Part shown: one piece after another, positions 1 through 64,000 of the stretch
Layout of the letters: the number at the start of each line of letters is the position of its first letter
How positions within the stretch are numbered: position 1 is the first letter of the stretch
Assembly: GCA_051362555.1 (NCBI GenBank)
Contig: CM120647.1
Span: 5,146,001 to 5,210,000 of the forward strand
Direction of reading: 5' to 3'
Origin: Lingula anatina
Taxonomy: Eukaryota > Animalia > Brachiopoda
Length of the DNA: 64,000 nt
Translations under genes and position numbers: made by a program
The notes under the pieces: model-generated
Database searches by the model: none
Seen by the model: the letters and a program-made list of their open reading frames with translations, nothing else
What the model was told of the DNA's origin: nothing

Positions 1-154
1 CTGCTAATTCGTTCTTCGTCCATATGTGGTCAGGGTTCGTCCAAACAAACAAACAAACAAACAAACAAACAAACTTGCTTCATCATAAACAGGCAGTGAG
101 AATATTATTTCCCTTTTTGGTGGCAGCGATGACATTTTAATACTTATGTTCCAG

Positions 155-1955
155 TCGATGGTTATCTGAGTGATTGGTTACCATGGTCTTCTTGTTCTGC
201 TACCTGTGGACTACTAGGAACAGTGACTCGGTCACGTACCAAGGAGTGTATATATCCTGTCCCAGATTGCCGTGGTGATGACTGTGGCCAACTTCCAGAA
301 GAATATGAAAACTGCACCCAAAAGCCGTGTGGTACAACAAGTGGCGGATCACCGGGTTCATTCCAACACGACAGAGGTTAGTATCCTATTGTAACCTTCG
401 GATATAACATTACAAAAATAGTATTTGTCTGATAACGGGTTCTGTTGCAGGTCCATCTACACAAAGCTGCACACAGTAGATTCACATCCCCGTATTTTTT
501 TCTGTTTTTACAGTTGGCAGTGAAGTTGGACAGTTTCCAACTCAATTACAGGATTGATACAAAAATAACAAGCGTATTGCTTAAATCCGGCATTACATAT
601 CATAATTACTTTTTTGCCATGTAAGGTGTAAATCTGTATGTGCTGGCATGTTCTATCTTAAAACCGTACATTCCACATGATTTTAAGATTTTTCTTTTTT
701 TTTCAAAACAATTGGTATTCACAATGTGACTTTCATTTTTATTTCTAGGAAATAGGCTTCATGATCTTCACGTGAATTTCCGAGGAGCTAACACAAATGT
801 CACCTTTAGATGTGGGGTTGTACTGATTGAAAGTATCCCAAACTATGGTAAGTCGAGACTGTTTTTTCCTATATAATGGATTTCCTATTATGGTTTAAAA
901 ATGTAAAGACTTGAAGCAAGATAAAAATAAAATATTAGGGTTGGTTTAGTTCCTTACTTCCTAGCACTCAGAGGACATACCTCCGCCAAGGTACGCCCAT
1001 TGCACGAGCTAAGAAACCTTTCCTTTTTTTTTTTTTTTTTTTTTTTGCTCGGTGACGAACAAAAATAAAAAAATCGGTCTCCATTGGCGTCGGAAATAAA
1101 GTGACCATAATGTACAGCAGTACACATTTAAAACTGACACCACGTGAAATGGGATCAACAATATATAGAGGAATCAATTGCAAACTGCATCTGCTATCAT
1201 AATTAATAATAATTCTCACATTAAAAACAAAATAAATAAACTAATAAAACGATAAAAACCACTATTTTGATGTGCATGTACTGCTTGGATTACGGCGTAA
1301 ATATCAGAAAGCTGCCCAATCCAAAATACATAAAAACTAAAAATAGGGTGCCACAAGGAGCATTCTTGGTATCCCTATTAAAAGAAGATACGAATATCAA
1401 TGAAAACAATAAAAAGACTGAACTAACAATTTTTAAAGGAATAAGAAGCGAGTTTATAGAATATGGGCACAAAAATTTTATCATAACAGTAAAATCAAAG
1501 TATGAAGTTGAAAATTTTTATTTGCTGTTTGGTAATTATAAAGACACTAATAAAGTGCCCAATATGGACTTCGATTGAAACATCAATTTGTCATAACTAT
1601 GGAAATCCAAATGCATGGTTTTTTTTATTAATTTGCTTTTAAAAAGTTTTTGAATAACGTATATTTTTGACATGTTATTAAATTGTATTTCATCATTATT
1701 ATTTTTGCATTTTTAAGATACATATCCACTATGCATTCCTTACCCTCAAAAAGGCCCATGCGGAATATATCGTTTTATTTATGTTTTTCTAATTGAAATA
1801 TTCCAGATGAGACCTACATTGCCAACGTGCAGGCTGCCGTGACCGACGTATGTACCGACCAATCACGTCCGGTTTGTCATGTGACAATCCCTGCCCCTTC
1901 CGGCTGCCCCTGCCAAGTGATGATAAACTACATGTGTTGCGATGAATTATATTAA
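155..1955 (+). CDS. Upstream paralog (copy A), 3' part only: exons 155-376 (TSP1 repeat plus linker), 749-847 and 1807-1955 (Cys-rich C-terminal domain, TAA stop)
   Basis: All three exons have AG/GT boundaries and phase-1 junctions and read open: VDGYLSDWLPWSSCSATCG...QHDR / GNRLHDLHVNFRGANTNVTFRCGVVLIESIPNY / DETYIANVQAAVTDVCTDQSRPVCHVTIPAPSGCPCQVMINYMCCDELY*. They are colinear with exons 14-16 of the gene at 19304..48818. Confidence 0.88.
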
Positions 1956-2071
1956 ATGGTAAGTGTTTATGGAAATAGAGGTTAACTGTTAGAAACAAAA
2001 TGGTCAGTTGAACTAATGATTGTAAATTGCAACACTTCTTGAATCTAGTACTTCATAAATGTGCATTTTTA

Positions 2072-2111
<40 letters not shown>

Positions 2112-2207
2112 CGTATATCTCTTGGAACCTTTGGTCTCCTTTAATGATATATTGCATTTGAAATCCAAGCTGAAGTATTTATCAAATGCATTTTTTTATA
2201 TTTGCAG

Positions 2208-2821
2208 AGATACGCCAGGACTTCAAAAATGCTGGACAAAACGGACTTATGCAGACATTTCTCGACTGCATTTAAATATGCAGTTGTATATTATTCCCTC
2301 TGATTATTAGTTAGCAGATTGAAAATAACAAAAAAATATAAAATATGGGAAAAAACTGTCGCCAAATTCTTAAAACGCCATTCACTTCTCAAATTAAGTT
2401 GAAACTTTGCTGGTATTGAGGGTCATTATGTACTTATTTCAGTTTATGTAATTTAATAATATTCTAGTGGGGTGAAATATTATGATATTTATATGTATTT
2501 ATTAGTTTTAATATTTAAATATTAATGGGAAACATTCAGTTTGCTAGGAAGGCTTCAGGTCGTTTAGGTATGCCTTAAATCATTTTTTCTTGATTCCCAT
2601 AATACAATGGGTTGGTTAATTGATTTAATGATAAGTTAACCTGCCAGATTCCAAATGCACTACGTTATGCACCACTTCTGTTATTTAATATTTTAGTTGA
2701 TTGATCTATCTTATTAAATATTCAGATTACAATAACATATCTTAATGTTCGTATGTACTCATTTGTTGTGATAAAGGAGTGGCTGTCTTGTAAACTAGTC
2801 TTTCTACTTTATGCAAATAAA
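2208..2821 (+). other. Putative non-coding terminal exon (3' UTR) of copy A, ending near AATAAA 2816-2821
   Basis: GTAAGT donor 3 nt after the stop (1959), acceptor tttgcag at 2207, AATAAA downstream. The same layout occurs in copy B (48822 / 49056 / 49664). Confidence 0.55.
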
Positions 2822-3129
2822 ACTGTCGCAAATGCTTCACTTCGGTTGTTTTCCATGCCTTATTGCTAACTGTAAGTTTGGTAAGCACATAATTCCCCGA
2901 TACCGTTATCAGTTTATAAAGTAACTAATTTTTGTACTACTCTTGGACCGGTGCTTTCATTTGATGGTTTATACCGTTTCTAACCAAACAAATTAGTGTA
3001 GAACAGTTTCATTAGATATGTTATTGTAATAGACTTGTTATCAACCATTTTAAAACCTATAGCAACCTCCTTGCGACTGAGGTTGCAAAGAGGTTTCCAA
3101 AAGGTTGCAAGTGCAGTGTGACCCAGGCT

Positions 3130-3430
3130 TAAGCGGATGTTGATTGCTTCAAGAACTTTTCGGTGTAGATCTCGTGTCTCTCTTCCAAGATCTTTACTGT
3201 ATGTCTTCTATGGTTGTTGATGTTATACAATACCCTGTCTGTTCCTGGTGTTGGCTGAGGGCAGAATTTTTATCATGTTTTTTTTTTGATCGATTTTTGA
3301 TGTTCAGCGATTATTTCTGTTAAGGAACGTCCTGTCTCTCCAATGTATTTCTCTTCACACACCTGACACTCACACTGGTATACAACTCCATACTGTTCTG
3401 CTGGGTCTAATTTGTCCTTACCACTCCTAA
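3130..3430 (-). mobile_element. Penelope-like element, GIY-YIG endonuclease fragment
   Basis: KDKLDPAEQYGVVYQCECQVCEEKYIGETGRSLTEIIAEH and downstream RKVLEAINIR match PLE GIY-YIG motifs (VVY..C..C...YIGET.R.L....EH). Degenerate. Confidence 0.85.
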
Positions 3431-4489
3431 GGGAGGGGCAGGCAAGGGGGGGAGCACTGACCAAATAGCACACCAGAGGGGTGACAGTTTGTCACACCTG
3501 TCACAACCTCATTCCCTGATGAAATCTGACTGCAAGCAGATGAAATATTGGATGGTAAGTTCAAACTAATATAAATAGCTATAGACAAAAGAATCTTCAC
3601 AAGTCCAAACAACTTAGGTTATAAACGAGGAAAGATTTATGTAGGCCGCTATGGAATTGAAATGGCAGAGGGGTGTTTCATTCGGACATAACTCATAAAA
3701 AAAATGTTGCTTTAGATACAAAAATATGCAGCAAATGACAAAAGGTATAAACTGACTTGTAAACCTAGCATTGACAAAAACTCATCGCTTTAATAAAAGT
3801 TCGCAGTCTTTGCCCTCAAAAACACATCAGCATGTCACCTTGTGTGTACTCAACATGAATTAACAATCCCGAAAATTTGAAAATGGCACGTTGGGAATCA
3901 CAAGCAGATAATCAATTACGCTGTAAATAACAAAACCATGCCCTGAGTGTCAGGACACTATGAAGCTAGTTTGCTCACTATGCATACCTTTTCGTGGGGA
4001 GCTTTACAGTGTCCCAGACGAATAGCAGCAATATTGAGTATCCGCCAATCACAGGAACTGATCTGCAATGGATCTTCAGTAACAAGTCCAAAGTCAAACG
4101 TAAAGCACATGCACTTTTGCTTTATTTAATTTCATTTACTCTATTTGAGACGTAACTTGACAAATTAATAATATAGTTTTAAAAGAAAAATATATACCAG
4201 ATGTTTTTTTTTTTTTTTCAACAAATATTTGCTCCTAAAGATATAAACACAATTGACGTGTGCAAAGTTTGACAGCTACACTGTATGCCTAATACCACTA
4301 AAATGACTGCGCAATGGCTACAACAAAAATCAGTTTTTAAACCAGAAAGGTGCATGTGTTGCGGCACTGATTATATTCTTAGTTCAAACTTCAATCTCCA
4401 CGTCAGCCACTCTGCTTATTTGTCTCGTCTGCACTAGATGACGTCAGCTCCAGGCGGGAAAGGCAGCTCCAGGCGGGACAGATCATAGT

Positions 4490-5220
4490 TTGCAGATTAC
4501 ATGACCGTATCAGCTGCGGACGCCAACGACCCGCTTTACGGATACCACTCTTTACCTACTTCATTTCTCGCGTTTACAAGGGATAAACAAGACGAAGTAC
4601 GTCAAACATAAATATTAAACCGGCATTTTGTCCCTTGTGTTGTTTGTCAGTGTGACGATTTCAAGATAATGGACGTGTCAGCGCGAATCGCGTTGGTGAA
4701 CAGACGCAAGTTATGTTTCAATTGTTTAGACGCGGACCCTATTCCCCATGTGCAAAGTGTCCGGTTGTGCTTATTAGCACTCGAGATTACTTCACGTATT
4801 TTCCGAAACAACTCATGTTGATCGTGACTAATATTAGTGTTCGGTCAATTGAGGCGGAGGCTTATTTAAATGCGTCAGCGTGCTTTTTTACAGCATCGGT
4901 CTCTGTGACTTTGCCCATTGTTACAGTGAGAGTGAATGACGAGATAAAAGCACTCGCGCTTTTAGATAACGGGTCAACGTCTACTTTTATATCACAGCAC
5001 TTGGCTTCTTCTCTTTGCCTCGATCGATACAAAAGATGACGTGCAGTGTCGGCTAAGTACGCTTGACCGTTCAAGGTCTATTAGGTCGGCTGCTGTTCCA
5101 ATTGACGTGCCTCCTTGCAGCGACGCTACGAAGACGTACCACTTATCGAATGTGTTACTTGTCCCAACTATATAAGTTCTAGCAAACCAACCTATCCATG
5201 TGTCAGCTTCCCCGCATCTA
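4490..5220 (+). mobile_element. BEL/Pao LTR retrotransposon gag-protease remnant
   Basis: AADANDPLYG gag motif, zinc-knuckle region RIALVNRRKLCFNCL, and protease VTLPIVTVRV...ALLDNGSTSTFISQHLA. Frameshifted. Only the 5' part is retained in the duplicate at ~57600-57770. Confidence 0.75.
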
Positions 5221-7739
5221 CCAGATATAAATATTGTTCTTTATGCCTTATGCATTGCCTCCTAGCAGATAAAGAGTATCGATTGACTACAAAACAAACA
5301 AACCTCACATTTAATGGGTCTTTGCCCTAGGTTTCACACCTCTCACCCTTGACAAGTTTAGCTATTCATAAGTGCAGTCATACTATCACCACATCAACAG
5401 TATTGTGGTTCAAAAGAGCTTTAGCCACTGACTCACGTACACACGTACTAAACAACAGTGATCAATTGGCACACGTACACTTTCTACAGATAATGTCCAT
5501 CAATATACTTTAATTGATCGGCTTTTTTATCTTTTATGTCAATCTGTTTAGTTATAATACTCATACCCATACCCGTCATAATCCGTCGTGAGGCTTAATT
5601 AAATGAGAGTATTGGATTTTTAATAAAGTTCGCAATAGCTTTTATTTTGTATTTTTTTCATTACTAATACTCTTTTGTCCAATAAATATTTTTTAACCTG
5701 ACCACATTTATGTGGCTATATAAATGTTCACAGCCACAACGAAGCTGGTTTTACTGAAATGCTAAGAGCCCATATGAGTGAAAACGGTCAATTATTAATG
5801 ACGAAGGATAATAACATAGAAAGTTACAAAATAGATGGATAATTTTACATCCCCAGTACTATATAACTGCCATAACATAACGTTGATAAAGTGGGTTATT
5901 GAGTACAACCAATATTAATTAAAATAATATGCGAAACAACAACAGCCATAGAAGCAAAAAGCTAACACAACTGATACATACAAGGCCACCTTATTTACAT
6001 AATTGGGGGATTATCATAGATACCCATTCTAAAGAATTATAGTAATATTAATAACAAAGTTTGGTTTAATGAGTGCAACCTACATTAAGAAAATTGACAG
6101 CATGAAAGCTGTGTGAAACAACAAAAGCTGGCACAAACCTTAACTAAAGGCTCAGAATAGTGAAAAAAAAAATAATAATAACAATAATAATAAATAAAAT
6201 TAATAAATAAATACATAAATAAATAAATAAAAAAAATAAATAAAGGTCAGAAAGCAGGTGATAGCCAGATGATGTTGGAGGGTGAACAAATAAAAATGAA
6301 ATAACAAAGTAATATTACAGTGTAGCAGCTATTACTGCACTAGAGAACGGTGCGGGTAAATATCACTGCAGCTACCTGTAAAATGCTGCATAAAAGGCTC
6401 CTTAATGAGGTAGCTCAATAGGAATAGCTACCAAACACATTGATCATAACAAACACATGCCCCAAAGACTATTCCCTATCAATATAATGTTTATGTATAT
6501 ATAATTGTTACTACCACTAGTAAGCATTCCCTACATAAATATAACTATCTTATTTGTTCTTTTTAGAGTCATTTTATAATGTATATTCTAACGGTTTTAT
6601 TACGTGATTTTATTATGTGAATTATTTTTGCGACTGCATGTATGTACTATATATGTCTTTCATCCTGGTAATAATGAAGAGATGATAATAAATGTTTATA
6701 AATATGGAAATAAAGAAATAAAGAAATTAATTAATTAATTTATTAATATAAGCCTGACGACCTTTGAATCTGAAGCCATCATAAATTTCTAGCACACAGC
6801 TTTGGCTATACAGCATCGGGAGCAAATAAATTAATCTAGAAGTATCTTTGACAGTGTCACATGATGAATAAGCTGGTTGCCAATCACTTTTATATATATA
6901 CATATACTTTATCGCTGCTCACTTATTTGCAAGTTGCCGTGGGTCCATTAACCATCCTAGAAGACAGATAGCGTAAAGACAATCTATAGAAGAATACACA
7001 GTTATTCAAGTTATCCAAGTAAAGCAAGATTCTTCTTGGTAAGTGTGGATTTTTTTATTTTTCTACATGCAATAGCAAATCGAAGCCTAACTCTGCTCAG
7101 TTTTCTGTATCGTTATAGAAAATATAAAGAGAATGGTTTCGGAATTCTTTCATCCTTGAGCGAGTCCATTGAGGGAAACACTTGTCTTAGTGGGCTTACT
7201 TTGGTGCTGTCGTTTTAAGTGACAACTGATGAGCACCTTAAAATAGGGGAATAGCTTTGGGCTCGTCCAGCTGCATTCAGTATGTACCCTGTGCTATATT
7301 TCTGAACATTTACCTGTGGAACAGAGAAATATGAAGGTAGTTGGAGAAGCTTTTGATGAAAAGAGATATATAGAGCTTCATATGTACATTTTGCTCGAAC
7401 GAAATGATAATTTGCAAAGTGTGGGTTATATGTGAGTTCGGGTAAATGAATTTGTGAATACAAAATTAAAGTTTTGGACTGGAGGAGAATTAAACCATTA
7501 TTTCATTTAATGCATTTCCTATAATTTAGTTCAATGTACATTAGTTATATGGAGCGTGCTTGAAGCTAAAACTAAGAACCTGTAGTCTGTGTATGTGTAC
7601 TGCGTAATTTTGTAATAATAAAAAAAAATTGAGTAAGAAATGTATACATAGTAGCTTCAACGCAAGCATTCATGATGATAATGTATTTTATACACTTACA
7701 TGTGAAGTTCGGTCAAGAGTTGTGAAACCTAAATCACCC

Positions 7740-8010
7740 AAACGTTATAAATATATATATGAAATGTAATTCTTATCTATTAATATTCTACGACAAACCT
7801 AAAAATCACGTCCTGTGTTGTAAATTAAAGTATAGTGTGAACTGAATAGTGACTGTTATTTTTCTCATTAAAACAACGACTAATGGAAACGCACAACTCC
7901 TATATCTATTATGGGTAAATGGTATATTATGCGGGTGCTTTTATTTCGAAAAACGACAGGCAACTCAAAGATCATGACTGACTCTTAGTTACCTTGATCT
8001 GCAGTGCAGT
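7740..8010 (+). promoter_or_regulatory. Copy of the repeated cis-regulatory-like module (CGACTAATGGAAAC ... ATGCGGGT 7929-7936 ... CCTTGA)
   Basis: Homologous to the sequence just upstream of the copy B start codon (18845-19110). Function is inferred. Confidence 0.4.
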
Positions 8011-9407
8011 ACCGGACTCCCTGTGACATCAAGTAGTAGTTTTACTCGAAAATTCTGCCGTGTCCCAGGCACCAAGCATTGTACTTAACAGAATTTGATT
8101 TAAAAGGCAGCACGTTTCTTTTTCTTTACCACCGTTAAATAAAATCCGTTCATATTTGCTTTTTACAATGCATTTGGTTTTCTTTACCTGAGCGCCATTA
8201 TGTGAATATGCCACTAAATTATACAAGGTAAGCTGTCAATTTTTTACTTGACTTTTGTTTCCCGGTTGTCTTGGTTTGTTTTCTTACTAGCGGAATCTTA
8301 GAAAGGTTCAGCAGTGCACGTAACTGTAATAAAAGTTGGGTAACATAAAGAGCCGGTACATCAGCCAGGACACACATTAATATAAACCTTTCTATTTGAG
8401 TATTATTTCGGCTCTTATGGTAAATGGTGACAATTGCATTTAAGATATGATGGCGAGCTGCAGTAAGCCCCCCCCCCCCACCCCTATACGCGATGTCTGT
8501 CATTTGCTATATGTGTGTTGAAAATGGAAACGCAATGGTTTCCGAACATAAGGGAAAATGGCGTTGATGACAGAGCATAGTGGAGTTAATATAAAGCGTA
8601 TTTTTAATAGGTTTTACAATTAAGAGTGTTTTGGGTACCACCGGACCAATCTTATTTACTTAACAAAATCAGTATAGATGGCAAAGCATATCTTCTTCAT
8701 TATCACTGTTAAATTAATATCGTTGATATATAATTATTACTATCAATATTTTTTGTAATATTTATTAAATTTAATTTGTGTTTTTTTAAGCTGAACGTCA
8801 TTGGGTTTAAAGGACGATTTCATCCTGTTTGAGAAATGATAAAAGTATTGTTTAACATTAGATTGCACGCTGCAGTAGTCCCCCCCCCCTTTTTTTTTTT
8901 TAGTTCCAGAACTGCAGCCTGGACGCTTAATAAAAAATGACGACAATAGAATTTAGCATTGCAAGCCGCAGCGAGCCCCCCACCCAACCCCACCGCCCTT
9001 TGAGCGACGTATATCATTTATTTTGAATGTTGTGAAAATGGATGCACGTTTTTCTGAGAAACTGAAGACAAAACAAGCGTTGATGACAACGATAGGGGTG
9101 TTAATGGGACTTTGCATTTATTTTAAGGATTTTAATCACATTAGCTCTGATTAATAGAGATTTTTACTACAGTGAATAGAATGTCTCAAAGGCATATGCC
9201 TTACAAGTACAATGGGAAGATGGGTGGTTTTATTCACTTTGACGTTTAAAAAATTATGTCTCTTCAGTTTTAAAAGCATAGTGCTTAGCTTTTCTCGTGC
9301 AATAATATAGCATTGTATTTAGTTAAACAGTTAAGTGTTAATTGCTCCTGAGTATATTCTGGACACCACTTGTCCCCTCTTCACATATAAATAAATAAAT
9401 AAACAAA

Positions 9408-9454
<47 letters not shown>

Positions 9455-9504
9455 AAACAGTCTGGTTTCCTGCCAAAGAGCTTGTTTACCAGCGTCATAA
9501 AGTC

Positions 9505-9697
9505 CATAAGTCACTAGGTCTCGTTTCACAAAAAATCTAAAAGGGCGCTTACGTTGTTTTTAATTAGCTGCTAGTCGACGAAGCTAAGCCTCCTCGGGAG
9601 TTGCCTTAAGTCTGCTAGCACCACTAAAACTCGGTAAAGGAGAACATAATCACATAACTTTGGAAAGTACATCCCGTCAATGTATTGTGCTACAATA
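9505..9697. mobile_element. Truncated copy of the Harbinger-like MITE at 26695-27434 (second copy ~61270-61600)
   Basis: Shares gtcactaggtctcgtttcacaaaaaatctaaaagggcgcttacg...agcctcctcgggag with 26770-26960. Confidence 0.7.
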
Positions 9698-9981
9698 CCC
9701 GCATGAAAACGCAGTAGATACTACAGCGCAGTAGACCACTGCAATCATACTCCAATCATGCCTAAAACCTGCTTCGATTTGGGAGCTAATTAGCATATTT
9801 GAAGCGTGCTTCTGTTATGTTGGTAATCTACTGCATAAATGCTCCTCTCTGTACAAACCTATGTACTTTTTGCAGTAGGCTAGCAGTAGGCTAAAATGCA
9901 TTTATACTGTAAATATGCTCCACACCACTACTGCGTTAATGCTTCTTTGCTAACTTCGATACTACTGCATTTCCGTGCGGG
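9698..9981. mobile_element. 284-bp MITE with CCCGCA terminal inverted repeats and TA target-site duplication
   Basis: cccgcatgaaaacgcagtag ... tactgcatttccgtgcggg, flanked by TA on both sides. The paralogous site near 61445 (ctataata|tcttg) is empty. Confidence 0.85.
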
Positions 9982-9998
9982 TATCTTGAATGTTACTG

Positions 9999-10000
<2 letters not shown>

Positions 10001-10078
<78 letters not shown>

Positions 10079-10101
10079 GGGGGTATATATATATATATAT
10101 A
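10001..10101. repeat. (TA)n microsatellite; others at ~19618-19703, 35449-35529, 38540-38625, 52706-52778
   Basis: Direct reading. Confidence 0.95.
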
Positions 10102-10104
10102 ACA

Positions 10105-10305
10105 AACGGAAACATCACGTACTCTTCTATACTATACTGTGACCTGAAAGGTGTCGCCATTTTAACAATTAAGACAACGACTAATGGAAATCCTCAGCTT
10201 TAAATTCAATACTAGTTGACGGATTATTTGTGGCTTATGCGGGTATCCATTAGTTCGAAAACAGCGGAGCAGTCCACGCTTATTTTGCCTTAATTGCCTT
10301 GACCC
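10105..10305 (+). promoter_or_regulatory. Copy of the repeated module (ATGCGGGT 10237-10244), closest in sequence to the copy B upstream module
   Basis: Aligns with 18897-19110, including tcaatactagttgacgg. Confidence 0.4.
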
Positions 10306-11744
10306 GCGTGAGTGGGTTTGCTACCCCCCCCCCCCCCCCCCGAAATGGTATTCTAAGACCACACTTTAGCCTCTCCTTTGATAAGGAATTACTTTGTCAG
10401 CCTTTAGGTAAGGGACACTGACATAAAGGAGCTCCTCATTGGTTAAAGTAGGCCTCTGTGACACCATCCTCGTCATAAACGCCTCAGTAATGTTGTATAA
10501 TTGGGGTCAACTGGTCAACTTCAATCACGCAACAGTGCATATGGACATTATCACTGCATGTGGATGTTTTGATCTAAGCCAATCTATTGATCTAAGTGAC
10601 AATTTACCAAAAAAAGCAACTAATAAATAAATAAATAATGATAAAATGATAAAGAATAGTAATAAGTAAATAAAGTAGCTGAAGCCGTCTTTCGAGAAAC
10701 GGAACCTTACAAAGAAATCGTCATCGGTGAAGTGCGGATCGGTAAGCACCTACTTGGCTTATTTTTGGTGTCCTGGATAAGACTTTAGAAATATTTAATA
10801 TTTTCTTTCTTTGCCAACTCTAAGTCCTGCTGTCGTTTTAAATGACAACTGTGAAGATAGGATAATACCGGTAACTAAAAGCTCGATCAGCGGCAAACAC
10901 TTTCACTATATTTTGGAACATTTAGAACGAAGAAATAGAAAGGAAGTTACCCCGTACACATATATTGTTACTGTTATGTTGGAAATGGCAGAGTCATCTA
11001 CCTCTGGCTAGGAGTTCAACTCTCTTGATGTACATGTATATAGGCCCTTGTGTATAATGAACGTAACAGCTGAATTTTCTTTTGAGAACTTTTAATATTC
11101 ATGGGTCAAAAATATCGCAAATCAATGTCTATATATCTACGATAATTAAACATTCGGGAAATATTTACGAATGTTAGAAATTGTATTTTTTTTTCTTTTT
11201 AGTACGAAGGGATAAACATAGCTACATGTGTACAATTTGCTCAATTGAAAGGATAATTTGCAAAGTGTGGTTTACCTGTATATTCAGCTACATGAATTTG
11301 AGGATACAAAATAACACTTATGGAATGGGGAAAAATTAAAGGTGCTCATATCGAAAACAACCAATCATTTTATGCAGCGAGATAGAGCATGTTTTGAACA
11401 AAATGTAGCATAGTGCAGGACACATTACCCATTTTACCATCTAATCATTTAGTGCATTTCCTCTAAATTAGTTCAATTCATGTAAGTTATGTGTAGTGAG
11501 CTTAAACGTAACATCAAAAGCATATAGTTTGTGTATGTGTACTACGTAATTTTATTATGATAAATTAATAATAAACAGATGTAAGAAACGTATGTTGCAT
11601 CATAGTGTAAATAAGACAAAGGTAGCATGCATGGTAGCTTAAGCGCACAGTCAACCATAGCAACCATCTGCAGGCAACCATGATGATAATGTAGAATGTG
11701 CACCTTACACGTGAAATTCGGTCAAGAGTTGCGAAACCAAAATG

Positions 11745-12015
11745 TCCCTGACGTTACATCCACGCGTTATAAAATATCAGAAATGAATTTATATAATATT
11801 CATATTCTATGAGAAACCTAAAAACCAAGTTCTGTGCTTTAGAGTATATTATACTGTGAAATAAAGCGTGACTGTTATTTTTACCATTAAAACAACGACT
11901 AATAGAAACACACAACTCTATAATGGTTGTTTGGTATTTTATACGGGTGCTCTTAATTCGAAAAACAGCAGGCAACGCAAAGATCATGATTGACTCTGAG
12001 TTACCTTGATCTGCA
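11745..12015 (+). promoter_or_regulatory. Copy of the repeated module (variant ATACGGGT 11941-11948)
   Basis: Shares tgacgttacatcc, atatcagaaatgaa, acaacgactaat and ttaccttgatctgcag with the other copies. Confidence 0.35.
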
Positions 12016-14324
12016 GTAGCAGGACCGTTAGTCTTCTCTCGGGCTCCCTGAAACATTACGTAGGATTTAAGTAGAACATTTTGACGAGTACCACGCACCA
12101 AACATTGACCATCCTCAACTGTTTACGGGAGTTTAAAGTTTGAATCATATAGGGACTAAAACACCCTTATAATAATACAATTGGCGATAAGATTAATGAT
12201 AACTGAGATTATTGAACTTTGCCTAATTCATTAAGAACATTTTATGTTTATACACTACATTATAATGTAGTCCAGTGTAGTCCAGTAATTCTACAATTAT
12301 TTCAGTTCTTTCCTTCGTCAAAAACTACAAATACCGGCCATTCAATTGAATTCAATTAACGGAGTTGGTGTCCAATCTCAGTCCACACGTTTTCGCTTTA
12401 ATTGCAGTCAAGGCTCTCCGGTATAATTCGAAACTAATCAATATCATGTTCTTCATAACTGTTGTTGTCTGGGTTTCATGGTGTGTTTTCTTAGAAGAAG
12501 GATTTTAAACAGTCACCAGTGCATGAACCTCAGGTAAAGGCTGCCTAAGGCAACATACCGCTCCAGCACAGGGGCGGGGTACACACTGATAACAATCATT
12601 TTAAGGCATGGTTTCAGATTGTTTGGCAAATGGTAACGAGCGCTTTTAATAAGAGTTTGCAATCTGCAGTAAGAAGTGCCTTTAAACAGTGTTTAGACAT
12701 TTGCTTTTAATGAGTTTAAAACCATGCAGGCCTACCCAACTACCAGACTCGGCACCGAATGATCCAGAATTCACCGGTAAATCGGAACACACTACCAGTT
12801 TTCAAGGTGTGTATCAGTACGCATTTCACAGTATCAGACGCGACACCGCTCTTGCCTAGTACGCGATGTGATAGTGACGATTCTCAGCGGGGTTGAAAAG
12901 CATTGCATCACCACTTAAAATTTGTTCAGGGTATGCTACTGTGTAATGCGATCTGACAGAAAACACAGTGAAACATTGGATTTGAGGGGGTGCCTCTTAT
13001 AAATTTTACTAAATGGCATAAAATGTGTATATTTTCATCACTATTTTGTATTTGTTTTAACCCTTAATCATGTTAGACACGGTATCTGGAATAAAAAGCA
13101 CTATTTCTAACAATTTACGGCTGTGAAGTGATCTTTTGTAACTAAAAGGTCATGGAAATGGGGGTGGGACAACCTTTTTGACCAATGTTGTATGATAATG
13201 TATGTTCAGGGTCATTTTTTTGCAGCGTTCCGATATATATTTTTGTGATTCAGTCATGGTTATTTAAACAAGTGATGTAAGATTTTTTTTCATATAGGTA
13301 TTTAAACTTTAACTCAAGGGGCTTGGTGTCGTGGCAAATACTAGGTTACGTATGTTCCCCAGTAAAAAATATCAAAAAAGATTAAGGCAAAAAAAAAAAA
13401 TAAATAAATAAAATAAATAAAATTAAATTAAATTTAAAAAAAATGTGATTCCATGATTGTTTGGCATTTCTGGTATAGTAGTTGGATCATGAGGGAAAAT
13501 AGGTATTGCTTATTTTACTGTGGGTACAGTGCATCTTCCTTTTTTAACATTCAGTGACAAGCAAACTAAAGTCTCTCAAAAGCAATTAACTGCTCTATAT
13601 GGAAGGTTTTTTTATTCTTTTTCAACATTATACTTGAGGGAGTTGAATCAAAGAACAAAACCAGTGATGATTGCATTTAAAGTGAATAAAAGGTTTCATA
13701 GCTGGACGTTTTGTCAGTTGTCAGTTCTTTTTGGGGATAGACGATGAATTTTTTTTTTTTTTCATGCTTCCAACAGAGTGATACTTTGATACATACTTTT
13801 TCATGTGGGACCCTAAAATAATTAAACTTAGTTTGCAATCTGTGCATTAAATGTTTTCAAGAGCATGCCTGTGACCTCAATTGCACCTCTATGTTGAATG
13901 TGGGTGCTAAGCGCCATTATGTTTTCCCGCATCTTATCTGTAAGGTGCCAATTAGTCCATAAGCTGAGCCTTAACATATTCTTCCTTAAGCAAAACCGAT
14001 CAAGAGAATTTAACCCATGAAACTGGAAACGGTTTTAAACAACTGCTTCCCATTCTGTTGGTAAAGTTGACCGCATGACGCTTTAAAAAAAAAATGAAGA
14101 ATAATATATAATTTTTGGAGAAATGGACGCCAATATCAATTGTTTCCTTTTGGGAGGGGGGTGAAAATTGATTATTTTCTGGTGTTGTTTTGGTGACAAA
14201 AGATAACACAGAAGATCGCACATTTTTTTCAATGAACTCCAAGATGAAGAGATAAGAGTTTATTCAGCCATTAATATATAAATATAAAAATTCATATAAA
14301 ACGGAAATTGGACTGTTATTCGGG

Positions 14325-14580
14325 TTACAAATTAAATGTCATAAAATGACACTGAACCTGCCATTTCTGAACAGAAAAGGGCGGTAGGTCATGTGGATGT
14401 GCATTCAGTGGAACCGATCTTAAGTCCGAGTTGTTGGCAATGTCGTACCTAGCGTAAAATTCATTCAGCTTGTGGGGAAGTGCTGTGTCGTCGTCACTCA
14501 GTACGTGTGTTGGACTTTTGTATTTAGTGGGTGATGACATGTTTGACCATAGCTGTCTTATGTTATTGGTTTTGTCTGTT
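14325..14580 (-). mobile_element. LINE fragment, Rex1/Babar-like region upstream of RT
   Basis: ALPHKLNEFYARYD resembles the LPD.LN.FYARF motif of Rex1-type LINEs. Short and truncated. Confidence 0.55.
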
Positions 14581-14929
14581 TTTGGATATCCCTAGAATAA
14601 TACCACTACTACTATTACTACTAATAATAAAAAAACAATTGTATTAACGTCTCTTGTTAATAAAATAAAATAAAATAAAACCCACCTTACCAAGGGTTAT
14701 GAGAGACTAGAACCTGTGGTACTACATTTAAAATCCATATATTTTTTTAAAAGTACAACTTATCAATTAAACACATAAAAAGGACATTATATATAAAACT
14801 TTTCAAACACACTTTATTGTTAGCTTTGCTTCTTTTCCACAACACTGTGTGTACTTGTCTTGCTGTATAAAATTGTATTTGGTCGTTTTGCATAATAAAT
14901 ATAAACGTTTCATACCCATTAAAAGCATT

Positions 14930-15431
14930 CAAATGTCCGTCTATTTGAATGACAAGGTTAAGGTGTTCAGGGTGGTAGAGGATACGTCATGGTCTGGGGC
15001 GGTTTCTCATATGAAGAAAAATTGCCACTGTACGTCATTTAAGGGAGGTTCACCGGTCAACGATATGGGGACGAAATTCTGTTGAGGCGCATTCAACCAT
15101 ACATTCTAACAAATCCAGCATTTTGGTGCAGGTCAAAGCGCCCATTCACAAAACACGGGTCATGGAAGACGCGCTGCAACAGCATGGCATCTCCGTTATG
15201 GATTGGATGGCATATTCACCAGATGTCAATGTAATAGAACATGCTTGGTTTATGATTGGCAGAGCAGTAAATGAGAGACAACCTCCAGTGAGAAACATTA
15301 GAGAACTAAAGCAGGCTGTGATTGAAGAATGGGACCGGCTCCCAATGCAAGATTTACATAATTTGGTTGCAAGTTGCAGGAGACGACGTGAAGCTGTTGT
15401 TCAGAACCAGGGAGGACACACCCGATATTGA
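14930..15431 (+). mobile_element. Tc1-family DDE transposase, degenerate C-terminal half
   Basis: WGG motif region, then MDWMAYSPDVNVIEHAW (W.A.SPDLNPIEH.W) and ELKQAVIEEWDRLP...LVAS.RRR.EAV....GGHTRY*. Confidence 0.9.
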
Positions 15432-16410
15432 CTCCATAATAGAAGATTAATCATCTGTTATCTACAGTCTTTTTTTATTTAAACCAATTCTTAATTGATT
15501 GAATCGTAAATCTTATTTTTTTATGATCCTATGCTTTACTCAATTGATAAAGGCCACCGGCCCATAGCAAATACATCAACTGACTCTAGTGAATACCGTC
15601 AACTTGGAGGCGTTGTACGGGGAAATTCTTCCTGGGGCGCTTCCATATTTGGAAGTCACAATTTTTGTACGTCACAGCCATTGGATATATATTTTTCTTT
15701 TGGAAACTTTATTTATTGTTCACTTTACATCTTAAAAATAGCAAATAAAATTAAATAAAGCAGAATTAAATCTGTTTTACGGTTCAATTTGGTCTAATAA
15801 CATTTAACTGCAGATTCTCTGCAGAGCAGTTCTTTTTGATTGACGGAAATTGTACACGGTTGCTGTTCTTTAGAGTCACTGTTGAAGACCGATTCACAGT
15901 GACTCTGACACTCAGGGCACATAACGTGGACAAACTAGTAAAATGCTTCTTATCTTTAATTTCGTAAATAATTTTCTCTAAGCAATATTTACACAACCTA
16001 TCTATTTTTTTGTAAATTTTCATGTCTACTGGTTTCTATTGCAAGTCTATGATTTGAAGCTCTGAATCTTGAAAATGCTATTCTGTGTTTCATAATATTT
16101 ACATCAAATAAACAATTTAGGTTCTAACAAACTCTTAAACAATGCATAGTTTTAAAAAAAGTTTGGACTATTTTGTATACTTTCAACCCAATTTTGTCTA
16201 GCACAGTCCTTCAGGTTTAGTAAAATTGGCTTACAAAGGTATTTATATCACGATATAAACACATGTGCTATCCATGCATAACCAAAACCATACATATAAA
16301 TTATTTGTTTTACTTTAGTCACCCAGTGAGTCCTTCCATGTTCATGTAGTGTACGCAACATATTATAGCAAGCTCTGCAAAATGTACTGAAACATTTTAG
16401 TGCTCAATAA

Positions 16411-16469
<59 letters not shown>
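16411..16469. repeat. (ATT)n microsatellite
   Basis: Direct reading. Confidence 0.95.
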
Positions 16470-16471
<2 letters not shown>

Positions 16472-16559
16472 CAGGATAATCATGGTTTTCTCTTCTTGCT
16501 GTGCTAGGGTACTTTTAGCTTTGCTCCAGGACTAGAAAGCAGAGCATACCAGCCCTAAG

Positions 16560-17780
16560 TACTTATAGTGGCTAACAATTTCTACCTCCTTATTATTTAG
16601 GAACCATTTTTCATGTTTATTTAAATAACCACCTCGTCTGAATACGATGATTTTTGTTTTATCTTCGTTGATCATCATGCCATATTTTTTTCAGAATTTT
16701 TCTAATTTTACCATAAGCTTTTGCAAGCTACCAACCGTGTCACTTATCTCTACTGCATCATCCGCAAAGAGAAAATGTGAGATGCTAGGTGCATCTTCAT
16801 TTACCAAAAATGACTTTGCAGCTTTCATCATTTCTTAACATATGAACAAATTCATTAAGAAATAGAGAAAACATAAATGGACTTGACACGCAGCCTTGTT
16901 TGGTGCCTATGGTACAATCAAAATAATCAGATATACCATCTTTCATCTGTATACTTGTCTTTAATTGTTTATACATAGATTGGATGACTTTGACTATCTT
17001 TGTATTAACCTAGTTTTTCAATAAAACATATATTAATAATGTATGGTCAACGCAATCAAAGGCTTTAGCAAAGTCAATGAAAATACAGTAGCATCTTCCT
17101 CTCTGTTTTTGTAAGATGCTTCTGTATTAGGGCTTACAATGTGAAGCAATTATCTATTATACTATAGCCTTTCCTAAACCCACTTTGTTCTTCACAAAAC
17201 TTACTTGTATCTTCTGCCAATTTTACTTATCTTTCATTAAGGACTTTTGTAAATATTTTCTCCACTACGTTTAATAGAGAAATACCTCTGTAATTATTTG
17301 GATCTTTTTTGTTACCTTCTTTATAGATTGGGCATATAATAGCCTCTCCCCATTTTGCTGGGAAGACCCCAGTTTGCATAACTTGGTTATATAATGAACA
17401 TAAACAGGGGACAAGCATGTCACTATGTTTAAACATCTCGACCACTAAGCCATCAGGTCCTCCCGATTTATTATTTTTCATTTACCTCATTGCAGCAATT
17501 ATTTCTTTATTTTTTTTTTTTATTTTTCATCTTCTAAATTATCAATGTCTTCATTTTCAAATGTTTCCAGATTATCAATAAGCTGTTTAGCTTCATTTTT
17601 GAACACGGGATCAATAGGGTGCTTAGCTATTTCTAACAAAGACCGAAAATGTTGAAGCCAAGTGTCTGCTTATATGTTATTTCCCACTGCTTTTGAAAAA
17701 GTATACTCTTTTGGCCGATCCCAGATTTCATTTGGAGAGCTAGGGTCCTTAAACAGGTCCTCCGTATAAGCTACTTTAAT
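16560..17780 (-). mobile_element. Non-LTR retrotransposon reverse transcriptase remnant (RTE-X/L2-like)
   Basis: KSGGPDGL, PIYKEGNKKDPNNYRGISLL, FIDFAKAFD, KQGC..SP, LFADD and KTKIIVFRRGG appear in order on the minus strand, with stops and frameshifts. Confidence 0.9.
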
Positions 17781-18844
17781 GAGCACGTTCGTTTTGCTGT
17801 GTGAGCATACATCTTATTGCAATAAACTGTGGTGCCCATTTCATTACCAGACTACTCAGCTTGACTTAGGTATTTATTAAATATAAAAAATACGCATAAC
17901 CTCAATACCAACTGCACTATTTGTCGTAATAGAAGAATCCTTTGAAAAAAACTTTGGTGTTGCTTAATTTTTGAGCATAAGCGTGATAACCAAAATTAAG
18001 AATTAATCATCGAAACTGTCGGGTGAAACATTATCAAAGAATTTCTGGTAGTCTCTTTGCCTTCTAGCAAGCACTTGCCTTTTGTCAGTTATTATTTATT
18101 TGTCATCAACAACTTCCCAGGGTACCCTGTTGCGCCTCTGGCTCTTTATATCCAACTTTCCTATTTGTTTCCAGAATTCGCAATAATTATGTTGACTTTC
18201 AAAGCAGAGTCGACTTATTTCATTCTGTTTATCCCTTTGGTGTTTACTTTATAGCTTTTTAAACTTTCTGTCGAAAGTTATCCTTCGATCACAAACTTTT
18301 TCTTTTTACCTCCTTTTCTTTTTACCTCCTTTTTCCACTGACTCTGCAGATGACTGTTCCAATATTGTTTATACTTTTATTTATTTATTTATTTATTTAT
18401 TTATTCGTGGGGATGTTCCTAAAGTTGTCTCATGCTAGTTCATCCATTGAAAACATTGAAGACTACCTAGTCACCCTGTGGATTTCTATGGGTACAAACT
18501 TGACTGGTTAAGCCAAAGCGCTTGTAAAAATGCAGTGGAGTAAAACCGTTGACTTAAAAATGTAATTTTTTGCCTGCCTCTGACACGCTTGTGTAAGTTC
18601 AACAGGATATCTGCTGGGATATCTTTTTACACCCTCTTGATTCTCGAAAACGTTATAGGATAACTCAAATGCTACAATCTACATGTATGTTTATATGCTG
18701 CTGTCACATTGTGCGCATTTATATAAACACATGTACTTTTCCATGATGAAGTTTAATAAATGGATGGGGAAATCATGCATTTGTTTACAAGTGTTGTCAA
18801 AAACAATTCGAATTTCTCTTTAAAAAATCAATCTTAAACCAATT

Positions 18845-19200
18845 GATTGTGACGTTACATCCAAGCAATATCAGAAATGAACTTTTATGACAATAAGAAA
18901 CACCACGTACACTGTACTCTTCTATAGTATACCCTGACCTGAAAGATGACCGTCATTTTTACAATGACAACAGCGACTAATGGAAACACACAGCTTGAAA
19001 ATCAATACTAGTTGACGGTTTATTTGTATTTTATGCGGGTATCAATTTACAGGTGGTAAAACCGCAGACCAATCCACAGTAATAATTTTGTCTTAATTCC
19101 CCTTGGTCTCTGCGATTATAAAATTATGGCTATATTTTAAAATGATTTAAACATTCTTATATGCTGCATATAAATAAAATCATCATTCAATCATCAAATA
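18845..19200 (+). promoter_or_regulatory. Putative proximal promoter of copy B: TGACGTTAC, TAATGG, GCM-type ATGCGGGT (19033-19040), TATA-like motifs at ~19117 and ~19168
   Basis: Lies 100-450 bp upstream of the signal-peptide ATG, and its motifs are retained among diverged copies of the module. TSS unknown. Confidence 0.45.
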
Positions 19201-19303
19201 TTATTATTATTATTTTTTTAACAGCGAATCTAACTGTTAATCTAGATTTATGAATTACTACGACTCTGTTCTTTTTTGTGTTGCAGAATTGATTTCATCT
19301 ACG

Positions 19304-19361
19304 ATGTGGTCACTGCAATTCTACATCATCGCATTGTTTCTGTTCGACAGTCCAGTAACCG
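19304..19361 (+). CDS. Exon 1: signal peptide MWSLQFYIIALFLFDSPVT(G)
   Basis: Hydrophobic core and phase-1 GTATGT donor. An in-frame upstream ATG (19250) and an acceptor at 19286 leave the 5' end uncertain. Confidence 0.78.
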
Positions 19362-19647
19362 GTATGTATACCCATGATTCATGGCAAACAAAGGAAAAAG
19401 AACTTTGATATAGCAAAGGTTATCTATGCCTCCTCCGAGACAATTTACCAAAACTATTTACTTCACCAACCACAAAAATTAATTTAAAAAATGTTGAGGA
19501 ATTATTGTTTGTTATTGTTATTATTGAGAATTGGCCAATTAATCTCGCTTTTTACACCACCAGTGAATAACATAGGGAAAGCATTTGCTTTGTAGGCATA
19601 GGTCTACTTATATTTACGTATATATATATATATATCTCAGGAATTAG

Positions 19648-19706
<59 letters not shown>

Positions 19707-22277
19707 CAGTATTCAACAAGCCAAAAGAATCATGTTTCGAGACTGCCAATTATCTAATGTTAGAAAAACTACATATTGGGTCCTCTGGTGACAGATATCC
19801 ACATTTGTACATTCAATTTGATTTTATAACACGCTTTCAATCACTCTAACGGTCTGTGTGTATTGTTTAATTAAAAAAATCAGAGCGTCATCCATGATTT
19901 TCCATTTCTATTACAAAATCAGCAAACGAAAAGTGAAAAGCTTGTCCATGGATTGTACAAATCTGTTATAAAAGTGTTCAAGATGATCGCCTGGAAAATA
20001 TTAACAGTTACTGTATACAGTACGACCCATCTCAACGTCAAGATTAGTTTGATATAACAACTTGCCAGTATGAAACAAGAAACTGCACAAATGAAAATAG
20101 ATGGTTGTGCACTATTTGTTTGGAATTCTGTTTTATATTTATGCTGTAAAATTACGTGATTTTAATTTACTCAATAATATCTAATGTTGTATAATAACTT
20201 TACATTATTCTTCTACCAGAGGGATTTTTCAATTAAAGAGACAGTTATTTTGTTTTCATTTTACTTATCTTTTCGCTTGAGTTAATGAGGAGACAAAAAT
20301 AGCTATACCATTCCAGGGTCGCACTTCAGATATGCCACAGTCAGCTGTAGGCCCGCTCTGGATAACGCTTTAGTTGGTAAGTTGGACGTTTTTGTTCTCA
20401 GGAATTAGTCAGTTGTTAATAAAACTCATTTTGGCCTGATGAATTGTGGGTTTCTTTAAACATGTAATGATCACTGAAGATACGATGGGCAAGCGTCTGT
20501 TCGTGGAGACAAAAACAATGTTACCTTTGCGCAGTGATGGCATTCCACATACGATGCAAATATAGTTTAAGAAATAATTTCCAAGGATATCCTACACATT
20601 CCTAATGGGGTTCTCATCTAGGGCTGGAGCCGATCGACCAATATGGATCCGGATCTGGTTTGCATATGAACAGCCTACTGTTGCATCGACTGTGCGTGGA
20701 GTAACATTGTCATAATGAAGCATCAATAAGTAGTCTTGGTTCCCAAAGATATTGTCAACAGATTTCCTTAAATCCCTTTCCAGTACTTGGATGCATGGGT
20801 CTGTGTTAAGGTTCCTGTTGACCACTGCCAGCTGGCCTACACCATAGTAGCCACAACACCCCATGCATGTTTTGCAATGTTGTTTTGTGTGTCCTGTCAA
20901 CCAGTAGCAGAAAATTGAAAATAAATTGCTTATCCGCTATTCTCTAAACCATTGCGTGTCCATACATTCTGACAACGCTTAAACTTCCCTCAGCTGGTAA
21001 AAGTATTATTGCCAAGTTATAAGTTGGTGTCTATGTCTCATTTTTGGTACACCATCCCATTCGACGTAGACAGTTCTAGAAATAAAATCGACTCTGCAAA
21101 TGTTGGTACTAATATCTTTATAACTAATCTGAGTCCTTTCCTTTGATTTAAGTGACCTGTTCTTGGAGATCTGCCTGGAGATTAGATTTTGGTCCTTGTG
21201 AAAAACCCTGTACGCAGGCTAATGTAGGAAACCTTTCAGTTACTTCTTCGAGTTTTGCTGATTGGCAGTGTTTCTCTGGTAAGTACAATTCACTGATGCT
21301 CATGGATCACTCACATGATTTTGACGTTGCCGAGTATAGTTTGGTCAAAGGAGAGTCCTAAGATTTGACGTCACAATAACACATTCGATAATTCTCCTTT
21401 ATCTTTAACTTTAGGCTGCGGTTTCTTTTTGAACATGGCTCCTCATCGGTATTATGTCACAGCCATAGATTCGACTGACGATTGGCAACAAGGGGAAAAT
21501 GAGTTCAGTTTCACTCTGCCACATTCTGGTGCATTTTCGTTTGGGTAGGTCTATTTCTGTTTGTCTTCCACCACCACCCAACCATAAAATGTTCAAAATG
21601 CCTTCATGCATGTACATCACTAATTGGTATACTAGTGTCTAGAGCAAACAGACAGAAGCGCACATACAACATTAATGGCAAGTTAAGTTGGTGAGTTAAA
21701 ATATTAGTGTGTCATCTATGTGAGTTTTTTTTTTTTTTTTTTTTTTTGATATTCTACAACAGGTGAAGTTGGTGACTAAAAATAAAAATGTGTCAACATT
21801 GTGCCTTTTTTGTAGGGATATTTCATTTTGTATCCTAAGGCATGTCCTCGAAGCCCTGTATCAGTAACATTTTCTTGATATTCATGACATCTTGACATCA
21901 TGATATTCAAATTGATGGTGATTATGCTGGTAGACATTATGCATTATTGCTTCAATATGGGCAAACCAAATGTTAAGATAACAGTGTGCCTTATACTAAA
22001 ATATATTGTATATAGGTAAAGCTAGATTGGTTGAAAGGGGATTTGTTGTGGGTTCTCAAATTTTTTTCTCGGCTGTTTCAAAACCATTATTACTTGATCC
22101 TGTAAGGTGACAAATCAAATAAATGGCTGTACAAAAATGTTTTACCTTTGTTGCCTTTAACCCACAAATTTCATAAGAATTGATCATAGTGCTTCTCTTA
22201 TTATAACGATTTATGTATGACAATGCTAGCAAATTGATCAAATATAGCATATTGTGGACATAAGGGAATTAAGGTTG

Positions 22278-22339
<62 letters not shown>

Positions 22340-22585
22340 ACCTGTTCAGAAAGTAGCCAAGGTTAGCGGTTGACGCAAAGTAATTAGTCACTAGGCTTAT
22401 GGAAAAGTGAGAGACCGTCTGGCGTTCATTTTCATTAGATCCACTTGTATAGTATATGGCACAGGCAAGGCCTACAGGTACTGTATGTCTGCAGTGTCCA
22501 AATATGCGAGATAGCATTCTCAGTCTGGTAGCATTTTATGTGCTATCACACCTTATATAACCCCACCCCGCCAGCAGCAAGTTTT

Positions 22586-22616
<31 letters not shown>

Positions 22617-25600
22617 TTTTTCAGAATAGGGTATGGGGAAGAAAACGCTTACTATATCAGAACCATAAAGATATATCAATGTATCATATATCGTTTTGAA
22701 CGCAAGGGATGAGGCATTAAATTTTATAAATCAAAGATGCGTGACAATAAGTCAGGGGTCATTCATAATGGATCAGAGGTCACAACAGTTTACATTTGGT
22801 TTTCTCAAAAATTAGAATCAAAAAAGTTTTTTAAAAAACATTGTTTAAATAAATATTTTTTGGTATTTGGTGAATGGTTTGGGACCATGCTCTAATATAA
22901 AGCTTATGAAGAAAATCTGGAACCTCAAGTATCTTATTTCAGAATATTATGCAATTATACGTGAACCCAACTGTCAAAATATCCCCTATTTGAAAGTGGG
23001 GGTAGGGAAAGAAAGTGGTTACTACATCAATATATAGAAATATATATCAATGGATTACATATAATAAAAGATGTAAGGGATAGGACAATCAATTCTGTTG
23101 GTCACAAATACATGACAATTAGTCAAGGGTCATTGACAATGGTGCAAATGTCAGAAGAGGTCATATGTCATGTATTTTTCATAAATTTGAGCCAACAACT
23201 GTTATCAAAATATTGCGTAAGAAATTAGAATTTGGTGAATGGATCATCAACACGTTATGGTGTTATGCTTTTGAATAAAACTACGAGCCTCAAGCATTTT
23301 TATTTTTTTTTGGGGGGGGGGAATGAGTTTACTCATGGAATGTGAAAATATTAGTCAAAATACGCCCTCTTGAATTTGGATTAGGGGAAAGAAACTGCTC
23401 ATAATTGAAAGACAGATGAAGATACAGCAACACAATTAATATTTCCTGCTTTTCGTTAGTATAGCGGAAAATCATTGCATTCACGTTTTGTGATGAAAAA
23501 GAAGGTACCTGGAGATGTTTGGGTGGATGACATAATGAGGTACAGTTATGAAAATATAGTGTATACTGCAAACTTCTATGCAGTTTTACGATATATCAAT
23601 AGGTTTCATAATTCAGACACCTGTAAACAGAGTCATGCCTCATTTGAAATAGGTCAAATTGTCAGCCAAGGTCAAATTTAAAGCTTTCTTGTGAATATGA
23701 ACCTTTTTCAGAATTTATTATTTATTTTATCATTTCTTTTATTTCTTTCTTTCTTTCTTTCTTTCCTTTTGTTTTTGCATATCAGTGGGGTCTTTCTGTA
23801 AAATGGAGTATTGGAGAAAGATAATCCTGTATCCTATATTGTAATTTGTAAGATTAAATACTGGTTATATTTTGCAAGTAAACCAATTACCCCTATCTTT
23901 TTTTTACATCTTTGTTACTACTTAATGTATAATTTTTGATTTATGGGTCAATAACACGAGGCTAGATATCACATTCAGTCACTCTTTTCCCCCAAAAGCC
24001 TATATTGTTTATTCTGATTCAGTAATCAAGGAAAAAGGGATTGTTCTTAACACTGACATGCAGGAACATAACTTTACTTAATTATTTTGTTGTACTTTTT
24101 ATTCTGTATCATTTTGACACTGTACATTGAAAATGACAAATATTCAATCTGCTTCAATATAATATCAGGAGGAGATAAAGGTAAAACAAATGCAGACCTG
24201 AAAAGTGCAACCGAGCTTTAGAGAAGAATTTTAACAAACATCTACTTTATAACATACATGCACCCTTATTGAAAAATGTTGTGACTGGAAACTATAGTTT
24301 TCATTTTCATTTTTAGTGACTGTGAACGGTTGTGTTTATAGAAAGTATTGTGTGATATGAAATAATTTATAAATATATTAATATTTAATAAAAAATATTT
24401 ATGTTTTTTTTTTTACATTTTCCAAATTCATGTTATTTCCAAAGGTTATATGGAAATTGGTGTACACGTAAATTAGATCAATTTAGTTAATATTCAAATT
24501 TATTTTATTTTTATGATAATTTACTTTCATAAGTCAATGTGGTGGACATAGGTAATTTTTAAGTTTAAAATATACACTGAAGGCTTAAATACCAGGCATT
24601 ATGATTGAATAAGAGTCTAAATATGGTTTGGGGTTCAAGAAGAGGTACAAAATAATAGGAAAGAAGGCACACCATTTGTCAGTAAGCATCCTGACCCATG
24701 ATATCCTGGATTTATCCATAGGACGATCAAGAAAACCTAGGACCTAATGACCCCCTGCACACACGCACACACACACGCTCATGTACACATACATGTTCTC
24801 ACTCAGTAGATTCAGCCCTTGTCCTTTACAAGAAGGCAGAAATGTGGCCCACGACCTAAAGATTGAGATAGGCTTCTTAACAAATATAACCACATCCTTT
24901 GACTTAAGACAAATTTGAATATTTTAATGTATTTTGTCATTTTTATCAGTTATTGGGTTGAACATTGGATACTATAAATAAGTGATATTGATACTTTAAT
25001 CTCTTCCATACTGAATTAAAATACATTCACTATTTCACTTTTTATACTGTAACCAATGTTTCGGTATTCTAAATCTGTCAATTAAGGTTTATATATAAGA
25101 AATGGAAAAATAATGTGGAAAACAATCTACTGGTGGCAGTAGAAGTTGTTGGTTGCATTCATGGTTATTTCCACCTTTCGTCCAAAACTCCTTGTGAAAC
25201 TACCTTACATACATTACTTCGGGTAACAGATACGTCGTCAGTGTTCAGTGACTAAGTTAATTAACATATACGCATGTGTCTTCTTACGGATAACGTCTTA
25301 ATCGCAATGTTGGCTTAAAAACTGAAAATCAGTTTGTTAAAATTTAACATTTAATGTCTATTTTGCCTGAGCACTCACAGTCACCATTTCAAAACCGATT
25401 TAATGACATCATTTAGTACTCCAAAAACCCAGCGATTTTTTTTTTCTTTAAAAAAGTATTAGTTAGTTTTAATCGATGATAAAGCAAATTAATGCCTTTG
25501 TTTAATGAAAATCTGTAATTAGGAGCTCATAAACCCATAATAAAACATTCAAACCAAAATGACGGCACGGGATTGTAGCCACACACTCTAGACAGCTCTG

Positions 25601-28600
25601 CCAATTTGGGTGATGAAATACTTTCTCAGGGATGCAGTCTCACTCCGTAACAATTGTTATCTTGCCTTTAAACACAAAGGTGTTAAATTGACGAGAGTTG
25701 CTTATGCTTATACATTGCAAAAAGGAATATAAACGCCGATATTTTATATTTTCGAGTTTCTAATTGTTTTAAATCAACACAAAGATAGATGCATTTTTGA
25801 ATAATAAGATGCAGGAAATCCTCCATTTCGGTATCTGGATGATAATAAAGAATTACAATAGACTCGCCCTTCAAGAAATCGACGCCTTCAAGAAATCGAC
25901 GAAAACCGGAAGTGCGTGTTTTTTGCACTGTTTTTCCTGTCATGCCCATCGTAAACAATGTGTTGTCAAGTAAAACGAAGCGTCTGATACAAAGTATCAA
26001 ACGCGGCATTCACGTGCTTGCTTGCGATGCGTTCAGTACACTTTGTTTACACTGACAAGTCGAGGTCAGGAATGCACAATGTTTTTCTATGTAATTACGC
26101 AGTTTCAATTTTGATTAGTGAATTTTCTTTTATCTGCATGGTCATTTTCCGAACATTTGTATGAGCCACGAAGTATTTCTCATCGGAAAATCACCCAGCA
26201 GCTTTCCAAGTAGAAGCGAGTGACGTCATGACGCACTTTCGGTTTTCGTCGAGCAATTGAAGGGATTAGCGTTACGGTTTGCTGCACATTTAAAGCGTTC
26301 TGTCTCAAAACGTACTCAACTGCTTGGATTGAAATTTACAGAACTTATTCTTCACATGATATCACACATATGTGCTTAATTTGAGAGCTTTAGCTGTTAT
26401 ATGTTTTCTACAGTGCCCATTCTAAATTGAAAAAGAGCTATTTTCCGTCGATTTCTTGAAGGGCAAGTCTACCCTTAAGAGACTAGTCTTTAAAATTTTC
26501 AATAAAATAAGATATAATTTGATATTTTATTTCAAATACACATTTACTACACAATGACTGGCATAATTTATAATTGATTTTAATTGCTATTTTCATATTA
26601 ATGTTTTTTTTTCTAATTTCTACATTTTGTTTTGATGAAAAAATATCCGTTGTGTAAAATGAATTAAAAAGCACCTTAAAGCGCTGGACATCAGGCCCCC
26701 GTTTCACAAAAAAACTTAAGTCGGTTTCCCTGACTTAGGGCTTGGTTACCAACGTAATTAGGTCGTTACGTCACTAAGTCCCGTTTCACAAAGAATCTAA
26801 AAGGTCGCTTACGTCGTTTTTTTTTTCTTAGCTGTAAGTCGACGATGTCAAGCCTCCTCGGGAGGAGACTTAAGTCGGCAAGCTCAACTAAAACTCGGTA
26901 AATGAGAGCATAAACAACAAAAATTTGGAAAGAACATACCTCCTTCAAGATATTGTGTTATAATATCCTTGAATAGCACTGACATTTATGGAATATTAAA
27001 ATAAAAAAAAATAAAATTCCACTTTACCCAGCCGATCGCGTGTTTGTTTATGTTTTTGACCGCTAGACGTCCCTCAGTAGTGTCCCACGACAAGCTAATG
27101 TTTAACTGTTACTTTGAAGTTGTATTGAAGTTAATCTAATCAATTAAGTTCGAAAACAAACTTTGTTTGTGTTTTGGTCGACTTTTATTGTTGATAAACG
27201 ATCGTTCTCGGCCGAAAGAGGCCATGAAACGTCATGTCTTGTGAAACTTTTGCAATTTTACACCTCCTTTTCTGGAAGAGTTTCTCGTGCGCGTCGACTA
27301 CGGTAAGCACGCCAAGCTAAGACGTTAGATTCTTTGTGAAACACTCCTAGTCGACTTCAGCTAAGTCGACCTAGCTAGGCCACCCAGTTCGAGCTAGTCG
27401 ACTACGGATTTAAGATTCTTTGTGAAACGGGGGCCAGATACTGTGTGATGTTGAGCAGCACAATGCTAATCATAAAGGGTGTTGTATTCAATCTGACATA
27501 TTTCAAAATTTGTTTTTTTGCTTTACAAAACCTTTTAGAACTAAAGCCAAATATATTTAGTAAATGAGAAGTATCACCTAAAAGTCATTAATTCACCTTA
27601 AAATTCACCAATAATGCTTAGATTTTAATTCTATAAAGTGAGCATGGTTGACCCTTGATTTACCAGTATTATCAGTGATCGACAAATGCATGGTAATATG
27701 TGCTCTATATAAATAGTAAAGGAATAGATGGATATATTTTAGATATTGTACATTGTACAATAATTATTTACCTGACTTCTTCCAAATTGTACGAGACTTA
27801 AGACTTCAGACTCTGTGAAGAAGGCTTCTCAAATCAAATAATAATTTTATAGCCTAAAAAATGTTCCTTTTAAAAGGTGCTAAAATTAATATTTATGAAA
27901 AAGTATATACACCCTAACGTTCAAGAGTGGCTGATATCTTCACATTCAATAAGTAAACATTTTTTTTCTAAAAAAGACGCTTGGGGCTCCGAACTTTGTT
28001 CAAAAGCATAACACTATTCAGTAGTAATAATAATTATATGTCCGTTGTACAACGTTTTAAAAACGTTTCAAATGTTTTAATCCCTATCCTGTGAATAGAA
28101 GGGGGCGGACAAACAATGGAGAGCCGTCCAAATCCCTTCAATATTTGAACGTAAAAACACAATAGTTTAGGCGTAATAACACGCAATACCTTAGGCGAGT
28201 GAGCCCCATGACACCGGTATCTGTGGTCCAGCGCGAGCGCAACAATCTGCTGTAACAAAGTGCAATTAACAGCAGGATACATCAGCCAGAAAGTCCCATT
28301 GTTTGTTGTGGCGAGAGGATTATAGCTGTAAGAGGCTTGAACCCATGCTACCGCGTGCCACAAACCGTCTTCCGTAGCGAACTGTCCTTTTGCTCACTAG
28401 TTTGGCACGCGCAGTTCATTATCTTTTTAGTGTTGCTAACAAACTGCTAATTAAATTTGTTATCAGGTATTTCATTCAATATGAATTTTTCCGTAGTCAA
28501 AAATTGAACTAAGTATTGTTTGTTTGATTAACATGCATGAGCGGCAGCATCAACCTCAAAAAATTTATCGCATTAATTTATAAATGAATAATTTATTTAC

Positions 28601-31600
28601 ATACTTACTGATTCAAGTATTTATAAAACATGAAGGATAATGAAAAAAAAAAAAAAAAAAAACAACAGCGAATGGCATTTTCAAAAAAGGGACAATACAT
28701 GACAAATATATTACTTATACTATATTTATATTATTATATTTAAATAAAATGAGGTGCACTGACAGAGACGCAAGGGGAATCCAACTCCAACGTGCAACAG
28801 GGGGGCTATGCCATTGTGATCACACAATACATGAGAGTACGGTCAATTTACAGTGTAAATCATCAGTTAAAGAGGAGGAGGTCTTACCATAGCTCGCTAT
28901 CTATTGTTAAATGCAACTCTTCGTATCTCTCGAACAAGCTTAAACCATGCCCATACAATTACTGTGTCTACGGCTGCCGTGCAGAAACGCCATGTCGAAC
29001 ATATTTTGCTACAGTTACAAACAGTGAACACTAGCGACTTGTTTTAGATCACTCAAGTAAGAATGCATGCATGCGATACATGGGTGGAAAACAATCAAGT
29101 ATGCAACTGATCTATTAATTGTGATTGCACAGTACGTGTAACTAGACCTTTGTTCTAACTCAGTAGTTCGGGATAGGAAGCTTGGACAAAACTGTTCTAT
29201 TCAACTGCCACCACATCCGAGGAAACCTTCACTGAACCCTCTACCTGAAGTCCCCCTAGCTGAAACAAAAATGCCCCTTGAACCTGTCCGTTTGTTAATC
29301 GTCAAATGATTTGTGATTTCATTGAACGTCTTTGATCGACAGCTTTTAAGTGACAATAACCGAACCTTGTCCTGATTATTTTTTAAAACGTAGGTTTATT
29401 CATCATGGTCTATTTTGTAAACAATACTTGCCTAGATTTTACTTGGATTGATCATCGGCACTGTTTGGCTACTCGCTTATAATGCGAGCTATAATAATAA
29501 TAATCTTTATTGGAGAAATCGCAACCCGAAGGTTGAAGTTATACAATTACATATATGAATATTTAAGTCAAGGAAGCCTGGTTATTTTTGCACTGGTGCA
29601 CTCCGTAGGCGGTCTCACCTCTCTGGGGAGCATACAGCTGAACGACAGACAACTTATAAATATTATGTGTTACTGTTTAAATGAACACATTTAGTTAAAA
29701 TATAACGACGCCGGTGATTTAATCCATCCAACATATCTATATTTGTTCTTTTAAAACCAGTGTCAGGTTAACACCAAATCAAAGCAAGACTGGTTTTGTA
29801 AAGCTAAAGCTAAATAAAGCCTGTTTCTAGTTCACAGTGTTTATCCCAGCTACTTGTATAAAACTGCATGAAGAATATAACAATACTCCGTAGCGAAATA
29901 CATGTAACTTTCACAATGCTCTGTGCTTTACCTTTGACGTTAACTTCGCCCTGCTATATACATGAACAGATGTTGCAGATTGTAACAAAAATTTTATTAT
30001 AGTGCTTTTATGACATATGCTTTACATATTTGATAGTGAAACACTCATCGGCTTAAATGAATCACCTGACGTTAACTATGCCTCCCCCTCCCATGCCTCC
30101 CGAAAAACTGCTTCTTTTAATTTCAAAATGAATTGTTTTTAAGACAAAGAAGTTCATTAACCCTTTTACGACTCAGTCATTGTACAGCATGTTGTAATCG
30201 ATATTTAAAAAAAAATATTGTACTCCGCTTTTCAGTGTTCATCCTGGTGCTTTCATCGGGGATACCTCAGGTTGAGGTACGATTTCGTCGCTAGGCTAAA
30301 TCCATATGTTACTGGAATACATTTAAGTACACGTAAAGCTTTGTAAAGTCCCTATTGTCACACATCATAGATACTGAATTTTGTCTTGAATGAAAAAAAC
30401 AATACCGTCAGCTTTTCGTTTTGTGCTTAAACCTTTCATGACTTGGACCGAGGTTTGATATGCAGTTTACTGTAGCTACTATGATATTCCTCAGCATCTA
30501 AATGATAAACGAGGTTGTCTACCTGTAAAAACAGCAGCGGCGGTTTAAATGATCGCTATCTCGGTTCCTTTGTTTATGTATTTATTTATTTTTTTCTGAC
30601 AGTCACACAAAGACCGACGTTGTTTTGTCTTCACATTTTCTCTTCCTTTTTTACTGCAGTTACTATCGTCAATTCATGAAACCATCGGATAAAGCAATTT
30701 AGTGACGGCACATTGAATATAGTCACAGGGTGCATTTCGCTGAGTGTTTACAAGATCTAGCGACACATTTTATCTCCCTGCGTTCTAGTCTGATAAATCA
30801 GGGGGCGTTTATGCTGAATCGGGGAATCAGTAGATATGTCAAAAAATGAAGAGATTCTCGAGGAGGCCGGTAGTGTTGAAAGGTCTGAGTAATTTTGTCT
30901 GTTAAATGTGAAGGCTAGCTTAGATTATCATACAATGGATGGTATCATAATTGCCTTAGATCTTCAGTGTGTGCAACAAGTGAAGCAACAAATGATAATA
31001 AAAAAACGTCAGGAAGAAAACGAAATATAATATTTTTAAATTTAAACAGTCACTCTGGTGGCTTTGCGTCATGTCTTTGAATCTGACATCGAATTTAGCC
31101 CACAATATTAGTAAATTCAGAATTAATAGCTAAAACGTAAATTGACACCTGCCCTTATTTGTCAGATAAAAAAAAAAAATGCCGGTGATCCAAGCGGAGG
31201 ATACGCTTTCCTGAATGTACCGGCGCTGAACGGTGACGGTGTTTTTCTGAACAACTTACCTGTGAATCTGTATTAGTTACGAAAAGCCCCCTTTTCAACA
31301 GGCATGTTTTATTAATTAATTCATGTCACAGAGTAAATTTATTGGGCTGGTCCACAACGTCCGACACAGCAGAATGAATCAAATAACAGCTTTCACAGAT
31401 TCAACTGCCGTTGGCTATATAGTATCATTACAAATACAATCCGCTGCTCGCGCGAAGCTGTTGAACAAAAGGATAGTTCGCTACGAGAGACTGTTTGTTT
31501 ACATATGTACTCTAAGGGGGGAGTGCCTACCCAGGCAACCAGGGGATTAGGCTAGTCACTGTATTCCTTCAAAAACCGTTTAGCGACCCTATAATTATCA

Positions 31601-32893
31601 CACTCCCTCTATTGTTTTTTCTGTCGTTATAATCGCCTCTAATCTTCTTATGGTAGATGGAATACATGTACACATACATAATATTAGGACGGTGCACTCA
31701 AACCCAATATTGCGGTGCATTAAACATGTGTCCATAAATAAAATTGAATTAATTCAAAGTTGTATTCACTTTTTTAAAAATATCTACGTGTATAGAACAA
31801 AAATCTACGACTGTTTCAATTTAAATCTGAATTTTCACCATGTCTTTACATTTTGCAAAAAAGCCCTAAATGGTAATATGTGTTCCAGAAACGTATGTTA
31901 ACGTATGTTCCGGGTCGCTCAATTTTAATTTTTATACTGCGTTCCAATATATTTTGTAGTGTTTCACTCATGGTAAACTATACATGACGAGGCTGTTTCT
32001 ATAAATATTTAAACTGTAAGTGGGGTTAGATGATGATTTACTTTATTATTATTCATTGTTACAGGAGAGTGAAACTTTGATACAAACTTCTTCATGTGGG
32101 ACCCTAAAATAATCAAATATAGTTTGCAATATATGCACTGGATATTCTTAAGAGCATGCCTGTGACATCGATTGCACCATTATATTGGGTTTGGGTGTAT
32201 AACATGTTCATGATTCATTGACAAAATACCAATTATACCATTTTTCTTTAAGTTATGTTTAAAAAATATTTTTTGGCTTAATTATATGAAAAATCAATGA
32301 AATATGACCTCTCCTGACGTTTGTCCCATTATCACTGACCCTTGACTAATTGCCGTAATTATATATAATTCATTGATATATTTTACCATGTTGATGTAGT
32401 AAGCCCTTTCTCCCCCCTTCCCCAACTTTCAAATAGGGGATATTAAGACTGTTCTCCTCACATTCATTTTCATAATTTTATGAAATTCTTGAGGCTCTAA
32501 ATTGTCATAAGTATTACACTTAAGCGTGGTCACAAATCATTCCTCAAATGCTAAAACATTTATTCAAACAATGTTTTTTTAAAACTTTTTTGTTTGAATT
32601 TTAAGAAACTCATAAACTGTGACCTCTTGTGACCTCTGACCCAATATCAATGACTCCTGACTAATTGTCACGAATCTTTGACTTATGGAATTAAATGTCT
32701 CATACACTAACTCCTTAATGGTATATTAATATATCTTTATCGTTCTCATATTTCCTTTTCTCTACCCCCATCTGAAAAAAAAAAGCAATTGCCACTGGTG
32801 GGTTGGAGTTATATAAGGTGTGCAATATACTGCTATCCCACATATTTGGACAATAGAGGCATAGGCCTTACTAAAATCACTATGATAATTCGT

Positions 32894-32948
<55 letters not shown>

Positions 32949-34238
32949 ATGTCAACACAAGTGGGCCTGATTTGGTATTAAAGTGCAATTTAAGACTAAA
33001 ACTAGTCTGAGGCTAGTTGGTCTGACTTACTTTAAAAGCGAAAAATCACGAAAACATTGTTTTAAGTGTGAAATTCTAATAATGGATCCCTACAGTATAA
33101 AAAGATTTTAAATGAAATTGAAACTGAATATTTTTATGGTAGATTGAAGTGACTTTTCGAATGTTTGTGGCAAATAAAAAGGCATATCTTGTTTTAAAAT
33201 AAATGTACCTTTTTTATTGCTTTTGAAGCTATATTTTAGGCTCCGATAAATGTGCGAGGGGAGATAACTGCTTTACCACTTCAGTTGAAGTCAGACGAGT
33301 TACAGTCTTACTCACTGGACTTTCAGTTTGTTTTTAGTCTTAAGATCAAATTAAGACACCTCACTTAAAGGGATAACAACTATTCGTATTAAATCTAAAT
33401 TTCACAATAAATACATATTTTTTAGAAAAAAAATAAATAAAATAAAAACAGGGACCAATTTTTAATGTAGAAATGGATTCATTAACCATTGGTAAATATG
33501 GGAAATTGCTGTATACCCCAGAAAAATTCATTTTTTGGGCAAAATGAACAGTTGTTATCCCTTATTTCTTTAAGATCGCCTCAGACTAGTTTTAGTCTTA
33601 AAATGCACTGTAAGACCAAATCAGACCCATTAGTGAAAGAGTACGGTTCATGGCCTAAATGATGCATATATTACTCGGTCGTTTTAAAGCATATTATTAA
33701 ATCAATTCAACGGGTACCCCTGTTGTATTTACGTATCTCATTATTCCACATTTTTAAACATCTCAGATTTGCCGAATGTTGCTGGGTACCACTGGAAACA
33801 GGATCTTTAAAAAGTATAAAAGTTACAACTAAATATAATGCTGGTATCCGAAACGACACGGGAAAACCAAATGCAAGCCCTGTAACCACAAGTAACCCCT
33901 TGGTTAGGTAAGTACTTGGTGGCGCAAAACGTGTTTAATGCAAGTAAATTTTCACGGAACACCATATTACTTTAATCACAGATGAATAAGATTAGTGCAA
34001 AAAAAGTTAATATAATTAGCTAGGGAGCTCGCTAATAACGCATTGATCCACTATAATTAAAATGGTTCTTGTCATTATTTTTATTATCAATAGCATGGAT
34101 ATCACATGTGGCTATCAATTTGACATCCCGAGTGTTGATGCAGATGGGGATATTGTAAGATGTCGCTGGGCAATTGGATATGCTGAGTGCGGCAACGTGT
34201 GTGGGCCACTTCCGGGGTCAACTTTGTATCCAGTACGT

Positions 34239-34285
<47 letters not shown>

Positions 34286-35446
34286 CTTCCTTATCGTCAT
34301 ATATATATAAATAAATTTCCACTTGGAATGCATTTCGAAAGTTTTTGACATGACAAAAACATTCGGGATGCCACAAGAATGGGTAAAAATATTTAGAATG
34401 CACACGGAATTTTTAGAATGCTCTTCGATTATCCAGGAGCGCACTAAGAATTGTCTTTCCGTCGGCATTCTTGCTCATTCCGCCTCTAGTGTGGCGGGGG
34501 CATAATAAAGAATTTTCAAAATTCCAGTAAGAATACCTCAGAATGCGCTTCGAACCCACCTGGAATGATTCTTGCACTTTCCGGTTGTATTGTATTAGCT
34601 CTCAAATGCAGCTCGAAAGTGGTTGGAACACATTAGGAATATCGTTAATGCTGTCTAAATATAGTGAGAATATCTAGAATGCACTTCGAATGCCATACAC
34701 GTGTGGTTTCATTGCTGGCTGAATTACGGCATGGACATAATGAGAGAAGGACGTGAAACGCGGCATCTTCCTTTGAAGCTATGTGCGTTCGGGTAAACAT
34801 TCGCCCATTGTCTCAGATAAGCTGTTTGGATAGCTCCACAGGAGCCTGAACAACTTATTATCAAGGTAGCGCGCGCTGTGCCTCATTGAAATTCTTTTGC
34901 TCTATTGCATGGATAACGCAATTTCTCGCGGTCCCTCGTGGTTGCTATGATACAGCATTGCCTCCATCTTGTAGTTGCTATCACATAGACTTGCGTCAAC
35001 AAGTGGAAATTTGTTTCGGGTTTTCAGTTTCTTTTCCCTGTTACCTATAGGCTCTGGCCTTTGTCTATACTTGTTATCGTTTCCAAGATTGTATTGATAA
35101 ATGTCGAACTGATATATAATTGGTTTAAAAGCATGTTGACTAATAAAGCCAGGTAGGTGCTATCCAAACTCATCTGATAACAAGATAATGCAATGTAGCA
35201 AGCCAATTACAGAGGTGAGACTTAAATCACAAATGTGATCAAGATCCACGATCTAGTTTTCTACTTTTATGACCATTACCCAATGAAATATAATCATGAA
35301 GTTTGCATGTGTACATGTCCACATTTATACTTAAATTAAAAGACCAATGAGTGTGTTTGTCAATCGTCTCTATGCTGTTTAGGGACTCCAATTTAAAGAT
35401 GAAAAATATTAATTATCATTCTCAAACTGGAGCAGACCGTAGCCGG

Positions 35447-35530
<84 letters not shown>

Positions 35531-38500
35531 TTCAGAGCAGTGTTAATGTCAACTTTGATAAAAGAATATTAAGAGGCTCGCAATTGCGTTTTTGTGCGTA
35601 ACGAATGCGTGTGTGGTGCCATATTGCAATGAGAGCCCATATTGAAAGTTTAAAAAATAATAATTATCATTCTCAGACTGGAGCATGGAGCCGGTGTAAC
35701 AGTAATCCAAGTCCCCCAGGAACCGAGGTTAATTTTCATTCCGACTATATTGTAGCTCATTCCGCCTCTAGTGTGACTAGGTTATAAATGAAGATAATAA
35801 GGATATTGTCACCGTTCACCAAAAACTCATTATTTACTGCCTTACATTCTTTTTGGTGATAAATAAATTTTAAGTGTTCAGTGATTACACTAATTAACAT
35901 TTACACATGTCATCTTACAGGTGACAGCATAATTGCAGTTTGGGGATAAAAACTGAAAAATCGGTTTCTCAAATTTTTGTTTAACCTGAACACCCGTGAT
36001 CACTATTTAAAACCGATCTTATGACACCATTTAGTTCCCCCAAACCCTGCCAGCGATTTTTTTAAAGCCTTAGTTCAGATTTGATCGTTGATTAAGCAAA
36101 ATAATACCTTTGTTTTAAGAATATCTGTAATTACGGACTCATAACTCCATAACAAAAGCATTTAGACCAAAATGTTGGCATGGGATTGTAGCTCATGCCC
36201 TTGTGGTCCACTGGCCAATTTTCTTGATAATATCTTGTTCAGGGATGAAGTTAAGCCCCATATGGATTGCTAACTAACCTCAAAAAAGAAAGCTGTTAAA
36301 TAGATGATTAAAGCTTTGAGTTGCCTATGCTTATACATTGCAAAGAAAAAAATATAAACGCCGATATTTTATATTTTCAAGAGTTTTTTTCATTATTTCA
36401 AAGCAGCACAAAGACAGATACATTATTGAATAATTAGATGCAGGAAAAAAACTCATTTTCGGTATCTGGATGGTAATAAAGAGTAACAATATTTTGAAAA
36501 ATTGCTTGATACCAATATCAGATGTAATTTAAAAAGAAAATATTTATTAGATTTGTATTCAGCAGCCAAAATGGCCTCAGAATCCACTTGTCTGAAATTA
36601 AATTTTCCAAAAAAAGCTTTCATTTGCCCACCCCTAGTATTAGTAGGATTGTTAAGGACCAAAAGTTGGCCAAACGCTGCATTTTATAGTACAAATGTCT
36701 AACTTGGCATAAATGTTCCTTGGGCCAAAAGAAGTGTTTTTTTTTTTTTTTTATCCAAAGAAACACGCTCTTTAGATGCATAAATTTGCATAGATTATGC
36801 AAATTAGGTGCCAAAATATATAATATTTCATATTTCCATTAATTTTTGGCCTACAAACATGTATAGATTATCAAACCTGACTAAATTACGGAGAAGGAAC
36901 CCATTTTTGATAATTTGGAAGCAATTGGTGGCCATTTTGTACCTCAATCCAAGATGGCCGCCACCCACCATTTTGAAAGTGGAAATAAGTTTGCTATTTT
37001 ATGTTGAATTTTAAAGCGTTTGGTCTATATATACTTGACATATATATTGATTCCTACTATTTTGGGGGTGCAAATTTCATTTTTGATATTGTTTTGGTGA
37101 TAGTAAGTGATTTGAAGGGACAAAGAGGGTGTTTTAAGTGCCTACCAAGATATGTGTGAACGCTGCAAAACCATGGACATTGATAACCCATATTCAAATA
37201 TATTTCAATGCAATTTTTTTGTTGTATATTATCGATATTGGACTAAATTATGAGCAAAAAAGCTATTTTTTACCATTATGGAAGCCATTGGTGGTTGTTC
37301 TGGTGACAGAGGATAATAAAAAAGGCATAAGGTGTTTTAAGATGATCCCAAGATGAATTTGCCTGTAGTTGTGACATGCTGTTGATGTTTTGTGCTTGTT
37401 CGTCCATTGGAAACAATGAGAACTATGTAGTCGACTTGTGGGTTTCTATTGGTAGTGAGATGACTTGTCTAGCCAAATCATGCTAGGAAGGCTCACTGGC
37501 ACTGTCAACTAGGAAAGGAGGCTGCTTCCTGGACTTTTTTTTGCATTATCCCTCTTGCCTACCTGTGCAGCTGCTGCTTTCTAGTTGGTTTTGCAGATTC
37601 CTTCTTTTGTGTAAAGATGCCACTTTCCTCTGATGCGACATCCCAGCGGGCAAATTATGTTGTTTTAACGTTGAAACAACGTTGAACCATAACGTTGAGA
37701 AGACATTGAATAAACGTTGGATTTGAAAGTTGTGTCAAACTCAGATAACAACGTTGTATCAACGTCAGAAAACGTGAAAAATGTGTCGTCTTATAATACT
37801 ATGGAACTTGGTTAGTTTTGTTGATGCGTAAATGCCCGTGAAAGACAAGCAAATGGACTGCTTGGACTGCTTTGAAATAGCTCCAGATCTCGTATGAAAA
37901 ATCATCCAGCAGCACAGCAAAAAGAAACATGCATGATCAGCTCTGGTAGGCCAATACGACAACAGCCAGTAAGAATTGAGCTTTTGTCAGTGTCCTATGA
38001 GGAACAGCCAAACAATATATTAAAATCATGTTTCCAGAGAAACATCAATGCCTGGGAATGTCCCAGCAGGCAAAGTTGTGTTGGATCAATGTTGAAAACA
38101 GGTTGATACGTTGAATTGCCGTTGATCTACCTAATTTCAACTTACAATCAAAGTTGATCCAGCCACGTCGGAACACCGTCATAATGTGACATTGACTCAG
38201 CGTTGTATTTTGGTCAATGACACAACCTTGCAGTTATCGATTGTAATTTAAAATATTATTTATTGAAAACGTGATACTTTGTTTATCAATACTGTAACCA
38301 AATTTATCAAAATAATAACAAAACGGTTATAAAGTAAAAGTGACAGTTGTTTTGTGTCTCTAGTTAACTAGAGAATTTTCTTTACTTGTTATTCAGAAAT
38401 ACATTCCAATAAACTGAATTCCTTGCAAGGTCATATAACACTAGGATGAAAAAGTTGCTGTAAATGTGATTGAGTTAACAGTTCTTGGTAAACTGTTTTA

Positions 38501-38537
38501 GATAGACAGGTTGAGGTGACTGTGACTTTGTTATACA

Positions 38538-38627
<90 letters not shown>

Positions 38628-41600
38628 CTTACATTTAAATTATTCAGTATCTTTTAGTGGATGGTCACTTCAGATAAATCTAGATGATATATTTGAGCAT
38701 GTGGTACGGGTTCCACATTTTTGTAACAGACTCAATGAAACTCATATTGGAATTTATTTTACAACCTTATATTACCTTTTTTATTATCTTCCGTCACCAA
38801 ATTAGCACCAGAGAATTACTTTTGAACCCCCAGAATAGTACCATTTTACCTAATACAAGCGTATGAGGGTCCCACAATTCAAAGATTATAAATTACACCA
38901 AATTATTAAAATAGCGGCATGCAACCAATAATTGTTTTTTATCAAAATAATGGCTAACAATTTTCCTCATGCGGTCAAAGATGTATTATTTTGCTTTAAT
39001 TCAGCCATATTGTTTGCTGACACTTGTTTTATAGATCGAGCAAAATCCTTAAAATATGTTAAAGCACATAGTTTTGTACTAATTAGACTACTAATTGTAC
39101 ATACAAACTGCAAGCCCATGTGACGACTGAATCCTGTATTTATTTGGAGGCTTATAAAAGTTTCTATTTACATTTTATGAAACCGAAAATGTATTCTGCA
39201 CCAGGGAACTATCAAAAATGGTGTATGGCTCGCTTTGAAGGTGTGATAGTTTCAAAATGGTGAATGCTTCTCAATTTCAAAATGGGGATGAGGGCCATCT
39301 TGGATTTGAGGAATACATTTTATGAGACTGATAATGTATTCTGCACCAGAAAATATAAAACAACGTATAACTCATTTACAAAGATGTAATACATATACTA
39401 TCAAAATAGCGAATTATGCCTAATTTCAAAATGGTTTTTGGCGGATATCTTGGATTTGAGGGACAAAACGGCCACCTATGGCTTCCATAACGGTAAAAAA
39501 TAGGTTTTTTGCTGATAATTTAGTCCAATATCGATAGTATATAACAAAAAATTGCATTGAAATATATTTGAATACGGGTTTTCGATATCCATGGTTTTGC
39601 AGCGTTCACATATATCTTGGTAGGCACTTAAAACACCCTCTTTTTCCCTTCAAATCACCTACTATCAAAAAAACAATATAAAAATGACTTTTGCACCCCC
39701 AAAATAGTAGGAATCAATATATATATTAAGTATATATAGACCAAACGCTTCAAAATTCAACATAAAATAGAAAACTTATGTCCACTTTCAAATGGTGAGT
39801 GGTGGCCATCTTGGATTTGAAGCACAAAATGGCCACCGATTGCTTCCAAATTATCAAAAAATATGTTCCTTGTCTCTAATTTAGTCAGGTTTGATAATCC
39901 ATACATGTTTCTAGGCCAAAAATTAATGGATATATGAAATATTATATATTTGGCACCTAATTTGCATAATTTTCGCTAATTAATACATCGATAGAGCGTG
40001 TCTCAAAAATTTTTTGGCCCAAGGAACATTTATGCCAAGTTAGACATTTGTACTATAAAATGCAGCGTTTGACCCCTTAACAAGCCTACTATGTGAAAGA
40101 GAAATACGTGCACGTTCCTTAAAGGACGCTAATATCAGCGTCTCAATTCCGCAACGGTCAGTGCACCACCATATGGTATAGAAACTTGCTAAGAGCAGTC
40201 TCGCTATGACAATAGGCCTTGGAAAACGCTTTTTTTGGTGATAATTTGCTCCTTGTTCAGAAGGGAATTGATTGTTTTTGCAATGGGTCATGTTCCCCGG
40301 TGTTAAGTTCTGGATGTCTTTGGCGTGGCGTCTGTTCAGGTTCACCAACCTGTTTTGTACAATGTTGGCGCAGAACAACAATACTGTAACACAGTTTACG
40401 CAGCCTAATATCCGCCTCTTGTATACATAATTCTAAATCCCTCTTTGAAATTAATGCCAACATATTGAAAGTGTTTTGATCGAATCATATTCTACCATGC
40501 TCATACCTGGACCAGCCCAAATAGTACTACCCAATGATATCGCAGTACGTTACTTAATTTAACAGTGTTTCAGACAAGGTAAACGGTTTATTGTTACTGA
40601 CACACTTGAATACACATTATTCTAATCACACGAAATTAGCCCACACAAAATACACGTTTTTAAAATAAACGACTTATCTTACCTGGACATACCTTTAAAA
40701 CTAAAATATTCCATTTTAAATGTCAAGTCTGTAATTACGTTTTTAATATAACAAAACAACTTGCTTTGTCTGTGAGTTATTATCAATAGAAATATTTTAC
40801 ATCCCACAGTGCAAAACTAACATATTGGACTCAACGCTTTGGTGGGTAAAATATCAGTTGATTTATTTCAGAACTGTACCCTTATCATCCCGTCTTCTAA
40901 GCGAAGCCTTTACGGTAGTGGGTTTTATGCAGTAGCAATAATGTTGGAAGATTTCCCTGCAACAGACATAACACAGGGTGGAGTGCAGAAAGACGAAACA
41001 ACTCCATTGTCAAAGGTCCCGCTACAGGTCAGGAATATTAAATAAGTATTTAAATAAAAAAAATGAAAACATTGGCGATCGAAAAAAGGACGGTATGGTT
41101 AACTCTATCATTGTTGCCGACCCCATGGCATTATTATTTAAATAGCACTGTTATGATAGTAACACAGCGCGTAGCCAGATCGCTGTTATGCACACACGCT
41201 GCTTCCCTGTAGTTTTTTGTCCATAATTTTCCACCAATATGAACCTGCCTTTTGTTTCCACACGTGGCAGCACGCGTCGCTTACACGTGTCCGTTTGTAG
41301 GACAGATCGGCGAAAAGTCGCATTTTAAAAGGCCCTTTATGAACTATATCACTTGCTTAATATCGCTACGTATTCAGAAAATGACTTTGCTTTTTGCTGT
41401 CACAGGCATACATGACAGGTTTTTTATTTATTTATTGATTGATTGATCGATTTTTGAATTGACGATTATGTTTCTGAATTTCTCATTTGTCATAAATTGG
41501 GGTTTTATAATGTGTGAAATAACTTGGTATATTTCAGTATCTTGCTCGCATAAAGGATGGTTGTAATTGCGACAACCCGCCCACTTTCACAACTCCTCCA

Positions 41601-44600
41601 GAGACAAAAAACCTACGTGCTGGGCAGACCTTCACGAAAGACTTAATAGCATTTTATCCCAGTGGGTATGTTTGCACTTGTAAGCACTTCCTTGTTCAGC
41701 ATACAACAGGCAACAACATAAAATGCCATGTAGTTAAGACTTCAGTTGACAACGGAATCTGCGTATCGACATGACAGCACATAATCCACACCCATACATA
41801 TATTATATTCATAACGTCCACTTCTTTCCACACATACAGAATAACTGCCATCAACGTCATTCCACCAACCGGTGCTAATGTGGGTGCAATGGTTACTGTA
41901 AATGGTACCACGGCCTCGGTTAACATTACCTGGACTCCGGCCCCTGCACAGCACGGACACCACCTGATTTGTTATCAAGCCTTTGGCGCTAATAGGTAAG
42001 TTCAGACTCATCTAAGACCCTGTTCCCATCCCCAGGTCGACGTAGCAGGATTGACCAAACTCTGTCACGTTACAGTTTAAATTATGTTCAGTCAAAAATT
42101 ACAATAGGGTGATAGCACCTGCACATGATAGCTGGCAATGGTCTGTAATGGCTCTTACCGAATTAATGCCCGAGCCTTAACACTGAGATGGTCAAGTACT
42201 AAATACTCTTCCCTGTTTCCTGAGAATACTCGTGAATGAATGCGCAGCCGCTTCCTGCTCTGAAACTGACGTTGAATCAAGATGCGCAGTGACGGAGCTC
42301 CAATTCAGGAAACCCCTCTAAGGGTTATTGAATAAAGGGGATGATTGTGATAAAACTGCAATACAATATTGGTCACCTCTTACAAATGGAGTGAGATATT
42401 TGTTGAGAACGTTTCAGTGAATTGCCCCAATAACGTTCTTTTCCGTAAAGAACAAAGGTTGTCCCACCTTCGGTATCATGTGCTTTTATTTATAAATGAT
42501 CACATCACAGGTGAAGATTGCTATAAATAGTGATTTTCATTCCAGATGCCATAACTAACATGATAAGTCAGACAGAAAATACAAACTAGCCGTGAAGATA
42601 TCAATATTTATTCACATTTATAACATGTACCCCCTCAAATCCGACGTTTCACTGTGATTTTCACAGGGGTAAAGAAATGTCTATTAAATTGAAATGACAC
42701 CACCAAATGGCACCAAATTTACAAACATTTTGCATTAGGGTGTGCTCGTTAAAAACTCCTAGTCTAATTGTGTTTGTGTTTACCGCGTACTGTAATTATC
42801 TTCTCTAGGTGGCGGGGCTCGCCTTCCACAAGGGTAACAATTCTGTGTGATTAGATATTGTCCGATTCTTCCTAAAGACCTTGGGGGAGTTGGTCCAGAT
42901 TATTAGGAGTTTGGTTCTCCTTTACATTGCACATTTCAATTCATGTCACAGATGTTTAGTAAGGTTAATAACAGGGCTCAAAGGTGGTTGCTCTATCCTC
43001 TGAACATTGGGTTTCAGCAACAAATCCCTCAGCAGACGATGACGCCTGCAGTATCCTTGAAGTCACATCTTACAAATGGAGTGAGATATTTGTTGAGGAC
43101 GTTTCAGTGAATTGCCCCAACAACGTTCTTTTCCGTAAAGAACAATGCACTCAAACCGTGGGCTTGCAATTCTCTCCAAACGTGTCACTTCGGCAATATT
43201 ATCCTTCACAAACCTTCCAAAATGCATTCTGCAACATGCCTACGGGCCCTTATTTGACCATTTAAGGCATACAACAACTTGTTCCTAGTGATGGTTGACC
43301 AAGTTCTGGTAGTACTGGGGTCACTGAACCTAACATTCTCAAATGATACCTCATTCCTTCTGCAAGAGGGGACTTCGGGGGTGATCCAGGTTTGATTATG
43401 ACAGCACACTTGCTCACAGTTATCATGTGGTGAGTGATTCGTTGCAGAATCTCAATGTTCTGAGGCTGGATCCTGATAATAAACCTACTGGCATGAATTG
43501 AAATGTGCAATCCGGAGGAGAACCAAACTCTGAATAGTCCGGACTAATTCCGCCAAGCTTTTTAGGAAACATGGGGCATTATCTTACAAAACAGAATTGT
43601 TACCCCTGTTGAAGGCAGTGGCACCGTCTACAAGACATAAATACAGTGCGCAGTGGCCACACATGATAATAGACACGTGACCTTTAACTAGCACACCCTA
43701 ATGATAAATGTGTTTAAATTTGGTGACTCTTAGTAGTGTCATTTCAATGTAATGGGCATTTCTTTATCTCCGTGGAAATGACAGTTGGAGCTGAGGAGGT
43801 ACATGCGATAAATGTGAATAAATGATATAAAATGTGGACATCTTAACTGCTAGTTTGTATTTTCTGTACCAATAATCATGTTAGTTACGGTATCTGGAAT
43901 GAAAATCACCATTCATAGCAATTAACTCCTGTGATATGATCATTTATAAATAAAAGCACATGAAACTGGGGATGGGACAGCCTTTTTGACCTATGTTGTA
44001 TATACTGAAAAACAAAATCACATAAGATGAAAACATATTGCCATAAATTGACGTTTGGCTGTTCAAAACATTAATTGTCTCGTCTGCTGATCTTACTGTA
44101 TATTCATGAGAAAGAGAAGGAACATTAGAAACAATTAAAATTCGAATCAGCAGCACATTATATTATATTATATTATATTATATTATATTATATTATATTA
44201 TATTATATTATATTATATTATATTATATTATATTATATTTACAGATGTCCTGGACCGTACCTTTGTGACAAAATTGTAGTAGGTAATGTATAATATTTCG
44301 ATGTTGGTGGTTGCAACCTTGGAACTTGGGAACCATTGCTAGAATCATGCTTGCACTTGAACGGGATGTCTTGTTTCATTTTATTTTATAACGGAGCTCT
44401 AAATGAATCGTGAATCATTAAGACTGCCATGTTTACAAACATATTAGAGTGGAATATCCAAAGCATTTTGCACGTTTTTGTGAAGTTTTATCTTCTTAAA
44501 TGTCTTCAAATATGGAAAGAAGTAATACAAAAAAAATTGAAATACATTGATTGTAAAGGAGTGGTGCACTTACTAAGCAGTAATGCAGATACCCATCTGT

Positions 44601-46266
44601 TATGGAATATTCTAAAACAATGTTGTATGCTGTTTTCTGTAAAATCAATGTTCCGTCAAATTAATTGGGTCACGGCCCTGGCCTCTTAAATATAGAGAAG
44701 ATGACATTTCGTTACACTTATTATACATTGACCTTGGCATTGACCCCTTTGACCTTGAAAGACGTTGCAAAGGATTCCCACTCAGCTCTGGTGACATTGA
44801 AAGCTGTTGTAAATGATTGGTAGTGCCTCATTTAGTAGAATTGTTCTTGGTATATTTGGTTACCAAGATATGTAAAGTTAGGTGACCCACCCCATTCTAA
44901 GGTGGCCGTTTTGAATTTTTTCGCCAAAAAATGTAACTGCCATGGGAGAATATTTGTGGATTTTTTTTTTTTTCTTTGGCTTCATTGGGCCGTGTCTTTG
45001 TTTAAATGTTCATAGAGCATTCCCTAATGTGCCAACTCACAGACGTGCATTGATATTTAGGTTGTTTTATTTGTTGTCTGTGAACGGTCATTCTGTGTCG
45101 GAGAGTGTCTCCGGTTTACCCTATATAGTTCTCACCGCATCCACTGCAAGTCAATACATAAATTAAATTTGAGCTAGTGCAGGTGAATGGGTGTTTAATT
45201 CTAAATGTAAGTCCCTTTTTAAATGTTAGGTGGCTCCCCTCTTTAATTAGTGGACAGGTGCTGCACCTGGATACCTCACATTTCTGTACTCGTATTGTTG
45301 AGGTTTCCAAATTTGGAATTGTTTTCAAATTTTGCTTTGGTTAAAATTTGCTTAAGTGATGGACTTTGTCTCTTACTCTTTATAATCTGCATTTCAGTTA
45401 GTAACATATTCATTTTGTCATTCAAATGGACTTGCATTTAGAATTAAACACTTAAGTGACCGGGTGTCGTGGATCTCACTCGCCATGTGCTTCTTTCATA
45501 CTCGTCCATTACCACATCATCCACCAAGCGGTAGCCACGGTCAAGACGCGACCAATCGACAGCCATGTGTTGGATATAACATTGAATCGCTACACATCTT
45601 ATTCATTACACATTGATCTCTTACACTTAGTTTGCTTGACAAAATTAATGATTTATCTAACTGTTTAATATGCAAGTATTGCTTACAATGTTGTCCCTTC
45701 AAAAGTGGAATAAAATATAAAATTAAACGTTCACAGACTCTTCAGTTGACGGCGGATTGTGCCCGTACAGCAATTGGAGTGCTTGCTCGGTAACGTGTGA
45801 AAATGGTACACAGACACGTTCTGAGGAGTGCAGGTGCCCTGAACCCGCCTACGGTGGCGCCGACTGTGTAGGTGCCAAAACCGAGACTCAGTCTTGTAGT
45901 GGCCCCCCTTGCCCAGGTAACGACCCCCCTCTCTCCCTCTCTCTCTTCTCTCTCTCTCTCTCCCTCTCTCTCTCTTCCCCCTCTCTCTCTGAAATCGCAG
46001 TTAAAACAGACATTTCATTGACCAAACCTAAAAAACAATATTTTATTATGAACCTTTATTGCCTTCCAGTTGACGGCGGATGGTGCACGTACAGTGAATG
46101 GAGTGATTGCTCAGTGACATGTGAAAACGGCACCCAGACACGCTCTAGGGAGTGTCAATGTCCTGAACCCGCTCACGGTGGCGCCACCTGTGTGGGTGCA
46201 TCAACCGAGACTCAGTCTTGTAGTGGCCCCCCTTGCCCAGGTATCAACCCCCCTTTCTCCCTCTCT

Positions 46267-46306
<40 letters not shown>

Positions 46307-48818
46307 CTCTTTCTCTCTCGGAAATCGCAGTTAAAACAGACATTTCATTGACCAAACCAAAAAACAACATTCCATTATGTACTTATATTGCCCTCCAGTT
46401 GACGGTGGATGGTGCACGTACAGCGATTGGAGTGATTGCTCAGTGACTTGTGAAAACGGCACCCAGAGACGCTCTAGGGAGTGCCAATGTCCTGAACCCG
46501 CTCACGGTGGCGCCACCTGTGTGGGTGCGACAACCGAGACACAGTCTTGTAGTGGCCCCTGTTGCCCAGGTAAATATATACATCTCTCTCTCTCTCTCTT
46601 TCTGAAATGCTTTATAGACATAGCCTAAACCATGTACCCCACAAGACCGCACACCTCAATATAGTCATGTCAGGCGACGTGTGATGCAAGAGACCAGGTT
46701 GTTACTTCCCAACAATGTGCATGACGTAAACAATTCATATATATTTAGGTGTGAATATTACAACATGTGAAGTTTCGACGCAGGGCCCGTTTGGTTTTTA
46801 TCCATATCACCCCCAAAAGAATCTACTCATTTGTTCTTTGGTCCATATGTGGCCTATCCTGAAAATATCATCAAGGTTCGTCCAAAAAGTTTTGCGTTAT
46901 GTTTCGAACAAACAAACTTACGTCATCATAAACAAGTGATAAGCCAATATTCGGAACATATCAATAGGAACATTATATCCTTTTGAGGGCGGCGATGACA
47001 TTTTAATACTTATGTTCCAGTTGATGGTTATTTGAGTAATTGGTTACCGTGGTCTTCTTGTTCTGCTACCTGTGGACTGCCAGGAACAGTGACTCGGTCA
47101 CGTACCAAGGAGTGTATATATCCCGACCCAGATTGTCCTGGTGATGACTGTGGCCAACTTCCGGAAGAATATGAAAACTGCACCCAAAAGCCGTGTTGTA
47201 CAACAAGTGGTGGATCACCGGGTTCATTCCAACACGACAGAGGTTAGTATCCTATTGTAACCTTCGGATATAGCATGACAAAAATAGTTTTTGTCTGATA
47301 ACGGATTCTGTTGCAGGCCCATATACACAATATACCTGCACACAGTAGATTCACAACCCCGTATTTTTTCTGTTATTACAGTTTGCAGTAAAGTTGGACA
47401 GTATTTAACTCAATTACAGGATTGATACAAACAAGCGTATTACTTAAATCTAGCTTTACATATCATAATTTCTTTTTGCTATATAAGGTGTAAAGCTGAA
47501 TGTGCTGGCATGTTCTATATTAAAACCGAACATGTGGCATGATTTTAAGATGATCCTTTTTTTTTTTTCAAAACAACTTGTATTCACAATGTGACTTTCA
47601 TTGTTATTTCTAGGAAATAGGCTTCATAATATTAGCGTGAATTTCCAGGGAGCTAACACAAATGACAAGTATGTCACCTTTAGATGTGGGATTGTGCTGA
47701 TTGAAAGTATCCAAAACTATGGTAAGCCGATACTATTTTCCTATATAATGGATTTCCTATTATGGTATAAAATAAAACAAAGTACTGTATACAGACTTGA
47801 AACAAAATGAAAAATATTATATTAGGATTGGTTTAGTTCCTTACTTGCTAGCACTCAGAGGGCAGACCTCCGCCAAAGTACGTCCACTGCACGAGCTAAG
47901 AAACCTCTCTTTCTCTCTCTTTAAAACTGAAACCATATGAAATGGAATCAGCAATATATAGTGGAATCAATGGCAAAATGCCTCTGTTATCTAAATTTAA
48001 ACCAAATCTCACATTGAAAACAAAATAAATAAACTATTAAAAATGATAAAAATCACTATTTTGATGTGCACGTACTACTTGTATTTCTGCTTAAATATCA
48101 GGAAGCTGCCCAAATCCAAAATACATAAAAACTAAAAAGAGGGTGTCACAAGGATCATTATTGATATCCCGATTAAAAGAAGACAAGAATAATATATCAA
48201 TCAAATCAATAAATAGACTGAACTAACAAACTTTTAAAGGTATAGAAGTGACTTAATAGATACTGGGCACAACAATTTTAAGCATAACAGTAGAATTAAA
48301 GTATGGAGTTATGTTGGAAATATTTATTTGCTGTTTGGTAATTATAAAGACACTAATAAAGTGCCCAATATGGACTTCGACTGAAATATCAAATTGTCAT
48401 AACTTTGGAAATAAAGACCCCAAATACATGGATATCTTTTTTCATTACATTGCATATAAAAACCAACATGAATCCTACGTAGGTACTCATCATATTATAC
48501 AGTTTTTTAAATAACGTATATTTTTGACATGTTATTAAATTTTATTTCATCATATTTTTTTTTTTTTTTTGCATTTAAAGATACATATCCACAATGCATT
48601 CCTTACCCTAAAAAAGGACCATGCGGAAGATATTGTTTTATTTATGTTTTTCTAATGGAAACATTCCAGATGAGACCTATGTTGCTGCAGTGCAGGCTGC
48701 CGTGACCGACGTATGTACCGACCAATCACGTCCGGTTTGTCACGTGACAATCCCTGCCCCTTCCGGCTGCCCCTGCCAAGTAATGATAAACTACATGTGT
48801 TGCAATGAATTGTATTAA
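19304..48818 (+). CDS. Copy B, complete 16-exon gene for a 707-aa secreted protein: signal peptide, Sib/integrin-beta-like ectodomain, 4 TSP1 repeats, Cys-rich C-terminal domain
   Basis: join(19304-19361,20317-20376,21153-21278,21415-21544,33767-33907,34094-34232,40872-41027,41538-41665,41840-41995,44245-44282,45746-45916,46070-46240,46399-46569,47021-47242,47614-47721,48670-48818). All introns are GT-AG, phases match at every junction, total 2124 nt, no internal stop. Confidence 0.88.
20317..20376 (+). CDS. Exon 2: GSHFRYATVSCRPALDNALV
   Basis: ttccag/gtaagt boundaries, phase 1-1. SHFR is the mature N-terminal motif of this family. Confidence 0.85.
20500..21100 (-). mobile_element. Degenerate Tc1 transposase in intron 2
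   Basis: MGCCGYYGVGQLAVVNRNLN...VLERDL...HYDNVTP...DENPIRNV aligns to Tc1 WGC..G.G.L / QDNA / PDLNPIEN motifs. Confidence 0.7.
21153..21278 (+). CDS. Exon 3: VTCSWRSAWRLDFGPCEKPCTQANVGNLSVTSSSFADWQCFS
   Basis: aag/gtaagt boundaries, phase 1-1. Confidence 0.82.
21415..21544 (+). CDS. Exon 4: GCGFFLNMAPHRYYVTAIDSTDDWQQGENEFSFTLPHSGAFSFG
   Basis: ctttag/gtaggt boundaries. Phase 1-2 bridges exons 3 and 5. DW..GE motif. Confidence 0.85.
25290..25860 (+). repeat. Dispersed repeat with a second copy at ~35930-36490
   Basis: Colinear similarity (aaaccgatttaatgacatcatttag...gcttatacattgcaaa...catttcggtatctggatg). Confidence 0.8.
25861..26469. mobile_element. MITE with gactYgcccttcaagaaatcgacg TIRs, TA-flanked
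   Basis: TIRs at 25861-25885 and 26446-26469. The left TIR core is tandemly duplicated. Confidence 0.8.
26695..27434. mobile_element. PIF/Harbinger-like MITE
   Basis: TIRs gcccccgtttcacaaa / tttgtgaaacgggggc, flanked by CAG on both sides (3-bp TSD), with subterminal cttaagtc/gtcgac repeats. Confidence 0.85.
29490..29645 (-). mobile_element. Possible SINE remnant
   Basis: (TAA)n tail-like tract plus ctctctggggagcatacagc, which recalls invertebrate SINE central domains. No tRNA head seen. Confidence 0.3.
31692..32199. mobile_element. MITE-like element; its right end recurs at ~13775-13910
   Basis: cactcaaacccaatattgcggtgca pairs with tgcaccattatattgggtttgggtg. 32065-32199 matches 13775-13910. 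Confidence 0.55.
32962..33629. mobile_element. MITE with ~50-bp TIRs carrying a nested ~195-bp MITE (33369-33562)
   Basis: Outer TIRs tgggcctgatttggtattaaagtgca...ctagtctgaggc and its reverse complement at 33578-33629. Inner TIRs agggataacaact / agttgttatccct follow a TTAA. Confidence 0.8.
33767..33907 (+). CDS. Exon 5: FAECCWVPLETGSLKSIKVTTKYNAGIRNDTGKPNASPVTTSNPLV
   Basis: ctcag/gtaagt boundaries, phase 2-2. CCW and R.DTG..N.SPVT motifs. Confidence 0.9.
34094..34232 (+). CDS. Exon 6: SMDITCGYQFDIPSVDADGDIVRCRWAIGYAECGNVCGPLPGSTLYP
   Basis: tag/gtacgt boundaries, phase 2-0. D.DGD.VRCRWA motif. Confidence 0.9.
36641..40091. mobile_element. 3.45-kb non-autonomous DNA transposon with ~650-bp TIRs in intron 6 (TAG...CTA termini, tentatively Academ-like)
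   Basis: Arms 36641-~37330 and ~39460-40091 are highly similar reverse complements (caaacgctgcattttatagtacaaatgtctaacttggcataaatgttccttgggccaaaa). The superfamily guess rests on the termini only. Confidence 0.85.
37642..38057. mobile_element. CCCAG-terminated MITE-like insert with AACGTTG subrepeats; a second end starts at 38062
   Basis: cccagcggggca ... tgcctggg with repeated caacgttg motifs. Confidence 0.5.
40872..41027 (+). CDS. Exon 7: NCTLIIPSSKRSLYGSGFYAVAIMLEDFPATDITQGGVQKDETTPLSKVPLQ
   Basis: tttcag/gtcagg boundaries, phase 0-0. YAVA..LEDF and PLS.VPLQ motifs. Confidence 0.9.
41538..41665 (+). CDS. Exon 8: YLARIKDGCNCDNPPTFTTPPETKNLRAGQTFTKDLIAFYPSG
   Basis: tttcag/gtatgt boundaries, phase 0-2. 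Confidence 0.85.
41840..41995 (+). CDS. Exon 9: ITAINVIPPTGANVGAMVTVNGTTASVNITWTPAPAQHGHHLICYQAFGANR
   Basis: tacag/gtaagt boundaries, phase 2-2. ITWTP...G....C beta-sandwich-like motif. Confidence 0.87.
42364..43998. mobile_element. TA-flanked Tc1/mariner-type element with long (~500-bp) diverged TIRs in intron 9; related end at ~13000-13195
   Basis: ta|caatattggtca..aaaggttgtcccacc pairs with gggacagcctttttgacctatgttg|ta. Arms ~42364-42920 and ~43510-43998. Confidence 0.75.
44156..44238. repeat. (TATTA)n microsatellite abutting the exon 10 acceptor
   Basis: Direct reading. Confidence 0.95.
44245..44282 (+). CDS. Exon 10 (38 nt): CPGPYLCDKIVV
   Basis: tttacag/gtaatg boundaries. Phase 2-1 exactly bridges exon 9 and the first TSP1 exon. 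Confidence 0.78.
45110..45440 (-). mobile_element. Penelope-like element GIY-YIG fragment in intron 10
   Basis: KCEVSRCSTCPLI...FTCTSSNLIYVLTCSGCGENYIG is the Cys-rich linker plus GIY-YIG start typical of PLEs. Confidence 0.85.
45746..45916 (+). CDS. Exon 11: TSP1 repeat 1
   Basis: 171 nt, phase 1-1. VDGGLCPYSNWSACSVTCENGTQTRSEECRCPEPAYGGADCVGAKTETQSCSGPPCP. Confidence 0.92.
46070..46240 (+). CDS. Exon 12: TSP1 repeat 2
   Basis: 171 nt, phase 1-1. VDGGWCTYSEWSDCSVTCENGTQTRSRECQCPEPAHGGATCVGASTETQSCSGPPCP. Confidence 0.92.
46399..46569 (+). CDS. Exon 13: TSP1 repeat 3
   Basis: 171 nt, phase 1-1, nearly identical to exon 12, ends GPCCP. Confidence 0.92.
47021..47242 (+). CDS. Exon 14: TSP1 repeat 4 plus linker
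   Basis: 222 nt, phase 1-1. Paralogous to 155-376. Confidence 0.92.
47614..47721 (+). CDS. Exon 15: GNRLHNISVNFQGANTNDKYVTFRCGIVLIESIQNY
   Basis: ttctag/gtaagc boundaries, phase 1-1. Differs from its paralog 749-847 by a frame-preserving 9-nt indel. Confidence 0.85.
48670..48818 (+). CDS. Exon 16: DETYVAAVQAAVTDVCTDQSRPVCHVTIPAPSGCPCQVMINYMCCNELY*
   Basis: ttccag acceptor. Most codon differences from 1807-1955 are synonymous. Confidence 0.88.
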
Positions 48819-49055
48819 ATGGTAAGTGTTTATGGAAATAGAGGTTTACTGTAAGAAGCAAAATGGTCAGTTTAACTAATGATTGTGAACTTCGATCAAC
48901 ACTTCTTGAATCTAGTACTTCATAAATTTGCATTTTTACAAAAAAATTCTTATATCTTATATCTTGGAATCGTTCGTCTCTTTTTATGCTATACATGTAT
49001 TGTATTTGGAATCCAAGCTTAAGTATTTATCAAACGTTATGCTTTATATTTACAG

Positions 49056-49669
49056 AGAAACGCCAGGACTTCAAAAATGCTGGGCAAAGCGGAGTTATGG
49101 AGACATTTTTCGACTGCGTTTTAATATGCAGTTGTATATTATTCCCACTGAATATTAGTTAGCAGATTGAAAAAAAAACTGTCGCAGCTTGCTTATTTAC
49201 TTATTTCATAGAACATCATTCACTTCTCAAATTAATTATAAACTTAAATTTATCTTACTTGTATTGAAGGTCATTATGTACTCATTTCAGTTTCCTTTAT
49301 ATAATATTCTAGTGGGGTGAAAAAATATTATAATTATATGTATTTATTATGTTTTAATATTTTATATTAAAGGGAAACATTTAGTTTGCTAGGAAAGCTT
49401 GATGTCGATGCAGTATGCCTTAAATCACTTTTTAAATTCTAATAATGCAAGGGGGTTGGTTAATTGATTTAATGACAAGTAAGCCTGCTAGATTCCAAAG
49501 GCACCTCGTTGTGCACCATTTCTGTTATTTAATATTTTACTTAATTGATCTATCTTATTAAATATTCAGATTACAATAACATATCTTAATATTCGTATGT
49601 ACTCATTTGGTGTGATAAGGGAGTGGTTAGCTGTCTTGTAAACAAGTCATTCTACGTCATGCAAATAAA
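49056..49669 (+). other. Putative non-coding terminal exon (3' UTR) of copy B with AATAAA 49664-49669
   Basis: Donor GTAAGT at 48822 and acceptor tttacag at 49055, mirrored in copy A. Confidence 0.55.
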
Positions 49670-49834
49670 ACTGTCGCAAATGCTTCTCTTCGGTTGTTTT
49701 CCATGTATTATTGCTAACTGTAAGTTTGGTAAACACATAATTCCCCGATACTGTTATCAGTTTATAAAGTAACTAATTTTCCCCTTCTCTTGGATCGGTG
49801 CTCGGCACGACCCTGTACTATCATTTGATGACCA

Positions 49835-49905
49835 ATCTGCATTTATAGAGCTCATATGCATCAATAGTTCCGTAGGTCGTTTGTCTCCTAGACCATTTAT
49901 ATTAA
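49835..49905 (-). mobile_element. Displaced continuation of the Gypsy gag
   Basis: NINGLGDKRPTELLMHMSSINAD (LGD.KP..LL..M gag motif) continues in frame from 53835-54186 across the TTAA. Confidence 0.8.
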
Positions 49906-52699
49906 GTGTGTGTCCATGATAGGACCAGTCAGAGGGTGGCAAGGTGGGGGTCAACAGATTTCAACCAAATTCATAATATTGTTGCATATATAGGAGATAT
50001 TAAGATTGAAGGCAACAATCCCAAAAGAAATCATTGGATATATTTATAATATGATATTATATGTTTTGGCCATTTTTGGCTTGATTTTCAGCTTCGGTCA
50101 ATAAAGCCACTTCATAAGCAAATATTTCAAAACTGATGACTTTTTAAAATTAATTGAAAATTTACCTATTTAAACCAGCCATTTGCCATTGAGAATATGT
50201 TACTAAATTTCAGTTTAACCCACAAATGTACGAGCTACGCCCATTTTTATAACCCCACCCCCCAAACTCATTTTTCTACCAAGCAATGTTCAAGCATTCA
50301 TATCTCTCTTTTTGCAGGGTTGACAGGCATAAAATTTTATAGGGATCCTAAGCATATATTGGTCTCATCATACAAAATTCAAAAAGTGTGTTAAACACAA
50401 CAGAAGATATTAAAAAAGTGCCTCAAACTTTAGCAATTTTAGCAGAAAACCAAACATCCGAAATCAAGATATCAGTACATTTTGAGATAATACCTTCCAA
50501 TAATCAAATTTAATCAAAGACTCACAGCCAGGAATTCAAACTATGCTTTGATAAGGGCAAATCTATCCAATTTTTATAAATACAAGATGGCTGCCATCAA
50601 ATCTGTCCCAAAATACAGTTACCCTAATTCCTCAAAATAATCAAGAGGCCCATTTTTGCAGGTTTTTTATTTTGAGATCTGTAATACAGGATTGCTCAAA
50701 TAATAGTCTTTTCAAACAGAGCCATACAACCTCTGAATAAATTACTAGTGACAAGTTATTCAAACCCCCCCCCCCCCATTTAATAAGTTATTACTGTGCA
50801 TATCCAATGTCATCAGCATTGTGTATATACCTTATTTTCAGGGAGCAATAGAGAAAAAAAAAATTACAATTGATTTTTCTAAAGGTAAAAGGGAATGACT
50901 GTCTCATTTTATCAGTTTTCTCAAGTGCAACACTAATTAATCCACTTGAAATGATTTATATTGCATTTTTCAACCATTCTTTTTCCTTTCAAATGATTCA
51001 TAGGCTTTGTAAATACATGTGATTTCTTGATATTTATATTCTTTTTCTATAAAGAAAATTAAAACAGAGTCAGCAACATACAATGACAGGAGGAGTACTT
51101 TATTTTCATATTATCAATTGGACAGTAAAAGAACAAAGCAGTTACTTTTTACAGGAGTGAAATCAAGTTATGAATCTCCAAGGTTCCAATATCACGGTAA
51201 TATTTTCCATATACTGAACACAACAGTGATGGGTAGTGTTCCACAGATTTTAATCTTATAACTGATTGATCCCCAAGTTTCTTCTTCTGGTTGAGATGTC
51301 CAGGGTCTCCTACAGTAATGATAATTCAGCAATCTTAGAATAAGTGTGGTAACTTGAAGCAACATGCCACTATAAATTAGTGTGACTGAACTGTCAATTG
51401 TCAATATTTGTCAATTCAATGGCGCCAATCCTCCTTTCCTACAAAACTGACTGAGATTGCCAAGCCTAAGATGCACATTTGTTATGGGGGATTGTCCCAA
51501 GGTGGCTCTAAGTCCAATAAAGGTTTGCCAGGATATCCACTACTGTGTCTACCTGAAGATGGTAGGACAGGCTGTCAAAAGAAAATGTGTTTAACATATT
51601 TTAAACTAATGTTAATTGCTGTATAAAAACAATGACTAAATAATATACTGATCAAACATATTGCACAAGTAAAAACAATGATTGAAAATGAAATCAAATA
51701 TGAATGATGTAGCTACCAGAATTTCATGATAGAAAGACAGAGCTGGTACTCACATCTGAATCTGATGAATTTGCCTGTGCAATTTCAGGTGACTCTTCTA
51801 TTATTGTCTGTAAGATTGTCCAGGTCAAGGTTTACATCCAGGCCTAGGATGTAAAATCTGAAAATAAACATAACATCAATAAATGTTTTACAACAACAAA
51901 GGCTTACTGTGTTCAGAATAGAAACTACCGTAGCAGGATCAATCCATCTCAGCGGAGTAAGACACTCAGGCTCAGTCGTTGTAATCAGCTTAATTGTCTG
52001 GCACACCCCCTTGCAAAGCAACATGAACAACATAATGGACTGCAAAGTGCTCCTGATTTTACTAAAGTACTTTTAGTTGTACAAGTGTTCTGTGTAATAT
52101 GTAAGTCTTAAAAATTGAAGCACAGTGTGTTACAAAGTCACATAAAGCTACAAGTAGGTGGTTAACTTCAACTTCATTGTAAACACACATAAATCTGAAA
52201 CTAAAACATAAAAAACTGGCACAAGTAACATCCCCTAAAATGCCAATACTTGAAACTGAATGTGTGTTACATACCTTTGATTCTGGGTAAGGAATTTCTA
52301 ATGAAGCTGTCTACAAGCTCAGTTGTCCTTAACTGTTTGTGTTATGATAACACAAGTAACAAAGCCCTAGAATTTAATGCACAAACATACTTCATAAGTT
52401 AGATACACAGTTGATTCTTTTCAGCAGACATATTTACAATGAAATAGAAATCAAGTAAAATTCTATGAATTGAAATACACCAGTGCATCTTTTAATTCTT
52501 TATATTACTTTAAAATATTCAAACTTATTATTTAAACTGGTTTGAGTTTTTAGTGTATCTGATTCCAGTATATGTATGCCACCACTGGCCAACAACAGGG
52601 TAGGTTATTACTACATAGAAGCAAGGAGTTATAACAGATCTGTTATAACTCCTTGATAGAAGACAGTACCTGAATTAGTGACAGAACCGACTTTGTCTG

Positions 52700-52781
<82 letters not shown>

Positions 52782-53834
52782 CACTTACCTTACAACAAAC
52801 AACCAGAGCTAAATCGGTGAGCTGGATATATTGAGGAACCCAAGCCTGACAACAGTCTGAAGTGGTTCAACAAAAAATGTACATTCTAAGGACGACCAAC
52901 TGCAGATATGGTCATTTCTTGTGATATTCTGGTGCACACCAATCCTTCTGAGATGTACCTAAGCATTTCTAGTGCGTGTTCTTCATAAAATTAAGAAAGC
53001 ATTATGTTTTCACACTGTAAAGACGATGTGCTTTGCTCCACAGTTGCTCCGGTGGTAATCCTAGTACCCGCCATGTTGAAAATAGGTCACAGAGTTAGCA
53101 TCGTTATTTTACATTTAGTTTCTACAACATAAACAAATTTAAAAAATCTATTTTTGCTTCATAAGTTCGTCTGCAGGGCAAAAATAATTATTTTAAGGGC
53201 TTTTCACAAACCTATACATGGTTTAGACTTATTAATTTAGTTTAAGAAACAGTTTAGCATTTAAGTAGTTTAAAAATATTCGTTTTTAGGCCCTTTTTAA
53301 AATTTTTTATAGTTCTTATTTTACAAGGTTTAACACAGATTTTATTTCACAATATTTATTTTTCAACCCTTTTCTATCAGCACATACCAAAATTATATGG
53401 ATACAACCTGCAAAAAAGAAGTTGTGTGCATTTAAAGAAGGGGAGGGGGTCAAGCATACGGAAAACATGCCTTATTAGAATCAACCTTGTGTGGTCATGA
53501 CAGTGCCTTTTCAAAAAATCTGTACTGGGTATTAAAGGTCTTTCCTTAACCTATCATGTGGCTTACCTAAATATTTTCTTATGATGTACATGATTTTTTT
53601 AAAGAATATTTAATATTATAACTTTTCAAGAGCTAAAAAATGCTATATTTTGGCAAAATTGCCAATAAAAGATCTGCCCCCATATCTCTAAAACTAATGA
53701 TCCAAAATAAGAAAGCCAGTGGCTCACAATATCTTTTATGTTGATGGTTTACCACACCAAAAATTATTAAAATCTGCTGACCCCCACCTTGCCGCCTTCT
53801 GACCGATCTGTCTGGCTTTCTCATGGACGCGCTC
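49906..53834. mobile_element. 3.9-kb TIR DNA transposon with TTAA target-site duplication (Sola3/Kolobok-like termini, degenerate interior)
   Basis: TTAA at 49902-49905 and 53835-53838. TIRs gtccatga...gtcagagggtggcaaggtgggggtcaacagattt and its reverse complement at 53771-53834. Removing the element restores the gag frame. Confidence 0.85.
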
Positions 53835-54186
53835 TTAAGTAATGCTGTATCCTTTTAGTATTGTGTGGCTTCATAGGCTTCTAACAGTGCATGCTTTAGT
53901 GCTTCATACTTTCCTGTCTGAGGTGGTCTCTCAATTACTGACTGAACACGTCTGGAGGTTGATGAGTCCAGGAGTTGCACTACATGATGAAATTTAGTCA
54001 AGTCATTTGTAATGGCTGGCTGGTGTGTTCCAAAGGATGATTCCAGACGTAATAACCAAGCAGATACGTTTGTGTTCCAAAATGGTGGTGCTTTAAATGA
54101 AACAGCTGATATTGTTTGCACTGTAGAACCTTGATATATGTCCAGGGTTTGTTGTCTGATAGCATCTGCCAGCTGTTTAATTCCAT
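53835..54186 (-). mobile_element. Gypsy (Mag-like) gag N-terminus
   Basis: SFKAPPFWNTNVSAWLLRLESSF...ITNDLTKFHHVVQLL...PPQTGKYEALKHALL, with one internal stop. Confidence 0.85.
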
Positions 54187-54198
54187 CTGAATCTATTG

Positions 54199-54216
54199 AT
54201 CACGTCGGGGTCACCA
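54199..54216 (-). promoter_or_regulatory. Primer-binding site complementary to tRNA-Trp
   Basis: The minus strand reads TGGTGACCCCGACGTGAT, the classical tRNA-Trp PBS, 1 nt after an LTR end (...CTACA at 54218). Confidence 0.9.
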
Positions 54217-54526
54217 ATGTAGCACACTGAATATATTGGTATTTTTACAAACTAATAATATCTGTTGAAGTTTACCTAGACACCTGAAGTAAGAAAGTAA
54301 TATGATTGTTGATGTGTTTTTGAGGGCAAAGACTGCGAACTTTTATTATAGCGATGAGTTTTTGTCAATGCTAGGTTTACAAGTTAGTTTATACCTTATG
54401 TCATTTGCTGCATATTTTTGTATATAACGCAACATTGTTTTTTATGCGTTATGTCCGAATGAAACACCCCTCTGCGATTTCTATTCCATGGCGGCCTACA
54501 TAAATCTTTCCTCGTTTATAACCTAA

Positions 54527-54802
54527 TGTAGCACACTGAATATTTTGGTATTTTTACAAACTAATAATATCTGCTGAAGTCTACCTGGACACCTGAAGTA
54601 AGTAACTCTAACACAAGTGAACAATAACTAACCACTGCACTTCCTGTGCAGCTCTTTATTATAGTACCAGTTATGCAAATGACCCAATGCTACGAGTCCA
54701 ATAAATATGATTGGCTAGTTTACCACTGCATAACCACTGCAATGCAACACATTACCATAATTGTTAGAGATGTTATCACATAGCCATTATGTAAGTTCTA
54801 CA
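54527..54802 (-). mobile_element. 276-bp LTR (TGTAG...CTACA) preceded by a polypurine tract; partial second LTR end at 54218-54292
   Basis: GGGGGGAGG lies just before TGTAG on the minus strand. 54527-54602 is repeated at 54218-54292. Confidence 0.85.
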
Positions 54803-56710
54803 TACCTCCCCCCAGAACATGGAAAACATTTACTAAAATTAAATTAATATAATCAATTATTGAAAATTTTCCCGGCTTTTTAACTATTCTACCGGAACGT
54901 GTTTTAATTAAAGAAGGTGAAAGACATGTCTCTGGTTTTGTTTGTGGATTCACTGTCTGATTGTGCACTAAAACCGGATTGCTATAAGCTGGTTTAAGTC
55001 TGTCAACCGAGACACGAATTGTTTGTCCATTCCTTAAAATATCAAAATATTTGTCGGAACGTGAAATGACAAGGTAAGGACCATCATATGGTCTAATCAA
55101 TGTACCTCGATGAGCATCATGTCTTACATATACATGTTCAGCTTGTTGTAAGTCAACCGGTACATATGTACAAATCTGCCCATGTCTAGATGGAGGAGCA
55201 GGAGCCAATTTCTGCATTGTTTGTTGAAGTTCTTGCACAAATTAATTGTTAGGAAGAAATTTGTCATCAGTAGTGTTCGGAATAAAGTCACCAGGTACTC
55301 TTAAATTTGTACCATAGGTAAGAAGTGCTGGTGATGCATCAATGTCCTCTTTCCATGTTGACCGGATACCTAGTAATACAATTGGTAACTGGTCCATCCA
55401 TCTTGCATTGTCTAAACGTGTTTTGAGGGCTTCTTTCAATCTGCGATGAAATCTTTCAACCATGCCATTGGATTGTGGATGATAGGCTGTTGTTGTGTTA
55501 GGTTGAATGCCAAGCACCTTGTTAAGCTCACGCCAAAGTTCACTTGTAAATTGTCTACCTTGATCTGATGTGATGGAGTCTGGAACACCAAACCTCGATA
55601 TCCATGATAATAAAATAGCTTTGGCACAAGTAACTGCTTCTGCATTCGGTAAAGGTACAGCTTCTGGCCACCTTGTAAACCTGTCAACAATTGTCAGAAG
55701 ATATTTGTTATTTTCTGAAGGAGGAAGAGGTCCAACCAAATCAACATGAATATCACCAAATCGTCTATCTGGTGGATCAAAGGTGTTTAACGGTGCTCTA
55801 GTGTGACGTGCAATTTTACTTGTTTGACAGGCATGACAAGATTTAACCCAATTACGAATGTCTTTTTTGAGTCCAGGCCAGATATAACGACTTGAAATGG
55901 CACGGATTGTTGGTTTTGTTCCAGGATGACAAAGATTGTGTATTGCCTCAAAAACGATCTTTGTCATTGAAGGTGGAACTACTGGCCGAGGTCGACTGGT
56001 TGTATCACAGAGAAGTTTAACCTCACCAAAGTTGACTTCCTTTAACTTCAAAGATCCTGGATTGGCACACAGTTCAACCATCTTAGTGTCAGTCTTTTGT
56101 GATGCTGCTAACTGTGTAAGGTCAATTGTCGGCATCGTAGCTGTGGGGGCAATAAGTGGCTCATCAGTTTCCACTGGGGCTCTGGACAGAGTGTCTGGGA
56201 CAATGTTATCAGTTCCACTGATATGTCGTATATCAGTTGTAAATTCAGCAATAAATGATAATTATGTCTCTTGACGTGGTGATCTAGCTGTCAGATGTAC
56301 TCTTGAACGCAAAAGTGAGAGGTTTATGATCAGTGAAAATGGTGAATGGTCTTCCCTCCAAAAATATCTGAAATGGCGGATGGTACTGTAAATTGCCAAA
56401 AGCTCACGGTCAAAAGTGGAGTATCGTTTCTGGGTAGGTGTGAGTTTTCTAGAAAAGAAAGCAATAGGTTTCCACATCCCTGATTGAAACTGGGAAAGTT
56501 CTGCTCCTATTGTGGTGTCAGAAGCGTCCACTGATGTCTTGGTTGCTGCCTGTGGTTCAGGGTGATGAAGCATAGTTGCAGAAGCAAGAGCAATTTTAGC
56601 ATCCTGAAATGCTAATTGGCATTCAGGGGTCCACTGCAAAGTCTTGGCTTTGCCCTTGGTAGCTTCAGTAAGAGGTATTATTCGATGTGCGATTCCAGGA
56701 AGAAAACGAG
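54803..56710 (-). mobile_element. Gypsy pol 3' half: RT end, RNase H, integrase, GPY module (frameshifted)
   Basis: RFLPGIAH; VDASDTTIGAEL..PIAFFSRKL..YSTFDRELLAIY; HNLCHPG..CHAC; HVDLVGPLP; TSDQGRQF; NGMVERFHR; PYDGPY. Confidence 0.95.
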
Positions 56711-58383
56711 GAAAGATTTATGTAGGCCGCCATGGAATAGAAATCGCAGAGGGGTGATTCGTTCGGACATAACACATAAAAAACAATATTGCTTTAGATA
56801 AAAAAGTATGCAGCAAATGACATAAGGTATAAACTAACTTGTAAACTTAGCATTGACAAAACTCATTGCTATAATAAAAGTTCGCTGTCTTTGCACTCAA
56901 AAACACATCAACATGTCAATTTGTTTGTACTCAACATGACTTAACAATCCCGGAAATTTGAAAATGGCACGTTGGGAATCACAAGCAGATAATCAATTAC
57001 GCTGTAAATAACAAAACCATGCACTGAGTGTCAGGGCACTATAAAGCTAGTTTGCTCACTATGCTTACCTTTTCATGGGGTAGCTTTACACTGCCCCAGA
57101 CGAATAGCAGAAATATTGAGTATCCGCCAATCACAGGAACTGTTCTGCAATGAGTCTTCAGTACGATGTCATAAGTCCAAAGTCAAACGTAAAGCACATG
57201 CACTTTTGCTTTATCCAATATCATTTACTGTATTTGAGACGTAACTTGACAGATTAATAATACAGTTTGAAAAGAAAATATATATACCAGATGTTTTTTT
57301 TTTTTTTTTTTCAACAAAACATTTGCTCCTGAAGATATAAACACAACTGACGTGTGCAAAGTTTGACAGCTACACTGTATACCTGATGACACTAAAATGA
57401 CTGCGCAATGGCTACACCAAAAATCAGTTTTTAAACCAGAAAGGTGCATGTGTTGCGGTACTGATTACATTCTTAGTTCAAACTTCAAACTCCGCTTCAG
57501 TCACTCTGTTTCTTTGTCTCGTCTGCAGTAGATGACGTCAGCTCCAGGCGGGACAGACAGCAGCTCCAGGCTGGACATATCTGTGACATACTGTACTTAG
57601 TTCGCAGATTACATGACCGTATCAGCTGCGGACGCCAACGACCCGGTCTACGGATACCACTCTTTACCAATACGGGCTACTGCATTTCTCGCGTTTGCAA
57701 GGGCTAAACAAGACAAAGTTCCGTCAGACATAAGTATTAAACCGACATTTTTTTTTTCCCTTGTGTTGTGTAACAAAAAGTAAGAAAGCGGGTGATAGCC
57801 AGGGAATGTTGGAGGGTGCACAGATAAAAATGAAATAACATAGTAATCTTCCAGTGTAGTTGCTACTACTGCAATAGAGAACGATGCGGGTAAATATTGC
57901 TGCAGCTAAAATGCTGCATAAATGGATTCTTACTGATGTAGCTCGATAGAAATAGTTATCAAACACATTGATCATACCAAATACTTGTGTATACCTAGAT
58001 ACGCAGCGGCTAAGACATGTCAGTGCCCCGGGCAACTGTTGTCACCGAGCCTTGGTCAGCTACCTAAAGGTCGAAATGTGCAGATTCAGCCTCCAAAGAC
58101 TATTCCCTATCAATATAATGTTTATGTATTTAATTGTTACTACCCCTAGTAATCTCTCCCTCCATAAATACAATTAATTATCTTATTTGTTCTTTTTAGA
58201 ATCATTTTATAATGTATATTCTAACGGTTTTATTACGTGATTTTATTATGTGAATTACTTGTGCGACTGCATGCATGCACTATATGTCTTTCACCCTGGT
58301 AATAATGAAGAGATGGTAATAAATGTTTATAGATATGGTTATATATGAATAGCTAAAAAATTAAAATTTGAAATAGAAAAAGA

Positions 58384-58423
<40 letters not shown>

Positions 58424-60546
58424 AGCTAACGACCTTTGTATCTGAAGCCATCATAAATATCTAGCACACAGCTTTGGCTATACAGCGTCGGGAGCAAATA
58501 AATTAATCTAAAAATATCTTTGGCAGTGTCACGTGATGAATAAGCTGGTTGCCAATCACTGTTATATTAACATATTTATATATACATATATTTTATCGCT
58601 GCTCAGTTATTCGCAAGTTGCCGTGGGTTCATTAGCCATCTAAGAAGACAGATAGCGTAAAGACAATCTATAGAAGAATACACAGTTATTCAAGTTATTC
58701 AAGTACAGCAAGATTCTTCTTGGTAAGTGTGGATTTTTAATTTTGCTGCATGCAATAGCAAATAGATGACTAACTCTGCTCAGTTTTCTGTATCGTTATA
58801 GAAAATATAAAGAGAATGGTTTCGGAATTCTTTCATCCGTGAGCGGGCCAAGTGAGGTAAACACTTGTCTTACTGGGCTTACTTTGTTTTTCTGGGTGTG
58901 ACTTTAGAAAGATTTAACCTAGTCTGTGCTACACGAAGTGGTGCTATCGTTTTAAGTGACAATTGATGAGCACCTTAAAATAGGGGAATAGCTTTGGGCT
59001 CGTCCAGCTGCATGCACTATTTACCCTGTGCTATATTTCTGAACATTTGCCTGTAGAACAGAGAAATATAAAGGTAGTTGGAGATGGTAGCTTTTGATGA
59101 AAAGAGATAAACATAGCTACATATGTACATTTTGCTCGAACAAAATGATAATTTGCAAAGTGTGAGTTATCTGTGCATTCGGCTAAATTAATTCGTGAAT
59201 ACAGAATCAAAGCTTAGGACTGGAGGAGAAGTATACCATTGTTTCTTTAATGCATTTTATATAATTTAATTCAATGTACATTGGTTATATGTAGCGTGCT
59301 TAAAACTAACACTGAGAACCTGAAGTTTGTGTATGTGTACTGCGTAATTTTGTGATGATAAATTAAAAAAATAAATAAAAACAATTGTAGAAGAAATGTT
59401 GCAAGTGTAAATAAGACCAGGGTGGCATGCATAGTAACTTCAGCTCACAGTTTATTTGCACGCATCCATGATGACGATGTATTATATGTACTTTACATGT
59501 GAAGTTAGGTCAAGTGTTGCGAAACCTAAATGACGTTACAACAAGCGTTTTAAAATATATATATGAAATGCATTTCTTATATATTAATATTCTACGACAA
59601 ACCTAAAAATCACGTCCTGTGCTGTAAATTAAAGTATAGTGTGGACTGAATAGTGACTGCTATTTTTATCGTTAAAACAACGACTAATGGAAACGCACAA
59701 CTCTCAATTCTATTATGGTTTAACGGTATATTATGCGGGTGCTCTTAATTACAAAAACAGCCGGCAAATCAAAGATCAATATTGACTGTTAGTTACCTTG
59801 ATCTGCATTAGCTGTGAGCGTTTTACCGAACTCCCTGTAACATCATGTAGTAGTTTGACTCAAAAATTTTGCCGTGTCCCACGCCCCAAACATTGTACTT
59901 TACAAAATTTAATTTAAAATGCAGCACGTTTTTTTCCTTCTTTACCACCATTAAATAAAATCCGTTCATTTACTTTTTTACAATCCATTTGGCTTTCTTT
60001 ACCTGAGCGCCATTATGTGAATATGCCACTAAATTAAAACCTGTCAATTTTGTACTCCACTATTGTTTCCCGGTTGTCTTGTCTTGTTTTCGTACTAGCA
60101 GAATATTTTAAAGGTTCATTAGTGTACGTAACTGCAGTAAAAGATGGGCAACATAAAGAGCCGTCAAATCAGCCAGGACTCACATTATAAAAAACCTTTC
60201 TAGTGGAGTATTAATTGTTTCAGCTCTTATGGTAAATGGTGACAATTGCATTTAAGACATTATTGCCAGCTTCAGTGAGCCCTCCACCCCTATAAGCTAT
60301 ATGAGTGTATTGAACATGGAAACGCAATGATTTCCGAACATAAAGAAAAATGGCGTTGATGACAGAGCGTAGTGGATTAATATAAAGTTTTTTTTTTAAA
60401 TAGGTCTAACAACCAAATGTTGATTTGCCCTCAGATTGTTCTGGTTACCACAGGACCAATCTTATTTACTTAACAAAATCAGTGTTAATGGCAAAGCATA
60501 TCTTCTTCATCATCACTTTTAAATAAATATCGTTGATATATAATTG

Positions 60547-60595
<49 letters not shown>

Positions 60596-61181
60596 GTTTC
60601 TTTTTTTATTTAATGTTTTTAATCTGAACGTCATTGGGTTCATAGCATGATTTCATTCTGTTTGGGAAATGATAACAGTCTTGTTTAACATTAGATTGCA
60701 CGCTGTAGTAGCCCCCTTCCTTTTAACATTGCAAGCTGCAGTGACCCCCACCCCACCGCCCTTTGAGCGACGTCTTTCATTTATTTTGAATGTTGTGAAA
60801 ATGGATGCACGTTTTTCTGAGAAACTGCATGAAGACAAAACCAAGCTTTGGTGACAACGATAGGGGTGTTATTGGAACTTTGCATTTATTTTAAGGTTTT
60901 TAATCACATTAGCTCTGATTAATATGGATTTTTACAACAGTGAATAGAATGTCTCAATTGCATATGCCTTACTAGTGCAATGGGAAGGCGGGTGGTTTTA
61001 TTCACTTTGACGTTAAAGAAATGATGTCACTTCAGTTTTAAAGGCATAGTGCTTAGCTTTTCTCGTACAATGAAAATGTAAATAACCCTTGAAAATACAT
61101 ATAGCATTGTATTAAGTTACATAGTTAAGTGTTAATTGCTCCTGAGCATATTCTGGACACCACTTATCCGCTCTTCACATA

Positions 61182-61220
<39 letters not shown>

Positions 61221-61465
61221 GACAGATAGTTTCCTGCCAAAGAGCTTGGTTACCAGCGTAATAAAGACCATAAGTCACTAAGTCTCGTTTCATAAAAAAA
61301 TTTAAAAGGGCGCTTAGCTGCAAGTCGACTAAGCTTAGCCTCCTCGGAAGTTGCCGTAAGTCTGCTAGCACCACTAAAACTCGATTAAGGAGAACACAAT
61401 CAACAGAACTTTGGAGAGTACATACCGTCAATGTATTGTGCTATAATATCTTGCTTGTTACTAGA
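56705..61465 (+). repeat. Paralogous downstream flank: copy of ~3623-4645 and ~6245-10000
   Basis: Continuous colinear similarity of roughly 85-92% by eye. It lacks ~4645-6245 and the MITE at 9698. Confidence 0.92.
59520..59810 (+). promoter_or_regulatory. Copy of the repeated module (ATGCGGGT 59733-59740)
   Basis: Duplicate of 7740-8010. Confidence 0.4.
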
Positions 61466-62999
61466 ATGTATTATTATTATTTATTTTTAATTTACTAAAT
61501 ATATTGCAACATCTATCGTGGGTTTGTTAATGCTTTAGACCGTTAGATGTCCGATGGCAACGTTCCAAGATAAGTTAATGCTTTACAGTTACTTTAACGT
61601 TATTCTTTCCTCACGCGATACGAAAATTTGACACATTAATTGTGGTAAATTGTCTACAATGTTTATCAATTCACACTTCTTTTAGCAAAACTATTAACAG
61701 GATTTTACACTCGCTAAAATGGAAATGGTTGGAAGCGATGTCCAGGGACAGCTAAAAGCAGACATGTTAAAATGTTATACTACTTGTCGCATGTTTTCTC
61801 ACAAATTCAATCTTTTTATAAAGGCTTATTTTAGGCAGTTATGCAATGATGACCATTAAAGGAAAACAATTTAAAGATAATTACCCCCTAACAGCTATAC
61901 TAGGCGTGACAGACATTTAAGCCGGTTACGTTGATAGCAATTTAGTGAGTCTCCCCAGCGAAGTAGATTGATCCAAATATCTGTGGGAAAGGTCCCTCAA
62001 ACGGTTAATTAACGAAGTTGGTGCTTTATCCCAGGCTACAAATTATCCATTCAACTGAAGTCTCTCCGGAAGAATTTGAAACCAATAATATTATGGTCTT
62101 CTTGACTCTTGCTGCCTGGGCGTCCTCGTATGCTTGCTTAGTGAAAAGATTTAAAAAAGCCGGCAGTGCACGAATCTCAGGTAAAGGCTGTGCAAGGTAA
62201 AATCAATTGTGCTAAGGAACACAAAGTAGTTATATGTGATATTTTACAAAGATTGTCCTTCTATGAGCTCCAGCACAACAGTCGCTGCACTCAGTTGTAA
62301 ATGTTTATCTACTGAGACTCTTTTGGTAAATGGTGACGCGTTGTTTAACATTAGATTGCAAGCTGCATTCCCCCCCCCCCCCCCCCCCCAGGATGAGATG
62401 TCTATCATTTATTTCAATGTGTGGAAAATGGATGCAAAATGTTTTTTTCTCAGAAATTGATGTAGAAGCCTACCGTTGATGGCAGAGCATAGGGGTATTA
62501 ATCGACCTTTGCCTTTTTATTTCGATCGCATTAGCATACAGACTTCGACTAATAGGGTTTTTCTACTACAGTAAATGTAATATCTTAAAGGCATATACCT
62601 TACTAGTACAATGAAAGATGGATGACTTATATATATATAATTATGTTTTATTTACTCGATATAATAGTCTGGGTATCACTAGGCCAATTTTATTTACTTC
62701 AGACAATCTATGCAATTGTAATGTAGTTTTTTCTTCATCTTTTCTGCAAAACTATTGTCTTTAATATGACCTTGCTACAATCGATGGTTTTATTCCTTGA
62801 TTCGAGTGACATTATGTCTGTGTGTATCTTAAGCTGCCAGTTAGTCCATGAGCTCCATAACCTCAGTCTTATATAGTTTACAAAAATATTTATTTCCTCT
62901 CTAATTAGTTTAAATTTGAAACTGATGTGTCACTCCACGTGTAGACAGGTGTATTACCTAATAACCACACAACTCTCGAAATAATTGATGCATGCAGTT

Positions 63000-63344
63000 T
63001 ATATTATCTGGTTAGAAATGTGAGAGGTGGTCTTCTCGGCAATTTCTGTCAATCTTCGGAGTGTATTTCGAGAAGCAACTAAGACTTGAGAATTGACAGC
63101 TACAGGTACCTTAGAGAAGATATGGTTCGACTGCTTAGTAACGCAGCTTAGTATGGGCTTCTTTCTCTCAGAGGAAACGGACAGTCATTGCCAGGCAATT
63201 CAACATTTATCTTGGAACCGTTAGTAAAGTCCTCCAATTAACGCTTCAGCAGGCCAAACTACTCCAAGACCTCGACCCGTGTGTCCTCACAACAAGAAGG
63301 CAGGGATGCCTTCTCCTTAGGCTGATGCGTGCTGGTCGTAAAAA

Positions 63345-63376
<32 letters not shown>

Positions 63377-63723
63377 AAGTGTCATGATAAGAGGGTAGCA
63401 GAGTGTGATTCAAACGCCCGTTTCGAGGTCTTTTGTGAACAAGAGATAACTGCAAGCCGGTTATTTTGCACGAAGACCAGTAGGGGAACCACCGTTAAAA
63501 GCAGGCTATATGCAGCGTCGTATGCAATGGGCTAGGGTCCAGGTGCGTTTGCAGCCAAATCCCTGGAATCACGTCGTTTTCAGTGATAAGGTCATGTACG
63601 GAGTTTTGGGGTTGACGATCTAATCCGTGCCCGCCGGCATGTACGAGAGGCATATAAGGTTGACTGTATACTGCCTAGGGTGCAAGCAGGGGGTGGTAGC
63701 GTCTCTTTCATGCCGGTGTCCAG

Positions 63724-63766
<43 letters not shown>

Positions 63767-63860
63767 CTAGAAGGCAACCTCAACCAGGATTCCTACAGAG
63801 ACATTCTACAGCAAACGATGACTGGACAAGCCAGATCCCTTGCAAAAATGCAGTCGATAA
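63000..63860 (+). mobile_element. Degenerate Tc1 transposase, N-terminal half
   Basis: HTH-like region, VFSD motif, and PRVQAGGGSV...EGNLNQDSYRDILQQ, interrupted by poly-A and poly-T tracts. Confidence 0.75.
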
Positions 63861-64000
63861 AAACCGTCGACAACAGATTTAAGCATTTATTTTGCTGTCG
63901 CTGAAGCACTTGTGTTAGCTCCAAGGGGAATTCTGTAATTACCTGCAGAGACGTATTTCTGCAATCTCGTGTTTCTTGAAGATCAATGAAATGCTACAGT

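What the first reader, a model, noticed from the sequence alone, without database searches (positions are those of the whole stretch)
19304..48818. Hidden 16-exon gene for a secreted Sib/integrin-beta-like + 4xTSP1 + lectin-like mosaic protein
Seen: sixteen exons join in phase into a 707-aa ORF with a signal peptide and no transmembrane or GPI-like tail. Recalled: the motif series SHFR, DW..GE, CCW, R.DTG..N.SPVT, D.DGD.VRCRWA, YAVA..LEDF, VPLQ and ITWTP marks a poorly characterised family annotated as integrin-beta-like. It is similar to Dictyostelium Sib adhesion proteins (HFRFG start) and to some bacterial surface proteins. Inference: this copy has no VWA domain or anchor and instead carries a TSP1 stalk and a terminal Cys-rich head. 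That suggests a soluble two-ended adhesin, opsonin or mucus/glue component. This is the best candidate in the window for an undescribed system.
Basis: partly seen in the sequence, partly recalled or inferred. Interest (0 to 1): 0.8.

Follow-up and report, generated by a model that had tools for sequence, protein, structure and literature searches.

The report
Brachiopod secreted Sib-like adhesion protein
This is a spliced gene of the lamp shell Lingula for a likely secreted protein that joins four thrombospondin repeats to a three-domain head related to the tip of amoeba Sib adhesion proteins; it likely acts as a soluble linker in matrix or mucus, a new arrangement of known parts whose claimed lectin end is unproven.

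Summary
The gene is real. Sixteen GT-AG exons give a 707-aa ORF with no membrane anchor. RNA reads show 6 of 15 coding junctions plus a 17th, non-coding exon; the reads are mostly 85-95% alike, so they come from alleles or paralogues. It is not hidden: RefSeq LOC106180466 of Lingula anatina is a truncated 490-aa version, 97% identical over 476 aa. Residues 21-377 fold as three Ig-like sandwiches. Relatives hit Pfam's three N-terminal Sib domains in order, so the Sib link holds for the head only: no VWA, transmembrane helix or NPxY, and nothing of integrin beta. The head opens 93 of 94 relatives (rotifers, bivalves, Lingula) on changing stalks (Ser/Thr+TM, EGF, adhesion GPCR); only the Lingula protein has TSP1. 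The 'lectin' tail scored no better than shuffles against SUEL domains and lacks both lectin motifs. Best reading: a Lingula-made, exon-shuffled, secreted adhesion/recognition linker; ligand unknown. New variant of known parts; interest 0.38.

The parts
19304..19361 (+). Exon 1 (coding part): signal peptide, aa 1-19; an acceptor lies just upstream, so a 5' UTR exon is likely
   Evidence: identical in RefSeq P0001/P0002; helix 2-13 in model
20317..20376 (+). Exon 2: predicted mature N-terminus with conserved His22, start of Ig-like domain 1
21153..21278 (+). Exon 3: domain 1
21415..21544 (+). Exon 4: domain 1 (DW..GE motif)
33767..33907 (+). Exon 5: end of domain 1, start of domain 2 (CCW; R.DTG..N.SP)
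34094..34232 (+). Exon 6: domain 2 with the conserved D-x-D-x-D loop (D187, D189, D191)
   Evidence: junction 6-7 in reads
40872..41027 (+). Exon 7: domain 2 (D245, VPLQ)
   Evidence: junctions 6-7, 7-8 in reads
41538..41665 (+). Exon 8: domain 2/3 border
   Evidence: junctions 7-8, 8-9 in reads
41840..41995 (+). Exon 9: Ig-like domain 3; weak hit to Pfam Ig_SIBA-E_3rd (E 0.022, under cut-off)
44245..44282 (+). Exon 10: 38-nt exon, last strand of domain 3, ends in phase 1
   Evidence: present in RefSeq P0001; not shown by reads
45746..45916 (+). Exon 11: TSP1 repeat 1 (phase 1-1)
46070..46240 (+). Exon 12: TSP1 repeat 2
46399..46569 (+). Exon 13: TSP1 repeat 3 (9 Cys)
47021..47242 (+). Exon 14: divergent TSP1 repeat 4 plus Gly/Ser linker
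47614..47721 (+). Exon 15: first half of the C-terminal domain (no family hit)
48670..48821 (+). Exon 16: Cys-rich end, stop at 48816-48818, donor 3 nt after the stop
49056..49300 (+).
   Evidence: spliced reads 48821 to 49056
155..1958 (+). 3' end of an upstream tandem paralogue (copies of exons 14-16 at 155-376, 749-847, 1807-1958), frames open

Best explanation
It is a spliced Lingula gene for a likely secreted, disulfide-rich protein that likely works as a soluble adhesion or recognition linker in extracellular matrix or mucus: a predicted three-Ig-domain head, related to the tip of Dictyostelium Sib adhesins, would bind a surface, and four TSP1 repeats plus a Cys-rich end would hold it in matrix in place of the membrane anchor that many relatives have. 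Shown: exon chain, partial splicing, TSP1 repeats, no anchor, the head's family and its place at the N-terminus, the Lingula-only TSP1 fusion. Predicted: fold, signal cleavage between G20 and S21. Inferred: binding by the head (possibly cation-dependent through D187/D189/D191/D245 and His22), spacer/tether role of TSP1, disulfide cross-linking through the odd cysteines (9 in TSP1-3, 7 in the end domain), origin by phase-1 exon shuffling inside the Lingula lineage followed by tandem duplication.
For: Head: AlphaFold2 pLDDT mostly above 90 for aa 21-378, all beta; domain 3 matches Ig/cadherin-like adhesion domains (best Z 10.7, rmsd 2.1, 89 aligned; SraP Z 10.1); domain 1 of paralogue P0002 is a loose Ig/FN3-like sandwich (best Z 5.9). 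Pfam Sib domains hit relatives in order: SIBA-E_N 8 of 79, Ig_SIBA-E_2nd 13 of 79 (E up to 0.1), P0225 above cut-off (31.8 vs 28.1 bits), exon 9 Ig_SIBA-E_3rd E 0.022. The head begins within the first 65 aa in 93 of 94 relatives and 47 of 94 have a TM segment behind it; stalks are Ser/Thr-rich, EGF, GAIN-7TM or bacterial-Ig/PKD, ZP in an echinoderm cluster (TM 0.88): the pattern of a ligand-facing tip carried on exchangeable stalks. Sib proteins are the proposed main adhesion receptors of Dictyostelium (PMC9197732, passages). Four Lingula proteins form a 100/100 clade holding both TSP1 and EGF tails; exons 11-15 are all phase 1-1; exons 11-13 are a 329-bp tandem array. Against the upstream copy, changed codons are 7 synonymous to 5 non-synonymous in exon 14 and 5 to 3 in exon 16 (2:5 and 0:7 in the other frames), and exon 15 has one in-frame 9-nt indel.
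Against: No ligand, tissue or localisation data. The Lingula protein itself hits no Sib profile as a whole; the link is through relatives. The ligand of Sib itself is unknown (PMC10983970, passages), and which Sib domain binds is not shown in what I read. The junctions that tie head to stalk (9-10-11) and 13-14 were not listed in reads; reads are mostly 85-95% alike to the window. This copy departs from family consensus at G25 (94% G, here Y), W142 (95% W, here I) and C293 (85% C, here T). TSP1 repeats 1-3 lack the WxxW motif tied to glycosaminoglycan binding (PMC5446238, passages). An Ig-like fold shows no function.
Confidence: 0.45

Rival explanations
1. A soluble pattern-recognition protein or opsonin built like rhamnospondin: TSP1 stalk with a C-terminal, degenerate SUEL/rhamnose-binding lectin domain, plus a Sib-type head, bridging microbes to phagocytes or mucus.
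For: Rhamnospondin is a secreted 726-aa protein with 8 TSRs and a C-terminal RBL domain (PMC3269628, passages). Of 5 TSP1-rich proteins checked, 4 hit SUEL_Lectin, 3 of these at the C-terminus. The tail's later cysteines line up by eye with the second half of SUEL (alignment); one pairwise score was reached by 51 of 2000 shuffles. Tandem duplication and tail swapping fit immune families. A sea cucumber gene named 'Integrin beta-like protein A' rises about 3.5 log2 beside complement C3 (PMC6429463, table passage; family membership known by name only).
Against: Five-domain SUEL profile: 0.5 bits, reached by 1115 of 1999 full and 857 of 1998 Cys-fixed shuffles; hhalign probability 0.2%; second pairwise test 1429 of 2000. 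No YGR or DPC..KY motif and 7, not 8, cysteines. No Pfam hit for exon 15 or 16 at E up to 1. No challenge data.
Confidence: 0.25
2. The 707-aa chain is partly an assembly of separate or variable transcripts, or this copy is a weakly expressed, drifting duplicate while sister copies supply the reads.
Against: 16 exons stay open and in phase with strong donors; RefSeq independently joins exon 10 to a TSP1 exon; no stop or alternative last exon was found after exon 10 or 13; synonymous bias against the paralogue.
Confidence: 0.13
3. A secreted signalling ligand or decoy: a soluble form of a head that other genes display on receptors (single-pass EGF proteins, an adhesion GPCR), competing for or presenting their ligand.
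For: The head stands in front of GAIN-GPS-7TM in Mytilus P0212 and of EGF+TM in bivalves.
Against: None of the 4 other Lingula proteins found has a TM segment behind the head (P0245 differs little from P0003); the aGPCR case is 1 of 94 and may be a fused gene model.
Confidence: 0.1

Closest known systems
Dictyostelium SibA-E (Pfam SIBA-E_N PF24907, Ig_SIBA-E_2nd PF24908, Ig_SIBA-E_3rd PF24910)
   Same: Signal peptide followed by the same three Ig-like domains in the same order, shown through relatives.
   Different: Sib is a type I membrane protein with VWA, Gly-rich TM helix and cytosolic NPxY motifs that bind talin (PMC9197732, passages); this protein has none of these and ends in TSP1 x4 and a Cys-rich tail.
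Invertebrate proteins auto-named 'integrin beta-like protein A/C' (Holothuria P0005, Mercenaria P0219, Ruditapes P0225) and unnamed rotifer proteins
   Same: Same 355-aa head, about 25-39% identity; P0219 and P0225 are in the sister group of the Lingula clade (99/95).
   Different: Their tails are Ser/Thr stalks, EGF arrays, Ig/PKD repeats or 7TM, half with a TM segment; 0 of the 93 others has TSP1.
RefSeq LOC106180466 / XP_013419907.1 (Lingula anatina)
   Same: 460 of 476 aa identical; same exons 1-10 joined to TSP1.
   Different: 490 aa, two TSP1 repeats and a frame-shifted end; lacks exons 14-16. Called 'uncharacterized'.
Rhamnospondin (Hydractinia)
   Same: Secreted, about 720 aa, TSP1 array followed by a small C-terminal Cys-rich domain (PMC3269628, passages).
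   Different: It has a Ser-rich N-terminus, 8 TSRs and a true RBL domain; here a folded three-domain head, 4 TSRs and a tail without RBL motifs.
Bacteroidota T9SS-secreted surface proteins (CHU_C PF13585, Por_Secre_tail PF18962 clusters)
   Same: Predicted structures align over about 270-293 residues of the head, TM 0.60-0.64 by query.
   Different: Model-to-model match only; a motif scan of prokaryote genomes found 133 pattern matches, none confirmed.

Membership tests
Sib (SibA-E) | N-terminal Ig-like domains, direct hit on this protein | tested here: inconclusive
   P0001 whole: no Sib profile at E up to 5; exon 9 alone Ig_SIBA-E_3rd E 0.022, 15.5 bits vs cut-off 27
Sib (SibA-E) | N-terminal Ig-like domains, homology through relatives | tested here: met
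   8 of 79 and 13 of 79 aligned relatives hit domains 1 and 2 in order; P0225 passes the SIBA-E_N cut-off
Sib (SibA-E) | Extracellular VWA domain | tested here: not met
   No VWA hit on 13 exons or P0001; all-beta head, TSP1 and an 85-aa tail account for the chain
Sib (SibA-E) | Gly-rich TM helix and cytosolic NPxY | tested here: not met
   Highest hydropathy outside the signal 1.08; stop confirmed in the spliced last coding exon
Integrin beta | beta-I/VWA domain with MIDAS, Cys-rich stalk, TM, NPxY tail (features as listed in bioRxiv 2020.04.29.069435) | tested here: not met
   No integrin Pfam hit; no TM
TSP1-repeat (TSR) superfamily | TSP_1 domain above Pfam cut-off | tested here: met
   4 of 4 exons, 29-49 bits vs 21.6
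TSP1-repeat (TSR) superfamily | WxxWxxW and CSVTCG motifs | tested here: inconclusive
   WxxW only in repeat 4; WxxC and C-x-x-S/T-C in all four; repeats 1-3 carry an extra Cys pair
SUEL / rhamnose-binding lectin domain | YGR and DPCxxTxKY motifs | tested here: not met
   Neither motif in exons 15-16 (motifs from PMC3269628)
SUEL / rhamnose-binding lectin domain | Eight cysteines, 1-3, 2-8, 4-7, 5-6 | tested here: not met
   7 Cys; by eye no counterparts of Cys 1, 3 and probably 4 (alignment)
SUEL / rhamnose-binding lectin domain | Remote profile similarity | tested here: inconclusive
   Profile of only 5 domains; score at shuffle level; one pairwise P about 0.03, one 0.71
SUEL / rhamnose-binding lectin domain | SUEL fold and sugar binding | not testable with these tools
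   The domain spans two exons and no stored protein holds it, so it was not folded
Rhamnospondin | Ser-rich N-terminus + 8 TSR + C-terminal RBL | tested here: not met
   Folded Ig-like head, 4 TSR, RBL motifs absent

The most novel reading that the evidence does not exclude
The Sib tip is an ancient, mobile, cation-dependent ligand-binding module shared by amoebae, many invertebrates and Bacteroidota surface proteins, with a conserved His at position 2 of the mature chain (97% of aligned relatives) and an invariant acidic cluster as its binding site; animals mount it on mucin stalks, EGF arrays, ZP domains and an adhesion GPCR, and Lingula has freed it as a soluble two-ended opsonin with a stripped-down lectin fold. 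That would be an overlooked class of invertebrate recognition domain and would point to the unknown ligand-binding part of Sib.
Probability: 0.2. Interest if true: 0.68.

Novelty: new variant of a known kind. Interest (0 to 1): 0.38.

Why it matters
The gene itself is one more lineage-specific mosaic extracellular protein. The wider point is the head: a preprint reported no Sib proteins outside Dictyostelia (bioRxiv 2020.04.29.069435, passages) and Sib's ligand is unknown (PMC10983970, passages), yet its three N-terminal domains recur as a whole, always at the tip, in rotifers, molluscs, a brachiopod and echinoderms. A naturally soluble, compact version is a handy reagent to find what this module binds. 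It also warns that the database name 'integrin beta-like protein A/C' on these animal proteins does not mean integrin. Databases already hint at the link (NCBI names, Pfam hits), which limits the surprise.

Tried and rejected
Lectin tail: Pfam on exons 15 and 16 (0 families); PDB sequence searches (only Ariadne IBR E 0.3-0.5 and lactaldehyde reductase E 0.2, judged chance); own SUEL profiles, not significant. A SEA-domain idea for exon 15 came from recall and got no Pfam hit. Alternative longer exon 16 from 48581 and other frames: rejected, reads use 48670 and the synonymous bias favours the chosen frame. Solved relatives of the head by sequence: 0; Foldseek gave only generic multi-Ig matches with TM under 0.2 by query or nothing at E 0.001; absence of a family from these lists excludes nothing. 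The representative-library search with the whole RefSeq protein was swamped by TSP1 (148 of 150 rows), so the head's range rests and is incomplete (only the 7994 best candidates scored; no cnidarian, sponge-named or Dictyostelium sequence was retrieved, and no Sib sequence is in the tree). Prokaryote genome scan: 133 pattern matches, 0 confirmed. NCBIfam: nothing near a cut-off for 7 proteins. Homodimer prediction of the head: no verdict, score 0.00, no evidence either way. No indexed RNA holder was listed; runs were added by species label. Literature: searches listed no study of this module in animals or of this gene (0 papers with Lingula plus the gene id; 41 papers, 25 listed, titles nearly all on vertebrate topics); the one supplement held for the 2026 lophotrochozoan shell proteomics paper (PMC13425148) had 0 hits for these accessions, but it may use other ids, so a shell role is untested; PMC12686525 gave no passage for my terms. 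The two primary Sib papers (Cornillon 2006, 2008) were not held. Earlier scan notes: nothing.

Full report
1. Observation. 12 of 16 donors match GTAAGT at 5-6 letters against 93 of 1691 background GT sites. There is no hydrophobic segment beyond the signal region. Four exons are TSP1 domains above Pfam's cut-off; the other nine scanned gave one weak hit, exon 9 to Ig_SIBA-E_3rd (exons 1, 2 and 10 are too short to scan).

2. Organism and annotation. Exon 6 is 100% identical to RefSeq LOC106180466 of Lingula anatina. That 490-aa model matches 460 of 476 aa, with the same junctions through exon 10 into a TSP1 exon, then ends in another frame. So the gene is known as 'uncharacterized' and truncated; exons 14-16 are what the window adds. 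Other Lingula copies are P0002, P0003/P0245 (EGF tail, mis-named Notch) and P0004.

3. Expression. Seven of nine listed RNA runs were laid on 33.5-49.6 kb and 40.8-49.3 kb. Junctions seen: 6-7 (loose ends, 20 and 17 reads, matching the end of exon 6 at 19 of 20 letters), 7-8, 8-9 (15 reads), 12-13 (up to 28 reads in a run), 14-15, 15-16, and 48821 to 49056, a 17th non-coding exon. Stranded runs put the RNA on the + strand. That is 6 of 15 coding junctions. Almost all reads are under 99% alike, most 85-95%, so they show the exon plan of the family or of other populations, not this allele.

4. Duplication. Window 100-2955 repeats 46968-49802 at 82-87%, and 3.6-9.7 kb repeats 56.7-61.4 kb: a tandem segmental duplication with the 3' end of a sister gene at the window start. 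Between the copies exon 14 shows 7 synonymous and 5 non-synonymous codon changes, exon 16 shows 5 and 3 (other frames 2:5, 0:7), exon 15 one 9-nt indel, while introns carry 7-26 indels. This supports the coding frame of the tail.

5. The head, aa 21-377. AlphaFold2 on a 79-sequence alignment gave block pLDDT of 85-98 over aa 21-380, all beta (the TSP1 part had no alignment support and is unreliable). Domain 3 (about 280-378) matches Ig and cadherin-like domains (Z 10.7, rmsd 2.1, 89 aligned; 119 chains at Z 8 or more, so generic). Domain 1, folded in paralogue P0002, is a loose sandwich with best Z 5.9. Domain 2 was not searched alone. A profile search found 94 relatives, mostly bdelloid rotifers, also bivalves and unnamed metagenome proteins; a sea cucumber member came. 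Pfam's Sib domains hit them in order: SIBA-E_N in 8 of 79, Ig_SIBA-E_2nd in 13 of 79, one above cut-off. With exon 9's hit this makes the head the homologue of Sib's first three Ig-like domains, by transitive evidence; the Lingula protein alone does not reach these profiles. The Atlas model aligns with echinoderm ZP, mollusc EGF and rotifer clusters (TM 0.80-0.88) and with Bacteroidota T9SS cargo (TM 0.60-0.64). Conserved columns over 111 aligned stretches include H22 (97%), D187/D189/D191 (99/96/99%), D245 (100%), N160, P163 and eight cysteines at 96-100%. In 71 of 94 proteins with the N-terminal motif, the residues two and four before the His are mostly small and Val/Ile, which fits signal cleavage leaving His at position 2 (the -1/-3 rule is recalled). 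That the acidic loop binds calcium is an inference from recalled DxDxD loops.

6. Architecture. The head starts within the first 65 aa in 93 of 94 relatives; 47 of 94 have a TM segment behind it (many others are contig-cut); only the Lingula protein has TSP1, and 0 of 148 TSP1-rich representatives hold the head. In a 38-row tree the four Lingula proteins form a 100/100 clade on a long branch, sister to two venerid 'integrin beta-like' proteins and one long unnamed row (99/95) (38 of the 96 head-bearing proteins, chosen by hand to thin rotifers; midpoint root). TSP1 and EGF tails both sit inside that clade, at the same phase-1 border, which points to exon shuffling in the Lingula lineage (inference). 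Exons 11-13 are a 329-bp tandem array, 83-94% alike.

7. The tail, aa 623-707. It is real and conserved but has no family hit. Its later cysteines resemble the second half of a SUEL lectin by eye, and TSP1 arrays ending in SUEL exist. But a five-domain SUEL profile scored it at 0.5 bits, reached by 1115 of 1999 shuffles; pairwise tests gave 51 and 1429 of 2000; both lectin motifs are missing and there are 7 cysteines, not 8. 'Lectin-like' is unproven; a degenerate SUEL fold is not excluded because the two-exon domain could not be folded.

8. How it most likely works. A module that always stands at the tip of secreted or membrane proteins, on stalks that change freely, and that is related to the tip of an amoeba adhesion receptor, most likely binds something outside the cell. 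Here the membrane anchor is replaced by TSP1 rods and a Cys-rich end with unpaired cysteines, so the protein would be a soluble linker held in matrix or mucus (0.45). An opsonin of rhamnospondin type (0.25), a chimeric or drifting copy (0.13) and a decoy or ligand for head-bearing receptors (0.10) remain; the rest is unassigned.

9. Against what is known. It works like a Sib tip on a TSR stalk but is not a Sib (no VWA, TM, NPxY), not an integrin and not a rhamnospondin. Papers seen as passages only: PMC9197732, PMC3279395, PMC10983970, bioRxiv 2020.04.29.069435, PMC5446238, PMC3269628, PMC6429463; PMC12686525 gave no passage; one supplement of PMC13425148 was searched. Nine searches listed no study of the animal module; subscription papers and preprint supplements were out of reach.

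10. Verdict. Observation confirmed, interpretation partly supported. A new combination of described domains in one lineage, largely present in RefSeq, with an untested function: new variant of a known kind, interest 0.38. The under-noticed spread of the Sib tip across invertebrates is the part worth following.

Noticed in passing
window 100-2955 vs 46968-49802; 3623-9697 vs 56704-61448: Tandem segmental duplication with a period of about 47-52 kb; the flank after the gene repeats the flank after the upstream copy, so a third copy may start beyond the window end.
   Followed up: partly
window 53858-56717, - strand: Gypsy-type LTR retrotransposon in several frames: DUF7041, RNase H and integrase Pfam hits, with repeated ends near 54216-54605 and 56704-56913. 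Described only.
   Followed up: partly
window 15015-15428 (+) and 4656-5036 (+): DDE_3 transposase fragment and a retroelement aspartyl-protease fragment.
   Followed up: partly
window 41755-41999: In runs X2 and X3, 7 reads join 41999 back to 41755 with three letters between, covering exon 9 with intron flanks: a local tandem duplication or circular form in those animals. Unexplained.
   Followed up: no
window 46236 to 46066: 10 reads join a TSP1 exon end to the exon 12 start, so expressed copies may carry another number of TSP1 repeats.
   Followed up: no
protein P0212 (Mytilus edulis): The Sib-type head stands in front of GAIN-GPS-7TM, an adhesion GPCR with this module as ectodomain; could be a fused gene model.
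   Followed up: no
proteins P0211, P0227, P0228, P0247 (unnamed assemblies): Long proteins (up to 2327 aa) with the head followed by bacterial-type Ig, PKD, HYR and EGF domains, many copies per contig set; source not identified.
   Followed up: no
protein P0003 / P0245 (Lingula): Named 'neurogenic locus Notch protein' in RefSeq but holds only the head, one EGF and a twice-repeated Cys-rich unit with no Pfam hit.
   Followed up: no
window 45320-45604: A repeat inside intron 10 is covered by - strand reads in the stranded runs (depth 11-15), probably from other loci.
   Followed up: no
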